Shown here piece after piece: positions 1 through 64,000 of a stretch of 64,000 nucleotides of DNA. The translations under genes and the position numbers were made by a program. Source of the DNA: an uncultured Aquimarina sp. (GTDB lineage: Bacteria > Bacteroidota > Bacteroidia > Flavobacteriales > Flavobacteriaceae). The notes below the pieces were generated by a model, which saw only the letters and a program-made list of their open reading frames with translations, did no database searches and was not told where the DNA came from. How positions within the stretch are numbered: position 1 is the first letter of the stretch; every line of letters starts with the position of its first letter. The DNA lies in NCBI GenBank assembly GCA_947498595.1, contig CANMKX010000021.1:9594-73593 (forward strand). The letters are read 5' to 3'.

Positions 1-1
1 G

Positions 2-787
2 TATAAAAATCCAGATTTTAGTTCTATTGATCAGCATGGTATCGAAATGGTTGCGGTACCCGGAAATCACGAAATGCTATATTACCATGATTATAAAGTA
101 CCTCATCATGATGAATGGCCTCTAAAAGGAGCTACCGAAATATGGATGAAACATATGAGTTCATTTATGCCAGAAGATAGAGATAGAGTTACAGGAAATG
201 ATAGTATAAACAATCAAATGACATTTGCTTTTACTCGTAAAAACATTGGATTTGTATTAATGAATACAGATACATACAATGCACCTACTAAGGAACATCC
301 ATATGGAATAGAAGGACAAGTACCGACAAAATGGATTATTGATAAGGTTTCTGCTTATAGAAATGATCCAACTATCGATCATGTTTTTGTTTTGGGTCAT
401 AAGCCATATTATATCAATGGTAATCCCGAAACAGGGCATGCTGGTCTTCCAGAAGGGCCAACGTTATGGCCAGAATTTAAAAAGAATCATGTCGCGGCTA
501 TGCTTTCTGCACATTTACATGATTATCAACGTATGCAACCAGAGAATGAAGGTACTTATCAAATAATTGCTGGAAATGCAGGAAGTCCAGGAGATGCAAC
601 TTTTTTTGGTTATTCTCAAATTGATATTATGAGCAATGGAACTATCAAACTAACATCTGTTGGCTATGACAAAGGAGATCCTTATTACACATCCACACCA
701 GAACAAAAAATAACCGTTAGAGATACTACTATTTTGAGCTGGAGTAAAAATAAAAATCCATACATAGCACCAAATTCTGGTCAATAA
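2..787 (+). CDS. Calcineurin-like metallophosphoesterase, 5' end outside the window
   Basis: GNHE, GHKP and AHLH motifs. The frame is open from base 2 (YKNPDFSS...) into the track ORF 47..787. Confidence 0.75.
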   Translation, partial: YKNPDFSSIDQHGIEMVAVPGNHEMLYYHDYKVPHHDEWPLKGATEIWMKHMSSFMPEDRDRVTGNDSINNQMTFAFTRKNIGFVLMNTDTYNAPTKEHPYGIEGQVPTKWIIDKVSAYRNDPTIDHVFVLGHKPYYINGNPETGHAGLPEGPTLWPEFKKNHVAAMLSAHLHDYQRMQPENEGTYQIIAGNAGSPGDATFFGYSQIDIMSNGTIKLTSVGYDKGDPYYTSTPEQKITVRDTTILSWSKNKNPYIAPNSGQ

Positions 788-794
788 AATGTTG

Positions 795-837
795 TAAAGA
801 GAATAGGGACAGGAGTCATTTTACCTTATTCTCTTTA
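795..837 (+). terminator. Intrinsic terminator-like hairpin
   Basis: TAAAGAGAATAGGG...CCTTATTCTCTTTA inverted repeat just after the stop codon. Confidence 0.55.
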
Positions 838-1035
838 TGTATCTGTTCTATAAGACCATAAACAAACACTTAAATAATTACTTCATATAAAATCCATAAA
901 GTTCAATAATTCAATTATTAAGCATTTACCAGACATTAACCTCCAATCTATTATTAATAAAAGTTAGTATGCTATTATAGCTTTAGCGTATGTTATTCTA
1001 TATTTGAGAAACAAAGAAATAATCTTTCTTTTTAA

Positions 1036-1887
1036 ATGTTCAGAATTATGAATACTCTTATTAGTGTAAATTGGTTATCAAAGCATTTGGATGATCCTAA
1101 TCTTATTATTTTAGATGTTAGTCCACAAAGTAATATTTCAGGATTAAAGACCTCATTTGAAGGTGTCAAAATAAAGAATGCTCGTCGTGTTAATTTAAAA
1201 CAGGATTTTAGTGATCACTCAAGTTCATTCCCTAATACTATTCAAGAACCTGATGCTTTCGAAAAATCGGCAAGAGCTTTAGGTATTTCTAATCAAAATA
1301 CGCTTATTATTTATGATAATTTGGGTATCTATACTGCTCCAAGACTTTGGTGGCTTTTTAAAACAATGGGACACAAAAATGTTGCGGTTTTAGATGGAGG
1401 CCTTCCAGAATGGTGCATACAACATCAAGCTATTGAAGATATAAATATCCAACCTACATATTCAATCGGAAATTTTACAGCTAATTATCAAAGTGATGTT
1501 GTCACCTTGATGCCAAAAATGCTTCATCATCATATAGAGAATTCTATTGCTGTTGTAGACGCTCGTTCTTCAGGTAGGTTTACAGGAGAAGCACCTGAAC
1601 CAAGAGAAGGTTTATCTAGTGGTCATATCCCTAATTCGTATAATATTCCATTTAAAGACGTTCTTAACGGACATTCCTATAAATCAAAAGAGGATTTAAA
1701 GAACGTTTTTTCAAAAATACCTCAAGACGTAACTTCTTATATTTTTAGTTGTGGATCTGGGTTAACGGCATGTATTGTTGCTTTGGCTTTACATCAAATT
1801 AAAGATATTCCTTATAGCGTTTATGACGGCTCATGGACAGAATGGGCACAATGTCAACCAAATTATATTGAAAAAAGCTATATATGA
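1036..1887 (+). CDS. sseA: Two-domain rhodanese / 3-mercaptopyruvate sulfurtransferase
   Basis: VLDGGLPEW, DARS, SGHIP, CGSGLTAC active-site loop, YDGSWTEW signature. Confidence 0.9.
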   Translation: MFRIMNTLISVNWLSKHLDDPNLIILDVSPQSNISGLKTSFEGVKIKNARRVNLKQDFSDHSSSFPNTIQEPDAFEKSARALGISNQNTLIIYDNLGIYTAPRLWWLFKTMGHKNVAVLDGGLPEWCIQHQAIEDINIQPTYSIGNFTANYQSDVVTLMPKMLHHHIENSIAVVDARSSGRFTGEAPEPREGLSSGHIPNSYNIPFKDVLNGHSYKSKEDLKNVFSKIPQDVTSYIFSCGSGLTACIVALALHQIKDIPYSVYDGSWTEWAQCQPNYIEKSYI

Positions 1888-1902
1888 AATAGGAGAGAAG
1901 CT

Positions 1903-1949
1903 TTAAAACAAAATGCCAAAGTAAAGACTACTCTGGCATTTTGTTTTAA
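1903..1949. terminator. Bidirectional terminator between convergent sseA and sulP
   Basis: 16-bp perfect inverted repeat TTAAAACAAAATGCCA / TGGCATTTTGTTTTAA. Confidence 0.7.
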
Positions 1950-1965
1950 TATTTTAGATGAGGTT

Positions 1966-3498
1966 TTAAGCAGACTTAGGTCTTAATTTAAAAAACTCAA
2001 TATAACTTGGTGGATTTTCAACTTCACCTCTTTCAGAGATAAGTTTTATTGTAATCCCTTTTTCTTTAGCTTTAATTGTAAAATCATCTAATATTTCTAT
2101 AATATCATTATCCAAATATCTTGTTTTTCTTACATCTAATTCTAAATAAGAATTCTCAGTTAAATTATCCAATTCTTTTAATATAGCTCCTTTGTTGAAA
2201 AAAGTAACTTCTTCTGCCAAAGTCATTTTTATCATCTGCTCACCATTACTTTTATCTTCAATATGTAAAAAGTGAGAATTTTGATAACTTTTAAATAAGA
2301 TAACTACAATTCCTACTGCAAGTCCTAGTCCAATTCCTAATAATAAATCTCCAGTAATAACCATTGGTAAAACTGTTGCCATAAATGGCACAAATTGTTT
2401 CCATCCTAACTTATACATATTAATAAAAGTAGCTGGTTTTGCCAATTTATAACCTACAATTAATAAGATCGCAGCTAAAACCGATAATGGAATATTATTT
2501 AATAAAGTCGGAATTAATACAATAGAGATTAATAATAAAAATCCATGAATAATAGTTGACACTTTACTTTTACCTCCAGATTGAATATTAGCTGAACTTC
2601 TTACAATAACCTGAGTTACAGGTAAACCACCAATCATACCAGACATAATATTTCCAACTCCTTGAGCTAATAATTCTCTATTAGTAGGAGTTACATTTTT
2701 ATCTGGATCTAATTTATCAGATGCTTCAACACATAATAATGTTTCTAAACTTGCTACAACTGCAATCGTAAAAGCAGTAATCCAAACATCTTTATTACCA
2801 ATTACTCCAAAATTAGGAAATGTAAATTGACCTAAAAATGAATCTAAACTTTCTGGTACAGGAACACTTACTAATTGTTTAGCATTAACTGCTAATTGTT
2901 CATTTCCTTGTGTTATTACATAAAAAACTATACCGATAACCACTGCTACTAATGGTCCTTGTATTATTTGAAATATTTTTCCTTTCTTAGATAATACTTG
3001 TTGCCATAAAACTAAGATCAATAGACCTACAACTCCAATAACAGTAGATCCAATACTTATAGCATCAAAAGAAATTCCACCTGCTGATTTATCATAACCA
3101 AAAAAGAAAGGTATTTGTTTCATGATGATAATGATACCAATACCTGTTAACATCCCCTTAATCACTGAAGAAGGAAAATAATATCCTATAACTCCAGCTT
3201 TTAGAAATCCTAATATTAATTGAATAACTCCACCAATTACTACAGCCAATAAGAAATTTTCAAATCCTCCAAGACTATCGATAGAAGTTAAAACTATTGC
3301 AGCCAATCCTGCTGCTGGTCCACTTACTCCAATTTTTGATCCACTAAGAAATCCAACGACAATTCCTCCTACTATACCAGCGATAAGTCCACTAAATAAT
3401 GGAGCTCCACTAGCTAATGCAATACCTAAACATAAAGGTAATGCAACAAAAAACACTACGATACTCGCTGGAATATCATTTTTAAAAGTTTTAAACAT
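1966..3498 (-). CDS. sulP: SulP family anion permease
   Basis: ALPLCLGIALASGAP, GVSGPAAGL, QVIVRSSANI motifs; degenerate STAS-like C-terminus. Confidence 0.9.
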   Translation of the reverse strand: MFKTFKNDIPASIVVFFVALPLCLGIALASGAPLFSGLIAGIVGGIVVGFLSGSKIGVSGPAAGLAAIVLTSIDSLGGFENFLLAVVIGGVIQLILGFLKAGVIGYYFPSSVIKGMLTGIGIIIIMKQIPFFFGYDKSAGGISFDAISIGSTVIGVVGLLILVLWQQVLSKKGKIFQIIQGPLVAVVIGIVFYVITQGNEQLAVNAKQLVSVPVPESLDSFLGQFTFPNFGVIGNKDVWITAFTIAVVASLETLLCVEASDKLDPDKNVTPTNRELLAQGVGNIMSGMIGGLPVTQVIVRSSANIQSGGKSKVSTIIHGFLLLISIVLIPTLLNNIPLSVLAAILLIVGYKLAKPATFINMYKLGWKQFVPFMATVLPMVITGDLLLGIGLGLAVGIVVILFKSYQNSHFLHIEDKSNGEQMIKMTLAEEVTFFNKGAILKELDNLTENSYLELDVRKTRYLDNDIIEILDDFTIKAKEKGITIKLISERGEVENPPSYIEFFKLRPKSA

Positions 3499-3580
3499 AT
3501 ATCTTAAATAATTTAATTTTTAAATAAAGTTTATGCATTATCTCATATAAGAATGCATCTATAATATCATTTATAAAAAA

Positions 3581-3865
3581 TTAAACTAATTTGGGCGGAG
3601 GTGTTAGTATCTCGTTATGACGAAGTGTTTTATTCTCTTGTTCTTTAGAAAACATTTTTCTTTTATTATCAATAATACAATTAACTACGTCATCTGTATC
3701 TTCAATAAAAATTTTATTCTCAAATTCTCTTTTCTTTTCTTCAAGGTCATTATCATCAATATCCATAAGTTCAGCCACTTCAGAATCACATAAGATCTGA
3801 AAATAGAAGAATTGTGGCCCGGATAATACGGACAAAATTAATATGACACTGAAAAATATTCTCAA
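3581..3865 (-). CDS. Small hypothetical protein upstream of sulP
   Basis: 94-aa ORF with hydrophobic N-terminus and TPPP C-terminus. Confidence 0.5.
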   Translation of the reverse strand: MRIFFSVILILSVLSGPQFFYFQILCDSEVAELMDIDDNDLEEKKREFENKIFIEDTDDVVNCIIDNKRKMFSKEQENKTLRHNEILTPPPKLV

Positions 3866-4033
3866 TTACTACCTTTTAGATAACAAAAATAATTTTTTTT
3901 TTGTATTTATACGCTTCTTAACGATATTTTAATACACTTTGTAGAAAAAATATGATTTCTAGTAAGAGATTAGTATCTTATTATCTTAGTCCTTACATTA
4001 CAAACTGTATTTTAATAAAACTTTACAAATATA

Positions 4034-5857
4034 ATGATCGAATTAGCAGGCATTATCATATTAGGTATTCTAGCACAATGGGTCGCATGGAAACTTAAAA
4101 TCCCAGCGATATTACCATTAATTTTAATTGGTTTACTTGTAGGACCTTTCGCCGCAGGATTTCTTAGTGAAGACGGTTACAAATGGATTGAACCTATATG
4201 GAATGGTCATCATGGATTGTTTCCAGGAGAAAGCCTATTTCATTTTGTTTCCTTGGCTATTAGTATTATCCTTTTTGAAGGAGGGTTAACACTGAAACTC
4301 AATGAAATTAAAAATATTGAACCTGTAATTACGAAATTAATTACCGTAGGCTCTGCAATTACATTTTTTGGAGCTGCTATTGCAGTACATTATACTTTTG
4401 ACCTAGAATGGAATATTAGCTTCTTATTTTCTGGATTGATAATTGTTACTGGTCCAACAGTAATTGCCCCAATTTTACGAAATGTTCCACTTAAAAAAGA
4501 TATTTCGGCTATTCTTAAATGGGAAGGAATACTGATTGATCCTATTGGAGCTTTGGTAGCGGTATTGGTATTCGAATTTATAAGCGTTGGAGGAGGAGAA
4601 GATTTTACAAAAACTGCGTTTATAGAATTTGGTAAAATTTTACTTTTCGGTACTACCTTTGGTTTTTCATTCGCACATGGATTGCATTTTGCTATGGAAC
4701 GTAAATTGATTCCTCATTATCTATTAAACGTAGTTGCATTAACTTCTGTATTAGGTGTTTTTGTTTTATCAGATGCATTTGCTCATGAATCTGGTTTATT
4801 ATCTGTGGTTGTTATGGGAATGGTATTGGGGAACTCTAATTCAAAACATCTTAAAGAACTATTATACTTCAAAGAATCTTTAAGTACGTTATTAATATCA
4901 ATATTGTTTATATTACTTGCTGCTAATATTAACATTGCAGATTTAATGTTAATTTATAATTGGAAAACGCTGCTATTATTTAGTATTGTAATCTTTATAA
5001 TTCGTCCATTAGGAGTATTTATTTGTACTACAAATTCGACTTTAAAGTTTAATGAAAAACTCTTTATTAGTTGGGTGGGACCAAGAGGAATTGTAGCTGC
5101 TGGTATTGCATCTCTATTTGGATTAAAATTAGCAAAACATAATGTTGAAGGTGCAGAATATATCACTCCTTTGGTGTTTATGATTGTATTAGGAACGGTA
5201 TTATTAAATGCGACTACTGCACGTTTTTTTGCTAAAATAACAGGCGTTTTTCTTAAAAAATCTAACGGAATTTTAATTATTGGTGCTTCAAAATTTTCTA
5301 GAACACTAGCAGAATATCTTCTAAAAAATAACCGTCAAGTAGTTTTGATTGATACAAATAACGATAACATCAATCAAGCTAAAGAATTAGGGCTTGAAGC
5401 TCTTAGCATGGATATATATTCTGAAGAATTAAAATATGATATCGAATTGAATAATATAGGTTATTTAATGGCTTTTACAGGAAATTCTGAAATTAATAAA
5501 TATGCCATTGATAAGTTTAAAAAACAATTTGGAGAAAATGGTGCTTTTAGAATTCATTCTAAAGACGAAATAGAGAATGATAAAACCATGCAAAATGGAG
5601 CTCCTCATATTTTTTCTAAAACAAATGATTTTGTTTCATTTGATGAAATAGCTCGTAAAAACCCAAAAATTCACGAAATAAAAATTAAAAACAATTACCA
5701 AGAATTACTTTCTAAAATAAATACCAATCCTAATACTGCAGCAATATTTGTAAAGAAAGAAAGCGGGCGTATAGAAATTATTTCAGATGTAAATACAAAA
5801 ACTATCCAGCAAGAAAAAAATGCACATTTAATATACTTAGGAGAGCTGCTTAATTAA
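4034..5857 (+). CDS. CPA1/NhaP-type cation:proton antiporter with TrkA-N-like domain
   Basis: ILFEGG, VTGPTVI, EGILIDPIG, GPRGIVAA motifs; C-terminal IIGAS Rossmann-like domain. Confidence 0.88.
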   Translation: MIELAGIIILGILAQWVAWKLKIPAILPLILIGLLVGPFAAGFLSEDGYKWIEPIWNGHHGLFPGESLFHFVSLAISIILFEGGLTLKLNEIKNIEPVITKLITVGSAITFFGAAIAVHYTFDLEWNISFLFSGLIIVTGPTVIAPILRNVPLKKDISAILKWEGILIDPIGALVAVLVFEFISVGGGEDFTKTAFIEFGKILLFGTTFGFSFAHGLHFAMERKLIPHYLLNVVALTSVLGVFVLSDAFAHESGLLSVVVMGMVLGNSNSKHLKELLYFKESLSTLLISILFILLAANINIADLMLIYNWKTLLLFSIVIFIIRPLGVFICTTNSTLKFNEKLFISWVGPRGIVAAGIASLFGLKLAKHNVEGAEYITPLVFMIVLGTVLLNATTARFFAKITGVFLKKSNGILIIGASKFSRTLAEYLLKNNRQVVLIDTNNDNINQAKELGLEALSMDIYSEELKYDIELNNIGYLMAFTGNSEINKYAIDKFKKQFGENGAFRIHSKDEIENDKTMQNGAPHIFSKTNDFVSFDEIARKNPKIHEIKIKNNYQELLSKINTNPNTAAIFVKKESGRIEIISDVNTKTIQQEKNAHLIYLGELLN

Positions 5858-5933
5858 AAGAAGAATCCTAAAAACGAATTGTAAATTCAATATTTGTTTA
5901 TTAAAAAACAATGATGAATTTACAATTCGCTCT

Positions 5934-6638
5934 TTACATATATAAATTATTAATGACTGCTTTATAAGTTTGTCCTATAGGAATTTTATGTTCTTCTATA
6001 TGAATTCTATTCCCAACAATAGCTTCTATTTTATCCAATGCAACTACAAATGATTTATGCACTCTCAAGAAAGAAGTTGATGGAAGCAACGTTTCAAACG
6101 AAGATATTTTTTGATGACTTAAGATCATTTTATCTTCAAGAAACACTTTAGTATAGTTACCATAAGCTTCTATAAATAAAATGGTTTCAGAATGTATTTG
6201 ATGGTGTTTTTTATCTCCTTTAATAAAAAGTCGTTTACTGCTTTGAGTTACTTCACTTGCTACTGTTATTGAGCTTTGAGATTTTGAAGAAGTAGCTATT
6301 GCTTTATTTACTGCGGTTAAAAATCTCTCAAAACTAAAGGGTTTTAATAGGTAATCTACAACATTAAGATCAAAACCTTCTAAGGCAAATTCTTTATAAG
6401 CAGTCGTGACTATAACCTTTGGAGGATTAGATAGTGTTCTTAAAAAATCAAAGCCTTTTAATTTTGGCATATTCAGATCTAAGAACATAAAATCGACAGT
6501 ATTCGAATTTAAAAATTGTAGCGCTTCTAATGCATTATAACAATTTTTCTCTAGTGTAAGGTGTGGTAACATCGAACAGAATTCTTCTATTATTTCGTGC
6601 GCCAAAGGTTCATCATCAACAATCATATATCGTGTCAT
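5934..6638 (-). CDS. LytTR family response regulator
   Basis: VDDEPLA, FLDLNMP, YLLKP receiver motifs; FLRVHKSF LytTR motif. Confidence 0.92.
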   Translation of the reverse strand: MTRYMIVDDEPLAHEIIEEFCSMLPHLTLEKNCYNALEALQFLNSNTVDFMFLDLNMPKLKGFDFLRTLSNPPKVIVTTAYKEFALEGFDLNVVDYLLKPFSFERFLTAVNKAIATSSKSQSSITVASEVTQSSKRLFIKGDKKHHQIHSETILFIEAYGNYTKVFLEDKMILSHQKISSFETLLPSTSFLRVHKSFVVALDKIEAIVGNRIHIEEHKIPIGQTYKAVINNLYM

Positions 6639-7765
6639 ACTTCTTCTATTTTTAATAGTACTTCGTATTCATTATCTATTTTTGAAGTTATAATTTTATA
6701 AGAGTTTGGATACAATAAATTTAATCTTCTTACCAAATTACTCATTCCAATTCCTTCTTCAGGTGTTGTTGTTTCATCTAAGAAAGCATTTTTTATAGTA
6801 AAATTAATTTCACTTTTGGACACCTCTAAAAACATATGTACATATGCACTGTCAATCATTTTTTCAACCCCATGTTTAAATGCATTTTCAACCAAAATAA
6901 TAAACAATAATGGTGCAATTAAAACTTGATCGTCAACTACATTATAATCAAACTCGATCGAAACATCTTTTTTATATCTAATCTTATGCAAATCAATATA
7001 ATTTTCTAGATAATCTATTTCCTCTTTTATAGAAACACGTTCGTTCTTCCCTTCATAAATAGTATATCGCATCATCTCGGATAATTTTAAAATCACATCA
7101 GGTGCTTTATCTGATTTTTTAACAGTCAACGCGTATAAATTATTAAGAGTATTAAAAAAGAAATGAGGATTTATCTGTGCCTGAAGCATTTTTAATTCGG
7201 CTTGCGCTTTTGCATTTTTCAATGATTGCAACCATTTCCATTGCTCAAAACTCCATAAAGCAACACAAAATGGGATAGGAATTAAAAATAGGCCAATAGC
7301 TACTCCTTTTTTAAGCTCAACATAACTTTCAAAATCGCCTGTAAATAATCTTACATAAATAAAATATAAAGTAATAAGCGTATATAGGGTATAGATGTAT
7401 TTTCCATATTTCTTAAAGAACTTAGCTGTAAAAAAACTAACTACATAAAGCCAGAAAACAACTAATAAACTAATTGTAACTGGGTTGTCAGGTATTTTTA
7501 AACTGTTATCAATCAATATCATAACAATAAGCACGCTTATCAAACCTACTATTTTGTATACAATGCGCTTTTTTTCTTTAATAAAAGAAAACTTATAAAT
7601 AAGCAAAGAAATGAGCATCCACCAAAATAAGAAGATTAATACGACTTCGACAGGATCATCTTGTGGAATTAAAATGAACTGATAAAATTCTAGGCCTAAT
7701 ACAATAATAGAAACTATAAAAAAGCCAATTATAAATGCCTTATATTTTTTTAAAAACTGGATCAT
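6635..7765 (-). CDS. LytS/YehU-type membrane histidine kinase
   Basis: AQINPHFFFNTLN H-box, LVENAFKHG, GIGMSNL; N-terminal TM helices. Confidence 0.9.
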   Translation of the reverse strand: MIQFLKKYKAFIIGFFIVSIIVLGLEFYQFILIPQDDPVEVVLIFLFWWMLISLLIYKFSFIKEKKRIVYKIVGLISVLIVMILIDNSLKIPDNPVTISLLVVFWLYVVSFFTAKFFKKYGKYIYTLYTLITLYFIYVRLFTGDFESYVELKKGVAIGLFLIPIPFCVALWSFEQWKWLQSLKNAKAQAELKMLQAQINPHFFFNTLNNLYALTVKKSDKAPDVILKLSEMMRYTIYEGKNERVSIKEEIDYLENYIDLHKIRYKKDVSIEFDYNVVDDQVLIAPLLFIILVENAFKHGVEKMIDSAYVHMFLEVSKSEINFTIKNAFLDETTTPEEGIGMSNLVRRLNLLYPNSYKIITSKIDNEYEVLLKIEEV

Positions 7766-7808
7766 TTCACAAAATTACTAATGTTATCGACTGAGCCCAA
7801 TTAAATTG

Positions 7809-7856
7809 ATGAACCCTTTCTTTTTTGATACAAACATTGATCTTTTTATCACAAAC
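7809..7856. promoter_or_regulatory. Putative LytTR-binding direct repeats
   Basis: ATGAAC (7809), ACAAAC (7830), ACAAAC (7851) at exact 21-bp spacing between the kinase and the divergent ABC operon. Confidence 0.45.
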
Positions 7857-7971
7857 TCAAGTAGCGTTATTTTTTATAGCATATATCCCCAATAACTGTT
7901 GGTAGAACATTCTTATTATAACACATCAAGGTTTCAATTTAGATTCGTCTTCAAGTCTAAAAATAGAATTT

Positions 7972-8862
7972 ATGAATACTTTACAGATAGAAAACATTAC
8001 AAAGACATATCCCAATGGAGTTCATGCTCTTAGCAACGTTTCATTAAAAATAAACAATGGATTATTTGGTTTATTAGGTCCTAACGGAGCAGGAAAGTCA
8101 TCTTTGATGCGAACGATTGCATGTTTACAAGAACCTAGCAAAGGTGCCATTACCTTTAACGATGTGAATATTCTTCAAAATCCCCAAAAGCTTCGTTCAT
8201 CTTTGGGATATCTACCTCAGGAATTTGGCGTATACCCCAAAATATCAGCATATAAATTATTGGATCATTTAGCCATTTTAAAAGGAATCATTCACAAAAA
8301 AGATAGAAAAACACAAGTGGAAGCTTTATTGGCACAGACAAATTTATACCAACATAGGAAAAAATCAGTATACAATTTTTCAGGAGGAATGAAACAACGT
8401 TTCGGAATTGCACAGGCATTGTTAGGAAATCCGCAATTAATTATTGTTGATGAACCTACAGCTGGATTAGATCCCGAAGAGCGAAATCGCTTTTTAAATT
8501 TATTAAGCGAGATAGGGGAGAACGTAATTGTTATTTTATCTACACATATCGTAGACGATGTAAGTGATTTATGCAAGCAAATGGCAATATTATCCAAAGG
8601 AGAAATCATCGCACAAGGAAAACCATCTGCTTTAATAAAAAGTTTAGAAGGAAAAATTTGGACCAAAAAAATTTCTAAAAATAATTTGATCTCGCATAAA
8701 AAAGCTTTTAATATTATTTCAACAAAACTGGTTGCTGGCATGACACAAATTAGAGTGATTGCAAAAAACCAACCCGAAGCCAGTTTTAAAGCTATAGCTC
8801 CTAATCTAGAAGATTACTATTTCTCAAGTATTCAACAAGCATCAATCAACAAAACACTATAA
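7972..8862 (+). CDS. ABC transporter ATP-binding protein
   Basis: GPNGAGKS Walker A, FSGGMKQR signature, IVDEP Walker B. Confidence 0.95.
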   Translation: MNTLQIENITKTYPNGVHALSNVSLKINNGLFGLLGPNGAGKSSLMRTIACLQEPSKGAITFNDVNILQNPQKLRSSLGYLPQEFGVYPKISAYKLLDHLAILKGIIHKKDRKTQVEALLAQTNLYQHRKKSVYNFSGGMKQRFGIAQALLGNPQLIIVDEPTAGLDPEERNRFLNLLSEIGENVIVILSTHIVDDVSDLCKQMAILSKGEIIAQGKPSALIKSLEGKIWTKKISKNNLISHKKAFNIISTKLVAGMTQIRVIAKNQPEASFKAIAPNLEDYYFSSIQQASINKTL

Positions 8863-8865
8863 AAT

Positions 8866-11800
8866 ATGGTTAAGCAACTTATACAATTCGAATTTTATTA
8901 TCAATGTAGACAACGTGCTTTTCTACTTTTATCCTTACTATTTCTTATGCTTGGTTATTTTTGTGGCCAACAAGGATTTGCATTAGATCAAGTACATTTT
9001 AATTCTGAATATCAGATAATATTCTACACTAGTTTGTTTACTCTTGGAGCTGTTTTTATCATTATGTTTTTTGCAAATAATGGAGTTTTAAGAGATCGAC
9101 GATACCAGATGGAAGCTATAATGTATAGTACTTCCATGTCAAAAATCACCTTTTTCGGAATTCGTTTTCTAGGTGTTTTTATTAGTAGCTTATTAGCTTT
9201 TACACCATTCATTCTGGGCTATATTACAGGTATAGCACTTACAGATCTTGATCCTAGTCGCCTTTCTCACTTTTCTATATTTCCATATCTGAGAGCGTGG
9301 TTATTTTTTGTTGTTCCCAATATACTTTTGTGTTCATCGCTATTATTTGCTATTAGTTTATTAGCAAAAAATGCAATAGCAACTTATATAGGAGCCATAT
9401 TTATATACATGCTATACATGATTAGTTCGATGTTTTTAAACTCTCCTTTATTAGCACAATCTGTTCCAGCATCTCCAGAGACAATGAGTTTTGCAGCTAT
9501 AATGGATCCTTTAGGGATAGCAGCATTTTATGAACAAACACACTATTGGACGCCCGCGCAAAAAAATAGTGAACACTTAGCTTTTTCAGGTTTATTTATG
9601 TGGAATCGTATATTATGGATTTCAATTTCTTTATTAATAAATGGTATTAGCTATCAATTATTTTCATTTAGAAAATTGCAGCAAAAAACTAAAAAGAAAA
9701 TAGGAAAACTATCTAACACATCAACTGTTTCTAATTATAGGCCTATCAATCCTGTTATATCAATTAAATCCCAATGTATTGCCTTGTTTTCTCTTTTAAC
9801 AATAGAATTAAAATACGTTTTCAAGAATATTCCTTTTATAGCCATTATGTTAATGTGGCTGGTCATTATTACTACCGAATTTTATAACAATATTTATAAT
9901 GGAGGCGCCTATAATGATAGTATATATCCTTTTACGAATCTATTGATTGATTTAATGGTAACACCAATGACAACGCTTAGCATTATCTTGATAATTTTTT
10001 ACAGTGGAGAATTACTCTGGAAAGAGCGTAGTTTTAATTTTAATTATATCATTGACGCTACTCCTGTTTACAACAGCACTCTTTTTATATCCAAAAGTAT
10101 TGCATTGCTTTTACTTCCTCTAGTATTAATAACGATAGGAATATTCACTGCTATTTTCTTTCAATTATTAAATGGCTCAGTAACTATAGATTTATGGCAA
10201 TATATCGCGCTTTATTATTTTTATGGGCTTAAAATTTGTCTATATGCAATTATAGCAATTTGCATACAAAGTTTCGTTTCTAATAAATATTTAGGAATGG
10301 GAATTACAGGCTTGGTTATTTTCGGAAGTTTAATTTCGTATCGATTTGGTATAGAACATCCATTGCTCACTCTTGGAGCAATACCCAAACCAAATTATAC
10401 TGATATGAATGGTTTTTCAAAAGATTATATCCAGTATTCTCATTTAATCAGTTATTGGATAAGTGGGGCAGGAGTTGCTATTATTTTTGCATTTAAAACC
10501 TGGCAACGTGGAATTAATAAAAGCATTTTATATAAGTTAAAGCAAATACGATCTAACTGGAAACTTTGGCAATATATTAATTTAGCTAGTTGTGTCCTTG
10601 TTTTCATTGTCATGGGAAGTATGGTATTTTACAATACCAATATCGTTACAAACTATACTACAATAAAAAGTACTACGAATGATAGGGAAACATACGAACG
10701 AAAATTTAAAAAATATGAAACCTTAAAAAAACTAATTCCTTCAAAGATTACTACGAGAGTTGCATTATTTCCTAAAAAAGATACCTATACAATTGCAGCT
10801 AATTATACCTTGAAAAATAATAATGAAACTTCAATTGACTCCGTATTAATCACAGAGCGAATTCCTTTAAAAAATATCACTCTTGAAAATGCTGTTCTAA
10901 CGGAATATGATAGTATTCTCGGAACGTACTTATTTCGTTTTGAAGAAGCTGTAATTCCAAGTCAAGAAATCAATTTTAAATTTTCTATTCAGAAGGAATT
11001 AACTGGATATGAAACATCTAGAAATATAATCTCTAATGGTTCATATATAACACATCGTGATTTTGATCCCGTATTATCCTATCGAAAAAGTATCGAAATA
11101 CAAGATCCTTTTGAACGTAAAAAAAGAGGTTTACCAGAACTTATTAAAGCGGAAAATACAGATCAACATATAATGAATAAAGAATTTTCTATGGAAAAAG
11201 TTACCTTTGAAACAATTATCAGCACCGATATTGAGCAAACAGCAATAACCACAGGAAATTTAATTAGAAAATGGGAGCAGGGGAATCGTTCCTTTTATGA
11301 ATACAAAACTAAGCATCCAATACTACCGAGTATTGCTTATTTTTCAGCCAAATACAAAAAGAAAACAGCTAATTTTGAAGGAATTCGTATCGAACAATAT
11401 TATGATAAAAAGCATGATTATAATATTGCTACGATTGAAAAAAGCACACAACAAGCTTTAGAATATTGCATTCAAAACTTTGGGAAATATCATGATGATC
11501 ATATACGAATTGCTGAAATTCCAGCGCATTGGCAATTTGGAGGTTTTGCACACCCTGGAGTCATCAGTATGGTAGAAGATCGTTTGTATTTAACTGATTT
11601 AAGTAATGATCCGGCGTTTAATCTAGTCGCTAAGCGTACGATTCATGAGGTAGCACATCAATGGTGGGGACATATTTTATCGGCAAAACCTATTGCTGGT
11701 GGATCTTTATTAGTTGAAGGTTTTGCTAAATATACCGAAGGAGTTGTAATGGAAAAACATTATGGAAAAGGTGCATTATGGCAGTTAAGTCAGACAGCGA

Positions 11801-12423
11801 ATAATCGGTATTTTAATGGTAGAGCACATGCAGCCTCCAATGAAGTTCCTATGTATAAGGTAGATGGGCAAAGTTATATATCATACGGAAAAAGTTACAT
11901 TATTATGCAAGCTGTTAAAGAATTGATAGGCGAAGAAAAACTAAATATCGCATTACACGAACTTATTTTAAAGCATCAAAATGATTCTACTCCAAAAGTA
12001 CATTCGATTCATTTTCTTGATGAGTTGTACAAAGTTACTCCAAAAGAACATCATCAATTAATTGATGATTGGTTTAAACGAATGTTCATATACGAGTTAG
12101 AGTTAACTGCATATACTTATCAAAAACTAGCTGATGGCACTTATCAAATTAGTATTACAGTGAAATCAAATAGAAATGAAATAATTGAAAATGGACAAAT
12201 CAAAAAAGCTACCATAAACGAACCTATAACTATTGGAATATTTAGCGAGCATCCAAGTAATATAAAAGATGAGCATTCAATTATACATTTAGAAAAATAT
12301 GAGTTTACAAAGGAAATGAATACTTATAAAATTATTACAACAGAATTACCTACATATATAAGTATTGATCCATTTGGAACACGCTTGGAAGAAAACAGAG
12401 AAAATAATATAATTAAACTATAA
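8866..12423 (+). CDS. ABC-2 type permease fused to M1-family aminopeptidase
   Basis: About 590 aa of TM segments, then HEVAHQWWG...EGFAKY (HExxH-18-E). Confidence 0.88.
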   Translation: MVKQLIQFEFYYQCRQRAFLLLSLLFLMLGYFCGQQGFALDQVHFNSEYQIIFYTSLFTLGAVFIIMFFANNGVLRDRRYQMEAIMYSTSMSKITFFGIRFLGVFISSLLAFTPFILGYITGIALTDLDPSRLSHFSIFPYLRAWLFFVVPNILLCSSLLFAISLLAKNAIATYIGAIFIYMLYMISSMFLNSPLLAQSVPASPETMSFAAIMDPLGIAAFYEQTHYWTPAQKNSEHLAFSGLFMWNRILWISISLLINGISYQLFSFRKLQQKTKKKIGKLSNTSTVSNYRPINPVISIKSQCIALFSLLTIELKYVFKNIPFIAIMLMWLVIITTEFYNNIYNGGAYNDSIYPFTNLLIDLMVTPMTTLSIILIIFYSGELLWKERSFNFNYIIDATPVYNSTLFISKSIALLLLPLVLITIGIFTAIFFQLLNGSVTIDLWQYIALYYFYGLKICLYAIIAICIQSFVSNKYLGMGITGLVIFGSLISYRFGIEHPLLTLGAIPKPNYTDMNGFSKDYIQYSHLISYWISGAGVAIIFAFKTWQRGINKSILYKLKQIRSNWKLWQYINLASCVLVFIVMGSMVFYNTNIVTNYTTIKSTTNDRETYERKFKKYETLKKLIPSKITTRVALFPKKDTYTIAANYTLKNNNETSIDSVLITERIPLKNITLENAVLTEYDSILGTYLFRFEEAVIPSQEINFKFSIQKELTGYETSRNIISNGSYITHRDFDPVLSYRKSIEIQDPFERKKRGLPELIKAENTDQHIMNKEFSMEKVTFETIISTDIEQTAITTGNLIRKWEQGNRSFYEYKTKHPILPSIAYFSAKYKKKTANFEGIRIEQYYDKKHDYNIATIEKSTQQALEYCIQNFGKYHDDHIRIAEIPAHWQFGGFAHPGVISMVEDRLYLTDLSNDPAFNLVAKRTIHEVAHQWWGHILSAKPIAGGSLLVEGFAKYTEGVVMEKHYGKGALWQLSQTANNRYFNGRAHAASNEVPMYKVDGQSYISYGKSYIIMQAVKELIGEEKLNIALHELILKHQNDSTPKVHSIHFLDELYKVTPKEHHQLIDDWFKRMFIYELELTAYTYQKLADGTYQISITVKSNRNEIIENGQIKKATINEPITIGIFSEHPSNIKDEHSIIHLEKYEFTKEMNTYKIITTELPTYISIDPFGTRLEENRENNIIKL

Positions 12424-12446
12424 AGAGAGTCAATCATAAATAAAAG

Positions 12447-12501
12447 CATCAAAATTCACTTAGAATTGATTTTGCATATCAAATTTAGATGAATTTTGAT
12501 G
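12447..12501. terminator. Long imperfect hairpin downstream of the ABC/M1 operon
   Basis: CATCAAAATTCA...TGAATTTTGATG with further inner pairing. Confidence 0.45.
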
Positions 12502-12778
12502 TTTATAATAGTATAAACAGAAATCCTTATAATTTTTAAATCAAAAAACAACATTCACATCATTCGTTAAAAACAAATAATGTGTTGATATATCTAATAA
12601 AAAACACATCTAAATTCATATATTCTCAATAAAAAGAAATAATTAGTGGTTTTATGATAATCAAACAACTTCCTAAACTCTCTGAGAATCGCTTATATTT
12701 ATTTTAGTGATCCATTGTACAGAATATTCTCTATAAAACGCATTACAAACAAATTCAAAAGAGGTTGTTTTAAATTCT

Positions 12779-12806
12779 ATTTTACATAATATTAATTATA
12801 GTACAA
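12779..12806 (-). other. Probable chromosomal dif (XerCD) site
   Basis: Minus strand TTGTACTATAA-TTAATA-TTATGTAAAAT has the 11-6-11 dif layout (cf. E. coli GGTGCGCATAA-TGTATA-TTATGTTAAAT). It is intergenic, and most genes to its right are on the minus strand. Confidence 0.7.
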
Positions 12807-12845
12807 ATTATATCATATACCAGCTTTATAAGAATAATCCGTATT

Positions 12846-12874
12846 TGTAGCTATAATTCTCTATTATGTAAAAT
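12846..12874 (+). other. dif-like site with 7-bp spacer, inverted relative to dif
   Basis: TGTAGCTATAA-TTCTCTA-TTATGTAAAAT; XerD-type arm identical to that of 12779-12806. Confidence 0.6.
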
Positions 12875-13024
12875 ATCCCAGAATGTTCTCGTTTCTTAAT
12901 CATATATAGTATTTGGGTCATTAAGCATGCGTGTTTTGGCTTTTCGTTTAAACTGAATATTCTGTACAATCGTTCATAATTTTTCAAATGCGCGATTCTC
13001 AAGAAACATTCTAACTTAAAAATT

Positions 13025-13053
13025 TGTAGCTATAATTAGCCATTATGTAAAAT
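13025..13053 (+). other. Second dif-like site with 7-bp spacer
   Basis: TGTAGCTATAA-TTAGCCA-TTATGTAAAAT; both arms identical to 12846-12874, spacer differs. Confidence 0.6.
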
Positions 13054-13239
13054 TGCCTCTTGCCAAAATTGCTCGTATTGTTTTTTGTAAATAATTATGC
13101 TAAGCAGTAATTTTTCCAAACACAATTTACCAACGCTTTCCAGCCGCACAAAAAGCTTACATTTCGTTTTAAATTAAATTTTCGTTGAATATGGAATTCT
13201 CGTTGTAATTTTTTTCAGGAGCTTTTCGTTAAACTATAC

Positions 13240-13296
13240 GCAAGAGTATAAAATTTTCCTACCGCATCATCCACGCTAAAATTTCTATACACTTGC
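13240..13296. repeat. Imperfect hairpin whose loop carries the CCGCATCATC motif of repeat block B
   Basis: GCAAGAGTATAAAATTTT...AAAATTTCTATACACTTGC. Confidence 0.55.
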
Positions 13297-13627
13297 TAAC
13301 ATAGTAACTAAAAATTAACTTTTTTCATTCTTGCGCTATTAGGTATTTTAAAAATTGATACTCAATCAATTCTTTAAAATAGTGTCTTGAAACAAAAGAA
13401 ACAAAAATTCAAGGCTTCAGATAATTTTGGAAACAATTACGGTTTATTCGCTATATTTCAGAAAACATTCTAACTAGTTAATCTTGTTCTGAATTAGCCT
13501 TAAAGTTTGTATTAATTAAGAATATGTACTGCTAAAACTCTAAAATATAGACGCTCATTTCACCTATTGTTTTCACTAAAATTCTCTGAGGCCGTTTTTT
13601 TATAATGCTAACTTCTATTTAACATAA

Positions 13628-13927
13628 TTATTGAGATGGTCTCAATATTAGCTCATATCTATTATTGCCTATTGTAATAGTCATTTCGGAGTTAATTAAT
13701 CTTAAGCTCCAAATTTCAATGGAGTTTTCATTATCAAAAATTAACATCCTTGTATTATCAGGAGTTAATTCAGATAAAATAAGGTTATTTGTACTTATTG
13801 AATTCTCCCCTCTCTGAAGTAAATCTACTAGATTACCGTAATTAGGGTTTCCATTACGACCAATATATAAATTGAAATTATTCCCTAACCAAAGCCCTTG
13901 AATATCATTTAATGTGATTTCTTGCAT
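13628..13927 (-). CDS. Hypothetical protein (99 aa)
   Basis: ATG ORF directly downstream of the XRE gene; no family recognised. Confidence 0.6.
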   Translation of the reverse strand: MQEITLNDIQGLWLGNNFNLYIGRNGNPNYGNLVDLLQRGENSISTNNLILSELTPDNTRMLIFDNENSIEIWSLRLINSEMTITIGNNRYELILRPSQ

Positions 13928-13968
13928 TATTATTTATTTTAATTACGTTGAAAACTTTACTAAGACAA

Positions 13969-14175
13969 TCATTTTGTAGAAACTAGTAATTCTCTGATAT
14001 TTACATCTAGAATTTCTGCAATTATTTTTAAATCTTTTAAATGCGGTTGTGATTTATTATTACAAAATGCAGTTACAGACGTTGTACTTTTTCCCAATTT
14101 TTCCGCAAGCCACACTTGTGATTTTCCTTGAATTACTAAAACTTCTTTTATTCTATTTATCCTATCTACTGCCAT
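13969..14175 (-). CDS. XRE/Cro-C1 helix-turn-helix regulator
   Basis: NRIKEVL...SQVWLAEKLGKS...NKSQP...IAEILDV pattern. Confidence 0.9.
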   Translation of the reverse strand: MAVDRINRIKEVLVIQGKSQVWLAEKLGKSTTSVTAFCNNKSQPHLKDLKIIAEILDVNIRELLVSTK

Positions 14176-14212
14176 AACTATTGATGTATTCCACCTTAAA
14201 TATATAACACAT

Positions 14213-14305
14213 ACTTATCAAAACATAAGTTTAAGTTAAGTTTTATTAATTTAAACTTGTGTTTTCGAATTTTTTATATAAGTTTGAATTGACTTTATAT
14301 AAGTT
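14213..14305. promoter_or_regulatory. Candidate operators in the divergent promoter region
   Basis: ACTTAT-N6-ATAAGT (14213-14230); AAACATAAGTTTAA-N16-TTAAACTTGTGTTT (14221-14264); TTTATATAAGTT twice, 21 bp apart; TAAGTTTG -7 box near 14278. Confidence 0.4.
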
Positions 14306-14367
14306 AAAATTGCATAAATGTAATTTTTAATTGAATTTTTATTGTTAATAACTTTATTCCAAACTTT

Positions 14368-14565
14368 ATGCCATATCCTAAATATACCAAAGCCGACCTT
14401 GAACGAATTGTACATACTCAATTAGAAAACTTAAATGCTATTCACGATTTACTTAAAATTATGAAACTTCAAAATGAATTGATTGAAAATGCCAATAAGA
14501 AATTAAAAGATGAAATAACCGACTTTAAGAAACGGGTTAATTATGGAACTAATAAAAATAAATGA
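14368..14565 (+). CDS. Small coiled-coil hypothetical protein, divergent from XRE
   Basis: 65-aa ORF with heptad-like Leu pattern. Confidence 0.6.
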   Translation: MPYPKYTKADLERIVHTQLENLNAIHDLLKIMKLQNELIENANKKLKDEITDFKKRVNYGTNKNK

Positions 14566-14589
14566 TATATTATTTTAGTAATTTATATT

Positions 14590-17310
14590 TTAAAAACCAT
14601 ACTTAACTTCTCGTTTTTTAAAGGCTTCTTTACCGCCTTCAACAATATCAGCTATATGCTCTCTAATACCCATACTTTTTAATAAATCTTTTTCCTTAGA
14701 ATCAAATTCCTTTGAGTTTTCAATGGGACCATTTATATAATCAAATTTGTACGGGCTAGAGGTTTCCTTATCATTTTGTCCTTTTTGGTTTGCGACTATT
14801 ACATTTTCAGCATCAGCATTAACTACTACATTTGGATTATGTGTGACTAAAATTATTTGTCTATCAGTCTTCTTATCTCTTAAATATTTAACCAAATCTT
14901 TAGTTATAGATCTATTATCTAAATTATCCTCAGGTTGATCAATTAAGATAGGTGCTTTAGAACTACTTAACCCTACAATTAACATTAGTATTACAAAACT
15001 TGCTTTACCTGTGGACATTTCGCCCATTTTGTCTCCATCATATTCGGTTTCCCAATAATCTACAAAATAATCGTCCAATAGAACTTTAACAGCATTTTTT
15101 ATACTTGTTTTAGTGTTTAGTACAAAGGTTTCATCTTCGACTATTGCTTTGAACATTTTTTTTAGTTCTTCAAGTTCTTCGGTATTTCTAAAATCTATTA
15201 AATCATTTTTACTTTGAAGTATTAAATATTCTTTCTCAGGATAACTTCTACCATCACTTATATCATACAAAGATTTTATAAACTTCCGTCCGTTAAATTT
15301 TTGTGTTCCAATTATCTCCAAATTTTGCTCTTCCAGTAATTTAGTTCTCTCATTAAGCGTAGAAATTATTTTTGGATATTCATTAGAGTTTTCAACGTAT
15401 AATTCGAATAATTTGTCTTTGTTTTTTTCTAATTCTTCTTTACTATTTTTAATTTCTGTTTTTAACTGAGTAATGGCTTGCAGCTTCTGTTTATCTGCTG
15501 TTACTATTTTATCTATTTCAGTAATTTGTTGTTTGACCTTATCATTTTTTATTAGAGGCTCAAGCACCTTTTCTAATCTTATTTTTTCTTCTTTATTTGT
15601 TTGTAATAAACTACTAAATAAGTTTTCATTCACAAATACATTTTCTTCAGTTCTAATAGATTCAGTAAACAAATCTAGATCACTAATTGCAACATCTAAA
15701 AAGCTATATTTTGTAGTGAATAAGTCCTTTAGTGATTCAGTTTCTAAAGATTTTTGAGTTAGGTCTTTCTTGTTTTTCAACTCTTTTAAAGAGTTTAAAA
15801 TATCTCTATTAAAATTAGATAATTTTCTATAATCATTTATAATTTTAATCCTTTCGGCTTCAATTTTTTCAAGTTTAACTTTTTCGGCATTATAAATAGC
15901 TATTTCCTCTGGTGTTAAACCAATACCTTTTTTAAGTTCTGAAATCTTTTCTATATTGGATGTAACACTTTTTGTTAAAACTTCCTCATTCCCTTTTTCT
16001 TTTAATTCTTTAACTTTAGTTTTTATATTCTCTTTGGTTTCAAAATAACTATCAATTAAATCACTTCTCTTTTTATCATTTGATTTTACTTTACTGAGAA
16101 AATCTTGATAATAATTTTTATAAATTTCATCTTCTAATAATAATCCTCTTACATATTTTAAAAGTTCTTCCCCTTTTTTATTTGCTTTTGGTTCTGCTAG
16201 TTTTGTTAGATAATTTTGAGGTATATATTTTATATTAGGAATAATAGAATTTGCTTTTTCATCAAATAATTTTTGGGAAACACCAGATAATGATTTAACC
16301 TCAAAATTAAAATTTTCATCATCTTTTCTGAAATCGTATTTGTCATTTGTAATTGACGTAACCTCACCGTTAGTTTCTAAAGTTGTGGCAATATTGTATA
16401 AAAGTATTGACTTACCAGAAGACTTTCCTCCTATTATAACATCTAGGTTTTTATTGAATTTAATTTTCTCAGGTGTAAATAAATTATTGGACGAGAAATA
16501 TTGTACTTCATCAATAATCAACTTATCTTCTTTAAAATCTGGTTCATTAGGTTGTAGTTTTAATCGTTCATTTGGTTCATATATAATTTGTTTTAATCCC
16601 TCAAATGTAGGATCTGCTTTTATCCAAAGTTTTTCTTTTCTTTTATAATCTCTAATATTATGATTGTCAGAACAAATAATGGTTGGCAACCATTTATTTA
16701 TTTTTTTATTCAAGTATGGGTTTACTTTTGTATTATAACCTTCGATATCTGATATTTTACCTAATTCAAAAATATCGACGATTTTAGCAATGTCTTCTTT
16801 TTGAGCTAAAGAATGAGGAAGTGAGTGAGTTAAATTCTCCAATCCATTACTTTTTGAACCTGCGTGAATACTAACAATACCATTTAGTTCTTTTATTAAT
16901 TTAATAGTATCAGCTAAATCACAATAAACTTCATTAAATTTTTTATTTTCTCCTTCAATTTTTTTAAGTTCAGTATTATTTTTTAGCTGACCCCATATAT
17001 AATCTAAATTACAATTTTCACTAAATATTGCTATAAAATGGATTGGTTCATTACCTCGTGCATCAGATAAGAACTCAATTCCAGGCAAAACAGTTACCCC
17101 TTTATTTTCACCTATACTTTGTAGTTCTTTTATTCTTTTTACATCAATTAAATTATGATCCGTTATAGCTATTACGCTAATATTATCATTAATTAAACCA
17201 TCTATTATATCTTGATTAGTAACACTTTTGTCTTTATAATCATAAGATGAAGGTGTGTGAAAATGAAGATCCCATTGTTTCCATTCTGAACCCCTAGTTT
17301 TTTGTGCCAT
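14590..17310 (-). CDS. PHP-domain phosphoesterase fused to ABC/SMC-like ATPase (TrlF / Ppl-like, candidate anti-phage protein)
   Basis: PHP motifs WDLHFHTP, ITDHN, PGIE, SDNH; Walker A GGKSSGKS; coiled coil; MSTG signature; IDQPEDNLD Walker B; VTHNPN H-loop. Confidence 0.82.
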   Translation of the reverse strand: MAQKTRGSEWKQWDLHFHTPSSYDYKDKSVTNQDIIDGLINDNISVIAITDHNLIDVKRIKELQSIGENKGVTVLPGIEFLSDARGNEPIHFIAIFSENCNLDYIWGQLKNNTELKKIEGENKKFNEVYCDLADTIKLIKELNGIVSIHAGSKSNGLENLTHSLPHSLAQKEDIAKIVDIFELGKISDIEGYNTKVNPYLNKKINKWLPTIICSDNHNIRDYKRKEKLWIKADPTFEGLKQIIYEPNERLKLQPNEPDFKEDKLIIDEVQYFSSNNLFTPEKIKFNKNLDVIIGGKSSGKSILLYNIATTLETNGEVTSITNDKYDFRKDDENFNFEVKSLSGVSQKLFDEKANSIIPNIKYIPQNYLTKLAEPKANKKGEELLKYVRGLLLEDEIYKNYYQDFLSKVKSNDKKRSDLIDSYFETKENIKTKVKELKEKGNEEVLTKSVTSNIEKISELKKGIGLTPEEIAIYNAEKVKLEKIEAERIKIINDYRKLSNFNRDILNSLKELKNKKDLTQKSLETESLKDLFTTKYSFLDVAISDLDLFTESIRTEENVFVNENLFSSLLQTNKEEKIRLEKVLEPLIKNDKVKQQITEIDKIVTADKQKLQAITQLKTEIKNSKEELEKNKDKLFELYVENSNEYPKIISTLNERTKLLEEQNLEIIGTQKFNGRKFIKSLYDISDGRSYPEKEYLILQSKNDLIDFRNTEELEELKKMFKAIVEDETFVLNTKTSIKNAVKVLLDDYFVDYWETEYDGDKMGEMSTGKASFVILMLIVGLSSSKAPILIDQPEDNLDNRSITKDLVKYLRDKKTDRQIILVTHNPNVVVNADAENVIVANQKGQNDKETSSPYKFDYINGPIENSKEFDSKEKDLLKSMGIREHIADIVEGGKEAFKKREVKYGF

Positions 17311-17412
17311 TTTAGTTTATAAATTTGGTTAAGTCAAAGTTCCATAAATGTAGTAAATTTTAACAAGTAAGTATTTGTGGAATTCCGTAATTAATTTAAA
17401 AATAAAGAGAAT

Positions 17413-17584
17413 AATCCCATTCCATACACATTTTGCCTCCACTCCTCTGCCCTTTCAGCAAAAAGAGTATTCCATTACCTTTTTAGAGAAACTTTTCGAG
17501 AAGAAAAAAATCAAAGAAGATTTGTCTTTGGTAAAAGCTTTTACCCAAGCAAAGTTACATAACGCAGAACATTATAGTACAAAT
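17413..17584. repeat. Inter-module repeat R1
   Basis: ATTCCATACAC stem, A-rich tract GAAGATTTGTCTTTGG, palindrome GGTAAAAGCTTTTACC (17530-17545), then AAGTTACATAA-9bp-TTATAGTACAA, whose right arm is identical to the dif arm. Confidence 0.85.
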
Positions 17585-17627
17585 GTATTTATATGAGTAA
17601 AACTGTGAATAGAATTTTTTCTGTTCT

Positions 17628-17655
17628 ATTTTACATAATTACTATTGATATTAAG
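17628..17655 (-). other. Degenerate dif-like site with 6-bp spacer
   Basis: ATTTTACATAA-TTACTA-TTGATATTAAG; TTCTATTTTACATAAT (17624-17639) is identical to 12775-12790. Confidence 0.5.
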
Positions 17656-17711
17656 TATCAACTTTTTCATTTTTAAACTATTCTGTATATCGTTTAATAG
17701 TTTTATTTTTT

Positions 17712-18983
17712 TTACCCATAAATTAATTCAATATTTGCAATTATAATAGTTTGTGAAACTTCATCTTTATTAATTTCTTTAAGCTCACTTTCTAATTCTT
17801 TCAATAGATTCGTATCCAAAATATTAACTAGTAATATTGGTCTAATTGTTTTATTTTGAAAAGTATCAATTTCTTTAATTCTACTGATATCTTTAGACAA
17901 CTTCCCAAAATGTTCTCTTATTTTACTTTTTAATTTATTTTCGGATGTACTAAGTTTATACATTTTAATTTCTACAAAATTTACAGCTCCATTATTTTCA
18001 TAAACACAATCAATTTCGATATCGTTTAAAAACATTCTATTACTAGTGTAAACAATTCCTCTTGACTCTAATATATTACACAAAGCATTTTGTAACAAAC
18101 CATCTTTTTCCTTTACTATTTGATATATATCTTCATGTAGTTTATAAGGAACATAATAAGCTAATTCACTAGCACATACAGGACATTTTAAATTATTCAA
18201 TTTATTTGGACTAACTTTTAATTGAAAACTGCCTTTATATGTTCCAGGAGGACAATTAGTACATTCAATTAAGGCATCTTCTATGCTTGAAGAAATTATA
18301 TTACATTCATACAAGAGATTAAATAGTTTAATTCTAGACTCAAAGTTATCCTCTCTACTTAGTGCATTTACTAAAATCTGATTTGTATTATAAAGCACTT
18401 CATTATTTAAGTTTACATAAAAGTCTTTTAAATGTTTTACACCGTCTAGGAATAAGATTATATTTTCCTCAGAAAACAATTCACTATTTTTTTTAAAAAT
18501 ATAATTCTTTTGAAATAAATTTGAAACTTCTTCAAAGGTCAATATATTTCTACCTACAAAACCATATTCTTTAAGAAAAGAAATCCCTGTTTGCTCTTTA
18601 TCTTCATCCTTGATAATATTACAAATAGCAGCTATAACACTTTCTGGATCTTTTTCTAAACCTTCAAGCAATTTATTAATAGGTTTATCGAGACTCTTTT
18701 TAAGAATATTTTCTATTAAAGGCTTAAAGTAATTAAATTTAGAAGTTAAAGAAGATTCATTATTGATGTTATTATTTTCGTTTCTGATTTTAATTGTATT
18801 TCCAATAAAATCATTCGCATCGACATTAGAAATTGTAATTCGGGGTTTAGAGTATCGCTTTTCACCGAAACCATAATTAAATAATTTAGAATCTAATAAC
18901 TCCTCTTTAGACATTAAGAATAAATTTTGGCAAGATTTATTTTGCCAAAATAAATTATAAAATTTTTTTTGAATATCACTCAT
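17712..18983 (-). CDS. Hypothetical protein with Zn-ribbon and C-terminal PD-(D/E)xK nuclease-like domain
   Basis: CTNC...CPVC, then EIDCV-x10-VEIK. Confidence 0.6.
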   Translation of the reverse strand: MSDIQKKFYNLFWQNKSCQNLFLMSKEELLDSKLFNYGFGEKRYSKPRITISNVDANDFIGNTIKIRNENNNINNESSLTSKFNYFKPLIENILKKSLDKPINKLLEGLEKDPESVIAAICNIIKDEDKEQTGISFLKEYGFVGRNILTFEEVSNLFQKNYIFKKNSELFSEENIILFLDGVKHLKDFYVNLNNEVLYNTNQILVNALSREDNFESRIKLFNLLYECNIISSSIEDALIECTNCPPGTYKGSFQLKVSPNKLNNLKCPVCASELAYYVPYKLHEDIYQIVKEKDGLLQNALCNILESRGIVYTSNRMFLNDIEIDCVYENNGAVNFVEIKMYKLSTSENKLKSKIREHFGKLSKDISRIKEIDTFQNKTIRPILLVNILDTNLLKELESELKEINKDEVSQTIIIANIELIYG

Positions 18984-19372
18984 ATTATTAATTAGTAGTC
19001 CCTTCTTTTAATAATTCAAATGAGTTCCCAATTTCATTATTATTTTCTTTAAATTTCATTTTATAGCATTTTAATATTTTCCAAAAAGCCAGTGTAATTT
19101 TAGCCTTTTAATATTAATCAAACTATCTTCATAAAGTAAATTTGTTGGCGTTATAAAAATATAAAACTGCGGATAAACTAAAGCTGTTAAATGTCAATTT
19201 TTTCAACTATTTTTAAACACATTATAAGATTCTTGCTTACAGGAAGTTAAACATGTTTTATTAACTATAAATAATGACAAGAAGAAACTATTTTATCACT
19301 AATTATAATGATGAAAAGCAAGATGTAAAAATTAATCTAATCGTATAATTTAAATAATTATAGGCAAATCAA

Positions 19373-19499
19373 ATCATTTCATACACATTATATTCCCCTC
19401 CTTTTCTCGGGCCGTATAAAAGTATTTCATTAAAAATAAAGAGATAAACTTTGCTTTACCCAAGCAAAGTGACATAACCGCAAGTACATTATAGTACAT
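19373..19499. repeat. Inter-module repeat R2 (shortened, diverged)
   Basis: ATTTCATACACATT stem; hairpin ACTTTGCTT-TACCC-AAGCAAAGT (19448-19470); AAGTGACATAA-11bp-TTATAGTACAT. Confidence 0.7.
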
Positions 19500-19879
19500 T
19501 TAACAGCAATTATGTAAAGCTAATTGTGGCTTCGTTAGAGAAATTACAACTGTGTAGCTATATTAGTTTGCAACCTTAATATTTTTTTAGAAGTGCTCAT
19601 AAATGCTAAAAAGCATTTCTCAAGAAACGTCGTAATAAATTTACTAGGTAGTCCATCCTTGATGAGCAAGAGAATTTCTAATAATCTTTAGAGCTTCTAA
19701 CTCTTTATCGGATAAATCTACAGTCAAAACATCGTTATAAACCACTAGTTATAAACTCGTTATTAACATTTCTTAAATTATTGATGTAAATGTAGCTTGG
19801 ATGTAAATTGTTTCCTTGTGGATTTCCATAATGAAAAGAAACTTTGTTCTAATAACCCTTTTCTAATATTTGTAACTAA

Positions 19880-19914
19880 AAAAGCTCAAATGTTTATAGA
19901 ACATTTGAGCTTTT
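19880..19914 (-). terminator. Terminator of the peptide-protease operon
   Basis: 15-bp perfect inverted repeat AAAAGCTCAAATGTT-N5-AACATTTGAGCTTTT. Confidence 0.75.
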
Positions 19915-19934
19915 AAAATATTAATAATGCCTTA

Positions 19935-20663
19935 CTACCAATTAGCTACTTCATTAATAAAACTTTCATATAAATCAGAAGATTTATTAGGGCAACCACC
20001 ATAATTATGAATTCCGATAGCAACGGCTCTATTCTTTAATAATGCTCCTCCACTTTGACCACCAAAAGTGTCCGCATCATAGTAAAATCTTCCAGACTTC
20101 TTAATCAAGTTATCTGTCATTCTATATTGAAAAAGTCCATTGTCTCTATCCGCAGGATAGCCACAAATCTCTCCATAATTAGAATCTTCTATTGATGGTG
20201 TTATGAATTCATTGAACGTTACTGGTTTATTAAGTTTAATAGCTCCCATATCGTAGCGAGTAGATTTATTATCTATCCAACCTTTAGTAGCTGCTACACT
20301 TATGGCTTTATATCGTCCATAAGGTTCTGACAATCCAGATTTGGCTGGAATAACTATTATGCTTTCCTTCCATCCCCCTGTGCTATGACTAAAAACACAG
20401 TGTCCTGCAGTATATAATTTATCTCCTGAAACTAACCAACCAGAGCCAACATATGTTCTACCATTAGGAGCTTTCATATATAATTTACAAATAGCTATAT
20501 ATGGTAATTGATTTGTTGAAACCACCTTTTGTCGTTCATCAATTCCGCAAATCGATTCAGGAGTGAGTTCATTTTCTAATTCAATCCAGTTTTCTCTTGT
20601 GATTTCAGATTCGTTTATTTTATTTTTGTTTCCACTTATTTTATGAAAGATTAGTTTTTCCAT
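19935..20663 (-). CDS. V8-like glutamyl endopeptidase (trypsin fold) without signal peptide
   Basis: Triad motifs TAGHC, RYDMG, GGQSGG; Glu-specificity residues in DTFG and GIHN; probable activation site PE/SICG. Confidence 0.85.
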   Translation of the reverse strand: MEKLIFHKISGNKNKINESEITRENWIELENELTPESICGIDERQKVVSTNQLPYIAICKLYMKAPNGRTYVGSGWLVSGDKLYTAGHCVFSHSTGGWKESIIVIPAKSGLSEPYGRYKAISVAATKGWIDNKSTRYDMGAIKLNKPVTFNEFITPSIEDSNYGEICGYPADRDNGLFQYRMTDNLIKKSGRFYYDADTFGGQSGGALLKNRAVAIGIHNYGGCPNKSSDLYESFINEVANW

Positions 20664-20693
20664 TCTATAAAAATTTAGATTTATTTAGAATAT

Positions 20694-20924
20694 CTATGCG
20701 CATAAAGAGTCAAGGGAACTAATAAGTAACTTCAATGCATCTCTCCATTTTTTTGGAATTAGAGGAATATTTGCTATTAGCCTAACAATACTTCCAATTT
20801 TATTCCATATCTGGCATATTTTAGAAGTTATATCTAGTGATTCTTGGTTTAAATCTGATTCTAATTGATTTAAATTTAAACTCTCAATTTCTTTGTTTAC
20901 CGATTCAAATGTTAATTCTGACAT
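20694..20924 (-). CDS. 76-aa peptide with acidic leader and cationic amphipathic core (two Cys)
   Basis: ATG ORF 30 bp upstream of the protease gene; composition read directly from the translation. Confidence 0.75.
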   Translation of the reverse strand: MSELTFESVNKEIESLNLNQLESDLNQESLDITSKICQIWNKIGSIVRLIANIPLIPKKWRDALKLLISSLDSLCA

Positions 20925-21010
20925 ATCTTTTAATTTTAAATTAATATTAAAACTAAAGTATAAATATCTGTATATTAGAAAAATACCCGTTAAAAGGTAT
21001 ATTTAGATTT

Positions 21011-21231
21011 AATCCCATTCCATACACATTACCACTTCTCTCCTATCGTCGCTTCGGGCAAAGCGTATTCCATTACATTTTTAAAGAAACATTTGAGAAG
21101 AAAAAAATAAAAGAAAATTTGTCTTTGGGAAAATCCAACGCACCATCTCACGCATATATATAAAAGTCTACTAGACTTTTATATATATGCTGTACCAAAG
21201 CAAAGTTACATAACGTTTTATTATAATTATA
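21011..21231. repeat. Inter-module repeat R3 (most complete copy)
   Basis: Stem, A-rich tract, perfect 19-bp inverted repeat GCATATATATAAAAGTCTA-C-TAGACTTTTATATATATGC (21152-21190), then AAGTTACATAA-7bp-TTATAATTATA. Confidence 0.88.
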
Positions 21232-21248
21232 TAGAAGAAAATATATAG

Positions 21249-21539
21249 CTATGAATTCTTTTCATAATCCATACTTTGGTTCAATACACGAAGAATTAAA
21301 ATACCTATATCCGTGACTAAATAAAAAATAGTATGAGATTTATACGAAAATCTTTTTAAAGATAGAATAAATTCAGATGCATCACGACCAAGTGTAGCAT
21401 TATCAGCTAATACTTGAAAAAGAGTATGCATTCCTGATAAATATGTTTTGGCTTGTTTTAATCCAAATGTTTCAATGCCATATTCATACATTTTGGCAAG
21501 ATCAATTTCAGCTTTTCTTGATAATTTATAATTGGTCAT
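21249..21539 (-). CDS. parE: ParE/RelE family toxin (likely start MTNYKLS at 21539)
   Basis: YKLSRKAEIDL...FGLKQAKTY...SHTIFY...ILILRVLNQSMD pattern. Confidence 0.88.
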   Translation of the reverse strand: MTNYKLSRKAEIDLAKMYEYGIETFGLKQAKTYLSGMHTLFQVLADNATLGRDASEFILSLKRFSYKSHTIFYLVTDIGILILRVLNQSMDYEKNS

Positions 21540-21783
21540 CTGCTCGCATTCGGTCTTCAACTTCCTTCATAATATCTAGAACGGATTTATCACTAACACC
21601 ACTTTCCATACCTTCAGTTATAGCTACTTTAAGTACTAAAAATTTAGCATTTTTTAGTTGATCTCGTCTTACGAGATCACGAAGATACTCACTATCATTA
21701 GTAAACTCTCCTGCTGTGATTCGTGACTTTATCCATTTATCTTGCTTTTCTGTAAATGTTATTGTTTTTCTAATTGTAGACAT
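21526..21783 (-). CDS. parD: ParD (ribbon-helix-helix) antitoxin
   Basis: RKTITFT...G.FTNDSEYLRDLVR...AITEGMESG; overlaps parE. Confidence 0.88.
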   Translation of the reverse strand: MSTIRKTITFTEKQDKWIKSRITAGEFTNDSEYLRDLVRRDQLKNAKFLVLKVAITEGMESGVSDKSVLDIMKEVEDRMRADDQL

Positions 21784-21813
21784 AATAACCTGTTTAAATA
21801 ATCATACTATTGA

Positions 21814-21850
21814 TGTAATATAATGTATTTGATCGTATATTACAAAATTA
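21814..21850 (-). promoter_or_regulatory. parDE promoter with probable autoregulatory operator
   Basis: TGTAATATA-N13-TATATTACA inverted repeat next to a TAATTTTG -7 box on the minus strand. Confidence 0.4.
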
Positions 21851-21885
21851 TAGAAGTCAATTTCATACATTCAACAACTATTCCT

Positions 21886-22165
21886 ATTCCATACGCATTT
21901 TGCCTCCACTTCTTCTGCCCTTTCTGCAAAAAGAGTATTTACTCACTCTTCATTTATTTGATAAATAGGTATTCGTGAACCCTGATGGGTTTCATTAGCT
22001 TTTTAAAGAAACTTCAGGGAAAGGAAAAAATCTAAAAAGAATGTTATATTGTGTAAAATATCCTACAATAATCTTTTTATCTTGATCCTTCGATAAATTC
22101 AGGGTAAATGACAAAAGAACAAAAAACTTGTACTGAGCTTGCCGAAATATCAAAGCTGCATAACA
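21886..22165. repeat. Inter-module repeat R4 (interrupted)
   Basis: 21886-21940 is nearly identical to the start of R1; A-rich block resumes near 22005; ends CAAAGCTGCATAAC (cf. CAAAGTTACATAAC). Confidence 0.7.
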
Positions 22166-22180
22166 CTTTGGAATGCCAGC

Positions 22181-22264
22181 CACATCATCTCGCAGATATA
22201 ATAATTCCTCCACTGGAGAAATCATTATATCTCGTGTTTTACCAAAGTTTTCTGAGGCCGTTTT
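22181..22264. repeat. Repeat block B, copy at the left end of the ebo module
   Basis: Aligns by eye with 33208-33286; partial copies at 13252-13276, 13569-13598 and 32713-32749. Confidence 0.7.
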
Positions 22265-22271
22265 GCCTCCG

Positions 22272-24131
22272 CTACATCTGAGTAAGTAGCTTAGAACAAT
22301 TCTGCCTAAGTGCTAAAGCATTATTATCTGCATCACTAAAAAATGCAAATTTATCGGTATATCCTTGATCTGAGGTATTAGATATAATTTCAGAACACTC
22401 TACATCGTGGTCTTTTAAAAATGTTATCATTTTTTCTATATTTTCAACCACAAGTGTTGGTATTGTTCCTATACCATTTGTATTCTCTTTAAAAGGTTCT
22501 TTTATATCATTATACAACCCAATTGCTGTAGTTACACCCATATTATTAAATAATAACTGAACGTATGGTACCGCTTTAGGTTGTTCTTTTTTTGTAATAG
22601 TATAACGTTCATCTATTTTTCCACCCAAGATGTTACAATAGAAGTTGATAGATTTACGCATATCGCTTACTGAAACTTTTAGGACCATACCTTGATAATT
22701 GGTATTTGCTCCTTCCATATTTTCATTATTTTTTTCGTTATTATTATTTTTCTTGTCATTTGGAATACCTCCAAAAATATTAGATAGAATCACATCCTTA
22801 ACCTCAACTGCTTCTAAATACTTTTTGTCATTACCTGCGGCTACTATAATTGGCTTTTCAGAATCACTTACATTAGTTCTTCCGTGAGACCCTTTAATTA
22901 ATTCGGCTGTAAGAGGTATTACATCGAACAACACTCTAAATCCTATTTTTTTGAGTAAAAGCTTGGTTATTAACTTTAATTTCAGTCCTCTTATTTTAGT
23001 GTTTAAGAACATTTCAACAGGATCGTAACCTGGTTTTTTGTGTATATCTACTGTACGTGCAAAATCTGGCGCTTTTTTATCATCTAACCAATAATAATAT
23101 GTAAACCATACTTCTTCTTTTGCAACAACCATAAAATTGCCTGAGCGTTCATGCCAAAGTCCTCTTTTTTGTTGTTCTTGTTTATCTAACACCTCATCTA
23201 TATCTGTAATACTTTTTAATAAAGTCATGACTTTATCTTCAAAATGTGGTAAGCAATATATATGAGCAACTTGGTGATCTGCTACTGCAAATGCTTTGCT
23301 TGCTGCTGCGTCTAATAATTCTTTTCCATTTTCTACTCGAATATTTAGTAACTCTTGTTTTCTGAATATACGATTAAGATGAATCGGTTTAGACACCGAA
23401 GAAATACCATATTCAGAAAGTATTATTGGTGTTATATTTTTAGTCTCATAAAACGCAATCAAATCTTTTAAAAGACTATCTAAATCTTTAATATCCTTTT
23501 GAACTTCTTTTGAGTTGTAATCGTATTTCTGAAAACAATAATCTAAGTGTGGTAAATAGATAAGTTGTAAAGTTGGGTTATATTTATCGTGTACGTATTT
23601 TGAAGCATCGGCGATCCATTGGCTAGATTTTATTGTTGTTCTAGGTCCCCAAAAATCGAATAGAGGAAAAATACCAAGTTCTTTCTGTAATTCATCTCTA
23701 AGTGTACTTGGAGAACTATAACAGTCTGGCTTTTTTAATCCATTTGCCCAATATTGAGGTCTAGGCGTTACAGAGTAATCTACACTAGAATACATATTAT
23801 ACCACCAAAACATATTGGCACAGGTGAAGTTGGGATTTATATCACGAGCTTCGTCCCAAATATTTGGGACTTGTACTAGTTTATTAGATTGTTTCCAGAA
23901 TTGCACTTCCGATAACTCTTTATTGTACCATCCGTTACCAATTATCCCATGTTCGGCAGGTAGTTTCCCAGTAAGGTAGGTAGTTTGCATGCTACAGGTT
24001 ACAGCTGGCAACACTGGCTCTATTGTTGCTAATTGTTTGTCTTTAGAACTCCATTGAGAGATAAACAATGTTTTATCCTCTAATATTTTTGCAGTAAGTC
24101 CTACTACATTAATGACAACGGTTTGTTTCAT
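22272..24131 (-). CDS. eboF: EboF-like alkaline phosphatase/nucleotide pyrophosphatase fused to a C-terminal VOC (glyoxalase-like) domain
   Basis: VVINVVGL, PAVTCSMQ, YLPHLDY, DHQVAHIY, DIHKKPGYDP, KGSHGR; tail VSDMRKSINFY...FFSDADNN. Likely start MKQTVV at 24131 overlaps the eboE stop. Confidence 0.82.
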   Translation of the reverse strand: MKQTVVINVVGLTAKILEDKTLFISQWSSKDKQLATIEPVLPAVTCSMQTTYLTGKLPAEHGIIGNGWYNKELSEVQFWKQSNKLVQVPNIWDEARDINPNFTCANMFWWYNMYSSVDYSVTPRPQYWANGLKKPDCYSSPSTLRDELQKELGIFPLFDFWGPRTTIKSSQWIADASKYVHDKYNPTLQLIYLPHLDYCFQKYDYNSKEVQKDIKDLDSLLKDLIAFYETKNITPIILSEYGISSVSKPIHLNRIFRKQELLNIRVENGKELLDAAASKAFAVADHQVAHIYCLPHFEDKVMTLLKSITDIDEVLDKQEQQKRGLWHERSGNFMVVAKEEVWFTYYYWLDDKKAPDFARTVDIHKKPGYDPVEMFLNTKIRGLKLKLITKLLLKKIGFRVLFDVIPLTAELIKGSHGRTNVSDSEKPIIVAAGNDKKYLEAVEVKDVILSNIFGGIPNDKKNNNNEKNNENMEGANTNYQGMVLKVSVSDMRKSINFYCNILGGKIDERYTITKKEQPKAVPYVQLLFNNMGVTTAIGLYNDIKEPFKENTNGIGTIPTLVVENIEKMITFLKDHDVECSEIISNTSDQGYTDKFAFFSDADNNALALRQNCSKLLTQM

Positions 24132-25345
24132 ATTGTTTCGCCTATACTGTTTCTTACCCAATTAATTTCTCTAGTTACAGCATCTATTATATCTGTTTGC
24201 ATTTGATTTGGTAACACGTCCCATGTGTAGGTTTCAATTTCTAAATGGTCTGTAAAATTATTGGTTTTCCAAAATTGTAATGTTTCAATTATATCGTCTT
24301 GTGTCGATTGTAAATCTTGATATTCTGCCAAAAACACAGGAACATGATAATGCGTTCTTAACTCTTTAAAATTTGTTACATTCATAGCTTCAATTGCTGC
24401 ATCTAAATCTCTAAATTTTAAAGAGTTATTTTCACTCGTCTTAATAACCGCTTGATGCAAATAATTAGGTTCGCGAAAAGGTCTTAAATAGCTTTGTAAT
24501 TCTTCAATAGTGTTATTACTTTCTACATTACATTTTAAAGCAGCACTTATCTGTACTTTGCCTATTTTAATAGCATTATTCTTCATTTTCTGGATAACCT
24601 CTACTGGCTTTTCGTATGCTATTGAGAAATGACAAACATCGAAACATAACTGAATATGTTCCCTTATAGCATTGTCTGATTCATTTTCTGTACAGTTAGT
24701 GTTTTTCATTAATAACGGAACACCTAATTTTAAAAGGTAATCGTTATAAAAATGTAAAAACTCTTCCGAATTTTCAATAACCCCATCTGGTTCGGGTTCT
24801 ATATCTAAATGCATATTTTTCCCTGTCTGATTCTTTAAATCCATAAGGTGCTGCACAACATCAATTAAAAAATCACAGGCTTTTATTTTAGCATCTTCCA
24901 ACCTCTCTTCTGTTGCATACCAGTATTTATAAGATATTGGAGAGGTTGAAATCCCTCCTAATATGTGTTCAGGTACTAATGCTCCCAAAATATCAAATAA
25001 TAGTATGGTGTATTCCTTTCGCAAGTCGGTAGTCCAATCTGGCGTATGTACCTGGTCTTTAATAGTCTCTCCATGAAAATTCCCATAAGGAAAACCATTT
25101 ATAGTAAATACATAGACATTATTTAGTGTCATCCATTCTTTAAAGGCATGCAATTTTGACTTATCACTTAATTCAATAGCTGCTTGATAGGACAATCTTA
25201 AACCAATGCCAAAAGGTTCTTTTTCTGAAACTTTTTGTTTAATATTAAGTAGATACACTTTTAGGTTTTCGAATATTTCTACCCACGATTCGCCTGCATG
25301 AATATTTGTGCAATAACTTAAATGTCCCGATTTACCTATTCTCAT
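24128..25345 (-). CDS. eboE: EboE metabolite traffic protein (TIM barrel)
   Basis: LSYCTNIHAGE, NGFPYGNFH, KDQVHTPDW, EPEPDG, RTHYHVP, EIETYTW. Confidence 0.9.
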   Translation of the reverse strand: MRIGKSGHLSYCTNIHAGESWVEIFENLKVYLLNIKQKVSEKEPFGIGLRLSYQAAIELSDKSKLHAFKEWMTLNNVYVFTINGFPYGNFHGETIKDQVHTPDWTTDLRKEYTILLFDILGALVPEHILGGISTSPISYKYWYATEERLEDAKIKACDFLIDVVQHLMDLKNQTGKNMHLDIEPEPDGVIENSEEFLHFYNDYLLKLGVPLLMKNTNCTENESDNAIREHIQLCFDVCHFSIAYEKPVEVIQKMKNNAIKIGKVQISAALKCNVESNNTIEELQSYLRPFREPNYLHQAVIKTSENNSLKFRDLDAAIEAMNVTNFKELRTHYHVPVFLAEYQDLQSTQDDIIETLQFWKTNNFTDHLEIETYTWDVLPNQMQTDIIDAVTREINWVRNSIGETI

Positions 25346-26529
25346 GCTTTTTGCTTTTCTATGGTTTCAAATGTTTTAGCATAGTATACAGCTTCATTTA
25401 ATTTTTGGGTTTTCATGTCGTGGACTTCTTCTCCTTTACCTATTGCTTTTAATAGCATTATTGTTAATATGCCTCCCAAATGTTCTCTAAATTCTTCCAA
25501 ACCATTAATTAATTCTGAATTAATGGTATTGCCATTTTCAGTATCAAATAATAATGGATGGGTTAAACTAAAACCTAAGTTTTTAAAGCTATTTAAAATT
25601 CTTATCAAATCGTTTTCAGATAAATAACCTATTTTATGGGAATAGCAAGAATCTAAAACAATACCTATAGCTACTGCTTCTCCATGCGTTAAAGTATAAT
25701 CGGTAAGATATTCTAATTTATGCGCTGCCCAATGTCCGAAATCTAAAGGTCTTGAGGATCCTTGCTCGAAGGGATCACCACTGGTTCCTATATGTTCCGT
25801 ATGCAGTTCTGCACATCTAAAAATTAGAATTTCCATTGCTTTAAGATTACGATTATTCAATAATGCTATGTTATCTTCTATCCAGTAAAAAAATGATGCA
25901 TCTTTAATTAACGCTACTTTTATAGCTTCAGAAATTCCTGATCGCCAATCTCGGTCTGATAGTGTTGTTAAAAATGTGCTATCGTTTATAACGGCAAATG
26001 GTGGTTGAAATGCGCCAAGAAAGTTTTTCTTATTAAAAAGATTAATGGAGTTTTTAACGCCTACTCCCGAATCGTTTTGAGACAATACAGTAGTAGGAAT
26101 ACGTATTAATCTTACACCTCTATGTGCTATAGTACTTGCAAAACCGACCATATCTATAACAGCGCCTCCTCCAATAACTAAAACATAGGAATGTCTATCA
26201 ATTTTTTCATTGTTTAATAAAATGAGAACGTTTTCTACTGCTCCCCAATCATTCTTAATATTTTCGCCACCTGCTACTAATAAAGGCTCTCCTTTTAGTG
26301 CTACATTATGACAACATGTTTTAAAATAAGCTTGAAGATCAATAATTAGATTTGGATGATGTTGAAACATCCCTTCATCTAAAACAACAACAGCTTTAGA
26401 CATAGTATTGCTATGCGTAGCCGTTAACACCTCTGCTAATAACGAATTATTTTTATTAAAAATAGCTTTGGTAAATGAGATATTATAATTGAATTGAACT
26501 TGAAAATTTTGTTGTATAATTTTATTCAT
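25342..26529 (-). CDS. eboD: EboD sugar-phosphate cyclase (3-dehydroquinate synthase-like)
   Basis: GGENIKN, GGGAVID, PTTVLSQNDSGVGVKN, RPLDFGHWAAH; operon context. Confidence 0.85.
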   Translation of the reverse strand: MNKIIQQNFQVQFNYNISFTKAIFNKNNSLLAEVLTATHSNTMSKAVVVLDEGMFQHHPNLIIDLQAYFKTCCHNVALKGEPLLVAGGENIKNDWGAVENVLILLNNEKIDRHSYVLVIGGGAVIDMVGFASTIAHRGVRLIRIPTTVLSQNDSGVGVKNSINLFNKKNFLGAFQPPFAVINDSTFLTTLSDRDWRSGISEAIKVALIKDASFFYWIEDNIALLNNRNLKAMEILIFRCAELHTEHIGTSGDPFEQGSSRPLDFGHWAAHKLEYLTDYTLTHGEAVAIGIVLDSCYSHKIGYLSENDLIRILNSFKNLGFSLTHPLLFDTENGNTINSELINGLEEFREHLGGILTIMLLKAIGKGEEVHDMKTQKLNEAVYYAKTFETIEKQKA

Positions 26530-26584
26530 AAATAATGTATCCTAGATTAATGCGTCCACCAATTAGTGTGTTCATTCTTTAAAA

Positions 26585-27472
26585 TTAAGTAACAGCATAG
26601 TGTTTTGCTATTATTATAGATATTGGAAGCAAACAAATAAGCAAAAGGGCATAATACCCATTTGAAAAACCAGCGACATAAATGGCGTTTAGCGGAATTA
26701 GTGATAATACACCTATTTTTACTGCTTGTTGAATTTGTTTTGGGTTATTCTGTTTTATAGCTCTTATTTTTGCAAATAAATTGATACCAAACCAAAAGAG
26801 TAAAAAGGGAATAGTAATCCATACATTCAAATAATCATTCAGCATTAAAACAACAAAAAACAAGGCTACCAGAGTATCTAAAACAATGGCTTTAATAATT
26901 GAATTCTTATTATTACCATGTGCTTCTTTTTGTCCTACTAAAGTAATAGCGCCTACAAACGCTAAAGGCACAAAACCAATAAACCATAATTCTTGAATGG
27001 TACTGTTTAGTATACTCATACCCAACAATAAATTCACTGACCTGCATAGCCCCATATTTATTGGCCCTAAAGCAGCATAGTGTTTTGCATATTTATCGTA
27101 GCTTAATGCTAATACTGCAATTAAAGAGGCTAATAGCCCACTTAAAGTAGAGGCTAGAAATGCAGCAATAATGCTCATAGAAAATAGAATTATTCCAAAT
27201 AGAACAGCTTCATTCATTGAAATTTTACCAGTAGGCAAAACTCTCTCTGGTCTATTCAGTTTATCATCGTCATAATCGAAAATATCATTAAACACTATAC
27301 CTCCTGCGTATAAACCAATAGTAGCTACTATTAATAAAACCATAGCTTCTAATTTAGCAGATACTAATTCTTGAAAAAAAACACCAGCAATAGCAAATCC
27401 AGCAATAACATCTGAAATAGCTGTTAAAATATTAGCTGGCCTTGCCATTCTTAAAAAAGAACCAAATCTCAT
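26585..27472 (-). CDS. eboC: EboC UbiA-family prenyltransferase
   Basis: RPANILTAISD, NDIFDYDDD...RPERVLP, MGLCR. Confidence 0.88.
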   Translation of the reverse strand: MRFGSFLRMARPANILTAISDVIAGFAIAGVFFQELVSAKLEAMVLLIVATIGLYAGGIVFNDIFDYDDDKLNRPERVLPTGKISMNEAVLFGIILFSMSIIAAFLASTLSGLLASLIAVLALSYDKYAKHYAALGPINMGLCRSVNLLLGMSILNSTIQELWFIGFVPLAFVGAITLVGQKEAHGNNKNSIIKAIVLDTLVALFFVVLMLNDYLNVWITIPFLLFWFGINLFAKIRAIKQNNPKQIQQAVKIGVLSLIPLNAIYVAGFSNGYYALLLICLLPISIIIAKHYAVT

Positions 27473-27473
27473 T

Positions 27474-28379
27474 TTAGTTTTTAATTATATTGGAATACGT
27501 TTTTTTAACAAACTCCTGTCCTCTTAATACTGAATTACCGTTTAATAATTCTTTCTCTTCAATTGTAATCTCTTTTAGCCAATCTGCTTCATTAAAGTGT
27601 CCACTTTGTCCATAGACATCTAATGCATTTTTATAACAGGTAAGATGTATATCTTCTTTAGAAACGCCTCTTTCATTCATTAGTGATGCTGTTTTGGGTA
27701 CTGCTAAAGGATCACTCACGCCCCAATCTGCAGAACTGTCTACAATAATTCTTTCAGACCCATATTGCTTAACAATGTCTACCATTCTTTCATTACCCAT
27801 TTTTGTATTAGGGTAAATAGTAAATGCTGCCCAATAACCACGGTTTAAGACATCTTTTACGGTTTCTTCATTGTTATGATCTATAACCACCATAGATGGA
27901 GATACGCCATGCTCTTCTAAAACGTCCATACTTTTTATGGTTCCATTTTTTTTATCACGGTGTGGTGTATGTACCATTATAGGTAGCTTCAACTCTTTAG
28001 CTAATTCTATTTGTTGTCTAAAGTATTTATCTTCTGCTTTGGTTTGATCATCGTAACCAATTTCCCCAATAGCAACTACGCCTTCTTTAGAAGCGTATAA
28101 CGGTAATAAGTTCATGACTTGCTCCGCTAAAGCTTCGTTATTCGCTTCTTTAGAGTTTAAACCAATAGTACAGTAGTGTTTAATTCCAAACTGGGAAGCA
28201 CGAAACCGTTCCCAATTGACTAGGCTATTAAAATAGTCTTGAAAAGAACCAACTGAGGTTCTTGGTTGTCCCATCCAAAATGCGGGTTCTATAATGGCAA
28301 CTATTCTTGCTGCTCTCATAGCTTCATAATCGTCTGTTGTACGTGAAACCATGTGAATATGTGGATCTATATATTGCAT
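27474..28379 (-). CDS. eboB: EboB TatD-family hydrolase
   Basis: DPHIHMVSRTTDDY, EPAFW, GEIGYD, HTPHRDK, DHNNE. Confidence 0.88.
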   Translation of the reverse strand: MQYIDPHIHMVSRTTDDYEAMRAARIVAIIEPAFWMGQPRTSVGSFQDYFNSLVNWERFRASQFGIKHYCTIGLNSKEANNEALAEQVMNLLPLYASKEGVVAIGEIGYDDQTKAEDKYFRQQIELAKELKLPIMVHTPHRDKKNGTIKSMDVLEEHGVSPSMVVIDHNNEETVKDVLNRGYWAAFTIYPNTKMGNERMVDIVKQYGSERIIVDSSADWGVSDPLAVPKTASLMNERGVSKEDIHLTCYKNALDVYGQSGHFNEADWLKEITIEEKELLNGNSVLRGQEFVKKTYSNIIKN

Positions 28380-28393
28380 ATATTTAGTCTTTA

Positions 28394-29221
28394 TTAGTTA
28401 TTGTATTGTTTTCCTATGTCAACCCAAATGGTTTTATATTCTTGTGTATTTGGGTTTACGCCTTCTAAAGTTATTTCTGCTGCTCTACGTTCTAACTCGT
28501 TAGTAGAAGCTATAGCTTTTCTTAATGTTTCTTGCAGTTTAGGGTTATTATATCCAGACATTAGTTGCCATACTTCTGGAGACACTGTTCGCCCAGCAGA
28601 CCATCTCTCATGTATATAATCGTTGAGCACTAGTGCTAATTTTTGATTATTCCGTTCTAGAAGGTTGTATATTTTGTATAATGGGCGCCCCATAAAAATA
28701 GCTTTTAATACTAATTGATTCCAAGCCTCTTCCGATAAAAAATGAGCTGCATAGGGATTGTTTAATGCAATAGCATCAAAAACATCTGTAACGTTGGTTC
28801 GTACTCCTTCTTCTACAAGGTAACTAAAGTTTTCTGCATTTTCTAAAAAGAAAAGATTCTTATAAAAATCTACTTGTTCTTTAATACTACAGGTTTCAAA
28901 AAGTCTTTTTAATATTGCTATACTATTTCTCTTAGGTAAAATAACCATAAGTAATGCTCTACAAAGGGACTGTTTATTCCATTCGCCTTCAGAAAAAGAA
29001 GGATAATGTTCTATTAAATATTGTAATTCTTTAGAATCCCATTCTATTGTATCGTTTAATATGAAACGATGCACTAAACTATAGATGAGGATGAATTGGT
29101 TTCCCAACTCATCCTTTTCTATAAGTTGGCTCTTACTAGTTAGCCACTGGACTTCTTCATCTTTTAGTTTTTTTAAAACTAGCTCGTGTAATATAGTTTT
29201 GGATGCTGCTGCATTAGGCAT
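28394..29221 (-). CDS. eboA: EboA family protein
   Basis: GVRTN...FDAIALNNPY...WNQLVLKAIF...HERWSAGR. Confidence 0.88.
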   Translation of the reverse strand: MPNAAASKTILHELVLKKLKDEEVQWLTSKSQLIEKDELGNQFILIYSLVHRFILNDTIEWDSKELQYLIEHYPSFSEGEWNKQSLCRALLMVILPKRNSIAILKRLFETCSIKEQVDFYKNLFFLENAENFSYLVEEGVRTNVTDVFDAIALNNPYAAHFLSEEAWNQLVLKAIFMGRPLYKIYNLLERNNQKLALVLNDYIHERWSAGRTVSPEVWQLMSGYNNPKLQETLRKAIASTNELERRAAEITLEGVNPNTQEYKTIWVDIGKQYNN

Positions 29222-29250
29222 ATTTTAATATGTTTTAAAATCTTTACATT

Positions 29251-30384
29251 TTATCTTCCAGGCTTGTGCGACTTAAGCATTGTTTTCTCTTCCTTTGTTA
29301 AATCTTCATCTGTTACATATTCGAAACTAGGCCCGGCAACATATCCTGGATTATTAGGGTCTGGTGTTGTAAGTAACCTTAAAGCATATAATCTTATCGC
29401 AAACATTAAGCCCATAGCCTTATCTATGGTATCTGGCTTACCGTTAAATGTTATATGAAGGCTATTTAATAGACTAGTATAGTTATAATTAAAAAACTTG
29501 CTATTTGTATATGCTGGAGAGTCTACTGGATAATCGTTCATCTTAGGATTCTCTTTCATATTAGGAACTTTAGACGGGTCATAAGGTATATCTGCTCCAG
29601 AATACGAATAACCAACTTTAGTACTTGAGTCTTTTACTTTTACCAGTTTCTTCCCTTTATAGATTTCTTCAAAACGATAATAGTGTGCTGGTTCTGGTGC
29701 TGCTTCTCCTGGCCCTAAATCGTCTAGGTTAACAAATGGATCCATACTTGTTCCTTCCCCTTGATCAATAATAATATTTATGGCCTTTTCAGCAGAATCT
29801 AAATCATTAATTGCAAATAATTCTTGTTCTGGAAACCATTTCCCATTTGCCATTTGATAGCTAGGGTCTCCTGTAAAAATTGTATTACAATTTTCTTGAG
29901 CTCTCTCTTCTAAAGCTTTCATGTTAGCTATGATTTTATTGTAAAACTCACCAATTGTAATTTCTTTTTTCTCCTCGAACGCTGCGGTTCTCATCAGTTT
30001 AATATCGATAGGGTCTTCTGGCTTCTCTATTGCCATAAACTTATCTTTTATTAACTGTTTAGAAAACTTAGCTATTGGTACTATTAAGCCTTCTTCTACA
30101 CCTCCTGGTAAAGGTCCAGGGTATTCGGGTATAAAACCAGGTTTATTTAACACTGGGCTTCCTCCAATTGCATTTAATAAATTACAGGCTATAGATAAAT
30201 GCAACATTTCTTCTCCTACTACCGAACCTATTAGTTTTGAAATTTCATCATTTCCTGTATTGGTAAGAGTAAAGTTAGCTGTTAAATATGGTGGTATTGT
30301 TGCGTGTTCTAATTCTATTGCTTTTTGTACGGCATCTCTTAGAGATTCTATAGAGTTTATTTGTATATTTTTAAGTAAAATCAT
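29251..30384 (-). CDS. Ferritin-like domain protein (VioB/RebD C-terminal type)
   Basis: QKAIELEHATIPPYLTA, EEMLHLSIACNLLNAIGG, IIDQGEGT, HYYRF. Confidence 0.8.
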   Translation of the reverse strand: MILLKNIQINSIESLRDAVQKAIELEHATIPPYLTANFTLTNTGNDEISKLIGSVVGEEMLHLSIACNLLNAIGGSPVLNKPGFIPEYPGPLPGGVEEGLIVPIAKFSKQLIKDKFMAIEKPEDPIDIKLMRTAAFEEKKEITIGEFYNKIIANMKALEERAQENCNTIFTGDPSYQMANGKWFPEQELFAINDLDSAEKAINIIIDQGEGTSMDPFVNLDDLGPGEAAPEPAHYYRFEEIYKGKKLVKVKDSSTKVGYSYSGADIPYDPSKVPNMKENPKMNDYPVDSPAYTNSKFFNYNYTSLLNSLHITFNGKPDTIDKAMGLMFAIRLYALRLLTTPDPNNPGYVAGPSFEYVTDEDLTKEEKTMLKSHKPGR

Positions 30385-30429
30385 GATATTAATTATTTTT
30401 TAGTTGAATAGTCTTTTTTAAGTTTTAGC

Positions 30430-32169
30430 TTACGCTATTGTTTCTTTGGTTTCGCAGTCTATTACTCCCAAAATTCCATCCAGATAATTTAATATCATTT
30501 TTTGTTTGTCTCCAGATAAATCTCTGGTTGCAGGCATATAATTCGGATCTGTTTTCTCTTTACTAAATACAAATTTCAAAATTTTGGCATTATTATCTAC
30601 TACCTCTTGTTTTGCTAAATTAAATACTCCTTTAGACATTAACGGATAAAGGTTAGCATACTGTTGCATAGTAGGTTGAAGATCTTCCCACGTAGGGCAA
30701 TCTATTTTTTCTTGTTTTACACTATCGAAAACCAGAAGGCTAATAAAGTTATTTTGATTGCCACCTGAGAAAGATTGTCCTTCTAGATTATAGGTTAAAG
30801 CATAGATTTGTCCATCTATAAACTCTCTAGGATTGTCAGGATCTCCAGCTGTAATTTCTAAAACAGCTGTTCCATATTCATTTGTTACTACTTGAGAAGC
30901 GTTCTGTATTGCCGAAGTTGGTACGCCTGTTACTGGGACTGGGGGATCATCAAACATATATGGCGCTTGTTGAATCTCTATCGTTTTATTTGCAGCTATT
31001 TTTCCTAATTCCGTAGCATAAAAATTAACTGCGCACTGTTCTTTAGGGTTTAAACGGAAAACAAACTTATCTGCTATAGCATATTCAGCACTTTCATTAA
31101 ATACCTGCGTAACTGTCGGGTCTAGAGTAAGCGTATTTGGGTTACTAGCCTGATAATCTACAATAGTTAATGGATATTTATTAACTAAATCTAATTGTTC
31201 TTTAGATAAGTTAAATGTACAACTCCCCGATTGTTGCATGTACCATCCTGGAACTCTATAATTAATTTTCCCTATATAATCATATTCTGGGACTTCTGCT
31301 GTACCAATATTTATTGCTAAAGTTAAATTACGAGTCTCTACTACCTCAACTTTTCCATTAACCTTTCCAAACTGCAAGGCATTAGATAAATCCATTGTAA
31401 TAGTCTTTAAACTGTCGTCTACAACTGCGGTCGCATAATTACAATTAGAACCAACTGGGAACATTTGTCTCCCTAAAACGCAATGGTTTGGTTCTAAAGT
31501 AGAAGATGGCCCTATAGAACCTGCTAATCTACCAATAGTAAATTCTGCTGATGTATGATCTAAATTATAACGATCTACCGTGAATTGAATAGATAGCATA
31601 TCTTTGCTAGCATCTTTTAATTCTTGAAGATATCTTGAATTAGATTGTTCTATATTCCAATTTATATTTGTAATTACTGATTGATAAGATGCTGTTGCTT
31701 TTCCTGCTCCGCCTTTTATATCTGTCGACCTGTTAAGCCAAAGATTTGTAAACGCTGCCTCTTTATAATCGCCTGTCATTAAATCATTCCCATCGTCCAC
31801 AATTCTAACTTGCATTCCCCAAATTTCAGAAACTCCTTGTTGTTGAGAATCTAAATCTACTATTTTACCAGCAACTCTTCCATCTGCATCCATAACGCTC
31901 ATTCCTATAATAGCATCGTCTTCAGGATTGCTTGTTGTAGTACCATCTTGATAGGTTACACTAGTAACCACACAATCTATTAATCTAAAATTACCTGTTC
32001 CGTCTGGATTCCACCAGCCATTAGTTCCGGGATTACCAGGTAAATTATAATCTTGAAATTCGGGACGAAACGTCGCATTATTAAAATGATTTGGATCATT
32101 ATTTACCGTTGAGGGATCGGCTTGAAACTTCCCTGAAAAAGTAAGCCTTGGCGTGTTTAAATAAGACAT
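30430..32169 (-). CDS. Protein resembling the N-terminal part of VioB / chromopyrrolate synthase
   Basis: N-terminus MSYLNTPRLTFSG and C-terminal LYPLMS...FNLA...YMPATRDLS..K...L.YL match my recollection of VioB/RebD; not verified by alignment. Confidence 0.62.
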   Translation of the reverse strand: MSYLNTPRLTFSGKFQADPSTVNNDPNHFNNATFRPEFQDYNLPGNPGTNGWWNPDGTGNFRLIDCVVTSVTYQDGTTTSNPEDDAIIGMSVMDADGRVAGKIVDLDSQQQGVSEIWGMQVRIVDDGNDLMTGDYKEAAFTNLWLNRSTDIKGGAGKATASYQSVITNINWNIEQSNSRYLQELKDASKDMLSIQFTVDRYNLDHTSAEFTIGRLAGSIGPSSTLEPNHCVLGRQMFPVGSNCNYATAVVDDSLKTITMDLSNALQFGKVNGKVEVVETRNLTLAINIGTAEVPEYDYIGKINYRVPGWYMQQSGSCTFNLSKEQLDLVNKYPLTIVDYQASNPNTLTLDPTVTQVFNESAEYAIADKFVFRLNPKEQCAVNFYATELGKIAANKTIEIQQAPYMFDDPPVPVTGVPTSAIQNASQVVTNEYGTAVLEITAGDPDNPREFIDGQIYALTYNLEGQSFSGGNQNNFISLLVFDSVKQEKIDCPTWEDLQPTMQQYANLYPLMSKGVFNLAKQEVVDNNAKILKFVFSKEKTDPNYMPATRDLSGDKQKMILNYLDGILGVIDCETKETIA

Positions 32170-32413
32170 ATTTAAATTTTAGTTATATATTTAAGAGTAA
32201 GTTGGTTTTATAGTTCTATATGAAGTATGTAATTGAACTACTCTAATTTTATTGTTTTTCAAAACATAAAATTAGATATTACTGTATAATTAATTATGGG
32301 TATAAATACCTGTTTTTTTTATAAATCTACTAATTAAATACATTTTTTATCCGCTAAAAGCCATAATAAACGAGCATGCTATTTTAAAATGAAACAATAA
32401 CAGTAATGCTAAA

Positions 32414-32630
32414 CCATTGCATACACATTTCCACTTCACTCCTATCGACGCTTCGAGCAATGCGTATTCCATTATAGTAGTAGAAGAAACTTTTTAGAAA
32501 GAAAAAAAGAAGATTTGTCTTTGGGAAAATCCAACGTATCACTTAGTTTCTATATATAAAAGTCTACTATACTTTTATATATATTTGTACCAAAGCAAAA
32601 TAGCATAGCACAAAACATTGTTGCGCATTC
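32414..32630. repeat. Inter-module repeat R5
   Basis: Highly similar to R3 (CCTATCGACGCTTCGAGC, GAAGATTTGTCTTTGGGAAAATCCAACG); 13-bp-arm palindrome at 32551-32583; degenerate terminal site. Confidence 0.85.
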
Positions 32631-32964
32631 TATAAATAGGTTTGTCTTACTAGATGAGGCTATTTATAACTTAGATGATTCGCTGGCATTATTATCAATA
32701 ATATATCTTTCTATTTTCCATCCGCATCATCTCGCAGCTTATTATAATTGATTTGACGATCAATAATAATAACTCGTGTAAACATCCCATAGTAATTCTA
32801 TACTATTATTTTCCTCGCTAAAATCTTGCTTAAAAATTTCTTTACACTTGTTATATATAGAATTTCGAATAACTCTTTTTTCTTTGTCTTTGTTTTGAAA
32901 CAAAAAAATCAAGTTTACATACGGGCACAACGTTAATAAAATACACAAAAGTATGTTTTTAGTG

Positions 32965-33090
32965 AAGCAGCAAGTTGGCGTGTTAGAGAAACAATTAACG
33001 TAGCAGTCACTATATTTTAGGCGGTACAAAATCAAAAGTCAACTAGATTTTTGATTTTGTGAGCGAGCTGGTGTGTTGGCAGTTTACACA
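32965..33090. other. GC-richer structured segment with hairpin; possible transfer/replication-origin remnant
   Basis: ACAAAATCAAAA-GTCAACTAGAT-TTTTGATTTTGT (33026-33060) shares the AAAAGTC.ACTAGA.TTTT core with the R3 and R5 palindromes. Confidence 0.35.
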
Positions 33091-33207
33091 TTTTGTTCAA
33101 TCTAAGCTACTACCATTATCAAGTCGTATCATCTCATAGCTTTATAAAATTGTTTCTATCAATCAATTTTGTAAACTCGTCTAAAATATGCATGCTCATT
33201 TTCCAAC

Positions 33208-33286
33208 CGTATCAGCTCGCTGCTATACTAATTCCTTCACTGGAGTTATCACTATATCTTGTGTTTTAGTCAAAATTATATAAGGC
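33208..33286. repeat. Repeat block B, copy right of the ebo module
   Basis: TAATTCCTTCACTGGAGTTATCACTATATCTTGTGTTTTA versus TAATTCCTCCACTGGAGAAATCATTATATCTCGTGTTTTA at 22202. Confidence 0.7.
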
Positions 33287-33339
33287 TAACTCATTAAAAT
33301 AATTGAGAGAAGGGTTAATTGTAGTTATATTACAAACTA

Positions 33340-34689
33340 TTATTCTTTAGTCCAAACTGAAGTTTTTCCATTTTGTTCCCAGATAATCTTATTTTCTTCT
33401 GGTTTGAATTCAAATTTAGCACCAATAGCCCCAATTCTAAAGGTGTGCTTATCTATTGCGGTTGCAGGGAATAAATCTTGCATAGTTCCTTGTGCTGTTA
33501 AAATATTTCCATTTTTACCAATGGTAATTTTTAGCCATTTTGGTACATCAGGTGATGAATAAAGACCTAAATATTGATCTAATTCTTCTGATGTAACATC
33601 ATAAGTTGGTCCAAATTCAGGAATTTTAAATGGTTTATTATACATAGCATCCAAAACTGTTTTTTGAATATCTCGATCTTTAAAATTTAATCCATTGGTA
33701 GCAAACGTATAGATTAAATCATCTTCAGGAATATAAATATAGTTAGCTCTAAAACCATCAATAGTTCCTGGATGTTCATAAGCTATTTTTCCATTAACAT
33801 CTATTTCAAAAATTCCTAAACCTACTGTATCTTGAATGTTCTTCATTTTCTTTAGTGTTTCTTGATTTAGAATTTCTCCTCCAAAGAGAGCTTTAACGAA
33901 CTTTACTAAATCTATTGTTGTAGAAACCATGCCTCCTGCTCCTAATGGAATAGAAATGCTTGTTTCTGGTTCAACAGACCAATCTGCTATATATTTATAT
34001 GACTTACTCTCCTTTTTTGAAGTATCTATAGTGTCATCTAGATACGTATTACTTAATTGAAGTGGTTCCGTAATTTTTTCTTTTAAAATTTCATTAAATG
34101 TTTTGCCGTAAACTTTCTCCAAAATACGCGTTAATAAAATAAAGTTAGAATTACTGTAATAGGCTTTAGAATTTGGCGCAAACTGACTTTCACCGTTTCG
34201 AATAATCGTTAAAATTTCATCACGAGTTTTATCTTCTGTTCTCCAATCTAAAAAGTTAGGCTCGCTAGTTACACTATAAATGCCACTTCTATGGTTAAGT
34301 AAATATTCAATTTTTATGTCTTTGGCATTTTTAATTCTAGGATAGAATTTATCAAGTTTATCTTCTAAACTTAATTTTCCTTCTTCAACTGCCTTTAAAG
34401 TTAAAACTGCGGTGAAAGTTTTAGTGGTTGAGCCAATCCTGTACTTTGTATTCTCATCTGCTTTAGTTTTGTTTTCATAATCTGAAAACCCAACTGTTTT
34501 AGAATACACTATTTCTCCCTCTTTCATAACAGCTACACTTCCCATAAACTTATTTCCATCTTCTAAAGTTGAAAAATAATTGTCTAATTGAAATTTATTA
34601 AAATCAGGAGATAACGTGCTCCTATAAATATAAAATCCAACTAACATAGCTACTATTATTATGGTTATAATTATAATTCCTTTTTTCAT
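33340..34689 (-). CDS. Serine hydrolase, beta-lactamase/penicillin-binding-protein-like family
   Basis: STTK (SxxK), YSN (YxN), HPG; N-terminal membrane anchor. Confidence 0.88.
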   Translation of the reverse strand: MKKGIIIITIIIVAMLVGFYIYRSTLSPDFNKFQLDNYFSTLEDGNKFMGSVAVMKEGEIVYSKTVGFSDYENKTKADENTKYRIGSTTKTFTAVLTLKAVEEGKLSLEDKLDKFYPRIKNAKDIKIEYLLNHRSGIYSVTSEPNFLDWRTEDKTRDEILTIIRNGESQFAPNSKAYYSNSNFILLTRILEKVYGKTFNEILKEKITEPLQLSNTYLDDTIDTSKKESKSYKYIADWSVEPETSISIPLGAGGMVSTTIDLVKFVKALFGGEILNQETLKKMKNIQDTVGLGIFEIDVNGKIAYEHPGTIDGFRANYIYIPEDDLIYTFATNGLNFKDRDIQKTVLDAMYNKPFKIPEFGPTYDVTSEELDQYLGLYSSPDVPKWLKITIGKNGNILTAQGTMQDLFPATAIDKHTFRIGAIGAKFEFKPEENKIIWEQNGKTSVWTKE

Positions 34690-34728
34690 TGTAATAGTTT
34701 TGTTTGAAAATTTTAAAAATTTACTAGA

Positions 34729-35382
34729 TTATTTTATTTTATCTAAAGCTTCAGTAATCTTAACAACATACTTTTCAGCAAAGTTTAAATCTTTTTCGGG
34801 ATCAATAACACTTGAGGTAACAACTCCAACCAATTGTTCTTTTTCTTCTTTATTTATGTTGTATGCAACTGTCTCTATAACATATTTTGTAGATAATATT
34901 GTCTTTTTGGAAACAGGTATATATCCCTCAACATTTCGATGATAGCTTCCATATTCGTATAGAGAATGATAATAATCATCGAAATCATTATAATGAGTTT
35001 CATCTTTAATAGTGTAATAGGATCTTTTTAAATCCTTAACTGAAGTAACAACTATACCTTTATATCCTTTCTTCGTTATAGTATTTTTTATTTCTTGCAT
35101 TAGACTATTTGTTATCTTGCTATTCACATTAATTTGAGGATATTCTCTATAACTTTCGGTCACATTATACCCTCTCATTGTCATCTGTTTAACTATTCCT
35201 TCCTCGATAGTTATACGTGTACTATTATCAGCAGTTCGTGCTATTACCAAAATGTTTTGTTCTTTGAAATTATTCAATCTAACGCGGTCTGCTTTCCAGG
35301 CACTTAATACTTTAATACTTGAGCAACTATGGAACACAATCACCATTAAAAGGATCATAATTCTTATAATTTGGCTTCTCAT
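34729..35382 (-). CDS. Putative lipoprotein
   Basis: Hydrophobic signal peptide ending FHSC. Confidence 0.7.
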   Translation of the reverse strand: MRSQIIRIMILLMVIVFHSCSSIKVLSAWKADRVRLNNFKEQNILVIARTADNSTRITIEEGIVKQMTMRGYNVTESYREYPQINVNSKITNSLMQEIKNTITKKGYKGIVVTSVKDLKRSYYTIKDETHYNDFDDYYHSLYEYGSYHRNVEGYIPVSKKTILSTKYVIETVAYNINKEEKEQLVGVVTSSVIDPEKDLNFAEKYVVKITEALDKIK

Positions 35383-35446
35383 TATTTTAGTTGTTTAAAT
35401 TTTGCGCTACAAAACTGTAAATTAGTTAGATACTGCTAAAAAATAC

Positions 35447-35551
35447 TCAATTAACGTATTGATATTTTCAATCAATGATATCATAAGATCAACTTTGTTA
35501 TTGTTTGAATAATTCACTTTATTCATTGAAAAAAAAAGCTTACTTATTGAA
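35447..35551. promoter_or_regulatory. Two oppositely oriented sets of putative LytTR boxes
   Basis: TCAA(T/C) at 35447/35468/35489 and (A/T)TTGAA at 35504/35525/35546, each set at 21-bp spacing, in a divergent promoter region. Confidence 0.5.
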
Positions 35552-35603
35552 CTTTATTTTTGTATTTTACTATTTTCCTAATTTTGACAAAAACTAAGAT
35601 TGA

Positions 35604-36638
35604 ATGTCATTAAAACTAAATGTCAATTTATTACGTAACCCATTTATATTTTGGCTTGTTGTTGGCTTACTATACTATGGCATTTTATCATATTGGAATC
35701 CTACTGAAGCTTTGTTTTTTGCTTTTCAATTTGCTCTTATGCAAGGAATAATAGTAGCGTTTAACACTAAATACTTGCTCAAGAAACTAGAATATGACTC
35801 TGTTAAATACAAAACTCTCTCAATATTATTATTAGTTATTTTCTCTGGTTTGTCTATGGTAATTATGGCCTTATCTATTAATTATTTATTGCCTCCTCGT
35901 CTATCAAGTCAAAATCAATCAGTTCCTATTTTATGGATTTTCTTTATGAATATTCTAGCTTTAGGTGTTCCATTATTCATAAGTACATTTTTTCATATTT
36001 TAAGAAAAGAACGAGAGTATCGTATGCAAATTCAAGATTTAGAAAAGTTGCAAAATGAAACTGAATTAAAGTTTTTAAAAAGTCAGATTAATCCGCATTT
36101 TCTATTTAATGCGTTAAATAATATATACACTATAAGTTATACAGGTGATGCATCGGCTCCAGAAAAAATATTAATATTGTCCGATATGCTTCGTTATGTT
36201 CTTTACGATTGTAAGAGTAAAAAAGTGTTAATTTCTCGTGAATTGGAATATGTAAAATCGTTTATAGAATTTCAACAATTAAAAACAGAGTTTCCACAGA
36301 ACATTAATTTTCAAATTGATGAAGTAAATGAATCAATACAAATTGCTCCTATGATAATAATTCCATTTATAGAAAATAGTTTTAAGCATAGTAAAATAGA
36401 CACCGATAAAAATGCTTGGGTAAGTGCATTTATTAAAGTTGACAACGATAATTTAGTTTTTCAAATTGAAAATACAATACCAAAAGTTTCTCCACAAAAT
36501 TGGTTAAGCTCTGAAGGTGGCATAGGATTAGAAAATGTAAAAAAAAGATTAGAACTTCTATATTCGCAGAAATACACTTTGAAAATTGTTTCTAATGCTA
36601 GTACTTATTATGTTAACTTAACCATCAATTTAAATTAA
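35604..36638 (+). CDS. LytS/YehU-type histidine kinase
   Basis: SQINPHFLFNALN, IENSFKHS, GGIGLENV. Confidence 0.9.
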   Translation: MSLKLNVNLLRNPFIFWLVVGLLYYGILSYWNPTEALFFAFQFALMQGIIVAFNTKYLLKKLEYDSVKYKTLSILLLVIFSGLSMVIMALSINYLLPPRLSSQNQSVPILWIFFMNILALGVPLFISTFFHILRKEREYRMQIQDLEKLQNETELKFLKSQINPHFLFNALNNIYTISYTGDASAPEKILILSDMLRYVLYDCKSKKVLISRELEYVKSFIEFQQLKTEFPQNINFQIDEVNESIQIAPMIIIPFIENSFKHSKIDTDKNAWVSAFIKVDNDNLVFQIENTIPKVSPQNWLSSEGGIGLENVKKRLELLYSQKYTLKIVSNASTYYVNLTINLN

Positions 36639-36639
36639 T

Positions 36640-37380
36640 ATGGAACGTATCAATTGCATTATTATAGATGATGAATTTTTAGCTCGTAAGCTATTAACTG
36701 ATTACATAGAAAAATTACCTCAGATTCATTTACTGAAAAGTTTTGACAATGCTTTAAATGCTCTTGATTATGTTAATAGAAATGTTATTGATTTGATTTT
36801 TTGCGACATCCAAATGCCTGATTTAACCGGAATTGATTTTATAAAAAGTTTGCAACAAAAACCTGTTATTATTTTTACAACTGCATATTCTGAATTTGCG
36901 ATTCAAGGTTACGAACTAGATGTCACCGAATATTTACTAAAACCTTTTTCTTTACCTAGATTTATAAAAGCCGTTAATAAAGCTACTGAAATTATACGTT
37001 TAAAGCGTATAGCTCATAAAAATTTAAATTTTGAGAATACTTCAATTGAAAAAGTTTCAAATAAAGAAAATAAAAGCTTTATGCTTATTAAATCTGATCG
37101 CAAAATCCATAAAGTATTTTATGATAGTATTCTGTTTATTGAAGGTGCACTTGAATATGTAAATTTTTTCACCAAAGAAAAACGTATTTTAGGCCTTTAT
37201 TCTTTAAAAGAACTAGAAGATTTGCTTCCCAACTCTAATTTCATACGAGTACATAAATCTTATATTATAGCACTTAAAGAGATTAGTGAAGTTGATGGAA
37301 ATCAAATAATTATTCAAGAACACAAAATCCCGATAGGGAAAAGTCACAAAACAGAATTTCTTAAACGTTTTGGGGTATAA
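36640..37380 (+). CDS. LytTR response regulator
   Basis: IDDEFLA, DIQMP, YLLKP, FIRVHKSY. Confidence 0.92.
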   Translation: MERINCIIIDDEFLARKLLTDYIEKLPQIHLLKSFDNALNALDYVNRNVIDLIFCDIQMPDLTGIDFIKSLQQKPVIIFTTAYSEFAIQGYELDVTEYLLKPFSLPRFIKAVNKATEIIRLKRIAHKNLNFENTSIEKVSNKENKSFMLIKSDRKIHKVFYDSILFIEGALEYVNFFTKEKRILGLYSLKELEDLLPNSNFIRVHKSYIIALKEISEVDGNQIIIQEHKIPIGKSHKTEFLKRFGV

Positions 37381-37435
37381 CTTTTCACCTTTTTGTGAGC
37401 CAATAATTTAATAATTATTGTGTAGAAAGAATTTA

Positions 37436-37581
37436 AATTCACACATTCTACTTCTCTCCTACCGTCACTTCGAGCAAAGCATATTACATTATAGTTGCAA
37501 AGAAACTTTTTAAAAAGAAAAAAAATAAAAGAAGATTTGTCTTTGGGAAAGCACTACGCACCACCTCATTCCTATATATAA
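37436..37581. repeat. Inter-module repeat R6 (truncated in the palindrome)
   Basis: CTTCTCTCCTACCGTCACTTCGAGCAAAGC, GAAGATTTGTCTTTGGGAAA, TATATATAAA, then divergence. Confidence 0.8.
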
Positions 37582-37650
37582 ATCAGATGATTCACGGGAG
37601 AAGTTATGAGGTTTGAGTCTACACATTCTATTTGTAAAATGATAGTTATA

Positions 37651-37962
37651 TTAGCTATCTATAATTTTATTTAAAAAATCAATGGCTTTTTCTCTATAAC
37701 TTATACCAATAAGGATTTCAACTGAATCTACTTCAATTTCATTAATTATGAAAGCTGTAATTTTATTTATATTAATAATATAAGATCTATGAATTCTTAA
37801 AAATTGTTTATCCTTAAGTTTGTTTTCAATATCTCCTATTTTATATTTAGCAACAATATGTTTCTCATTTTTTATATGAATCTTTATATAATCTTTTAAA
37901 CTTTTTATATAGATAATCTCCTGTGTATAAACCTTGTGATGTTTATTTCCTGACTTCAACAA
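37651..37962 (-). pseudogene. LytTR DNA-binding-domain fragment lacking a receiver domain
   Basis: IIYIKSLKDYIKI...FLRIHRSYII; starts mid-protein without an ATG. Confidence 0.65.
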
Positions 37963-38335
37963 TAAAAAGTTATCTATCTTAGTAGTAGACTCTAGAATAT
38001 CTAGTTTAGATTATATCACACCAGTTGAAATGGAACTAAAAATTAAAATAAATCAATTAAATAATGTAGCTTAAAAAAATCGCACCAAATTTACTAGATA
38101 GTCCATAATTAAGAGAACTCCAATAAAGCCATTATGAAGTTTATTAATAATTCTATTTTCTTTTTTTATTCCGAATAAGAATAATTAATTGCTGAATATT
38201 GAGGGAAACCCTTTATATGACGCATAAAAAAAATAAAAACTAAATAATGCAATAAAAAATTCATAAAGTCTATAGTTCATAAATATCACTTATAGTTTTG
38301 TATTAAAGCTTTATATTTTTATATACTTAATAATA

Positions 38336-39064
38336 TTAATTAGTTAGTGTATCATAAGTATAAAAATTAGTTCTATTTAAAGTACCATTTATATAAATTC
38401 TCTCAACTGATGGATATCCTTCACTATTATATTCATATTCTTTTGTTTCTATATAGTTTGGTTCATCAGAAATAGTTCTTCGTACCACATTATTATTTCC
38501 TTCTAAAATAGTTTTTAAAAACGTTTCATTAAAAAAAAGAGTAGTTGGGTTTTTCATGGAATCATATTCATAAATAAAGCTCCTCCCATTTGTTGTATTA
38601 GTAGTATTTATAACATTATTTTCATCATCAAAAGTATTAATGTTTTCTACCAACAATTGATTCGTTTCTATATTATATTCTTTAATGTTTATTGCTTGAT
38701 TTAATACATTGTAACTATACTCTGATCTATAATAATCACTCTCAATACTTGAGACTAGGTTATTATTATTATTATAAGAGTATGCTCTAATTGTAAGACT
38801 ATCAGAATTACAATCTGAAATTAACTTATCATCATTATATTTATAAATAATGCCTCCGTTTTCATGTGTAGCTCTTATCAATCTAAATAAATTATCATAT
38901 GTATAATATAGATCTTGAGTTTGATTATTGTTATTATCAAATTGCTCTATTCTAACTAATTTATAAGCAGAATTAGACAATTGATCAGTATTGTTTTCTT
39001 CATTATCAGAACTGCAAGCGCTCATAAAAGAGGCTACAAGTAACAGGCAAAACAGTTTTTTCAT
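38336..39064 (-). CDS. Lipoprotein with YD/Rhs-like Y-x-Y beta repeats
   Basis: Lipobox MSAC; repeated YTYD/YKYN/YEYD/YEYN motifs; TACATTTG -7 box near 39095. Confidence 0.7.
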   Translation of the reverse strand: MKKLFCLLLVASFMSACSSDNEENNTDQLSNSAYKLVRIEQFDNNNNQTQDLYYTYDNLFRLIRATHENGGIIYKYNDDKLISDCNSDSLTIRAYSYNNNNNLVSSIESDYYRSEYSYNVLNQAINIKEYNIETNQLLVENINTFDDENNVINTTNTTNGRSFIYEYDSMKNPTTLFFNETFLKTILEGNNNVVRRTISDEPNYIETKEYEYNSEGYPSVERIYINGTLNRTNFYTYDTLTN

Positions 39065-39234
39065 ATCTATTAAAAAGTTTTTTGATTTCTTTTACAAATG
39101 TAATTTATTTATGGGATTACCATATGTTATCTACTTGTAATTTTTTTGAACGATTTTTTAATAATCATAACAATAACAAGATTTCTAGTATATATAATCG
39201 AGTAATTAGCTTTACATTAACTTAGATATTGTTA

Positions 39235-40218
39235 TTATGAATATGCTTTGATTAATGTATTTTTTAAAAACGCCTTAAGAGTATTATTGGTAAATGAAGC
39301 ATTTACGGCATTTATATTGCATGCTAAAAAATGAGCTTTAGTCCAATTAAATTCTTTCTCAAGTATCTGGTATTCATTGCTAAGCGAAGTGTTTGATATC
39401 GTTTTAGCATCAGTATTTACACTCATAGAAACTCCAGCATTATAAATTTTAGAAACTGTATGTTTTTGAATCGAAGGATATACATTAGTCTGTATATTAC
39501 TCGTTGGACACACTTCTAAATGAATCTTTTTCTCTATTAAGTATTCTATTAATTTTGGATCTTCATAACTTCGTACGCCATGTCCTATTCTGCTTGGATG
39601 AAAATTTCTTAATGTTTCCCAAACACTTTCACACCCTTTTGCTTCTACTGCATGAGCAGTACAATTTATATTTTTTCTCTTTGCATACTCAAAAGCTTTG
39701 ATATGCGCATCTATAGGAAATCCTGCTTCATCAGCTGCAATATCAAAACCTACAATCGTTGTATTTCTAAAGGTCTCTACTAGTTTTACTGTTTCAATAC
39801 TTTGTAGCTCATTATAGTGACGTAATGTACATAATATAATCCCTGCATTAATTCCTGTTAAATTAATACCTTCTAAAGTCGCTTCATGTACTGTTTGAAC
39901 CACTTCATGAGAAGTTAATCCTTTGTTTATATGTAATAATGGAGCAAAACGTATTTCTGCATAAATGATATTATCTTTTTTTAATTGATCAAATAAATCA
40001 AGAACAACCCATCGCAAATGTTCTTTCGTTTGCATTAATTCTATTGCATTGTTAGCTCTAGTAATATAATCTGCTAAATCATTGCATTTTGCAGGAGCTA
40101 TAAAAGAATCTCTATAGCTTTTTAAGGTTATAGTTGAGTCAATTTTATGAACTACCTCATAACTCAATGAACAGTCTAGATGAAGGTGTAATTCTATCTT
40201 TGGTAAATCTTGATACAT
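39235..40218 (-). CDS. add: Adenosine deaminase
   Basis: ELHLHLD, YAEIRFAP, RIGHG, EVCPTSN, NTD. Confidence 0.9.
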   Translation of the reverse strand: MYQDLPKIELHLHLDCSLSYEVVHKIDSTITLKSYRDSFIAPAKCNDLADYITRANNAIELMQTKEHLRWVVLDLFDQLKKDNIIYAEIRFAPLLHINKGLTSHEVVQTVHEATLEGINLTGINAGIILCTLRHYNELQSIETVKLVETFRNTTIVGFDIAADEAGFPIDAHIKAFEYAKRKNINCTAHAVEAKGCESVWETLRNFHPSRIGHGVRSYEDPKLIEYLIEKKIHLEVCPTSNIQTNVYPSIQKHTVSKIYNAGVSMSVNTDAKTISNTSLSNEYQILEKEFNWTKAHFLACNINAVNASFTNNTLKAFLKNTLIKAYS

Positions 40219-40285
40219 ATTTTTAATTTAGCTATAAATTAATAACAACTTTATTATCTTACATCATATAATATACATTGGTGTC

Positions 40286-40300
40286 AAGGACAAATGTCTT
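40286..40300. promoter_or_regulatory. Possible Crp/Fnr-type operator between add and its divergent regulator
   Basis: GACA-AA-TGTC palindromic core in AAGGACAAATGTCTT. Confidence 0.4.
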
Positions 40301-40312
40301 ACTATTCATTAA

Positions 40313-40957
40313 ATGATAAAAACAAACCTTAAAGTACTTCAGTTAATAGAAAAAATTGCACGTGATACTGCTAATGTTATTCTAAAAACATTTAAAAAAG
40401 GAGAGTATATAGTGCAGCAAAATGAAAAACCTAAAATTGTTTATATTATTAAAAAAGGAATCACAAAATGTTTTATTACTGAGGAAAATGGAAAAGATTA
40501 CGTATTAGATTTTAGTAGTGCTGGAGAAATTATAGGAGAAGTTGAATTGCTTACACATAAAGATCAATATTTTTCTACTATTGAAGCTTTGACAATACTA
40601 GAAGTGTATGTTATACCTAAAGTCGTTTTTGACCAACTTAATAACGAGGATAATGATTTTAATATGCTTATAAAAGAAGTTTTAGCGCATAGATTAATGA
40701 ATACTTCAAAGCGATCGTCTTATCAACAAATCTACCCACTGTTATATTCTGTTTTAAAAATAATTTATGATTTTGGACAACTCGATGAACATATATCAAA
40801 GCAGGATTTGGCTAATTATTTAGGAATAACGGTACGAAGTCTCAACAGGACATTACAAGAATTAGTTGACAAAAAAATTATCACTATAAACGAAGTTGAT
40901 AATTTTGAAATTAAAAATGCACCTTTATTAATTAAAACTATCGAACAATTTTATTAA
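40313..40957 (+). CDS. Crp/Fnr family regulator
   Basis: cNMP-binding fold (GEIIGE) and C-terminal HTH (LANYLGITVRSLNR). Confidence 0.88.
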   Translation: MIKTNLKVLQLIEKIARDTANVILKTFKKGEYIVQQNEKPKIVYIIKKGITKCFITEENGKDYVLDFSSAGEIIGEVELLTHKDQYFSTIEALTILEVYVIPKVVFDQLNNEDNDFNMLIKEVLAHRLMNTSKRSSYQQIYPLLYSVLKIIYDFGQLDEHISKQDLANYLGITVRSLNRTLQELVDKKIITINEVDNFEIKNAPLLIKTIEQFY

Positions 40958-40962
40958 AAAAA

Positions 40963-41460
40963 TTATTCATCAACTCGAATCATTTCAAATTCTCCATTTC
41001 CTGAAGACATATATATAGGTATACACCTAAAAAACCAATGCCATTCTTTTTTAAATTTCCAATTACCTGTAATTCTATTTCTTGAACCTTCTACAAAATT
41101 ACCTTCATAATAGATTGGAGTATGTTCTTGTGTTTGATCTATATAAATGTTTCCCTCTCTGTCTGAAAAAGTCAATACAGGCATTTTTTTAACAAACATA
41201 ATTTTCTCATTAATAACTTTTCCTATAATATATCCAATACCAGAGGTACCTCCAGAGGCTCTATCATCCTTTACATTTCCTCTAAAATCATCATTATTCA
41301 AATTAATTATTTCAATATCAAAAAAGACTCTTTTATGACGCGCTGTTTTACATCGCTCAGGGAGATCATAGGTGTAAAAGCCTTTCCATTTTCCTTTCAT
41401 AATTAAATTTTGATTTTGCAAGTGCAAAAATATCTTTTTCAAATATATCAAAAATTGCAA
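40963..41460 (-). CDS. Hypothetical protein
   Basis: ORF; likely start MKGKWKG; no family recognised. Confidence 0.6.
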   Translation of the reverse strand: MQFLIYLKKIFLHLQNQNLIMKGKWKGFYTYDLPERCKTARHKRVFFDIEIINLNNDDFRGNVKDDRASGGTSGIGYIIGKVINEKIMFVKKMPVLTFSDREGNIYIDQTQEHTPIYYEGNFVEGSRNRITGNWKFKKEWHWFFRCIPIYMSSGNGEFEMIRVDE

Positions 41461-41480
41461 AAGTCACACTTATAATAACT

Positions 41481-41771
41481 TCATGAAAATATAGTTATAG
41501 AAACTCCTATAAAAAATAAGGAGTAAAAAACTGATGATAAAACAAATAATGAATCTAAATATCGACTTCGATAAGATTCGCAACTAGAAGAAAACAATGC
41601 TCCTACTATACTTAAAATTATAGATGCAATAGGTATAATTACAAATAAAAATCCATGTACTGCGGATTGTAATTCTTCATAATTAGAAATCTTTTTTCCA
41701 TAAATAGAAAAAATGATACTTGTTGCAATAACTAATATTAAATTTATAATGGTTATACTCTTCTTTGACAT
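41481..41771 (-). CDS. Small three-TM membrane protein
   Basis: Three hydrophobic segments. Confidence 0.6.
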   Translation of the reverse strand: MSKKSITIINLILVIATSIIFSIYGKKISNYEELQSAVHGFLFVIIPIASIILSIVGALFSSSCESYRSRYLDSLFVLSSVFYSLFFIGVSITIFS

Positions 41772-41859
41772 GTCAGGGGAAACATAATTTATACTGCAAA
41801 GATATATAACTATATATATTGATTTTATTGCTAAAAAAATGCAAAAAAATCAGTCGTTA

Positions 41860-42573
41860 TTAAAAAGATATTTTCTTTTTATTTTCAACTCCTATTTTTG
41901 ATCCTTCTGCCAGAAATACTGATGACGGTTTCATTTTTTGTAAATGGGCAAAATTTTTACCGTAAACTTCTTCAAAATTGATATCTATATCATATGATTT
42001 TACAGGATACATTTCCCATCTAGGATGCGTTACTTCATATTCATTCGTAGATTTATTATTTACTTTTGCATATCCCCAATAATGTTCTGATATAAATTCT
42101 GCCTCGCTCCCTTCTTCGATAGGAACAAGCTTATTAGTGGATTCAATTTTAATAGAATTTAGTTGGTTTTTACTTTGCCACTGGTACAAAACATTTAAAT
42201 TATCATCTATATTTTTCCAATGATGCGTCATTGGGTTTGTTTCATAATGTTCATTGTAAATAGTATTTGCTATAAAGGATAATGCTCGTTTTGGAACAAT
42301 TTCTTTTATAAAAACGACTCCTCTTTTCCAAACATTATTTTCTAATCTCTTAACATAAAATCTTAAATTAACTTCTTCAAAATTAATATGTCCAGGAACT
42401 TTTATACTTAATATTTTAGTATTTATAAACATAAACCCCACAATACTAACATAACATTTTTCGTTCCATAAGTCTAATACTGTTCCTTTTGGTATATATG
42501 GAGTTAATATCTCAGAATCAATCGTATAATTGATCATTGCTAATTTTCTCCATTCTGCTTTTAAAAAACTCAT
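41860..42573 (-). CDS. YqjF/DUF2071 family protein
   Basis: FLKAEWRKLAM, FEEVNLRFYV, FISEHYWGY, HPRW. Confidence 0.85.
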   Translation of the reverse strand: MSFLKAEWRKLAMINYTIDSEILTPYIPKGTVLDLWNEKCYVSIVGFMFINTKILSIKVPGHINFEEVNLRFYVKRLENNVWKRGVVFIKEIVPKRALSFIANTIYNEHYETNPMTHHWKNIDDNLNVLYQWQSKNQLNSIKIESTNKLVPIEEGSEAEFISEHYWGYAKVNNKSTNEYEVTHPRWEMYPVKSYDIDINFEEVYGKNFAHLQKMKPSSVFLAEGSKIGVENKKKISF

Positions 42574-42579
42574 ATTTGA

Positions 42580-43056
42580 TTAATTTGGAACGAGATTATA
42601 TGTTGTAGTGTTTACTAATTGACTCATGATCGGAGCTATATTTTCTGCTGTATCCTCAGCCCATTCAGATGAATTTATTTTCGAAACAATTTCATTATCC
42701 TTAGTAACTTTAATAAAAGCTGGAATTGCATTAATTTGATATAAGTTTTGCATTTCAGAATCCATTTGATCTACATCAATTTTGATAAGAACGGCATCTT
42801 TTAATGCTTCAATCATTTTAGAATCATTTAAAGTCCTACTATACTTTTTACATGGAGCACACCAACTCGCTCCAAAATATAGTATAGGTGTTTTTTCTTC
42901 AGCAACTATCTTATTTAGTAGTTCACTAAGTTCAAATGATTTGTTTTTATCATATAATTCGATCACCTCAACTTTTGTTTCATCATTGTTTTGTTGCTTG
43001 CATGAGTATGTGATTCCGCAAAGTATAAATAATATGATGTAATAATTTATTTTCAT
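42580..43056 (-). CDS. Thioredoxin-family lipoprotein
   Basis: Lipobox TYSC; WCAPC motif. Confidence 0.85.
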   Translation of the reverse strand: MKINYYIILFILCGITYSCKQQNNDETKVEVIELYDKNKSFELSELLNKIVAEEKTPILYFGASWCAPCKKYSRTLNDSKMIEALKDAVLIKIDVDQMDSEMQNLYQINAIPAFIKVTKDNEIVSKINSSEWAEDTAENIAPIMSQLVNTTTYNLVPN

Positions 43057-43102
43057 TGTTTGTAATACTAAGTTTAGTTTTTATTTAAATATATGATTCT
43101 TG

Positions 43103-43375
43103 CTATTTAATTTCTTTAATATTTTTTATAACTCCAGCTATGGGAGTAATTCTAATTTTTGAATCGTTTTTTTCTGCATAAAATATATAAGAACTATTTT
43201 TTCCTATTATTTCAATCCTTTTAGATTCATTAGTAACGTATGTTATTTGATCATTATATTTTAGAGTATTTGAAATTACTTTCTTTTCCATTTTATAACC
43301 ATTAGCTAATCCAGATCCAACATAAAAACCTAATAAACCAAAAGATAGCATTTTAAAAAAAGTATTATTTGCCAT
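43103..43375 (-). CDS. Hypothetical protein, possibly a truncated remnant
   Basis: 90-aa ORF abutting the MFS stop codon. Confidence 0.45.
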   Translation of the reverse strand: MANNTFFKMLSFGLLGFYVGSGLANGYKMEKKVISNTLKYNDQITYVTNESKRIEIIGKNSSYIFYAEKNDSKIRITPIAGVIKNIKEIK

Positions 43376-44671
43376 TTATAACTTATTTGAAGAGTTATTA
43401 TACAATCTATAATAATAGTATGATGCAATTATACTTATAAGAGAGAATAACGCTAGCATTAAAAAAACATGTTGATGACCTATTATCCCAGGAGAACTTT
43501 CTAGTAAATATCCTATAATAGGTCCAGAAAATATCTCAGGAGTAAATCCAACTAAAGAAATAATACCCACCGCAGTTCCTGTATATGATAACGGTATTTT
43601 TCCTTTTTCCATAACTGCAAAGTACAATGATCTTGCTGCATACACCCCACTTGCAACAATAAAAATAGAAATAAAAAATAGGATAGAAGCTGTAGGTACT
43701 ACAAAACCAGTTCCTATCATTAAAGCTCCAAAAAATGAAATAATAAAACTTGCTATTAACCAAAATAAAATACTTGATCTATCAGCTAATATTCCAATAA
43801 GAACTCCAATAAATGGACGTAAGAATAATAAAAAAGTTCCTATTTGGGCAGATTGCACTTCTGTATAGAGCATTACATCCCTTGCATACAATGAAAAAAC
43901 ATCTGTGATCTTATAACCAACATATGCGCATAAAATAATAATCATTAATAACCATACAGATGGTAAACGCATTACTTGTTTAACTTGAGGCAATGATATT
44001 TTTTCAAGATTTACTTTTTCTTCAAGTTTTTTATCCAATTTCATAAAAAACCAAACTAGTATACCTACGAATATAATTATAAAAGAAGAGACTAATACAA
44101 CTTGTCTAAAAGCTATTTTACTTTCTGAAGGAGTAATGTCTGTTGCTGATGATGTAACAATTAGAGCGAATATAATAAGACCTAAGCTACCAAATAAAGC
44201 TCCTACTAAGCCTCTACCTCCATCCAAAAAACCAAAAGCTTTTCCTTGTGAAATAGCACCTCCCCATATTCTGGTTGCTTTGATCATCGGTGCCCAAAAT
44301 AGGAATATAGTTGTAAATCCCCAGTAACCATACAATAATTTCAATACTCCATAGCTTGGGATTGTAGCATATAGAAAGCCTCCTAAGGCTGTCATCCATA
44401 AAGCTATCGCGATTAATTTTCGAGGAGAAAATCTATCTGCTAATGGACCTCCTAATAAATAGGAGAACAATGCAACAATACCATAGATAGAAAAACAAAT
44501 TCCTAACTCAATATTATCTAAATTAAAAACATCTAACACTGTTGGTCTAAATACTCTAGAAAGTACGAAAGGTAAAATAAAAACCGATTCTCCAGCTATT
44601 ATTAATAAAAGTAGATAATACCATGGAATCTTGTTTTGCTTATTAGAAGTCAATATTTTAGATGTATTCAT
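43376..44671 (-). CDS. MFS transporter
   Basis: About 12 TM segments; GPLADRFSPRK and GILADRSS MFS loop motifs. Confidence 0.9.
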   Translation of the reverse strand: MNTSKILTSNKQNKIPWYYLLLLIIAGESVFILPFVLSRVFRPTVLDVFNLDNIELGICFSIYGIVALFSYLLGGPLADRFSPRKLIAIALWMTALGGFLYATIPSYGVLKLLYGYWGFTTIFLFWAPMIKATRIWGGAISQGKAFGFLDGGRGLVGALFGSLGLIIFALIVTSSATDITPSESKIAFRQVVLVSSFIIIFVGILVWFFMKLDKKLEEKVNLEKISLPQVKQVMRLPSVWLLMIIILCAYVGYKITDVFSLYARDVMLYTEVQSAQIGTFLLFLRPFIGVLIGILADRSSILFWLIASFIISFFGALMIGTGFVVPTASILFFISIFIVASGVYAARSLYFAVMEKGKIPLSYTGTAVGIISLVGFTPEIFSGPIIGYLLESSPGIIGHQHVFLMLALFSLISIIASYYYYRLYNNSSNKL

Positions 44672-44766
44672 ATAAATTGATATAATAATACGGAATATAA
44701 TTATATCAACTTATATGAAACCTATTTTCTAGTTAAATTTTTGAAGTATTATTTTTATCCTAATTA

Positions 44767-45732
44767 TTATTCATAATCTACACTAGCCTTAGATTCAATT
44801 ACCTCATTGGTTTCCATCCAATGATACCATGTAGTCATGTCTGCTTGCTTTGGCCAAAAATCTGGTCTTTTCAAATGTTTAGGTAATAAAACTTCGTCAT
44901 CTCCCAAAAATGTATTTAATTGTTCTTGTGTCAAGTTTTTAGCATTCGTTAAATCTATAAATGACAAATAACATTTTTCAAAATTACAACTTAAAAAATC
45001 TACTTTGTCAAGGTTTTTGAGTTGAAAAAATGATGTTTCATTAAAAAAACAATTTGAGAATTTTACATTATCCATATCATTTTCTGAAAAATCACAATTA
45101 TCAAAATTACATTCTTTGAACATTGAATGACATAGGTTTATATTAACAAATTTTGTATATCCCATATAACATTCATTACATGAAAAGTGTTCTAAATTTG
45201 TTTTATAAAACCATATCGAATCTAACTCACATTTTTCAAAAACTGATCCATATAAGACTGAATTCGTATATTCCATTTTAATTAGTTTTTTTTGATCAAA
45301 ATGCATTTTTTGAACTTTTATGTTCTCATATTTTTTATCAAGTTTTTTATTTTTACTTGTTATATAAAAATTCAGCAGTTTTCTATAACTCTTTCGTTCT
45401 TCTAATAATGATATATGAGGTAACCATTTATCTTCTACAAACGTATAGTTACCTTTGTAATCAACCGTAAAATCTACCTTTTTATCTTTAAAATCAAAAT
45501 CATATATATCTTCCATATAATCAGCACTTAAAAAAGCATCTGAAGTTTGTAGGTATTTATATATATCCATATAATTCTCTTTTGAGAATTTTCTTTTTTT
45601 TGTTTTTATAATATTTTCTACAGCTTTATTAATTTCAATCGCATCAGGGTATGAATATCCTCCAATTGTTATTCGTGTAAATAAATCTTCGATCGATTTT
45701 TCCAGTTGTGCATCTCTAAATAACCTCTTCAT
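44767..45732 (-). CDS. Pentapeptide repeat protein
   Basis: C-terminal F..C.F repeats, LTNAKNLTQEQL, HLKRP. Confidence 0.75.
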   Translation of the reverse strand: MKRLFRDAQLEKSIEDLFTRITIGGYSYPDAIEINKAVENIIKTKKRKFSKENYMDIYKYLQTSDAFLSADYMEDIYDFDFKDKKVDFTVDYKGNYTFVEDKWLPHISLLEERKSYRKLLNFYITSKNKKLDKKYENIKVQKMHFDQKKLIKMEYTNSVLYGSVFEKCELDSIWFYKTNLEHFSCNECYMGYTKFVNINLCHSMFKECNFDNCDFSENDMDNVKFSNCFFNETSFFQLKNLDKVDFLSCNFEKCYLSFIDLTNAKNLTQEQLNTFLGDDEVLLPKHLKRPDFWPKQADMTTWYHWMETNEVIESKASVDYE

Positions 45733-45751
45733 TTTAATCTTTTTTCAAAAT

Positions 45752-46489
45752 TTAATGTTCTACTATATTATGCTGCCAATTGGCTATCCCATTAAAATTC
45801 AATCTATCATTTTTACTACAATGTTGAATTCCATTAGTATCTATTATATCAAAGTCAGAAAGTGGAATGAATCCTGTGTAGTTTTCCTTTTCCCAAAATT
45901 TTAAAATTTTCTTATGTACTAATAATACCGTCATAAATTCGTCATATTTAACTGCTATTAGAGGTCTTTCTTCCACGGGAACTCTTTTGAATCTTTTTTC
46001 TGCTTTATCCAACGGTAACGGGTTTAAAAAAGAAATATAATGGTATCCTGTATGTTCCATTTCAAAAGGATCATTTAAAATGGCTTCTCCTCTATGGACT
46101 CCTACTTTTTCTGAAAAATGTAATTTTTTAAAAATAGCTTTGGACACAATAATAGATTGGTCTCGAAAACAATACATTATATCCAATTGTCTTAATTTCA
46201 TGTTTTGATGCTGTAACCATTTTAAGTCATCTGCAAAATCTGCTCCAATATTCGGTAGATTCTCTTCTAATAACTCTTTTGCTTTATAACTTAAAAAGTT
46301 AATTTTTTTACCATCTTCATAGGTTAAAGGGTAATCTCTTCTATTAGCACACCATTCAAAAATAGTATCTGTAAAGCCGTATTTATAAGAATTTTTATTT
46401 AATGAGATTGTGATATCTTGAGATAACAACGGAACATATTCACTTAGTACTGAGTTGGGTTCTACATAATGCTCATTTATTTCATTCAT
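45752..46489 (-). CDS. Hypothetical protein
   Basis: 245-aa ORF, cotranscribed with the pentapeptide gene. Confidence 0.65.
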   Translation of the reverse strand: MNEINEHYVEPNSVLSEYVPLLSQDITISLNKNSYKYGFTDTIFEWCANRRDYPLTYEDGKKINFLSYKAKELLEENLPNIGADFADDLKWLQHQNMKLRQLDIMYCFRDQSIIVSKAIFKKLHFSEKVGVHRGEAILNDPFEMEHTGYHYISFLNPLPLDKAEKRFKRVPVEERPLIAVKYDEFMTVLLVHKKILKFWEKENYTGFIPLSDFDIIDTNGIQHCSKNDRLNFNGIANWQHNIVEH

Positions 46490-46739
46490 GAGTTATATTA
46501 TTTACAAATTTTATAGTCAAATATAATTTGTATCTATCTCATAAAATTCCCTGTTTATAGTGTAATTAGTTATATAATAACTCCCGTTATAGAGGTAAGA
46601 GATTTTGTTTATTTTAATTAGATATACTAAACATTGTCATCCTTTTATTATGCAAAAAATCGGCTTAAATTTCTCTAAACCGATTTCTAATATATTTTTA
46701 AATAAATACTAAACTGATAAATTCTAAGTTTATATGATT

Positions 46740-47336
46740 TTACTTTCGATATTTATCGTACAAACCAATTCCTTTTATAATCATAGGGATTATCTTTATC
46801 AGTCTTTTTTCTTTAGTTGCAATTCTTTTGGCTTCACTAACGTACTCTATGTATTCTCTTTGTTTGTATGGAGTAATTAATTCAAAGTTTTCTTTTAATC
46901 TACTATCTTTTTTAAATGCATCCATTAACTCGACAGGAATTATCAAATTTGATTTTCTATCTGGTTTAATTTCGTTTCCAGCTAATTGATTTTCTATAGC
47001 TTCGTCTATATACATCGAAAGTTTATCCTTTTTAATAGCATCTAAAGAATCGAATCTCCATTGTCTCATAGCTTTGGTTTTCCCTTCTTGTGCATTTAAT
47101 AAGAGTTTTTCTTCATCCTTTAGTAAAGCTCCTTGATAAAACCACACTCCTACATACTCTTTAAAAGCTCCTAATCCTATTATATTTTTCCCATTTCTGG
47201 TTGTATAAACAGGCGCACCCCATTTAATTGTTTCTATAAGGTTTCTAGACAAAACAATAGATCTCAATAAAATAAGTTCTTCTTCCCATTGAGGTTTGGA
47301 TGCTATATAACTTTCTACAGAGGTATGTTTTTCCAT
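46740..47336 (-). CDS. YdeI/OmpD-associated (DUF1801) family protein
   Basis: ETIKWGAPVY, WFYQGALLKD, LTPYKQREY-like motif, KRIATKEKR. Confidence 0.88.
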   Translation of the reverse strand: MEKHTSVESYIASKPQWEEELILLRSIVLSRNLIETIKWGAPVYTTRNGKNIIGLGAFKEYVGVWFYQGALLKDEEKLLLNAQEGKTKAMRQWRFDSLDAIKKDKLSMYIDEAIENQLAGNEIKPDRKSNLIIPVELMDAFKKDSRLKENFELITPYKQREYIEYVSEAKRIATKEKRLIKIIPMIIKGIGLYDKYRK

Positions 47337-47337
47337 A

Positions 47338-49740
47338 TTATAAAGTAATCATTATATTTTGCGTAGTTTCTTTTTTCCAAGGTATAACAATTTTTGCAAT
47401 CTTGGTTTTCGCATTCCACTCAATTTCACTGATAATAGCTTCTCCTACCTTTATATTTTTAGGCTTTTCAATCATATTATGAATATTGATTGTTACTGTA
47501 CGGTTTATGGCAGTATAGTTTTTTCCTAACGTAGTTGCAAAGTGCATATTTATTACATTAGCCTTTACGGTATTTTTAAATGTTAATATTTCAAACGCTC
47601 CTTTTTCAAAAGCATTTGGGTCTTTTCCATTATCATCATAGACAATGTCTTCGCTTGTAGCTTTCTCAGCATCATAATAATAATCTAAGATAAGAGCTTT
47701 GGTATCGTACTCTTCTGTAGTTTGTATAGGTGCTATACTAGGGATTATTGCTCCTCCTTTTACAAATACTGGTATATAATCAGCTTCTAATTGTACATTA
47801 GCAGTTTTTCCTCCGTTATATTTTTCTCCTGTATAAAAATCATACCAGTTAGCTCCTTTTGGAAAGTATATTTCTTGGCTTGTTATTCCTGCTTTTACTA
47901 CTGGAGAAACTAATAAATTCTTTCCCCATAAATAAGTATTTTTTACTTCTGTTATAGCATCATTATTTTGTTCTTCAAAAAACACTGGTCGCATTAACGG
48001 AATCCCTGTTTGGTTATTTTCAAAAGCTAATGTATAGTTATAAGGAAGTAAACTGTATCGTAATTCAATAGCTTTTTTAGCTAATCCCTTAGTTATCTCG
48101 TCATGAAAAACTGGTTCTGGAGCAATATGTTCTTGCGCATGTGGTCTAAAAATTGGTTGAAACACTCCATATTGTAACCAACGAGTATATAATTCTGCAT
48201 CAAAAGTTTCACCTCCTGCAAACCCACCTAAGTCTGAATGCATATATCCCAGACCTTGCATTCCCATTTGTAATGCAATTTCGGTTTGTGCTTGTAATCC
48301 TTCCCAACTACGGCTAACATCTCCAGACCATGGAATCATTCCAAATCTTTGTGATCCTGAATATCCTGCTCTCATTAGTATAAATGGACGTTGCGTAGGA
48401 TAATCCTTCTTATATCCTTCTTGTATCAGCCTTGCCCAATCATGACCATAAATATTATGTACTTGATCTGCACTACCATTGGCATGTTGTAATTGAGTAG
48501 GATGAACTTCTGGTTCTCCTAGATCTCCCCACCAACCAGATACTCCCATATCGGTATATTTTTTATATACATCCCAAAACCATTTCTTCCCTTCTGGATT
48601 ATAGATGTCGATGATTCCAGTATTTCCAAAATAAAAATCATAGGTATATGGTTTTCCTAATGAATCCCTTCCTAAAATGTTTTTTTCTGAAGTTTCTTTC
48701 CATTTTTTTGAAGTTGTTAAAACAAAAGGTTCTGTAATAAGTACCGTTTTTATTCCTTGATCTTTAAAATCATTAATCATTTTTTTAGGTGTAGGAAAAG
48801 AATCTTTTAAAAACTCTAGATTTCCCATCGTTCCTTTGATATCTTTTCCAAACCAATAAATATCAAGAATAACTGCATCTAATGGTATTTCGTCTTTTTT
48901 AAAACGTGCAATAACATCCTTTGTTTCTTTTTCTGAATGGTATCCAAATCTACTAGCAAAATTACCTAATGCCCAACGAGGAGGTAAAGGTTGTTTTCCT
49001 GTTAAGTCGGTATAACTATCTATTAAATCCTCCCATGTATCACCAGCAATAACTTGATATGTTTTACGTCCGCTAATCGTTTCGTATTGTAGCGAATTAT
49101 CTTTTTTACTATCAATATCCAAAAAACCAATAGGAGCATTGTCAAAATGTACGGCATATTTTTTAGACGAATAAATTAATGGAATGGTATAATTCATCAA
49201 TTCTGAATGCGTTCCATATCCATAATGTGCACGGTTGTATAGTTCTAATCGATGACCTCGACGATCCATTCCTACTACTCTAGCTCCTGCCCCATATATT
49301 TTTTCGGTAGCATCTAATTTAAAATCTAAAATTTCTGTACTATCAGTTTTTATATATCCTTTATTCTCCGCAATCAGCTCTTTCCCTTTATAATAATAAT
49401 GGATAGAGAAAGGAGCTTTTTTTATTTCAACGCTAATACCTGTTGTAGTATAAAGTATCATACTATCATTTTCTGTCAAGTTTACTTCATTGACTTTAGG
49501 CTTCATAACAACAGCATGTGATTTTTCATCAAACACCTCACCCTTAGGAATAAAGGATGTCTCTATTATTTGATCAGAATAGGGTTTTATAAGATAAGTT
49601 CCATTATCTTTATAAATCTCAATATGCGTTTGCTTGTTTTCCATCCCTTGATATGGGCCTTGGATTTCTTTTTTACAACCGATCACAAAACTTACCAAAA
49701 GTAGCGTGATAAGCACTTTAAAGTGGTTACTTTTAATCAT
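47338..49740 (-). CDS. GH31 alpha-glucosidase-like lipoprotein
   Basis: WWGDLGEPE nucleophile motif, WSGDV, HSDLGGF, RWLQYG. Confidence 0.9.
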   Translation of the reverse strand: MIKSNHFKVLITLLLVSFVIGCKKEIQGPYQGMENKQTHIEIYKDNGTYLIKPYSDQIIETSFIPKGEVFDEKSHAVVMKPKVNEVNLTENDSMILYTTTGISVEIKKAPFSIHYYYKGKELIAENKGYIKTDSTEILDFKLDATEKIYGAGARVVGMDRRGHRLELYNRAHYGYGTHSELMNYTIPLIYSSKKYAVHFDNAPIGFLDIDSKKDNSLQYETISGRKTYQVIAGDTWEDLIDSYTDLTGKQPLPPRWALGNFASRFGYHSEKETKDVIARFKKDEIPLDAVILDIYWFGKDIKGTMGNLEFLKDSFPTPKKMINDFKDQGIKTVLITEPFVLTTSKKWKETSEKNILGRDSLGKPYTYDFYFGNTGIIDIYNPEGKKWFWDVYKKYTDMGVSGWWGDLGEPEVHPTQLQHANGSADQVHNIYGHDWARLIQEGYKKDYPTQRPFILMRAGYSGSQRFGMIPWSGDVSRSWEGLQAQTEIALQMGMQGLGYMHSDLGGFAGGETFDAELYTRWLQYGVFQPIFRPHAQEHIAPEPVFHDEITKGLAKKAIELRYSLLPYNYTLAFENNQTGIPLMRPVFFEEQNNDAITEVKNTYLWGKNLLVSPVVKAGITSQEIYFPKGANWYDFYTGEKYNGGKTANVQLEADYIPVFVKGGAIIPSIAPIQTTEEYDTKALILDYYYDAEKATSEDIVYDDNGKDPNAFEKGAFEILTFKNTVKANVINMHFATTLGKNYTAINRTVTINIHNMIEKPKNIKVGEAIISEIEWNAKTKIAKIVIPWKKETTQNIMITL

Positions 49741-50012
49741 ATATTCTCAATATTAGTTGGACACAAAAACACTTATATAAACATACTATTTACATAATAA
49801 ATGTTCTTTTTAAATTTCTTTTTTAGCATTGGTTAAATGCCAAGTTTCAAATATAAGTCAATCTTATGAAGTTCTGTATTTCTACTATTATTTAACACCT
49901 TTTTTAATTCTTTATTGATTTATTAATCATGAATGTAAGTAGGTGAAAGCATTATTAGGTTTCTTATTTTTTGTATATTGTTACAACTAAATAATTTCAA
50001 AATCAATAGTAT

Positions 50013-50441
50013 ATGAATAAAAACAAACCAACATCGGCTTATTGGATCGTTGCGATTATTGCAGTCTTATGGAATATAATGGGAGTATTGGCATATTTAG
50101 GTCAAGCATTTATTACTGATGAAATGAAAGCTTTAATGCCACCAGAACAGGTTTCTATTATGGAAAATACACCTGCTTGGATTACAGCTGCGTTTGCCAT
50201 GGCAACTTTTGCTGGTTTACTAGGTAGTTTATTATTACTATTTAGAAAAAAACTAGCAATTCCTATATTACTAATTTCTTTGATTACTGTTCTTATACAA
50301 ATGGGATATTCATTTTTTGCAACAAATGCTATTGAAGTATACGGAATCGGTCAAGGACTTATAATGCCAATTGTTGTGATTGTAATTGCAATCTTCTTAT
50401 ATTGGTGGAGTAAATTACAAGCTACAAAAGGAATTATATAA
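50013..50441 (+). CDS. Four-TM membrane protein
   Basis: WN.MGV.AY and P.W.TAAF motifs; four hydrophobic segments. Confidence 0.7.
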   Translation: MNKNKPTSAYWIVAIIAVLWNIMGVLAYLGQAFITDEMKALMPPEQVSIMENTPAWITAAFAMATFAGLLGSLLLLFRKKLAIPILLISLITVLIQMGYSFFATNAIEVYGIGQGLIMPIVVIVIAIFLYWWSKLQATKGII

Positions 50442-50460
50442 TTTTCTTTATAACCAACCG

Positions 50461-50495
50461 ACTCCCTTAATCAAGAGAAATTTTGTTAAGGGAGT
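50461..50495. terminator. Bidirectional terminator
   Basis: ACTCCCTTAA...TTAAGGGAGT between convergent genes. Confidence 0.65.
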
Positions 50496-50504
50496 TATTT
50501 TTAT

Positions 50505-53087
50505 TTAAAATTTAAAACGATCAGTCAATTTATAATATTTTTTTAATTGGTTCAACTCTATGTTCTCTATTTTCTCATAACTAGGAGTTTTACTAAACTC
50601 TGCTATTAATTTTCCTCCCTTAGAACATTCATTAATACTTTCTTTAATACTTTCTTTAATACTTTTTTTATCTATTAATTCTGAATTCGAAAGCATTTTG
50701 GTCAACTTAAAGTATATGTCATTCTTGTATTTTCCAATTGATAATGCTATTAAAAACATTACAGATATATAATTTTTTTCCGATTTATCTAAATTGATAG
50801 TATCATGTGCTTTAATAATTTTATAAATATTAGTAAATCTTTTTATTATTCTTGGATTAGAACCTATTAAACTCGAAAAATCTTGAAGTGCTTTAATCTC
50901 ATTCTTTGATATTTTTAAGTGTTCTACATTATTTAATTCTTCAATATTGGTTGTTTTCGATGTTGTATTAATTCTCTCTTCTTCTGTGCCATTTATCTCA
51001 AATGTTTTTACATCATTTTTTTCTTCAGAAGGTTTTGGATTCATTTGTTCCTTTTTTTCATCTACATCCTCCTGTTCTAAATTTAGTTTATGAAGCATTT
51101 TTTTTATTTCTCCATCATTCGCTATTTTTAAATGCAAAGGAATTTGAAAAATTTTCTCTAAATAATTATTTGTTTTTTCTTCTGTTGTCTTTTCTTCTTT
51201 TATAAACTGAGATTTATATTTTTCTTCTAATGCAATTTTCACCCACTTAGGGTCAACACCTACAACAACGACAAATAAAGGAAAAGCCATCAATAAATTA
51301 ACTGCTTCCAATACTTCTACAACCCTATTTTCTTTACATCTATCTAGATCATCTATATATAATACTATTCTATTTAATGGATTAAAACCTTTAAGATTTG
51401 ACTCCTCTTTAGAATCTCTAAAAATATTACTTAAAGTTTCAAAATCTTTACGAATTAAAGATACCAAGCCTAAATGTTTTTTATAAACAATATCTTTATT
51501 TTTGTCTTTTATAAAGTTATGTAAAGTTATAGTAGCTAAAGAATTACTTAATTTATTTTCAATATCAATTATTTCATTTGATATCTTGTAAATATTAGAG
51601 TTATATGTATCTATTTTTTTTGTTAAATTAATTACTTCTAAATGATTAGTTTGTAATAATTCTTGGTATGTTAGCTTACATTCTTCAATTTTATTTTGAT
51701 ATTCTTTATTTATTTTTTGCAATCCATTGATTACAGGTTTAAATTTATTATATGTAGATGAATATTGTTTTATTAAAGGAATTGCAATTGCAATATTTGA
51801 AAGAATAGATTGTGGAATCAATGACGTAATACTTGAAAATAAATCAAGGCTAGGCACAATAAAAACAATTAACAACAATGTAATTGATAATGTAATCCAT
51901 GACCATTTTAAATTTTTAAAACTTAAAAAGTCTTTAAAAAAAGTTCCATTTTTTTTTAATTCATCTAAAATTAAAGAAGGATCTTCTTTCAAATCATCCG
52001 ATATATATGTATCAAAATTGTTGTTTTTTAATATTTTATTTATTTCCTCTGGAATTTTTAATTCTTTTATTCCTTTACCAATCAATGCTTTTAAAGTCGT
52101 TTTTTCTATCTCATTTTCTTTCTCATTCTTTTCTTTTTTTAATTTATTTCTCTCTTTTTCTAAACGATCTTTTTCTTTCTTAGCATTCATCTTTTCTCTT
52201 TCAAAAAACTCATTTTTGTTTTCTAAAAGAGTTATCTTTTTATTTAATTTTTCTTTAATTTTATCCTTTTCATCTTTACTAGGATAATTATTATCTATAT
52301 AATCATATAATCCTTCAAAAATACGAGTAGCAATACTTGCCCATAAATTGGCATCTAGATATGACCAAGCATTAAAGTGTATATGACAAATACCATTCTC
52401 ATAATTTTCTATAGGACTATTTGAAAGTGATGTTATTTTATTTTTTAGTTTTTCCATAAAAAAACTTTTACCCGATCCCCACTCTCCAAATAATGCTATA
52501 GCCAAAGGTGGGATAAAACGATTTGATGTAATGATTCTAGCTAAAGCATTAACATCACCAGAAATACTTAAGTAATCATCACCCGTAATTACATCGCTAT
52601 CTAGAATAGGTATTTTTTCTTCTTTATCATAAATATGCAATAAATCATTTATGATCTTATTCAAATCAATCTTCTCATTTATTTTATTAAATATAACTGA
52701 TATATCATGAGGGGATATTGTATCAATCGTATGTGTATAATATCCAAAATTTTCTATATCTATATATTCTCCTAGTCGATACCAATTAACATCTAATTTT
52801 CTTCCATCATTATGGTTTTTTAAAACGGTATCTATAGCTTTAACTCTTAGATAGTTTTCACCATTTTGATGAGGAAAAGTTGATTTAAATATTAAAACAC
52901 CATTTTCTTTAATGGTATTTACATCTTTAAGGTATCTATCATCATATCCATTCTCCCATATACCTTCCTCTATAAACCTATCTATTTGATCTCCTCCACT
53001 ATTCCAATTTGATCCTCCTAAAAAGATTGTATTTCCTGTTTTTTCTAAAATATATCTATCTATTATTCCAAGATATAATATTATCAT
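50505..53087 (-). CDS. KAP family P-loop NTPase, probably the 3' part of a frameshifted gene
   Basis: Walker A GEWGSGKS, FNAWSY, coiled coil, two TM segments, Walker B LYIDDLDRC, YLEKIFQIP, NPRIIKRF. Confidence 0.85.
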   Translation of the reverse strand: MIILYLGIIDRYILEKTGNTIFLGGSNWNSGGDQIDRFIEEGIWENGYDDRYLKDVNTIKENGVLIFKSTFPHQNGENYLRVKAIDTVLKNHNDGRKLDVNWYRLGEYIDIENFGYYTHTIDTISPHDISVIFNKINEKIDLNKIINDLLHIYDKEEKIPILDSDVITGDDYLSISGDVNALARIITSNRFIPPLAIALFGEWGSGKSFFMEKLKNKITSLSNSPIENYENGICHIHFNAWSYLDANLWASIATRIFEGLYDYIDNNYPSKDEKDKIKEKLNKKITLLENKNEFFEREKMNAKKEKDRLEKERNKLKKEKNEKENEIEKTTLKALIGKGIKELKIPEEINKILKNNNFDTYISDDLKEDPSLILDELKKNGTFFKDFLSFKNLKWSWITLSITLLLIVFIVPSLDLFSSITSLIPQSILSNIAIAIPLIKQYSSTYNKFKPVINGLQKINKEYQNKIEECKLTYQELLQTNHLEVINLTKKIDTYNSNIYKISNEIIDIENKLSNSLATITLHNFIKDKNKDIVYKKHLGLVSLIRKDFETLSNIFRDSKEESNLKGFNPLNRIVLYIDDLDRCKENRVVEVLEAVNLLMAFPLFVVVVGVDPKWVKIALEEKYKSQFIKEEKTTEEKTNNYLEKIFQIPLHLKIANDGEIKKMLHKLNLEQEDVDEKKEQMNPKPSEEKNDVKTFEINGTEEERINTTSKTTNIEELNNVEHLKISKNEIKALQDFSSLIGSNPRIIKRFTNIYKIIKAHDTINLDKSEKNYISVMFLIALSIGKYKNDIYFKLTKMLSNSELIDKKSIKESIKESINECSKGGKLIAEFSKTPSYEKIENIELNQLKKYYKLTDRFKF

Positions 53088-53538
53088 TTATGATTTTTTG
53101 TTGTTCTTTATTTAAACTCTCTGGAGAAATGTAAACAATAACCTCTTTGGGATTAAACTTATTTCCTAATTCATTAAATACAGTTATAAGCGTATTAAAA
53201 GTTAAATAATAATTTTTATAACTATACTCAATAGTATCTAATGAAATACCTATTACTTTATTTTCTATCATTTCATTCTTAAAAAGAAAAGCTTCTTTTA
53301 TGTATTCATAAAAATTAGTATACATTTGATTTTCAATCATGCGAAATAAAGTAATTATATCTTTTTCTTTATACTTAAATGTAAAATTAGAAGGCGATGG
53401 TATATCAGCATGTGTAAACCCAAACATCTTAGTTTTTTCCAAATAATATTTATGATTTCTATTATCTAGAGCAAACAAAAAAGTATCTGCATCTTCTATT
53501 TCTAAAGTATCTTTTAATCTTATTTTATAAGGCTTCAT
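53056..53538 (-). CDS. Hypothetical protein; probable 5' part of the KAP NTPase gene
   Basis: Overlaps the KAP ORF; removing one TAGA unit at 53054-53063 joins the two frames. Confidence 0.55.
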   Translation of the reverse strand: MKPYKIRLKDTLEIEDADTFLFALDNRNHKYYLEKTKMFGFTHADIPSPSNFTFKYKEKDIITLFRMIENQMYTNFYEYIKEAFLFKNEMIENKVIGISLDTIEYSYKNYYLTFNTLITVFNELGNKFNPKEVIVYISPESLNKEQQKIINDNIISWNNR

Positions 53539-53555
53539 CCTCTTTTTCTTATAAT

Positions 53556-53687
53556 TTATTTCTTACCGCGTTCCTGAATTTCTTTTTTTGTTCTTGTAGG
53601 GTGTTCTTCAGCAATTTTTTTGGATACAAACTTTCCCGTTTTTTCATCTCTATATATCGTACGTTTTTGTGTTTTTTTTTCTGCCAT
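53556..53687 (-). CDS. 43-aa basic protein absent from the ORF track
   Basis: Translated by hand: MAEKKTQKRTIYRDEKTGKFVSKKIAEEHPTRTKKEIQERGKK, ATG to TAA. Confidence 0.65.
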   Translation of the reverse strand: MAEKKTQKRTIYRDEKTGKFVSKKIAEEHPTRTKKEIQERGKK

Positions 53688-53923
53688 TATGATTCATATT
53701 TGAATCTCTTAAATTACAACGATCTGTTGATTTATTTTTATGGTTTTCCGTAAAAATAATGTTTTTTTTATTTTATTGATAAAACAACTTCTTAAAATGA
53801 CTTTCTAAAACTCATAATAATCAATAATTTAGTTTTTTAATTATTTACGCAAATCAAATAGTAATATGATCGTTGTTATAGTTTATTTAAAAAAGGGTAT
53901 TTTGTTGTAAAAAAAAGAGCACT

Positions 53924-54784
53924 TTGAATCCACATTTTACATCTATAAATAATTTTAACGACTTTATTAATGTCGCTTCCGTAGTGCATTCTGAAGAAAT
54001 GCATGTTCTTAAATACGACGAGCATCCATCAATTAGGTTAGCGTCTGATGGTATTACCACTGATTTTTATTTTATAGCTTATAAAAAAAACATGAACGAC
54101 CTAAATTGGTATGGAAATACTAAGTTTGACGAAAAAGCAGGTTTTTTATACTTCATGAGACCACATCAATTACATGCTTGGAACGCTTCAATGTCATGGA
54201 AAGGCTATCATATGCTATTAGTTCCGTCTGTATTAACAACTCATAATATACATTATAGTTTTTTTACCTATGGTATTAATAAAGCATTGTTTTTAACTCC
54301 AGAAGAACAATCTAAAGTAGAAATATTGTTTGAACAAATTTATGAGGGTTATCACGAAAAAACAGCTAGCATAGCGATCATTATGGCTTATTGCAATGTC
54401 TTATTTACATATATCCAAGAGTGTTATAAGCGACAATTTAATACTAGAGAACCTTTATATAATACTATTATTAATGATTTCAATAATTCATTAAATAATC
54501 ACTATAAACAAAATCCACAACAATTACCTTCTGTAAAATATTTTGCACAAAAATTACACTTAACTTCTAACTATTTAGGCGATCTTATTAAGCATTATAC
54601 AGGAAAGTCCGCCATAGATACTATTCATGATAAGGTCATTTTTGAAGCTAAAAACTTATTAGATGCAACTAATAAACCTGTATCTGAAATCGGATACTCT
54701 TTAGGTTTTGAATATCCTACTTATTTTTCTAGAATGTTCAAAAAACATACAGGACTTACACCTTCTCAATATCGGAAAAAGTAA
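53924..54784 (+). CDS. AraC family regulator
   Basis: C-terminal double HTH (LTSNYLGDLIK...SEIGYSLGFEYPTYFSRMFKK). Confidence 0.92.
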   Translation: MNPHFTSINNFNDFINVASVVHSEEMHVLKYDEHPSIRLASDGITTDFYFIAYKKNMNDLNWYGNTKFDEKAGFLYFMRPHQLHAWNASMSWKGYHMLLVPSVLTTHNIHYSFFTYGINKALFLTPEEQSKVEILFEQIYEGYHEKTASIAIIMAYCNVLFTYIQECYKRQFNTREPLYNTIINDFNNSLNNHYKQNPQQLPSVKYFAQKLHLTSNYLGDLIKHYTGKSAIDTIHDKVIFEAKNLLDATNKPVSEIGYSLGFEYPTYFSRMFKKHTGLTPSQYRKK

Positions 54785-54861
54785 TTTGTTTCATTTATTC
54801 CTTTTTTTGTTTTAGTCTATAGTTACGTTCAACACGTACTTTTGCTCCATAAAAAAACAAA

Positions 54862-55608
54862 ATGCTAGAAGATAATATAAAAGGGAAAGTTGTTATTATA
54901 ACTGGAGCTAGTAGTGGTTTAGGCGAAGCTACTGCTCGATTATTAAGTGCGAAAGGAGCATCAGTTGTACTGGGAGCTAGAAGATTGGATAAATTAGAAG
55001 CTATTGCTGCTGATATCCATAATGAAGGAGGTAAAGCGCTTGCTGTACAAACTGATGTCACTGATAAAAAACAAGTACAATCATTAATTGATCAAAGTAT
55101 TGTTACTTTTGGTAAAATTGATGTATTGGTTAATAATGCAGGTTTAATGTCAATAGCACCCTTGAGTGAAACTAAGGTTGATGAATGGGATAGAATGATT
55201 GATATTAATGTAAAAGGTGTTTTATATGGTATTGCAGCTGCATTGCCTGTTTTTCAAAAACAAGGAAGCGGTCATTTTATCAATTTAGCTTCTGTGGCTG
55301 GTATCAAAGTTTTTAGTCCGGGCGGAACTGTTTATAGTGGTACTAAATTTGCTGTTAGAGCAATTTCTGAAGGCTTACGTCATGAAGTTGGTGGTGCAAT
55401 ACGTACTACTACGATTGAACCTGGAGCTGTAGATTCTGAATTAAAGCATGGAAGTTCTCATAAAGAAAGTGCTGATTTTGTTGGAGAATTTTACAAAATC
55501 GCAATTTCATCAGATGCAGTAGCAAGAGCAATTGCTTATGCAATTGAACAACCTGCTGATGTGGATGTAAACGAAATTGTATTACGTCCTACTGTTCAAG
55601 ATTTTTAA
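54862..55608 (+). CDS. Short-chain dehydrogenase/reductase
   Basis: TGASSGLG, NNAG, YSGTK. Confidence 0.93.
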   Translation: MLEDNIKGKVVIITGASSGLGEATARLLSAKGASVVLGARRLDKLEAIAADIHNEGGKALAVQTDVTDKKQVQSLIDQSIVTFGKIDVLVNNAGLMSIAPLSETKVDEWDRMIDINVKGVLYGIAAALPVFQKQGSGHFINLASVAGIKVFSPGGTVYSGTKFAVRAISEGLRHEVGGAIRTTTIEPGAVDSELKHGSSHKESADFVGEFYKIAISSDAVARAIAYAIEQPADVDVNEIVLRPTVQDF

Positions 55609-55632
55609 AAATTTCATTTATATTCACTGACG

Positions 55633-55670
55633 AAAATATGGGGTTAGACATTATGTTTAATCTCATATTT
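55633..55670 (+). terminator. Terminator-like hairpin after the SDR gene
   Basis: AAAATATGGGTTAGACAT / ATGTTTAATCTCATATTTT imperfect stem. Confidence 0.5.
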
Positions 55671-55975
55671 TTATATCCAATCATTTTTAAACTCATTACG
55701 CATTAATGCACCCTTTATGATAGCTGATTTCTATATTTTTTTATAGAAAAATAGTCTAAAAGAACTATTTATTAAAATTATAACCAATAGCATCCTTAAA
55801 TAGCTGTAAATTGTATTTACTTATTAATCATCATTTTAAAAAACAAGGAGTCTTATTATTCATAGAAAAATAGTTTGAATGGAAGCATTCGGAACTTAAA
55901 AACTCATATACAAGTAGGGAACTTTCTTTATTTGCTGTTCTAACTACATAACTATGTTAATTTAAAATAAATTTT

Positions 55976-56845
55976 ATGAGTATGAATAAAATATCACTGC
56001 TAATATCCGTAGTAAGTTTAATCCTTTTAAGTTCTTGTATTTCTTGTTCAAAAGATGATGATACAAATTCAGATACCGTGTTAATTAATGCTGGCAATGA
56101 TCCTAATTTTACTATTGTTGCTAATACCGACGCTGGATTTACTTATTTTAATAGAAAAGTAACTGTTTTCGGAATTTCTATTTATGCAGTTGCTGCTGTT
56201 GAAGATGTAAAATTATTACACGCTGCTAATATTATGGCACAATATCTAGATAATAACGAAGATGGGGTTCTTGATAATCCAGAAGTTGTTGCTACGATGG
56301 TAAATCGCAATGCGTTTTTATTTATGTGGAAAAATGAATCTGATATGAACTCAATTTCATTACCTGATGGAGATAATGGTCAAGATTTGGGTAATGATGA
56401 AACCATTCCTTCTTGGCATACAAACGGAAGAATGGGAGATTTTGATGCTTCATTAGAAGAAGTATTGCATTTAATTACTCATGTAGGGTATGCAAATACA
56501 TATCCAACTATTTTTGGCGAACAAGCTGGTACAGCATTAACAAATGCGATGGACATAGCTAGAGGAGGTCATTTTACTACTATCCCTAATCCATATCCTA
56601 TTAATGCGTGGTACACTTATGATGATACTACATGTGAATATGATTGTATGGCTACAGAATATTTTTATTGGGCATTAACTTCTGCTTTAGGAGCACAAGA
56701 AAATAGGTTGAATGCTATAGATCAAGAATGGAAATTAAACACACCTCAACTGATAGAAAACACTGATGCTACTATATATGGTTTACTAACAAATCCTCTC
56801 TATAAATTACCTACAGTATTACCTGATGGTACATATAAAAGATAA
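55976..56845 (+). CDS. Lipoprotein with possible Zn-binding motif
   Basis: Cys-containing signal peptide; EEVLHLITH and downstream EY..W. Confidence 0.6.
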   Translation: MSMNKISLLISVVSLILLSSCISCSKDDDTNSDTVLINAGNDPNFTIVANTDAGFTYFNRKVTVFGISIYAVAAVEDVKLLHAANIMAQYLDNNEDGVLDNPEVVATMVNRNAFLFMWKNESDMNSISLPDGDNGQDLGNDETIPSWHTNGRMGDFDASLEEVLHLITHVGYANTYPTIFGEQAGTALTNAMDIARGGHFTTIPNPYPINAWYTYDDTTCEYDCMATEYFYWALTSALGAQENRLNAIDQEWKLNTPQLIENTDATIYGLLTNPLYKLPTVLPDGTYKR

Positions 56846-56856
56846 TTCCGTTTTTC

Positions 56857-56902
56857 AAACTCTCCATTCTACAAGTCATTTATCTTGAAAATTGGAGGGT
56901 TT
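56857..56902. terminator. Bidirectional terminator-like hairpin
   Basis: AAACTCTCCA...TGGAGGGTTT between convergent genes. Confidence 0.45.
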
Positions 56903-56905
56903 TCT

Positions 56906-57808
56906 TTAATATTTATAAAAAATCAACTTGTTTTGGATATTCATTGGTAATATTAGCATTTTTTTCTCTGCGATATAAGCAATATCACCTACACTGCGCT
57001 CGGTCCCTAATATTAACGTAGTTTCACCATTTTTATGTACGAGATATACTGCACCTTCTTTCCAATCTGAAACAACAAATTGATTTTCATCAAATATTTG
57101 AACCCCATCTAAGTTTCCTAATATATCTTTTGTAATCTTTGTGATTTTTTTAGTTTCAATATCAAGTTTTAAAAAATTTCCTTTAGGTGCTTCAATAGGA
57201 TTTCCATCCGAAAAACTACCCCAAGCTCCAATATAAATCTCTCCTTTTATAGCTAACAATCCGTTTGGATTCTCTAATATAGGATTGGTATACCATTTTG
57301 TAAATTTCTTCTTTTTATCTAATTTATAAATTGAAGAAGTAAACATATCTGAGACATAAACATTTTGATATTCATCAATAGTAACATCATTTAGGAATTC
57401 TGCTTCTTCCCCATCATATCGATTCAAAATCTCACCTGTATTTAAATCTGCTTCTATCAATTGTGTTACGTCTGATACATAGAGTCTATCATCAGTGATT
57501 GCTATTCCTTTTGGATTATTAATTCCTGCGATAAATGTTTTATCTAGAATTTTCCCTTCTAAAGAAACCTTTGCTATCGCTCCATCTCCTGGTGTTTTTT
57601 CTCCTTGGACAGAAACATATAATACATTTCTTTTCTTGTCAAAAACAACCGATTCACAATGTGCTAATTCAGTCGTTTCGTATAAAAACTCAGGGATTTT
57701 TTCTTTGTTAACTGCTGAAGATATTATCGTTTCACTTTTCGATTCTTGCTTCTTATTACAAGAAATTAGTAATGTTATGGTAGTTATAAATAGAATTAAT
57801 TTTTTCAT
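56906..57808 (-). CDS. SMP-30/gluconolactonase-like beta-propeller lipoprotein
   Basis: Lipobox LISC; CESV, NPKG, FLNDV, NPNGL, NLDGV blade motifs. Confidence 0.75.
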   Translation of the reverse strand: MKKLILFITTITLLISCNKKQESKSETIISSAVNKEKIPEFLYETTELAHCESVVFDKKRNVLYVSVQGEKTPGDGAIAKVSLEGKILDKTFIAGINNPKGIAITDDRLYVSDVTQLIEADLNTGEILNRYDGEEAEFLNDVTIDEYQNVYVSDMFTSSIYKLDKKKKFTKWYTNPILENPNGLLAIKGEIYIGAWGSFSDGNPIEAPKGNFLKLDIETKKITKITKDILGNLDGVQIFDENQFVVSDWKEGAVYLVHKNGETTLILGTERSVGDIAYIAEKKMLILPMNIQNKLIFYKY

Positions 57809-57940
57809 ATTTCTTAAAAAACATTTGATTACTAATTTACATATATTTTATAAAACAAATATTCCTTTCAGTAATTAGACATATGCAAGCTTCTATTTCA
57901 TTTTTTTTACTTTCTTTTGCCTTCTCAAAAATTGATTTTA

Positions 57941-58696
57941 ATGAAAGCGATCACTACTCTTATATTTTTACTTTTTGCAATTTATAGCAGTGCACAAATT
58001 GTGAATATAGAATCATTGCGAAGAGTGAATGATACTTCAAAATGGTCAGGTTTTACTAGTTTGGATGTTAATTTAACCAAAAACACGAATACTATTTTTA
58101 ATTTAAAAAACAGTATTCATGTGCAGTATCGTTATAAAAAACATTTAGCTTTATTAGTAAACACTATCGACCTAAAAGAAGCAAATGATGAAGCCTTGGT
58201 TAATAAAGGAATTCAACATTTGCGCTATAATTATAATATTACACCTAAAATTGCTTGGGAATTTTTCTTGCAATCTCAATATGATGATATTTCTAATATT
58301 AAATTTAGAGGACTTGTAGGAACTGGAAGTAGGTTTACTTTATATGCCTCTCAAAAATATAATTTTTACTTGGGTACATTAATGATGTACGAATATGAAG
58401 AAACAAAAACAGAGACCGCTACTATTTACGAAAGTGATATTAGAGGTAGTGCTTATTTTTCCTGTAGAATATATCCAACAGATAATATTTCTTTTATAAG
58501 TACTACATACTATCAACCCAAAATAAATGCGGTAGATGATTATAGGATTTCGAGTGAAACTTCATTATTGCTAAAAATCATTGCCAATTTATCTTTCAAA
58601 ACTAGTTTTTATTATACTTTTGATGCTTTTCCAGCAGAAGGTGTTCCTTCATCACAATACAAGTTTACCAATGGATTATTATATTCTTTTGATTAA
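57941..58696 (+). CDS. DUF481-like outer-membrane beta-barrel protein
   Basis: Signal peptide, QIVNIE start, HLRYNY, C-terminal YSF; likely ATG at 57941. Confidence 0.75.
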   Translation: MKAITTLIFLLFAIYSSAQIVNIESLRRVNDTSKWSGFTSLDVNLTKNTNTIFNLKNSIHVQYRYKKHLALLVNTIDLKEANDEALVNKGIQHLRYNYNITPKIAWEFFLQSQYDDISNIKFRGLVGTGSRFTLYASQKYNFYLGTLMMYEYEETKTETATIYESDIRGSAYFSCRIYPTDNISFISTTYYQPKINAVDDYRISSETSLLLKIIANLSFKTSFYYTFDAFPAEGVPSSQYKFTNGLLYSFD

Positions 58697-58726
58697 ACTA
58701 ATTTACTCCAAAAAATAATTACTTCT

Positions 58727-59299
58727 TTATTCGTTACCTTCTACTCTTTGCTTTAGTTCATTATTAAATATAGGATATACTTCAAGAGTTGTATTTGCCA
58801 AAGATTCTGTGCTAAAATCAGCATTTCCTATACCTCTAAATTCATCTGTTTGTATAAACCTTGTCTGACATTCAGAAATCATTTCTACAATAAACATATG
58901 ATTATCCATTATTGTTCCTATACCTAATGAATCTGACCAACCAAATCTTATGCCTTCTTCATAAATTAAAATATGATGAAAACCTATGATGCTACCATTA
59001 GGTAGTGTTGCATCTACAATCACTTCACCTCCGTTACTGATATCACCAGTAATTCCTTGAATACTGCTACTCCATTCTGGATAATTATCAAAATCTCTTA
59101 ATACATTCCACACCTCATTTATAGGAGCATTAATAACGATATCCGTATATATGCTATGATGATTTTGATTAATTTCAGCACTATTAATGACTTCAATTTC
59201 TAACGTATTGTCTACTACACATACATCATCATCATTTTTACAGGACACTATAAATAGTAAGATTAACGCACTTAGGTTCAATTTTTTTAAAATTCTCAT
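58727..59299 (-). CDS. SRPBCC/START-domain lipoprotein
   Basis: Lipobox IVSC; INAPINEVWNVLRDFDNYPEW. Confidence 0.8.
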   Translation of the reverse strand: MRILKKLNLSALILLFIVSCKNDDDVCVVDNTLEIEVINSAEINQNHHSIYTDIVINAPINEVWNVLRDFDNYPEWSSSIQGITGDISNGGEVIVDATLPNGSIIGFHHILIYEEGIRFGWSDSLGIGTIMDNHMFIVEMISECQTRFIQTDEFRGIGNADFSTESLANTTLEVYPIFNNELKQRVEGNE

Positions 59300-59443
59300 T
59301 ATTTCAATTTATATATGTATGCTACAAATGTCTATAAATGAGTTTTTGATAAAGTATCCAAACCTCTGAATTTAGTATACAAATTATGTATTACGATCTT
59401 GAGTATGTTTTGATATTATTATCTAATTAAAAAAACGAATACA

Positions 59444-59920
59444 TTATGGAATTAACGGAAATGTATCTTCAAAATACTTGGTCCAAACACCATCTTTTAG
59501 TTGTTCTCCATATTCTTGAAATTCTCCTTTGGCAGTTCTTTTAAAAATTAAACGATTTGTAGGATTAAAGTGTACTATAAATTTACCTTCTTCAAATTTT
59601 CCTGCATATTTTCCCATTCCACGTTTTGAATAAGGGCAATAATAATAAGTCATCTCTTTACTATCATAATATATTATTGTATGTAATTGTAAAGATTCTG
59701 ACTTTAAGTCAATTGTAATTATATGTTTGTCTAGAGAATAACTTATTTCTTCGTGAGCAGTAACGGTTTTGGTTCCTTTCTTACTAAAGGATTTTGAGAT
59801 ACCAACCCAATCTCCTACCATAAATGAAAGATCATTCATCTTTTGCTTTTCTTCACTTTGACTATACATACTACTTGCTGCAATAAATAGTATTAAAAAT
59901 AATTTTGAAACTTTTTTCAT
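59444..59920 (-). CDS. Secreted hypothetical protein (DUF1579-like beta-barrel)
   Basis: Signal peptide, LSFMVGDWVG motif. Confidence 0.65.
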   Translation of the reverse strand: MKKVSKLFLILFIAASSMYSQSEEKQKMNDLSFMVGDWVGISKSFSKKGTKTVTAHEEISYSLDKHIITIDLKSESLQLHTIIYYDSKEMTYYYCPYSKRGMGKYAGKFEEGKFIVHFNPTNRLIFKRTAKGEFQEYGEQLKDGVWTKYFEDTFPLIP

Positions 59921-60137
59921 ATCAATTATAATTTTACTTTTTTCTTATTTTTCAGGAAGTTTATCTGCATTTAAATCAAAATCCATTTCATGTTCTAAAT
60001 CATGCATACAGAATAAATGAATAGAATAATACGATGTACCTCTTATAATTACTGTTACTTCCTAATAAAGGAATAAAGATAGTGATTCATTAAAACGAAA
60101 TTCAAAAAATAAATTTCTAATACATTTATACCTCACC

Positions 60138-61055
60138 CTATTCAAAATAAGGTAATACATATTTCCCTAAATCATTTAATACTTTATCAGCACTTCTCGA
60201 ACCATATTTAAGGTTAATAATCACATGATTCACTCCTAATGATTCTAATGTTTTCAGGTGATTAACCAAATATTTGGCTCCTAATTGATAACCTAAATGA
60301 ATCAACTTAGGCTTTGCATCTGGATTTGGCAATAAATCAATATATAAAGATTGCATGAAAGGTTTCCAATAAGATGCTTTTTTTATTAAACTATCCGTCC
60401 ACTCTTCCATTAAATTCTCTAGCATACGTATGTTTCTAGGATAAAATATCCATCCATCTCCATGTTCGGAAATCCACTCTAATGATTGCCCAGAATATCC
60501 TGTGATAAGCATTGGTATGTGCTTAGTAGGTTTAGGTAATAAATCAATACTTCCGTTTGTTGTCCCATACGTTGATGTATTAATAATAGGATATGATTTT
60601 TCTAATTCTTTTATATAATAAAAATTCTCTCTAAATAATTGAGCCTTTTCATTGATATCCTTATTAAATGCAGGATATTCTATAGCTCTATCTCCAAAAG
60701 CAACACCTAAAATCAATCTTTTATTAGATAAATTCTGTATACTAAAAGCTGATTTTGCTGTATGAACTGGATGCCTTAATGGCAATACAATACTTCCAGT
60801 AGCTAATTGTATTTTTGTAGTATTGCTCATTATATGAGTCATATACACCCATGGATCATACATTTGACCAACATCACCAAACATAGGGTCATGAAAAGGA
60901 ACATCTTTAAACCATAATGCCTTAAATCCAATAGTTTCTGCTTTTTGAGCTAATGAAACTTGATTTTCCATTGTAGGAATAGATCCCTTATAAGCTTCGA
61001 TAGGAAAAAAAAGACCTAATGATAGCTTATTTTTTTGTGCAATATCTTTTAACAT
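60138..61055 (-). CDS. Luciferase-like (LLM) oxidoreductase
   Basis: ATGSIVLPLRHP, RLILGVA.GDR..EYPAF, DGW..YPR. Confidence 0.9.
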   Translation of the reverse strand: MLKDIAQKNKLSLGLFFPIEAYKGSIPTMENQVSLAQKAETIGFKALWFKDVPFHDPMFGDVGQMYDPWVYMTHIMSNTTKIQLATGSIVLPLRHPVHTAKSAFSIQNLSNKRLILGVAFGDRAIEYPAFNKDINEKAQLFRENFYYIKELEKSYPIINTSTYGTTNGSIDLLPKPTKHIPMLITGYSGQSLEWISEHGDGWIFYPRNIRMLENLMEEWTDSLIKKASYWKPFMQSLYIDLLPNPDAKPKLIHLGYQLGAKYLVNHLKTLESLGVNHVIINLKYGSRSADKVLNDLGKYVLPYFE

Positions 61056-61063
61056 AGTCTCTT

Positions 61064-61561
61064 TTATTTTACTTCTGCAATAACAACTAATTCTACAAAA
61101 GCATTATAGGGTAGTGACTTTATAGTAAAAACAGTTCTTGCATGTTCTCCATCTTTCCCATCAAATAATTCGGCTATCAAATCTGAAGCTCCATCGAGCA
61201 TTTTTGGGATATCTTTACCATTATCATGATTAAAATATCCATCAACTCTAACGATAGATACTACCTCCTCGATATCACTAAAATTCAATAGTTGTTTTAA
61301 CACGTTTGCCATAGCGAGTCTTGCAGCTTTATAACCAAAATCAATAGTTGTATGCTCTTGTGCTGTCAACACCATTCCTGTGGAATAAACAGGCATTTGT
61401 CCTGAAACATATGCTATATTCCCTACTCTTTTTACAGCTACATAATTTCCCGCAGGTCTTGGGGCTAATAACGATATATCAAATCCTTCAATATCTACTG
61501 CTTTTAATTTTTTATATAAACTCTTTTTATTCATATCTCTGTCATTTATAAACAATACCAT
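61064..61561 (-). CDS. RidA/YjgF family protein
   Basis: PAGNYV, YVSGQMP, GASDL, HART, VELVVIAE. Confidence 0.85.
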   Translation of the reverse strand: MVLFINDRDMNKKSLYKKLKAVDIEGFDISLLAPRPAGNYVAVKRVGNIAYVSGQMPVYSTGMVLTAQEHTTIDFGYKAARLAMANVLKQLLNFSDIEEVVSIVRVDGYFNHDNGKDIPKMLDGASDLIAELFDGKDGEHARTVFTIKSLPYNAFVELVVIAEVK

Positions 61562-61676
61562 TTATAGTCTAAAATGAATATCAAAAATCATTCTATCACT
61601 TGCTATTTCATTTTAAACTATAGATGGTATTATCAAAATTAAACGTAATGCCTATGCTATTTAAAGCTGTTATTGA

Positions 61677-62702
61677 TTAAGGCTTTAAAACTATATTACC
61701 TCTTACGCCACCATTAACTAGTAAATCATGTGCCTTATTAGCTTCTGAAAGTGGCAAAGTAGCTCCTAATTGAGGTTTTATTTTTCCTTGACGTACTAAA
61801 TCAAGTCCAAATTCTAAATCTTCTTTCGTTCCCATAATAGAACCTCTAATAATAGTTTGTCCAAAAAATAGACCTCTTACATCAAAAGATACCTTAGGAC
61901 TTGCTGCAAATCCCATAGAAACAAGAACTCCTTTTGGTTTTAGTGCTTCTATACTCTTCGAAAAGAATTCTCCTCCTAAATTATCTATGATAACATCTGC
62001 CCCTTTTCCGTCTGTCCATTCTTTAACTGCTGTAACTAAGTCTTCTTTTTTTGTATTAATTACCTTATCAGCTCCCAATTCTTTAATAAAATCTATGTTA
62101 GAATCAGAAATCGTTGTTGAAAAAACATCAGCCCCTAACGCTTTAGCAACTTGAATATTAAAACTTCCTGTCCCTGAGTTTCCGGCCAAAATAACAACTT
62201 TGTCACCTGCTTTAACTTGTCCTACTTCTTTAACAGCACGAACACCAGTAACCGTAACCATTGGCAAAGTTGCGGCTAATTCTGACGAAAGTCCTGAAAT
62301 ATCTTTAACAACAAATTTTGCTGGAACTTTTACATATTCTGCATACGTGCCTTGATTTGCAGCTCCTATAATTCCGTATGATGGAGCCAATGTGATAGGA
62401 GTAATATTTTGATCTTCTTTTTTCATTGGATAGCCAGGAACAACCATTACTTTATCTCCAACTGCAAATTCATCCACATCTGCTCCAATTGTTACTATCT
62501 CACCAACAGCATCTGATCCTAAAATATGTGGCAATGGAATATCAGGCATCATTTTACCTTCTCTTAAATAGTGATCTAATCTATTTACACCTGTTGCGTG
62601 TATCTTAACTAAAACTTCATCTGTCCCTGGTACCGGTGTTTCAACCTCTGTATATTGAAGTACTTCTGTCCCTCCGAATTCTTTTATCAATGCTGCTTTC
62701 AT
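61677..62702 (-). CDS. Medium-chain dehydrogenase / NADPH:quinone oxidoreductase
   Basis: GVNRLD, PHILGSD, GTYAEY, GNSGTG, GNIVL. Confidence 0.9.
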   Translation of the reverse strand: MKAALIKEFGGTEVLQYTEVETPVPGTDEVLVKIHATGVNRLDHYLREGKMMPDIPLPHILGSDAVGEIVTIGADVDEFAVGDKVMVVPGYPMKKEDQNITPITLAPSYGIIGAANQGTYAEYVKVPAKFVVKDISGLSSELAATLPMVTVTGVRAVKEVGQVKAGDKVVILAGNSGTGSFNIQVAKALGADVFSTTISDSNIDFIKELGADKVINTKKEDLVTAVKEWTDGKGADVIIDNLGGEFFSKSIEALKPKGVLVSMGFAASPKVSFDVRGLFFGQTIIRGSIMGTKEDLEFGLDLVRQGKIKPQLGATLPLSEANKAHDLLVNGGVRGNIVLKP

Positions 62703-62801
62703 ATTTATAAATATTTTTTTTTATTTAATACTGCGAATTTATGTTTACTTTTATTATCGTCTAAACAGATTATTTCGATTGATCAATCTAATTTTACGAT
62801 T

Positions 62802-63665
62802 ATGAATTTGCAGCAAATTAAATATTTCATAGCATTAGCTAATACCAAAAATTTTACAAGAGCATCAGAACAAGTGCATGTTGTTCAATCCACATTTTCT
62901 GCGGGTATAAAAAAATTAGAAAGTCATTTAGAAGTAAAACTTTTTGAAAGAGATAAACGAAATGTAAGCTTAACAAGCGCAGGTGAAATTCTTTTACCCA
63001 AAGCTATTGAATTAATGAATCAATGGTATACTATAGAAGAAACTTTTGAAATACGAACAAGCTTAGATATCAAACTAGGTTTCGTACAAAATATAGATAT
63101 TAATATTGTTTTGCCAATCGTTAACGAATTGAAAAAACAATATGCATTATCCGAAGTCAAAATTTATGAAGATAAACATGCTATACTTTTACAAAAATTG
63201 GATACCAATTCTATACATGCTTTTTTTACTGAACACAGAGAAGTTGACAAAACTGAATATCAAACATATAATATCGCTAGTGAAAAATTGTTTTTTGCTA
63301 TAAATCAAAATCATCCACTAGCTAAAATGGATGCATTAGAACTATCTGCATTACATAATCAACCTTTTATTGAACGAAGTCATTGCTTGCTTTATAACGA
63401 TGTATTCGATCAGTTAGAAAAACAAAGTATCACCCCTAATAAAATGTTTACTGCACATAATAATGAAACAGTTGGTGCATTAATTACTTCTGGTATGGGG
63501 ATTACCTTAATGCCTAAACCATTTTTTGAAATGCCGCAGGTAAAGTTTATACCAATAAAAGGACATGATTTTTCAAAAAAAATCATGTTATTATTTAAAA
63601 GATCCAATAAATCAGTTGAATTAAAAAAACTATTAGAGCTTATTAAAAAAAAGGAAATATTATAA
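62802..63665 (+). CDS. LysR family regulator (likely start MNLQQ at 62802)
   Basis: NFTRASEQVHVVQSTFSAGIKKLE...LFERDKR HTH; divergent from the oxidoreductase. Confidence 0.92.
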   Translation: MNLQQIKYFIALANTKNFTRASEQVHVVQSTFSAGIKKLESHLEVKLFERDKRNVSLTSAGEILLPKAIELMNQWYTIEETFEIRTSLDIKLGFVQNIDINIVLPIVNELKKQYALSEVKIYEDKHAILLQKLDTNSIHAFFTEHREVDKTEYQTYNIASEKLFFAINQNHPLAKMDALELSALHNQPFIERSHCLLYNDVFDQLEKQSITPNKMFTAHNNETVGALITSGMGITLMPKPFFEMPQVKFIPIKGHDFSKKIMLLFKRSNKSVELKKLLELIKKKEIL

Positions 63666-63672
63666 TACTCAA

Positions 63673-63999
63673 TTATATTTCTTTAACAAAATTAAGGCAG
63701 GCTGTAATCATCTCTTTACTAGCAGTTTTATGAGGTGTATGTCCTTCTCTAGGAATCATGCATTTGGTACTTTTTGCTGTTGTTTGTGATACAATTGCAT
63801 CTACTTGTTTCTCAGTTCCAAACTCATCATTCTCTCCTTGAATGATTAAACTTGGGCATGTTATTTTTGATAAAAAAGATTCGATATTCCAATCCTCAAA
63901 ACCTTCTCTCAACCATGTATCTGCCCACATACTGAATACTTTTTCTGTATTATCATAATGATATTTGGACAATCGATTTTTTAAATTTGTTGTATGATA
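63673..63999 (-). CDS. Alpha/beta hydrolase, 5' end outside the window
   Basis: LIIQGENDEFG and GHTPH catalytic Asp/His region; frame open to the window end. Confidence 0.8.
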   Translation of the reverse strand, partial: YHTTNLKNRLSKYHYDNTEKVFSMWADTWLREGFEDWNIESFLSKITCPSLIIQGENDEFGTEKQVDAIVSQTTAKSTKCMIPREGHTPHKTASKEMITACLNFVKEI

Positions 64000-64000
64000 A

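Follow-up and report, generated by a model that had tools for sequence, protein, structure and literature searches.

The locus considered here belongs to an uncultured Aquimarina sp. (GCA_947498595.1; genome size 4.9 Mb) and lies on an 81-kb contig, CANMKX010000021.1, of which positions 9,594–73,593 of the forward strand (64,000 nt, the window) were analyzed. It contains a chromosomal dif site followed by six units, each composed of cargo genes and a non-coding backbone of approximately 1 kb, with a hairpin core upstream of the cargo. The cores were located by repeat search and with a covariance model built from 45 copies, and the cargo was assigned with Pfam and PADLOC. The features are as follows, from dif outward:

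12779–12806, minus strand: chromosomal dif, TTGTACTATAA-TTAATA-TTATGTAAAAT (XerC-type arm, 6-bp centre, XerD-type arm in minus-strand reading)
12843–12874, minus strand: S2, dif-like site in inverted orientation, 7-bp centre, 36 nt away from dif
13022–13053, minus strand: S3, another inverted dif-like site, also with a 7-bp centre
13054–13632, minus strand: block X, conserved non-coding part of the backbone
13628–17310, minus strand: unit 1 cargo (nearest dif), 99-aa ORF, HTH protein (13969–14175) and 906-aa PHP+ATPase protein (14590–17310)
17413–17584, minus strand: R1, core (17413–17525, 102.9 bits), second hairpin and dif look-alike (17552–17584)
17712–18983, minus strand: unit 2 cargo, 423-aa protein without a family match (GC 24.0%, the lowest in the array)
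19370–19499, minus strand: R2, shortened core (19370–19474, 50 bits) and decayed site (19467–19499) with an 11-bp centre, site score 27/38
19935–20924, minus strand: unit 3 cargo, trypsin-like protease and 76-aa ORF
21011–21231, minus strand: R3, core (21011–21122, 111.4 bits), inserted 34-nt palindrome (21154–21188), site score 18/38
21249–21783, minus strand: unit 4 cargo, ParE/ParD toxin-antitoxin pair
21880–22030, minus strand: R4, core (21880–21987, 46 bits) split by a ~50-nt insertion, without a remaining site
21995–32169, minus strand: unit 5 cargo, ebo-like biosynthetic cluster of eight genes; 76-aa ORF (21995–22225)
32410–32610, minus strand: R5, core (32410–32518, 89.2 bits), 34-nt palindrome as in R3, badly decayed site with score 15/38
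32760–37380, no single strand: unit 6 cargo, beta-lactamase-fold hydrolase, 217-aa ORF, LytS-like kinase and LytTR regulator (kinase and regulator on the plus strand)
37430–37582, minus strand: R6, most distal core copy (37430–37539, 65.3 bits), without a site

Repeats, cargo and recombinase genes

The dif site is identical at 27 of 28 bases to the dif of Gramella forsetii predicted by Kono et al. (2011), and the array directly adjoins it, in agreement with the sequence-only reading of this DNA, in which the array was said to begin at a probable chromosomal dif. Of 15 other Aquimarina genomes, 12 each contain a single consensus dif with the TATAAA spacer and one more has a near variant of it. 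Full dif-like sites in the genome studied here are confined to this locus. The GC-skew switch expected at about 12.8 kb received rough support, the skew being +0.007 to the left and −0.105 to the right of dif. The switch is soft, with the cumulative maximum on the 81-kb contig 10.8 kb to the left of dif, and dnaA does not lie opposite dif in three complete genomes of Aquimarina; both observations count against the reading of the locus as a stack at dif.

All six direct repeats named in that reading are real and lie where it placed them. The repeat unit it outlined was too small, as the full unit takes in two inverted dif-like sites and a structured block of about 600 nt. Short, structured and non-coding repeats of this kind recall dispersed REP or MITE-type repeats or a known RNA family. 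However, blastn against the genome, a check that had been suggested, found copies solely in this locus, within one 20-kb stretch, and because of this restriction they are not a genome-wide REP or MITE. Rfam gave no match at the gathering score in the whole window and none at E up to 1 between 12 and 38.5 kb. REP, BIME, MITE or a known Rfam RNA is thus refuted, and the probability left to this explanation is close to nil. Six same-strand units beside dif form a one-way cassette array with one point of insertion.

Most of the module contents proposed earlier were borne out by Pfam and PADLOC, except for the “nuclease” of unit 2, whose 423-aa protein matches no family. The PHP+SMC_N ATPase of unit 1 matches the defence protein Ppl (4.6e-27). 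A segment of the same unit (13960–14550) has counterparts with 82–88% identity in three other genera, and in two of these genera it lies between mapped core copies, whereas orthologues within the genus are about 74% identical; a whole element common to two genera was not found. The ebo-like cluster includes phosphodiesterase, DHQ-synthase-like, UbiA, TatD and ferritin-like families. Gene content between the repeats varies among relatives, as the platform reading predicted; genome-wide scatter of the copies and identical gene order, two outcomes that had been named as refuting it, were not seen. In genome G002 the same three unit 6 genes directly adjoin dif. The cargo recorded in arrays includes Ppl, ParDE, IetAS, the ebo-like cluster and a GH43 hydrolase.

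The window was said to hold no recombinase or transposase gene, and a scan of 47 larger ORFs in the part from 8.9 to 64 kb detected no such domain. The host possesses, on other contigs, a XerD-like protein of 298 aa (TIGR02225, 321 bits against a cut-off of 329.6), which passes NF001399, and a XerC-like protein of 296 aa (TIGR02224, 291 bits, under the cut-off of 335). It could be considered that the cassettes are captured by a dedicated enzyme whose gene lies elsewhere in the genome, an integron-integrase or another type of tyrosine recombinase, with the host Xer pair uninvolved. The genome has 15 tyrosine-recombinase matches, several of them Xer-like by sequence, which would suit this proposal. 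However, none is on the 81-kb contig, most are on short contigs resembling other mobile elements, and the array sites share an arm with the genus-specific dif and include no attC-type site. We regard capture by a dedicated enzyme as very unlikely.

The dif look-alike site and the non-coding backbone

The motif TTACATAA-N5-11-TTATRG occurs four times in the window against 0.06 expected. The reported identity of the R1 arm and the dif arm was confirmed (TTATAGTACAAAT). The dif-like ends of R1–R3 are as had been described, but not the spacer of 7–11 bp: intact copies have a conserved 9-bp centre, TGTTCTGCG, and the other spacer lengths are products of decay. The look-alike, ATTTGTACTATAA-TGTTCTGCG-TTATGTAACTT, is nearly invariant in more than 20 genera, and the R1 site (minus strand) agrees with the consensus for the family at all 38 positions. 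When compared to dif, its XerC arm is identical, its XerD arm agrees at 9 of 11 positions and its centre has 9 bp instead of 6 bp. The R1 site and the decayed sites of R2 and R3 have the same orientation as dif; at R3, an altered XerD arm alone is retained (21203–21213). From R1 to R6, moving away from dif, the site scores are 38, 27, 18, 8, 15 and 8 of 38. This decay supports stacking at dif, although the gradient is not strictly monotonic, which counts against it.

The second part of the backbone lies next to dif. S2 is conserved beside dif and beside internal junctions in other genera, and S2 together with dif is predicted to form a forked hairpin as single-stranded DNA (z = −6). Block X contains a long hairpin (~13413–13595), a small hairpin and, at the cargo end, a XerD-arm half-site (13612–13627), with no ORF of at least 50 aa and no Rfam match. 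Its best-conserved ~210 nt (13383–13598) are 73–83% identical in dozens of genera. For the 39 pairs predicted in block X, 96.7% of cells pair compared to 91.2% in shuffles, and ten pairs are changed on both sides, a number reached in 0 of 500 shuffles. The core hairpin, like block X, shows covariation and many G-U pairs on the cargo strand. The structured backbone, lying on the cargo-sense strand, probably serves either cargo expression, as a 5′ leader and a 3′ element, or a role in single-stranded element DNA.

Distribution in Flavobacteriaceae and junction structure

The system had been framed as that of one flavobacterium, which does not hold: its spread is family-wide. The core covariance model matches 101 of 300 Flavobacteriaceae genera, and core copies are present in 102 of 301 genomes of the family, clustered and on a single strand. 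Clustering beside dif, another proposed check, is seen both in Aquimarina, where seven other genomes have the same placement, and across the family. Among the 16 genomes of other genera in which both dif and core copies could be placed, 14 have the copies 3–70 kb from dif, on the XerC-arm side and pointing at dif. In three genomes, G209 (extra clusters), G335 and G269, core copies lie far from dif, which counts against the link. These data bear on the possibility that the repeats are immobile regulatory sequences (promoter, leader or terminator) resident in a plastic terminus region, where they were duplicated locally and genes were shuffled in by other means. The location of cores upstream of cargo, on the cargo strand and with structure on that strand, would fit such a role, and the surroundings of the terminus in any case show little conservation of gene order. 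However, the position and orientation strictly tied to dif in 14 of 16 genera, the dif-like ends, the junctions that duplicate the dif arm and the 82–88% identical cargo segment across genera all speak against resident DNA, and this explanation appears highly unlikely.

In Hyunsoonleella ulvae, the S3-S2-XerC-arm block is duplicated and the similarity stops exactly at the border of arm and centre. Beyond this border, one duplicate continues into the 9-bp centre and core, whereas the 6-bp centre and XerD arm follow the other. The XerC arm and 20 nt of flank are duplicated in G002, and an internal junction of G121 has the whole backbone in one piece. Such junctions look like products of integration at the XerC-arm border. 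In G121, dif and an internal junction also have the same XerC-arm variant, a possible sign of homogenization instead of import. A circular form was not seen in seven small metagenome contigs.

The same junctions could also be explained if mobile elements settle at dif by RecA-dependent homologous recombination through the ~1 kb backbone. The 9-bp-centre site would then be a disabled copy of dif that spares dimer resolution, or it would have another role. The backbone provides 0.7–1 kb of homology (75–90%), a single crossover in it predicts identical junctions and the duplicated S3-S2-arm structure, and Xer catalysis at a site with a 9-bp centre would be unusual. This explanation, which we consider unlikely, does not account for the near-invariant look-alike and spacer across more than 20 genera, nor for the Xer-type-arm design of the backbone with its two inverted full sites.

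Proposed mechanism and comparison with known systems

With moderate confidence, the locus can be described as a chromosomal dif followed by six stacked small integrative elements, all without a recombinase gene. The favoured reading, held with the same confidence, is that these are IMEX-like elements using host Xer enzymes, an integron-like arrangement without an integrase. The earlier idea of an integron-like, host-Xer-driven accretion platform at dif is largely supported. The anatomy, the association with dif, the distribution, the make-up of the junctions, the covariation and the host genes similar to xerC and xerD are observed, whereas Xer catalysis, mobility, a circular intermediate, the insertion order and the function of the structured parts are what we infer. 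In the circular form that is envisaged, the backbone would run in the order block X, S3, S2, XerC-type arm, 9-bp centre, altered XerD arm, hairpin and core hairpin, followed by cargo. Host XerC/XerD would recombine the look-alike with dif at the border of XerC arm and centre, in an exchange of the first-strand type, as known for CTXphi and VGJphi. Integration would rebuild an intact dif, with the XerC arm from the element and the centre and XerD arm from the chromosome, and leave on the far side a disabled hybrid site with the 9-bp centre. New elements would therefore enter at dif, and older ones would be shifted outward, where their sites would decay. The centres of tyrosine recombinase sites usually have 6–8 bp; with a 9-bp centre, the altered XerD arm is no longer in register, so that internal sites may simply be non-functional. 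More speculatively, the backbone could be a mobility module without a protein of its own, in which hairpins and inverted dif-like sites work in single-stranded cassette DNA, perhaps via conjugative transfer or another export of terminus DNA. Host XerC would integrate the folded site as for CTXphi, and defence genes would be captured in marine Flavobacteriaceae wholly by housekeeping enzymes. We put this forward as a tentative and rather doubtful extension.

The arrangement at dif appears to be undescribed. If the host Xer enzymes drive the array, then about a third of the genera of Flavobacteriaceae, a major marine family, would have a platform at the replication terminus that captures genes without an integrase and stocks anti-phage systems (Ppl and IetAS), toxin-antitoxin pairs and clusters of metabolic genes. 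IMEX biology would extend to Bacteroidota from a few phages and islands of Proteobacteria, and the cassette design, set by conserved structured non-coding DNA and not by genes, would be new. The core hairpin and block X are two new conserved structured elements. Core copies beside dif also give a sequence marker for novel defence genes, which can be searched for between them, and the locus provides a testable case of dif as an accretion point while chromosome dimer resolution is kept.

Among known systems, IMEXs (CTXphi, VGJphi and TLCphi of Vibrio cholerae, and the gonococcal genetic island) resemble the array in their location at dif, tandem stacking and lack of their own recombinase. In both, the host has XerC-like and XerD-like genes, the element site is dif-like with a non-canonical centre, and one junction retains a working dif while the other is non-canonical. 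The predicted folding of a nearby inverted dif-like site with the main site recalls the forked hairpin of CTXphi attP(+) (PMC4246890). Unlike IMEXs, the units have no phage, replication or transfer genes and share instead ~1 kb of structured non-coding DNA; their cargo is defence, toxin-antitoxin and metabolic, the host belongs to Bacteroidota, arrays reach six to nine units, and the element family extends over about a third of the genera of one bacterial family.

In pdif modules, the sites alternate in orientation and have 6-bp centres. The array does not belong to this class, defined by alternating 28-bp sites with 6-bp centres: the R1–R3 sites share the orientation of dif, and intact centres have 9 bp. 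Both pdif modules of Acinetobacter and chromosomal dif modules (PMC12907356) are similar to the array as small recombinase-less modules between Xer-type sites, with toxin-antitoxin and accessory cargo. However, pdif modules are mostly on plasmids and without a conserved backbone, whereas the array has direct sites with internal 9-bp centres, and the chromosomal dif is its anchor.

Integrons, especially sedentary chromosomal ones, share with the array a single insertion point, one-way cassettes each with a structured site, toxin-antitoxin cassettes and the best-preserved site nearest the insertion point. Assignment to integrons was rejected: no tyrosine recombinase (IntI) is encoded on the 81-kb contig, and the repeat ends, judged by eye, are dif-like arms instead of attC (GTTRRRY, paired inverse core and core). 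The array has no IntI gene, attI or attC; its sites are dif-derived, each cargo is preceded by the structured element, which reads in the direction of the anchor, and cassettes can reach 10 kb.

At the plasmid Xer sites cer and psi, accessory DNA makes recombination independent of FtsK. Like them, the array has at least ~200 bp of conserved sequence flanking the core site on its XerC side, but in the array a long hairpin and two inverted dif-like sites lie within this sequence.

Repeats and the candidate dif site

The six related repeats in direct orientation that a sequence-only reading of this DNA had proposed were all recovered at their proposed positions, both by repeat search and by a covariance model trained on 45 copies, which gives exactly six matches in the 64 kb. 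The hairpin-bearing part of each repeat, the core, is placed as follows.

Repeat cores in the window, as placed by the covariance model
17413-17525, minus strand: core of R1
19370-19474, minus strand: core of R2
21011-21122, minus strand: core of R3
21880-21987, minus strand: core of R4
32410-32518, minus strand: core of R5
37430-37539, minus strand: core of R6

When the whole 4.9-Mb draft genome was searched with blastn, the six repeats matched this stretch only, and because the copies are confined to one stretch of the genome, a dispersed repeat of the REP or MITE type is excluded. Comparison of the repeats with Rfam gave nothing at the gathering score and nothing at E up to 1. Four matches to TTACATAA-N5-11-TTATRG are present in the window where 0.06 would be expected: the candidate dif, its two inverted neighbours, and the end of R1; the arm TTATAGTACAAAT is equal in dif and R1, as had been claimed. 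A 34-nt AT-rich palindrome, ATATATATAAAAGTCTACTAGACTTTTATATATAT, lies at an equivalent insertion point in R3 (21154-21188) and R5 (32551-32584) and is missing from the other copies.

The candidate dif at 12779-12806, read on the minus strand, is TTGTACTATAA-TTAATA-TTATGTAAAAT. It differs by one base, in the centre, from the site predicted for Gramella forsetii, TTGTACTATAATTTATATTATGTAAAAT (Kono et al., 2011, PMC3025954, supplementary file 2), which upholds its earlier assignment as a probable chromosomal dif. Very similar sites were predicted for other Flavobacteria (Kono et al., 2011), and that of Flavobacterium johnsoniae UW101, TTGACCTATAATTTATATTATGTAAAAT, has the same arms as the site in the window (PMC3025954). 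Twelve of 15 other Aquimarina genomes have the consensus form in single copy, and a 13th has a near variant. The proposed switch in GC skew was borne out in sign, from +0.007 left of dif to -0.105 right of it on its own contig, but not in sharpness; genes lie mainly on the plus strand to the left and mainly on the minus strand to the right. Skew and gene strand are thus compatible with a terminus, though not sharply. In three complete Aquimarina genomes (G002, G024, and G009), dnaA does not lie opposite dif but only 9-22% of the genome length away from it, which would mean either that dnaA is no marker of the origin here or that the two replichores differ in length. The terminus assignment therefore leans on the published dif prediction and the contig skew, not on dnaA. 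In relatives, orthologues of the genes at 47-50 kb, in the right flank, are 130-400 kb away from dif. Dif itself is straddled by a 55-nt inverted repeat (73%; 12683-12737 and 12947-13001), whose right copy is an insertion between the inverted dif-like sites S3 and S2, found in only 4 of 11 aligned genera.

The look-alike site and the structured non-coding DNA

In 34 aligned copies from more than 20 genera, the repeat end is a nearly invariant 38-mer, ATTTGTACTATAA-TGTTCTGCG-TTATGTAACTTTGCTT, in which the XerC-type dif arm is followed by a conserved centre of 9 bp and then by an XerD-type arm that is altered. R1 matches it at all 38 positions, R2 at 27, R3 at 18, R5 at 15, and R4 and R6 at 8 each, so that site quality drops with distance from dif, not strictly monotonically. 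The variable spacer of 7-11 bp described earlier does not hold: since the 38-mer is nearly invariant, R1 complete, and the other window copies lower, the intact form has the 9-bp centre and the other lengths represent decay. The altered XerD arm was also considered as a promoter, as TAACTTTG within it fits the Bacteroidetes -7 box consensus, TAnnTTTG; the motif is kept in only about half of the 34 copies, others having TAACTTGA or TTACTTTG, and the case for a promoter is weak.

Upstream of the XerC arm, where the sequence falls into two classes, lie S2 and S3, inverted dif-like sites with 7-bp centres. Elsewhere in the same genome, related sites occur as an inverted pair (TTACATAATAGTAGTTATGG and CCATAACTGCTATTATGTAAAAT) at about 1350-1420 of the 2059-bp contig C90, with a further copy on contig C245.

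Downstream of the look-alike site, a short hairpin with compensatory changes is accompanied by the core hairpin, which has 10 bp and the invariant loop CGACGATAGGAG. RNAalifold missed the core hairpin on the first alignments; it was defined by hand and then tested against shuffles and slid controls. Pairing is kept in 94.4% of cells (86.2% in shuffles) and 44 cells are changed on both sides (16 in shuffles); neither value was reached by any of 500 shuffles, and slid controls pair in 26-70%. The numerous G-U pairs place the structure on the cargo-sense strand. A leader peptide after the invariant AGGAG was rejected, as the ATG-TGT-ATG frame differs among copies in length and stop position.

A second non-coding element adjoins dif.

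13054-13632, minus strand: block X, non-coding, about 600 nt, between the cargo of unit 1 (the module nearest dif) and S3

About 210 nt of X, its best-conserved part, show 73-83% identity across dozens of genera, and part of the block lies beside dif in dozens of genera. Its long hairpin pairs in 96.7% of cells, compared with 91.2% in shuffles, and has 10 pairs changed on both sides, compared with 5.8; again 0 of 500 shuffles attain either value, and slid controls give 45-55% pairing. The block has no match in Rfam. The window holds a single copy, adjoining dif; the older units have lost X. At its cargo end (13612-13627) lies an XerD-arm half-site, which includes the sequence flanking dif in the chromosome as well, so that X is bracketed by inverted XerD arms.

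Cargo and recombinases

The modules between the repeats were assigned from Pfam and PADLOC.

Cargo of the six units
Unit 1: 99-aa ORF, HTH protein, and 906-aa PHP+SMC_N ATPase
Unit 2: 423-aa protein, no family match
Unit 3: trypsin-like protease and 76-aa ORF
Unit 4: ParD/ParE
Unit 5: ebo-like cluster (phosphodiesterase-glyoxalase, DHQ-synthase-like, UbiA, TatD, ferritin-like, others)
Unit 6: LytTR regulator, LytS-like kinase, and beta-lactamase-fold hydrolase

These assignments agree with the module contents first read from the sequence (PHP-ATPase, protease, ParDE, ebo, hydrolase with LytS/LytTR), except for the "nuclease", which is the 423-aa protein of unit 2 that lacks a family match. The ATPase of unit 1 matches the Ppl defence protein (4.6e-27). 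Location of the cargo on the minus strand with the repeat upstream holds for units 1-5. GC content is 26.7% in unit 1 and 24.0% in unit 2, against 30.5% for the genome. Beyond the last repeat, a truncated LytTR ORF (103 aa) and a 242-aa RHS-repeat fragment at 37651-39064 look like gene debris. An 860-aa KAP-family P-loop NTPase, overlapped by a 160-aa ORF, lies at 50505-53538 and may be a further defence-type gene outside the array.

A scan of the larger ORFs from 8.9 kb to 64 kb, 47 in number, confirmed the reported lack of a recombinase or transposase domain there. None of the 15 tyrosine recombinase matches of the genome is on the array's 81-kb contig; XerD-like (298 aa) and XerC-like (296 aa) proteins are encoded on other contigs. 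Xer-like tyrosine recombinases are found on the short contigs C77, C79, C56, and C59, C77 having two adjacent genes and C56 and C59 identical 136-aa fragments; these contigs probably represent further mobile elements at which the assembly is interrupted.

Distribution, junctions and a possible mode of integration

The repeat is present in 19 of 24 other Aquimarina genomes, mostly as 2-5 copies clustered at one locus, which, where contigs permit, lies 3-30 kb from dif with side and orientation unchanged. Across 301 Flavobacteriaceae genomes from 300 genera, the covariance model detects copies in 102 (101 genera), up to nine per genome, clustered and co-oriented. With the strict hairpin-core pattern, at least 120 loci were found in named genomes of many marine genera, including Winogradskyella, Maribacter, Polaribacter, Tenacibaculum, Lacinutrix, Formosa, Hyunsoonleella, and Dokdonia; a dif-like site accompanies the core in 91 of 148 loci examined, about 80-130 nt upstream in the copies checked. 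Dif was placed by pattern in 22 copy-bearing genomes, and in 14 of the 16 for which both positions are known, the copies lie 3-70 kb from dif, on its XerC-arm side, with the core pointing to dif. The predicted clustering at the terminus is thus seen beside dif in Aquimarina and other Flavobacteriaceae genera; the exceptions are G335 and G269, and G209 has additional core clusters distant from dif.

A phage link is contradicted by the near-absence of core and site patterns from 2.9 million viral contigs, where the rare matches have no core. In marine metagenomes, the site is abundant, and in most whole contigs examined it lies within about 0.7 kb of one end, as is expected of a repeat with variable neighbours. 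No terminal overlap indicating a free circular form was found in seven small site-bearing metagenome contigs. One metagenome contig (Ga0114956_1025613, 435-2500) has, as cargo on the downstream side of the site, a gene in which a unit of 153 nt is repeated in tandem about 13 times; the repeats look like the FG-GAP/VCBS type.

Cargo between the repeats differs among relatives, as had been predicted. In G002, the hydrolase/kinase/regulator trio known from unit 6 lies directly beside dif, and further cargo comprises the IetAS defence pair and a GH43/CBM6 secreted hydrolase; Hyunsoonleella ulvae carries a 786-aa protein. Three other genera have DNA with 82-88% identity to the stretch 13960-14550 (short ORFs and a small HTH gene), far above the approximately 74% of housekeeping orthologues within Aquimarina, and in two of them (G154 and G248) the match is flanked by mapped core copies and has the matching orientation.

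H. ulvae has two copies of the block S3-S2-XerC arm, which by eye resemble each other closely. One continues from the arm into TGTTCTGCG-TTATGTAACTT, core, and cargo, the other into TTTACA-TTATGTAAAAT and the chromosome, and similarity stops exactly at the border of arm and centre. In G002, the XerC arm and 20 nt of flank are duplicated, being present both at dif and where the first repeat ends, and at an internal junction in another genome (G121), X, S3, S2, arm, 9-bp centre, altered arm, hairpin, and core are contiguous. Such junctions are the product expected if a circle bearing a contiguous backbone (about 1 kb of non-coding DNA per element) recombined with dif at the XerC-arm border. The exchange would be confined to the XerC side, because the centres are unequal in length, the XerC arm is common to both, and dif is restored; integration would thereby restore dif and leave a hybrid site. 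The main rival is RecA-mediated integration via homology of the backbone, which predicts identical junctions. Judged from sequence comparison, the best-supported reading is that the array represents stacked elements of the IMEX type (integrative mobile elements exploiting Xer) integrated by host XerC/XerD.

S2 lies inverted, 36 nt from dif or the look-alike site, and as single-stranded DNA the two are predicted to form a forked hairpin in which the arms pair and the centre stays open (z = -2.5 to -6), resembling the folded attP of CTXphi. Because the sites are inverted copies, such a fold is to be expected, and it serves as a lead rather than as evidence. As for their role, the structured core and X may act in cargo expression as RNA elements, or they may belong to a single-stranded stage of the DNA.

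Full-text searches of the literature outside subscription journals gave no prior description in Flavobacteriaceae or Bacteroidota. The nearest known systems are the Vibrio IMEXs and the gonococcal island, the Acinetobacter pdif and chromosomal dif modules (PMC12907356), and integron cassettes. Compared with the Vibrio IMEXs and the gonococcal island, the elements here have a conserved, structured, and purely non-coding backbone, a conserved site with a 9-bp centre, direct sites, and a host of a different phylum. From the Acinetobacter modules they differ in the conserved structured non-coding backbone, the 9-bp-centre site, its direct orientation, and the host phylum; and from integron cassettes in the structured non-coding backbone, the conserved 9-bp centre, the direct sites, and, again, the phylum of the host.

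Follow-up and report, generated by a model that had tools for sequence, protein, structure and literature searches.

The DNA examined here (the window) is a 64,000-nt stretch of contig CANMKX010000021.1 from an uncultured, marine Aquimarina sp., and it contains two small genes that lie 30 nt apart on the minus strand. The upstream gene (20694–20924), identified from the list of open reading frames and from its homologues, encodes a helical protein of 76 aa, referred to below as the peptide. The downstream gene (19935–20663) encodes a 242-aa serine protease resembling V8 and other glutamyl endopeptidases of family S1B. The two open reading frames are in the same reading frame. Directly 3' of the protease stop codon, folding predicts an intrinsic terminator (19880–19914, minus strand) with a 15-bp stem (dG -18.3 kcal/mol, z -4.83) followed by a U run; the hairpin was missed by a simple terminator scan but detected by folding, and none of 200 shuffled sequences was equally stable. 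This terminator closes the two-gene unit, in agreement with a preliminary description of the locus which proposed that the pair has a terminator of its own.

The peptide gene is preceded by a conserved 5' region (20925–21002, minus strand) that contains both a palindrome, ATACC(C/T)-TTTAA(T/C)-GGGTAT (20983–21002), and a Bacteroidota-type -7-like box. About 85 nt in this position are conserved in nine of ten aligned loci, with and without the protease alike, and are retained in all five solitary loci (peptide gene without protease gene) in the alignment, from which a sixth solitary locus (G233) was left out. The palindrome was also considered as a regulon motif and rejected, as it occurs a single time in the window's own genome. 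Adjoining the conserved region is R3 (21003–21156, plus strand), a copy of an intergenic repeat of about 150 nt (nhmmer E 9e-43); further copies of this type are located in the window at 17406–17559, 21871–22042, 32414–32539 and 37441–37571, and an R3-type repeat is also found just upstream of the peptide gene at two other loci (L004 and L093). The pair had been described as sitting between R3 and a second repeat, R2, on the protease side. The assignment of R3 is clear, but R2 (19375–19437, plus strand) is a weak, partial copy (E 8e-4) that corresponds to model positions 17–81 only.

The neighbours of the cassette include a TrlF/Ppl-like ATPase, a 423-aa protein, ParDE, the ebo operon and the R repeats, and the cassette sits within an array of defence and toxin-antitoxin cassettes. 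The genome of a relative in the same genus is without the peptide gene, the protease gene and the ebo gene next to them. Neither an immunity gene nor an ABC exporter of the peptidase (PCAT) type was found in the cassette or up to about 8 kb from it, and the sole ABC ATPase, about 8 kb away, is paired with a protein containing an M1 peptidase domain. A search of the 12–24 kb portion of the window against Rfam gave no match.

The peptide is divided by charge. The preliminary description noted this from residue counts and from the positions of the two cysteines and a PLIP turn, all of which proved exact on recounting. All six Glu residues (3, 7, 12, 14, 22 and 28) are within an acidic segment of residues 1–28 (20841–20924), whereas the remainder (residues 29–76, 20697–20840) forms a cationic two-helix part bracketed by Cys37 and Cys75; residues 32–76 contain no Glu, seven Lys or Arg (35, 42, 48, 58, 59, 61 and 65) and two Asp (62 and 72), with PLIP at 54–57. 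The AlphaFold2 model (pLDDT 88, pTM 0.70) contains helices at residues 6–15, 18–25, 32–51 and 58–75 and no strand, and predicts a compact, soluble-looking four-helix fold. The last two helices, either side of PLIP as had been proposed, are moderately amphipathic, with hydrophobic moments of 0.56 (32–51) and 0.54 (58–75). The peptide contains no segment of transmembrane strength (the highest Kyte-Doolittle value for a 19-residue window is 1.05), and direct reading of its N-terminus reveals no signal peptide, as previously stated for both proteins.

We identified 21 close homologues of the peptide, with 60–95% identity and all from Flavobacteriaceae, among which M1, L4, T5, F6, E7, V9, N10, E12, I13, E14, C37 and W40 are invariant. 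The N-terminal 14 residues are nearly invariant, and conservation is highest in the acidic 'leader'. Codon-by-codon comparison of ten intact copies of the gene revealed no frameshifts, and pairwise dN/dS values are 0.05–0.1 with dS ranging from 0.26 to saturation. Taken with the presence of homologues, these values indicate that the 76-aa open reading frame is a real and strongly constrained gene rather than a chance occurrence. The absence of Glu from the core does not extend to all homologues, contrary to what a protease sparing that part would predict, as the protease-linked peptides of Aquimarina gracilis and Flagellimonas myxillae each have a Glu in the core (E38 and E69, respectively). 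A double-glycine (GG) motif is absent from all 22 members of the clade. Neither the peptide nor any of 46 members of its wider family is assigned to a family in Pfam, NCBIfam, PADLOC or PHROGs; fold searches of the PDB and BFVD with the model returned nothing at E≤0.001, a sequence-profile search of the PDB returned nothing below E 0.1, and plasmids and phages contain no match.

The protease matches Pfam Trypsin (E 3e-11), and its best relative of solved structure is the Bacillus intermedius glutamyl endopeptidase (1p3c), with V8 and Esp next. The match to 1p3c has a profile E value of 1.6e-28 and a Foldseek E value of 5.5e-15 (TM 0.72–0.80) at about 26% identity. In an alignment of 33 sequences the catalytic residues H88 (20400–20402), D138 (20250–20252) and S204 (20052–20054) are invariant, as are D198 and H219, and T199 and E36 are at least 90% conserved. 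By sequence and predicted fold the protein therefore belongs to S1B, with a chymotrypsin fold and a His-Asp-Ser catalytic triad. The motifs DTFGGQSG and GIHNYGG correspond in the alignment to DTFSGNSGS and GVHNAG of 1p3c, placing T199 and H219 as equivalents of Thr190 and His213; these S1-pocket residues would fit a specificity for Glu, which supports the earlier assignment of Glu-specificity motifs to a V8-like protease encoded 30 nt downstream of the peptide.

The N-terminus of mature 1p3c (VIGDDGR) aligns with I38-C39-G40 of the protease, two residues past Glu36. This alignment and the near invariance of E36 make a pro-segment of about 36 residues likely (residues 1–36, 20556–20663, preceding S-I-C-G), and the PE/SICG boundary that had been suggested for the propeptide is plausible. 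In family S1B, according to Meijers 2004 (cited in PMC11970125), the S1 pocket takes shape when the N-terminus is freed. The AlphaFold2 model (pLDDT 90) has a confident strand at residues 4–8, with low confidence for residues 20–40. The 242 residues are accounted for by the pro-segment and the catalytic domain, with no sensor domain, and direct reading of the sequence shows neither a signal peptide nor a secretion domain. Plasmids and phages contain only distant matches to the protease, at 26–38% identity.

Seven independent loci, which represent at least five genera, have a peptide gene followed on the same strand by a protease gene after a gap of 12–31 nt. They are the locus in the window, Flavivirga spongiicola (L001), L007, Aquimarina gracilis (L008), Flagellimonas myxillae (L015), L016 and L093. 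An eighth pair beyond these seven is suggested solely by two contigs of matching length. The other neighbours vary among the linked loci, with no conserved third gene, and the divergences of peptide and protease are correlated (Mantel r 0.91, exact p 39/5040). The pair is thus an operon-like unit that is co-inherited and co-diverging. In the protease tree, the seven linked proteases form a single clade (support 88/88) together with one that has no peptide (L020), which argues that the association of an S1 protease with the peptide arose once and was then kept.

The preliminary description proposed genomic co-occurrence as a check on a functional relationship, and the outcome is mixed; the genes are adjacent at seven loci and diverge together, but the peptide is solitary at six of 13 Flavobacteriaceae loci (Aquimarina sp. 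Aq78, L004, Winogradskyella [L095], L096, L098 and G233) and at most of the more distant loci described below. The linkage is therefore asymmetric, as seven of the eight proteases in the clade have a peptide, yet the peptide is often alone. Searches by tblastn detected no decayed protease remnant beside the solitary peptides, and two of the genomes with a solitary peptide have no close protease homologue at all. Among 401 genomes of the family, the peptide is present in three and the protease in four, with both in the window's own genome only. Judged by dN/dS, the solitary copies are as constrained as the linked copies, which argues that the peptide has a function independent of the protease. 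We also considered E28 as a marked cleavage site; it is kept in all seven linked peptides and lost in two of five solitary ones, a difference that is not significant (Fisher p about 0.15), and it was rejected as such.

Proteases related to that of the window at 52–74% identity are found across several phyla, where no peptide accompanies them, and those with 68–74% identity have quite different neighbours. These relatives are encoded immediately upstream of varied partners, including S8 subtilases. In Zobellia the partners are an endolysin-like PG_binding_1-Amidase_2 protein and a 915-aa Trypsin_2-S8 double protease, and elsewhere they include a Trypsin_2-Endonuclease_1 protein and a Trypsin_2-EEP protein. 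Given this variety, the small S1 zymogen appears to be a module that is reused among multi-protease conflict operons.

The peptide is a member of a much wider family. At least 216 clusters at 50% identity match the peptide profile (E≤0.001, 1.84 billion representatives), and most members are 70–125 aa long and match the entire profile. Among 401 Bacteroidota genomes, the only match to the wide profile is the window's own genome. In an alignment of 46 family sequences, every member has P57 and C75, and conservation reaches at least 90% at F6, C37, W60 and D72; the N-terminal part has an average net charge of -4 and the C-terminal part is positive in all 46. Several members are fused to proteases or encoded near them. 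One (P0277) is a TPR-CHAT protein with a single peptide unit at its C-terminus, a second (P0177) has a Peptidase_S8 domain followed by four to five tandem peptide units, and a third (P0191) has two units behind a segment that by eye resembles S8/S53 (GGTSAVAP). Among the distant members encoded as separate genes, one adjoins Astacin and Peptidase_C14 genes, one adjoins a divergent patatin and a Peptidase_C39_2-like protein (E 7.5e-4, below the Pfam cut-off), one is near a Nal1/trypsin-like protease with four cell-wall hydrolases, and one is near a PG_binding_1-GH19 protein. Members of the family are thus also found beside endolysin-like cell-wall hydrolases.

These neighbourhoods come from about 20 sampled loci out of the 216 or more clusters. 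At most of the distant loci the peptide is alone, and about half have no protease or hydrolase neighbour of the kinds listed. Apparent S8 remnants downstream of the peptide at three loci (L123–L125) were seen by eye only, and since neither phmmer nor Pfam confirmed them they were not counted. A few members of the wider family carry Tat-like signals, and some have a GG motif in the linker; together with the conserved Cys pair, the Tat-like signals of these few relatives hint at an extracytoplasmic role. Ties to four or five unrelated protease classes are better accommodated if the peptide is a substrate than if it is an inhibitor specific to one class. A broader proposal is that the peptide represents an uncatalogued family of helical pro-toxins, with a Cys at either end of the hairpin, that spans the phylum and has been captured independently by at least four protease classes (S1B, S8, CHAT/C14, and C39-like or astacin), although we consider this doubtful, with the odds against it.

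The best explanation of the pair, to which we assign a probability of about 0.4, is that it is a protease/pro-effector cassette in which the peptide is a membrane toxin activated by proteolysis. The protease would be made in the cytoplasm as a V8-type zymogen, and removal of its pro-segment of about 36 residues after Glu36 would yield a Glu-directed endopeptidase. Its dedicated substrate would be the 76-aa protein encoded just upstream, which would be cut in the acidic N-terminal third or in the linker, with E22 and E28 as candidate sites. The cut would free a cationic, Cys-bracketed, amphipathic helical hairpin that could then damage the cell membrane, and the cassette would constitute a suicide, abortive-infection or addiction module. 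In this explanation the zymogen activation, the cleavage of the peptide and its site, the membrane activity, the trigger and any role in phage defence are inferred. This explanation is preferred because it shares its genetic logic with known systems of proteases and small proteins, and because the peptide family has ties to unrelated protease classes.

A protease-activated toxin was already suggested in the preliminary description, and parts of the case for it hold. The operon layout with one promoter region and one terminator, the co-inheritance of the two genes, the charge split throughout the family, and the fold and active-site residues of the protease are all consistent with it, as is the precedent of Pepco and EACC1; the TrlF/Ppl-like ATPase, ParDE and R repeats provide a compatible context. 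Other observations weigh against it. Solitary peptides are frequent and equally constrained, and conservation of the 'leader' is unusual for a disposable leader or for a non-specific lytic peptide. The predicted fold looks soluble and lacks a segment of transmembrane strength, and two linked homologues have Glu in the core. The protease, which lacks a sensor domain, has close relatives that operate without a peptide. The two genes occur together in only one of the 401 family genomes, and the hint of an extracytoplasmic role for the peptide also counts against this explanation.

Small proteins that co-occur with proteases have been described by Kaur et al. 2020 (PMC7159879), whose 'System 4' is EACC1-caspase, and Evans et al. 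2025 (PMC12642450) report that two such small proteins encoded upstream of proteases, Pepco and EACC1, turn into pore formers once they have been cut a single time. The pair in the window resembles EACC1-caspase in having a small non-enzymatic protein directly 5' of the protease, with a proposed autoinhibitory N-terminal part and toxic C-terminal part separated by one cut. However, none of the 46 peptide family members matches EACC1 (PF19953) at E≤1; EACC1 is an alpha+beta protein with a Gly-rich transmembrane helix whereas the peptide is predicted to be all-helical, and the EACC1 caspase is fused to Avs, DGR or other sensor domains whereas the protease here is a stand-alone S1B zymogen. Pepco (Trypco1/Trypco2) systems likewise have a trypsin-fold protease, a small upstream partner and a defence context, but there is no Pfam Trypco or PADLOC match here, Pepco is about 117 aa and forms a beta-barrel, and its protease is part of a STAND sensor protein. 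Relative to the protease-effector modules of Evans et al. 2025, adjacency and co-evolution of effector and protease are both observed, although the effector is also solitary at six loci and the sensor domain (STAND, DGR target) is absent from the protease.

An analogy to bacterial gasdermins was drawn in the preliminary description and is apt only at the level of logic, in that a latent membrane effector is paired with interchangeable proteases (caspase-like, trypsin-like or subtilase); gasdermins are beta-rich proteins of about 250 aa with a short C-terminal inhibitory peptide and have no sequence or fold similarity to the peptide. As neither profile nor fold comparisons place it there, the peptide belongs to none of the EACC1, Pepco and gasdermin families. 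The protease shares its fold, triad, Thr190/His213-type S1 residues and pro-segment with the glutamyl endopeptidases (BIGEP 1p3c, S. aureus V8/SspA and S. epidermidis Esp), but the latter carry signal peptides for secretion and work extracellularly, whereas the protease here has no signal peptide.

Among the alternatives, the foremost, although we think it unlikely, is that the cytoplasmic protease is itself harmful and that the 76-aa protein is its inhibitor, acting as an antitoxin, an immunity protein or a pro-domain in trans. The Glu-rich N-terminus would then be a pseudo-substrate, and the solitary copies would be orphan neutralisers. The asymmetric linkage keeps this model alive, as seven of eight proteases with a peptide, and solitary peptides under selection, form the pattern seen for antitoxins and immunity genes; so does the small gene standing first behind a unique promoter palindrome, as in an autoregulated toxin-antitoxin operon, and the location in a cassette array next to ParDE fits as well. 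Staphostatin-staphopain and type II toxin-antitoxin pairs similarly have a small cytoplasmic protein co-transcribed with a potentially harmful one and include orphan small partners. However, staphostatins inhibit cysteine proteases, have a beta-barrel fold and are encoded downstream, and although the gene order and palindrome are toxin-antitoxin-like, we found no match to an antitoxin DNA-binding fold or to a known toxin family. The PDB and BFVD fold searches, Pfam and the PDB profile search also gave no known inhibitor fold. One inhibitor fold is unlikely to serve S1, S8, CHAT/C14, astacin and C39-like proteases alike, the tandem peptide units fused behind an S8 protease are not readily explained, and protease relatives with 68–74% identity have no such partner.

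It is also unlikely, and we rank it after the inhibitor model, that the two genes are independent neighbours within one mobile cassette, the peptide being a small regulatory or envelope-associated protein and the protease having other substrates. Most members of the wider family are indeed solitary, the solitary copies in Flavobacteriaceae do not differ from linked ones in promoter region or in level of constraint, the protease family is present in other operons without a peptide, and the link between S1 protease and peptide arose only once. A spacing of 12–31 nt has nevertheless persisted while synonymous sites diverged to saturation and the neighbourhoods changed, the two proteins co-diverge, and it is improbable by chance that the family became fused or adjacent to other proteases on separate occasions. 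Least probable of all is the bacteriocin variant, which the preliminary description had also put forward. Here the peptide would be an unmodified antimicrobial precursor that is matured by the protease, leaves through an unlinked exporter or by lysis, and forms its disulfide outside. Its acidic helical N-terminus, its cationic amphipathic hairpin and the possible disulfide closure between Cys residues at the ends (C75 invariant, C37 at least 90% conserved in the wider family) recall the class II double-glycine bacteriocins; a Tat-like signal or, in the linker, a GG motif is present in some relatives, and one adjoins a C39_2-like peptidase. The Flavobacteriaceae clade, though, has neither a signal peptide nor a GG site, no C39-type (PCAT) ABC exporter or immunity gene is found in the cassette or within about 8 kb, the partner protease is of another family and cytoplasmic, and the peptide is far more conserved than is usual for bacteriocins. 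This variant is improbable, and proteolytic activation of the peptide inside the cell is the explanation we favour.

Recent work has established proteolysis-gated death effectors as a dominant principle in bacterial immunity, with only a handful of effector families known. If the peptide is an inhibitor instead, it would represent a new family of cytoplasmic inhibitors of glutamyl endopeptidases. If it is gated by the protease, it would add a family of all-helical effectors without a counterpart in any of the reference libraries searched, in a minimal system where the usual protease with a fused sensor gives way to a stand-alone V8-like zymogen, and would raise the question of what triggers activation of that zymogen. 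Should the broader proposal of a pro-toxin family be correct, the peptide would be a further protease-gated effector of death or lysis alongside gasdermin, Pepco and EACC1, and in the Aquimarina sp. of the window the switch would be the activation of a sensor-less, cytoplasmic V8-type zymogen itself.

The peptide gene (76 aa, window 20694-20924) and the protease gene (242 aa, window 19935-20663), both on the minus strand, lie in one reading frame across window 19935-20924, with starts 261 nt apart, and are separated by a TAG stop codon and one in-frame TAA. The N-termini of the two products look similar (MSELTFESV in the peptide, MEKLIFHKI in the protease), and the protease segment LIFHK is a confidently predicted beta-strand in the structural model (pLDDT 94). 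A minus-strand palindrome, ATACC(C/T)-TTTAA(T/C)-GGGTAT (window 20983-21002), precedes the start codon (ATG) of the peptide gene by about 70 nt and occurs only once in the genome from which the window derives. The approximately 85-nt stretch that holds it is more conserved than synonymous sites at nine of ten loci across genera, and is conserved whether the protease is present or absent. The palindrome may serve as an operator or form a structure in the 5' leader.

The wider peptide family includes members with twin-arginine (Tat-like) signal sequences (P0166, P0173, P0188, and L109 804-1229) and others in which the whole unit is naturally duplicated in tandem (P0208, P0245, P0247, P0271, P0289, and P0233).

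Within the window, single cassettes are set apart by an intergenic repeat of about 150 nt, copies of which are at 17406-17559, 19375-19437, 21003-21156, 21871-22042, 32414-32539, and 37441-37571. The Ppl/TrlF-like ATPase, the 423-aa protein, and ParDE each make up one such cassette, as does the peptide-protease pair; the cassettes are flanked by the ebo operon and the dif-like region. Other genera also carry this repeat family, often immediately upstream of the peptide gene (copies at L004 5799-5930, L093 3891-3988, L007 4772-4924 and 37-152, and L015 3781-3867), and the repeat has no match in Rfam. The repeat-bounded cassettes look like an integron-like or Xer-like array.

A distant peptide homologue from soil metagenome sequence (L110 1168-4866, and L111) has on one side a patatin-like phospholipase gene in divergent orientation and on the other a gene for a 417-aa protein weakly matching Peptidase_C39_2, a layout that is possibly another protease-effector arrangement. 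An operon of three genes is conserved in Zobellia and Pseudozobellia (L009-L014 and L017, roughly at 4971-9570 of each locus). Its products are the small S1B zymogen, here of 251 aa, a 338-aa endolysin-like protein of PG_binding_1-Amidase_2 architecture, and a protein of about 915 aa combining Trypsin_2 and Peptidase_S8 domains. Neither the small S1B protease nor the amidase protein has a visible signal peptide, and the operon has no PADLOC match; it may constitute a protease-cascade lysis module.

This small S1B protease also has varied partners at L026 4968-7934 (Planctomycetota), L021 2216-5187 (a cyanobacterium), L018 4926-9516, and L020 5001-7306. Among these four loci, what follows directly downstream is a Trypsin_2-Endonuclease_1 protein, a Trypsin_2-EEP nuclease protein, a metallophosphoesterase together with an IetS-like subtilase, or an S8 subtilase on its own. 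This position upstream of differing partners points to the small S1B protease being a reusable 'helper protease' that serves various effector operons.

Follow-up and report, generated by a model that had tools for sequence, protein, structure and literature searches.

A split VioB-like gene pair at the head of a complete eboA-F operon as a candidate accessory oxidative module

The gene pair and the ebo operon

In the window, which is the whole 64,000-nucleotide stretch of DNA that was analysed, eight minus-strand genes run from 32169 to 22272, spaced by at most 55 bp or overlapping by 4 bp. The preliminary description had reported eight co-oriented genes with gaps under 60 bp or overlaps, and the open reading frames lie exactly where it placed them. 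The intergenic distances are, in order, 45, 29, 14, 1 and 55 bp, and at each of the last two junctions the genes overlap by 4 bp. The second overlap, between eboE and eboF, presupposes ATG 24131 as the start of eboF. This is the likely start, as it overlaps the stop codon of eboE in the sequence ATGA; the mechanically called reading frame opens at TTG 24161.

The first gene (30430..32169) encodes a protein of 579 amino acids without a Pfam match, the N-part of a split VioB-like protein. The second (29251..30384) encodes a ferritin-like protein of 377 amino acids (PF12902, E 9.8e-72), which forms the C-part and is a putative di-iron catalytic subunit. These two genes are called the pair below.

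Next come all six ebo genes, co-oriented and in the canonical Bacteroidota order A-B-C-D-E-F. The earlier claim that the pair heads a complete eboA-F operon is thus borne out by profile scores for each ebo gene. The product of eboA (28394..29221) exceeds the cut-off of the EboA domain model (NF035938, 148.8 bits against 50). Those of eboC (26585..27472), a UbiA-like prenyltransferase, and eboE (24128..25345), a TIM-barrel protein, exceed equivalog cut-offs (NF035940, 326 bits against 250; NF035939, 471 bits against 250). The other three were identified by Pfam and NCBIfam models and by 81-98% identity to the ebo operons of two other loci, L001 and L086. They are eboB (27474..28379), for a TatD-like hydrolase (PF01026, E 2e-19; 97-98% identity to EboB of L086 and L001), eboD (25342..26529), for a DHQS-like sugar-phosphate cyclase (NF004852, 554 bits; PF01761 and PF24621), and eboF (22272..24131), for a member of the phosphodiesterase/alkaline-phosphatase family (PF01663, E 2.6e-56) with a C-terminal VOC domain.

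An AT-rich non-coding region of 1.17 kb (32170..33339; no reading frame of 150 residues or more) lies upstream and presumably holds the promoter or other regulatory elements. No Rfam match to an RNA element or riboswitch was found in it at E<=1. Scans with sigma-70 promoter models, outside which Bacteroidota promoters fall, and for terminators gave no more matches than shuffled sequence. The tight spacing and the lack of a convincing internal terminator suggest that the pair is probably transcribed together with eboA-F.

A preprint of May 2026 used gene deletion, isotope labelling and EboC assays to establish the ebo genes as those for biosynthesis of the meroterpenoid thallusin, which proceeds via saccharoquinoline. 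[quoted passage not shown] Thallusin is a seaweed morphogen that acts on Ulva at picomolar concentrations. Because the preprint assigns ebo to this compound, the pathway is not wholly new, and the candidate new natural-product pathway of the preliminary description needs revising. The same applies to its proposal of export mediated by an ebo prenyl-cyclitol: ebo can now be seen as more than an "export" system or a cryptic prenyl-cyclitol pathway (10.64898/2026.05.21.724671). By the genotype-phenotype correlation of the preprint, the operon in the window would be expected to make thallusin or saccharoquinoline. Neither the preprint nor its supplement mentions ferritin or VioB, and its main text names no VOC or glyoxalase gene (10.64898/2026.05.21.724671). 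Ferritin and VioB are likewise absent from the 2016 ebo paper.

Relation of the pair to VioB

VioB, StaD and RebD (TIGR04492), which are iminophenyl-pyruvate dimer synthases or chromopyrrolic acid synthases, are described as haem enzymes. To our knowledge, they are the only characterised members of their fold, and we know of no structure for any of them.

The suggested resemblance of the 579-residue protein to the N-terminal region of VioB and RebD is upheld by three methods. The NCBIfam VioB model TIGR04492 matches residues 484-566 (E 4.5e-7). BLASTP aligns residues 481-563 with 501-582 of true VioB (E 2e-8), and residues 1-92 with 1-118 (E 0.005). The profile comparison that had been proposed, run with hhalign, pairs residues 191-573 with VioB 243-591 at 96.7% probability (E 4e-10). 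Homology covers the ferritin-like part as well: PF12902 is found in both proteins, and the 377-residue protein matches positions 1-221 of its 221, scoring 241.8 bits where the gathering threshold is 22.3. The pair is colinear with true VioB, the N-part corresponding to residues 1-591 and the C-part to 615-836 onward. Since residues 615-836 are the ferritin-like domain of VioB, the gene boundary coincides with the VioB inter-domain linker, and the two genes do stand in the order of the fused enzyme.

The pair is not VioB itself. Its match to TIGR04492 is local and scores 28.1 bits, against a cut-off of 1,250 bits and the 1,833-1,908 bits of true VioBs. In place of a single polypeptide of about 1,000 residues there are two genes, for 579 and 377 residues, 45 bp apart. 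No L-tryptophan oxidase (VioA, RebO or StaO) adjoins the pair, and none recurs in the 80 loci compared. The absence of VioA and VioE partners had been noted before, and a VioA-type oxidase is missing from the flanks in the window and from the whole genome. In a tree, VioB sits at the end of a very long branch, and no part of the family includes it. Judged by their sequences, the first two genes are the two halves of a VioB relative that lies outside VioB proper. Because the proteins fall outside VioB proper, the oxidative coupling enzyme of the earlier account cannot stand as worded: "oxidative coupling" is an analogy, not a demonstrated activity.

Residues R8, F11, G13, N23, N24, H28, D85, D105, W144, R234 and Q454 are among those invariant in both the 579-residue family and VioB, as are the motifs Y508-P509-x-M511 and M545-P546-x-T548-R549. 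The conserved H28, Y504, Y508, M511, M545 and Arg/Lys residues common to VioB would be compatible with binding of haem b and coupling of two indole-3-pyruvate imine molecules, but do not amount to evidence of either. An AF2 model of the 579-residue protein (pLDDT 86.4, pTM 0.87) has several beta-sandwich domains and C-terminal helices at 486-578. A PDB sequence search with this protein found nothing, and Foldseek on the N-part returned generic Ig-like or macroglobulin arrays alone, at a TM of about 0.15. The ferritin-like part matches PDB entry 3HL1 (phmmer E 2.6e-8), which is also the sole Foldseek match of the fused model (TM 0.74 on the target). As neither part resembles the solved structure of a characterised enzyme in the Foldseek searches with the N-part and the fused model, a specific reaction is without support.

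Such a relative need not be split. The large, uncharacterised sister family to which the pair belongs comprises 1,318 clusters at 50% identity, in split and fused forms, and its fused form matches VioB at 99.5% probability (E 1.2e-22, 591 columns). In about 75 of the 80 loci, which come from many phyla, the two genes stand side by side. Natural fusions of the two halves were found as seven reading frames in the 80 loci and in at least 549 database proteins; since such fusions occur, the two halves work together. None of the seven has ebo genes within 10 kb.

In the ferritin-like part, conservation across 71 sequences reaches 97-100% at E26, E59xxH62, E120, E210 and H234. VioB has them too, as E622, E682xxH685, E738, E816 and H829. 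These four glutamates and two histidines are candidate di-iron ligands, and their presence in VioB raises the question of whether the "haem" enzymes VioB, StaD and RebD carry an overlooked di-iron centre.

The ferritin fold and the di-iron-type ligand set would also suit a protein for handling iron. The pair might oxidise, release or recycle iron from ferric thallusin-type chelates or from haem, and lie beside ebo because thallusin, as a chelator, binds iron. TonB-dependent receptor genes adjoin the pair in seven loci and an ABC ATPase gene in six, and an ABM domain, which has the IsdG haem-oxygenase fold, is fused to the VOC domain in 13. These neighbours, however, occur in a minority of loci, in a distant clade only, and none lies in the window. 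Furthermore, VioB, the nearest homologue among characterised proteins, is an oxidase of biosynthesis, and iron-storage proteins contain nothing equivalent to the large conserved N-part. A role in iron handling is therefore improbable.

Linkage to ebo and the VOC domain of EboF

In about 21 of the 80 loci, ebo genes lie within 10 kb of the pair, compared with the 3,304 of 124,295 genomes in which the preprint found ebo clusters (10.64898/2026.05.21.724671); 59 have none nearby, and ebo was found in none of the 22 pair-bearing genomes tested outside Bacteroidota. Because most family members occur without ebo, the pair enzyme has no intrinsic requirement for an ebo product. A survey of co-occurrence, which had been called for earlier, confirms a real linkage in at least three deep clades, and it limits the extent of that linkage: among ebo-positive Bacteroidota genomes, 2 of 30 have the pair and 28 lack it. 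With 2 of 30, the pair is a rare accessory of ebo clusters rather than the general answer to the missing thallusin oxidase. It is also dispensable for thallusin, because groups among the 28 without it include confirmed producers.

Could the pair be an independent two-gene unit, functionally unconnected to ebo and placed beside it by an accident of lineage gene order? Most family members have no ebo and most ebo clusters have no pair. The two can also differ in history. For instance, L001 and the window share 92% nucleotide identity over 29902-22299 and 71-74% upstream, and this shift marks a recombination breakpoint within the ferritin-like gene (29902..29998), so that the pair and the ebo genes differ in history between the two loci. 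The flanks of L001 do not match those of the window.

An accident is nevertheless unlikely, since linkage is found repeatedly, in at least three deep clades that differ in gene order. Among cyanobacteria, the pair sits between eboB and eboC in Nostoc, and the Symploca cluster also contains it; on the tree, no fewer than six linkage changes are needed, and ebo linkage falls in three separated clades. Within Bacteroidota, co-occurrence is seen in 8 of 12 lineages against a genus-level background of 10.6% (binomial p about 5e-6). Cultured Bacteroidota with an unlinked pair have EboC elsewhere in 9 of 9 cases (background 30 of 401). Against the link, EboC is absent from four metagenome-assembled genomes in or beside the clade of the window. 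Divergent alleles of the pair are kept at the same position, three of them (100%, about 60% and 36% identity) standing ahead of eboABCDEF. The link between the pair and ebo is real, statistically as well as physically.

A further argument against independence is a pair-specific VOC domain fused to EboF. This C-terminal VOC/glyoxalase domain (22311..22676, minus strand; residues 496-617 of the 629-residue reading frame), which the preliminary description had missed, matches PF00903 at E 5.9e-8, with 33.6 bits against a cut-off of 20.6. The same type of VOC domain is present in 8 of 9 pair-bearing genomes and in none of the 29 other ebo-positive genomes, an absence backed by a positive control. 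Its fusion partner is the ferritin-like protein in some loci and EboF in others, the latter also in L001; as a counter-example, the closest relative, L086, has no VOC domain whatsoever. The VOC type thus goes with the pair rather than with ebo, and is the third component of the module.

Canonical metal ligands are absent from the domain. When the ligand positions of GloA and methylmalonyl-CoA epimerase were mapped onto it manually, V493 occupied the first-strand position and R619/Q620 the C-terminal one, and no His or Glu is invariant among 28 homologues. The invariant residues are K495, S497, S499, Y508, Y520, D552, N595, S597, D603, R619 and N621. A conserved polar pocket of this kind (K, S, S, D, N, R) could support metal-free catalysis. 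The ring-cleaving dioxygenase missing from thallusin synthesis was considered for this domain and rejected, given the lack of His/Glu ligands and its absence from the 29 other ebo-positive genomes.

A possible role and comparison with known systems

The best explanation, at a probability of roughly 0.55, is that the pair acts together with the VOC domain as an accessory oxidative module of the ebo (thallusin/saccharoquinoline) pathway. The 579- and 377-residue proteins would be the two subunits of a VioB-type oxidase, presumably a heterodimer, one with beta-sandwich and helical domains and the other with a ferritin fold. The 4-Glu/2-His site of the latter would most likely be a di-iron site for O2 activation. 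The VOC domain, fused here to EboF, probably binds or presents a small molecule. Given an electron-rich hydroxyquinoline or meroterpenoid intermediate, the module would most likely oxidise it, couple it oxidatively or modify its ring, and would thereby either yield a congener particular to the lineage or accelerate an oxidative step late in the pathway. The pair as universal missing thallusin oxidase was rejected on its occurrence in 2 of 30 ebo-positive genomes. The module is a concrete, testable candidate for lineage-specific oxidative tailoring, not a universal answer.

According to a review, the EDB cluster of P. fluorescens NZI7 combines six ebo homologues with three functionally uncharacterised genes. 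When it is expressed in E. coli, the products are tryptophol, indol-3-yl-oxoacetamide, indole-3-aldehyde and indole dimers of a novel kind; reviewers deemed the dimers unlikely products of the cluster (PMC12904256). Three Burkholderiales loci (L063, L078 and L079) carry exactly six ebo genes, an ABM-VOC gene, a 579-residue homologue and a ferritin-like gene.

These data bear on another reading, in which the module keeps the ancestral substrate class of VioB. It would oxidise or couple a tryptophan-derived indole-3-pyruvate imine or enamine, with the ebo product as helper (cofactor, carrier or co-substrate). Besides the EDB indoles and the Burkholderiales loci, the homology to VioB speaks for it, as does the tie of cyanobacterial ebo to scytonemin, a dimer derived from Trp and Tyr; family members without ebo would fit a common primary-metabolite substrate. 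But no Pseudomonas is among the best 120 matches listed in a homology search from the Massilia orthologue, tryptophan-metabolism genes do not recur beside the pair, the genome has no VioA-type oxidase, and the VioB score is far under the family cut-off. Retention of a VioB substrate is accordingly doubtful.

Just as tentative is a bolder form of the accessory-module explanation, in which the split VioB-like oxidase and the VOC domain carry out the final oxidative chemistry of the ebo pathway (opening of the saccharoquinoline ring to give thallusin, or a new congener) and are the three unknown genes of EDB. If true, it would explain the puzzling oxidised and dimeric EDB products, give a first function to a family that counts over 1,300 clusters, and add a second reaction type for VioB-fold enzymes.

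Among known systems, VioB, StaD and RebD come closest. They have in common with the pair colinear homology across both halves, the N-terminal motif M-S-x-L-x-x-P-R-L-x-F-x-G...N-x-N...H, the YP-x-M / YMP-x-TR-x-LS motif and the ferritin-like 4-Glu/2-His set. They differ in that the window genes are split, stand in an ebo context at about 20-28% identity, and lack the amino-acid oxidase (VioA/StaO/RebO) and VioC/D/E. Another relative is the uncharacterised fused "ferritin-like protein" family of about 900 residues (PF12902; Chitinophaga, Mucilaginibacter, Undibacterium, Acidobacteriota and others), with 36-45% identity over the N-part and the same conserved residues, but in one polypeptide instead of two. 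What the locus shows is a much larger sister family to VioB, StaD and RebD, apparently able to function in two-subunit form and recruited by ebo clusters more than once.

For the ferritin-like part, 3HL1 (CC_0557 of Caulobacter, from structural genomics) is the sole solved structure that matches; it is of a stand-alone protein with no known N-part partner and no functional information. BoxB and PaaA are ferritin-like di-iron enzymes that attack an aromatic ring before ring opening. They offer an analogy, not a sequence likeness, in their four-helix-bundle, carboxylate-bridged di-iron site and O2 activation; they differ in acting on CoA thioesters and needing reductase partners. The VOC domain resembles metal-free VOC-fold binding proteins, such as bleomycin or mitomycin resistance proteins, in its PF00903 fold with substituted metal-ligand positions, although its similarity to solved VOC proteins is no more than weak.

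Typical Bacteroidota ebo operons, including those of groups with confirmed thallusin producers, have neither the pair nor the VOC domain. The EDB cluster, with six ebo genes and three others (PMC12904256), matches the layout of the three Burkholderiales loci, and by this analogy it may contain the VioB-like/ferritin-like/VOC module, which would offer a simple explanation of the EDB indole-dimer puzzle.

Organization of the operon

The window is AT-rich, with a G+C content of about 30%. Its minus strand carries eight co-oriented open reading frames (ORFs) from 32169 to 22272, whose first five gaps measure, in order, 45, 29, 14, 1 and 55 bp, whose last two junctions are 4-bp overlaps, and which are predicted to be co-transcribed. 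The second overlap, between eboE and eboF, holds if the eboF start codon is the ATG at 24131, which forms ATGA with the eboE stop codon. The mechanical eboF ORF (629 aa) begins at a TTG at 24161 and overlaps eboE by 34 nt. The ATG at 24131 (619 aa) is the more likely start, as in the gene call of L086, the closest relative of the window operon, whose eight proteins are all 81–97% identical.

The first gene (30430–32169) encodes a protein of 579 aa. It has no Pfam domain, and its local match to TIGR04492, the NCBIfam VioB model, joins residues 484–566 to profile positions 501–582 (E 4.5e-7). The second gene (29251–30384) is a full-length match to PF12902, Ferritin-like protein (E 9.8e-72). Genes 3 to 8 were named by Pfam and NCBIfam as EboA (148.8 bits, cut-off 50), EboB (a TatD-like hydrolase), EboC (326 bits, cut-off 250), EboD (DHQS-like, 554 bits), EboE (471 bits, cut-off 250) and EboF (PF01663, E 2.6e-56). 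The preliminary description had recognized eight co-oriented genes at 22272–32169 with short gaps or overlaps, and a complete eboA–F after the first two; the ORF coordinates and the profile scores agree with it on both points.

The downstream border of the operon is a ParD antitoxin/ParE toxin pair at 21249–21783, directly after eboF on the same strand. Upstream, an unusually long (1.17 kb), AT-rich, non-coding stretch (32170–33339) precedes a beta-lactamase-family gene. This stretch has no Rfam match at E≤1, and the sole ORF listed within it (91 aa, 32760–33035) has no Pfam match. About 3.4 kb upstream of the operon, on the opposite strand, lies a LytTR-type two-component system (35604–37380), consisting of a histidine kinase (PF06580) and a response regulator that has a LytTR domain; this system might have a regulatory role.

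A split relative of VioB

The preliminary description took the first two genes, here called the pair, for a split VioB-like enzyme heading the ebo genes. Reference VioB genes were taken from Oxalobacteraceae genomes; they score 1,833–1,908 bits against TIGR04492 and are flanked by vioA-like and vioC-like ORFs. With one true VioB, BLASTP aligns residues 481–563 of the 579-aa protein to 501–582 (E 2e-8) and residues 1–92 to 1–118 (E 0.005). A profile of the 579-aa family (39 sequences) aligns over 191–573 to VioB 243–591 with 96.7% probability (E 4e-10). Since the ferritin-like domain of VioB spans 615–836, the gene boundary of the pair coincides with the inter-domain linker of VioB.

Natural fusions of both halves also occur. 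Seven were found as ORFs among the 80 loci surveyed for the 579-aa family, and the database contains at least 549 such proteins, roughly 900 aa long and with no annotation beyond “ferritin-like protein”. The fused-protein profile aligns to VioB over 591 columns across both halves (99.5% probability, E 1.2e-22). Given these alignments, the gene boundary and the natural fusions, it is established that the pair is homologous to VioB and split into two genes, as first proposed.

The homology covers both halves but does not make the pair VioB proper. The score against TIGR04492 is 28 bits, compared with a cut-off of 1,250; VioB forms a very long outgroup branch in the family tree; and a VioA homologue, already reported as missing from the window, was found nowhere in the genome. 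A phmmer search of 1.84 billion cluster representatives returned 1,318 clusters at E≤1e-3, in which split and fused forms are mixed. The pair belongs to a sizeable, widespread, uncharacterized sister family of VioB.

Some lineages carry more than one copy. The Chloroflexota MAG locus L066 has two fused full-length members in tandem, of about 1,068 aa (5898–9104 and 10001–13210), and locus L069 has two copies as well, which points to paralogous expansion. The Bacteroidota genome G087 lacks EboC and has nothing of the 579-aa family but an N-terminal piece of 101 residues (G087:C145:2373-2666, 59% identity), which contains an in-frame TGA and is probably a pseudogene remnant.

AlphaFold2 models the 579-aa protein confidently (pLDDT 86.4, pTM 0.87), as consecutive beta-sandwich domains with helices at the C-terminal end (486–578). 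One natural fusion was modeled with similar confidence (pLDDT 85.7, pTM 0.83), and the ferritin-like part is modeled as helical. With Foldseek, neither part found a characterized relative: the first matched only generic Ig-like arrays (TM about 0.15), and the second matched only 3HL1, an entry without an assigned function.

Across 71 ferritin-like sequences, E26, E59-x-x-H62, E120, E210 and H234 are conserved at 97–100%, and all six residues are common to VioB (E622, E682-x-x-H685, E738, E816 and H829 in the true VioB P0122). These four Glu and two His would be the ligands of a carboxylate-bridged di-iron site. VioB, StaD and RebD are described as haem enzymes, and no discussion of a di-iron site in them was found in the literature searched. 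Two features of the 579-aa protein recur in VioB: invariant residues at the extreme N-terminus (R8, F11, G13, N23, N24, H28) and the motif Y508-P-x-M ... M545-P-x-T-R-x-L-S.

Linkage to ebo and the VOC partner

An even sample of the phylum comprised 401 Bacteroidota genomes, with EboC counted only above its cut-off. EboC occurs in 30 of them and the 579-aa family in three, two of which adjoin ebo, the third being a fragment. The pair is a rare accessory of ebo. Its rarity among ebo-positive genomes means that thallusin as such does not require it, in agreement with confirmed producers such as Maribacter and Zobellia.

In about 21 of the 80 surveyed loci, which come from named genomes, ebo lies within 10 kb of the pair. 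The nine cultured Bacteroidota that carry the pair away from ebo (six Algoriphagus, two Spirosomataceae and Flavicella sediminum) all have a bona fide EboC elsewhere. Counted by lineage, 8 of 12 are ebo-positive, compared with a genus-level background of 19/179 (binomial p about 5e-6, our calculation); phylogenetic correction of the co-occurrence counts consisted of genus-level counting and the tree. On the maximum-likelihood tree the ebo-linked label requires at least six changes and marks three clades that lie apart from one another, namely Bacteroidota, Cyanobacteria plus Nitrospirillum, and Burkholderiaceae.

Gene order differs among these groups. The pair heads eboABCDEF in Bacteroidota, separates eboB from eboC in Nostoc sp. 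NIES-4103, sits within the ebo cluster of Symploca, and follows ebo and an ABM-VOC gene in Burkholderiales. The position ahead of eboABCDEF is held by three alleles of the pair, those of the window, of L001 (an uncultured Flavobacteriaceae) and of genome G335. The G335 pair is 36% and 44% identical to that of the window. The L001 pair is about 60% identical, while the ebo proteins are 86–98% identical. At the nucleotide level, L001 is 92% identical across the ebo genes and the 3' portion of the ferritin-like gene, but only 71–74% identical across the 5' portion of that gene and the 579-aa gene; the breakpoint lies inside the ferritin-like gene at 29902–29998, and the L001 flanks do not match those of the window. 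The pattern indicates that one of the two, the pair or the ebo block, was exchanged between lineages by recombination.

A third component is a VOC/glyoxalase domain. In the window it forms the C-terminus of EboF (PF00903, residues 496–617), behind an Asn/Lys-rich linker, and it is fused to EboF in L001 too. Elsewhere it can be a gene of its own. In most loci from Bacteroidota and Pyrinomonadaceae, ebo-free ones included, it directly follows the ferritin-like gene; five Flavobacterium loci have it between this gene and eboA; and in L022, L023, L025, L026, L089 and L090 it comes after eboF. It is fused to the ferritin-like protein in three Algoriphagus loci and one Pyrinomonadaceae locus, and in 13 loci of the distant clade, the non-Bacteroidota relatives, an ABM-VOC fusion gene stands directly upstream of the pair. 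This VOC type is present, in single copy, in 8 of 9 pair-bearing genomes and in none of 29 other ebo-positive Bacteroidota genomes; it is thus part of the VioB-like module and not of ebo. L086 lacks the VOC altogether, so it is dispensable.

By its fusion to EboF, the VOC domain makes a physical connection between the module and an ebo enzyme. Such fusions, and the recurrence of the linkage across lineages, contradict the alternative that the pair adjoins ebo by coincidence; the association is far from random. The link is recurrent but not obligatory: a true EboC was found in none of 22 distant-clade genomes tested, nor in four MAGs in or near the clade of the window, including one from Pyrinomonadaceae. 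At some distant loci the neighbors are TonB-receptor, ABC and ABM genes. Together with the ferritin fold, these suggest another, less likely model, in which the pair would be an iron or chelate handling system.

In the Pyrinomonadaceae MAG loci L002 and L029, acidobacterial 579-aa copies are nested in the Bacteroidota clade as the nearest tree rows to the protein of the window. In both loci the 579-aa gene, the ferritin-like gene and VOC have stayed together as a trio, with ebo apparently absent, which suggests that the trio moved between phyla on its own.

A polar pocket of the VOC domain is strongly conserved (K495, S497, S499, D552, N595, S597, D603, R619, N621). The alignment has no invariant His or Glu, and V493 and R619/Q620 occupy the places of the canonical ligands; a metal-dependent dioxygenase is therefore unlikely. 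Going by these residues, binding or presenting a small molecule, or metal-free catalysis, is more likely.

Possible role in the thallusin pathway

A May 2026 preprint ties ebo to thallusin (10.64898/2026.05.21.724671). The genes were present in 27 of 27 producers and 0 of 8 non-producers, and deletion of eboB, C, E or F abolished thallusin in Stieleria maiorica. L-aspartate incorporation was reported, EboC farnesylates 6,7,8-trihydroxyquinaldate, and the proposed precursor is saccharoquinoline, for whose oxidative ring opening to thallusin no enzyme is known according to the same preprint. Neither ferritin nor VioB is named in the preprint or its supplement, nor does the main text refer to a VOC or glyoxalase gene.

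Alternately, the enzyme may keep the substrate class of VioB, a tryptophan-derived imine. The EDB cluster of P. fluorescens NZI7 consists of six ebo homologues and three genes without an assigned function, and its expression in E. coli led to tryptophol, indol-3-yl-oxoacetamide, indole-3-aldehyde and novel indole dimers, compounds whose direct origin from the cluster the reviewers doubt (2026 review, PMC12904256). In the Burkholderiales loci, ABM-VOC, the 579-aa homologue and the ferritin-like gene accompany precisely six ebo genes. It is possible that the three extra EDB genes hold this putative module; a VioB-like enzyme among them would explain the dimers directly.

The preferred reading is that the pair and its previously unnoticed VOC partner are an oxidative module that occurs rarely, as an accessory to the thallusin (ebo) pathway. 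The 579-aa and ferritin-like proteins would assemble into a heterodimer that corresponds to the fused enzyme and in which the ferritin-like subunit may carry an O2-activating di-iron site, while the 579-aa protein and the VOC partner would shape or deliver the substrate. This could be an electron-rich intermediate of the ebo pathway, of trihydroxyquinaldate or saccharoquinoline type. Its oxidation would yield a coupled, hydroxylated or ring-modified congener, or help with a late oxidative step. By analogy only, BoxB and PaaA are precedents for ring oxidation by ferritin-like di-iron enzymes.
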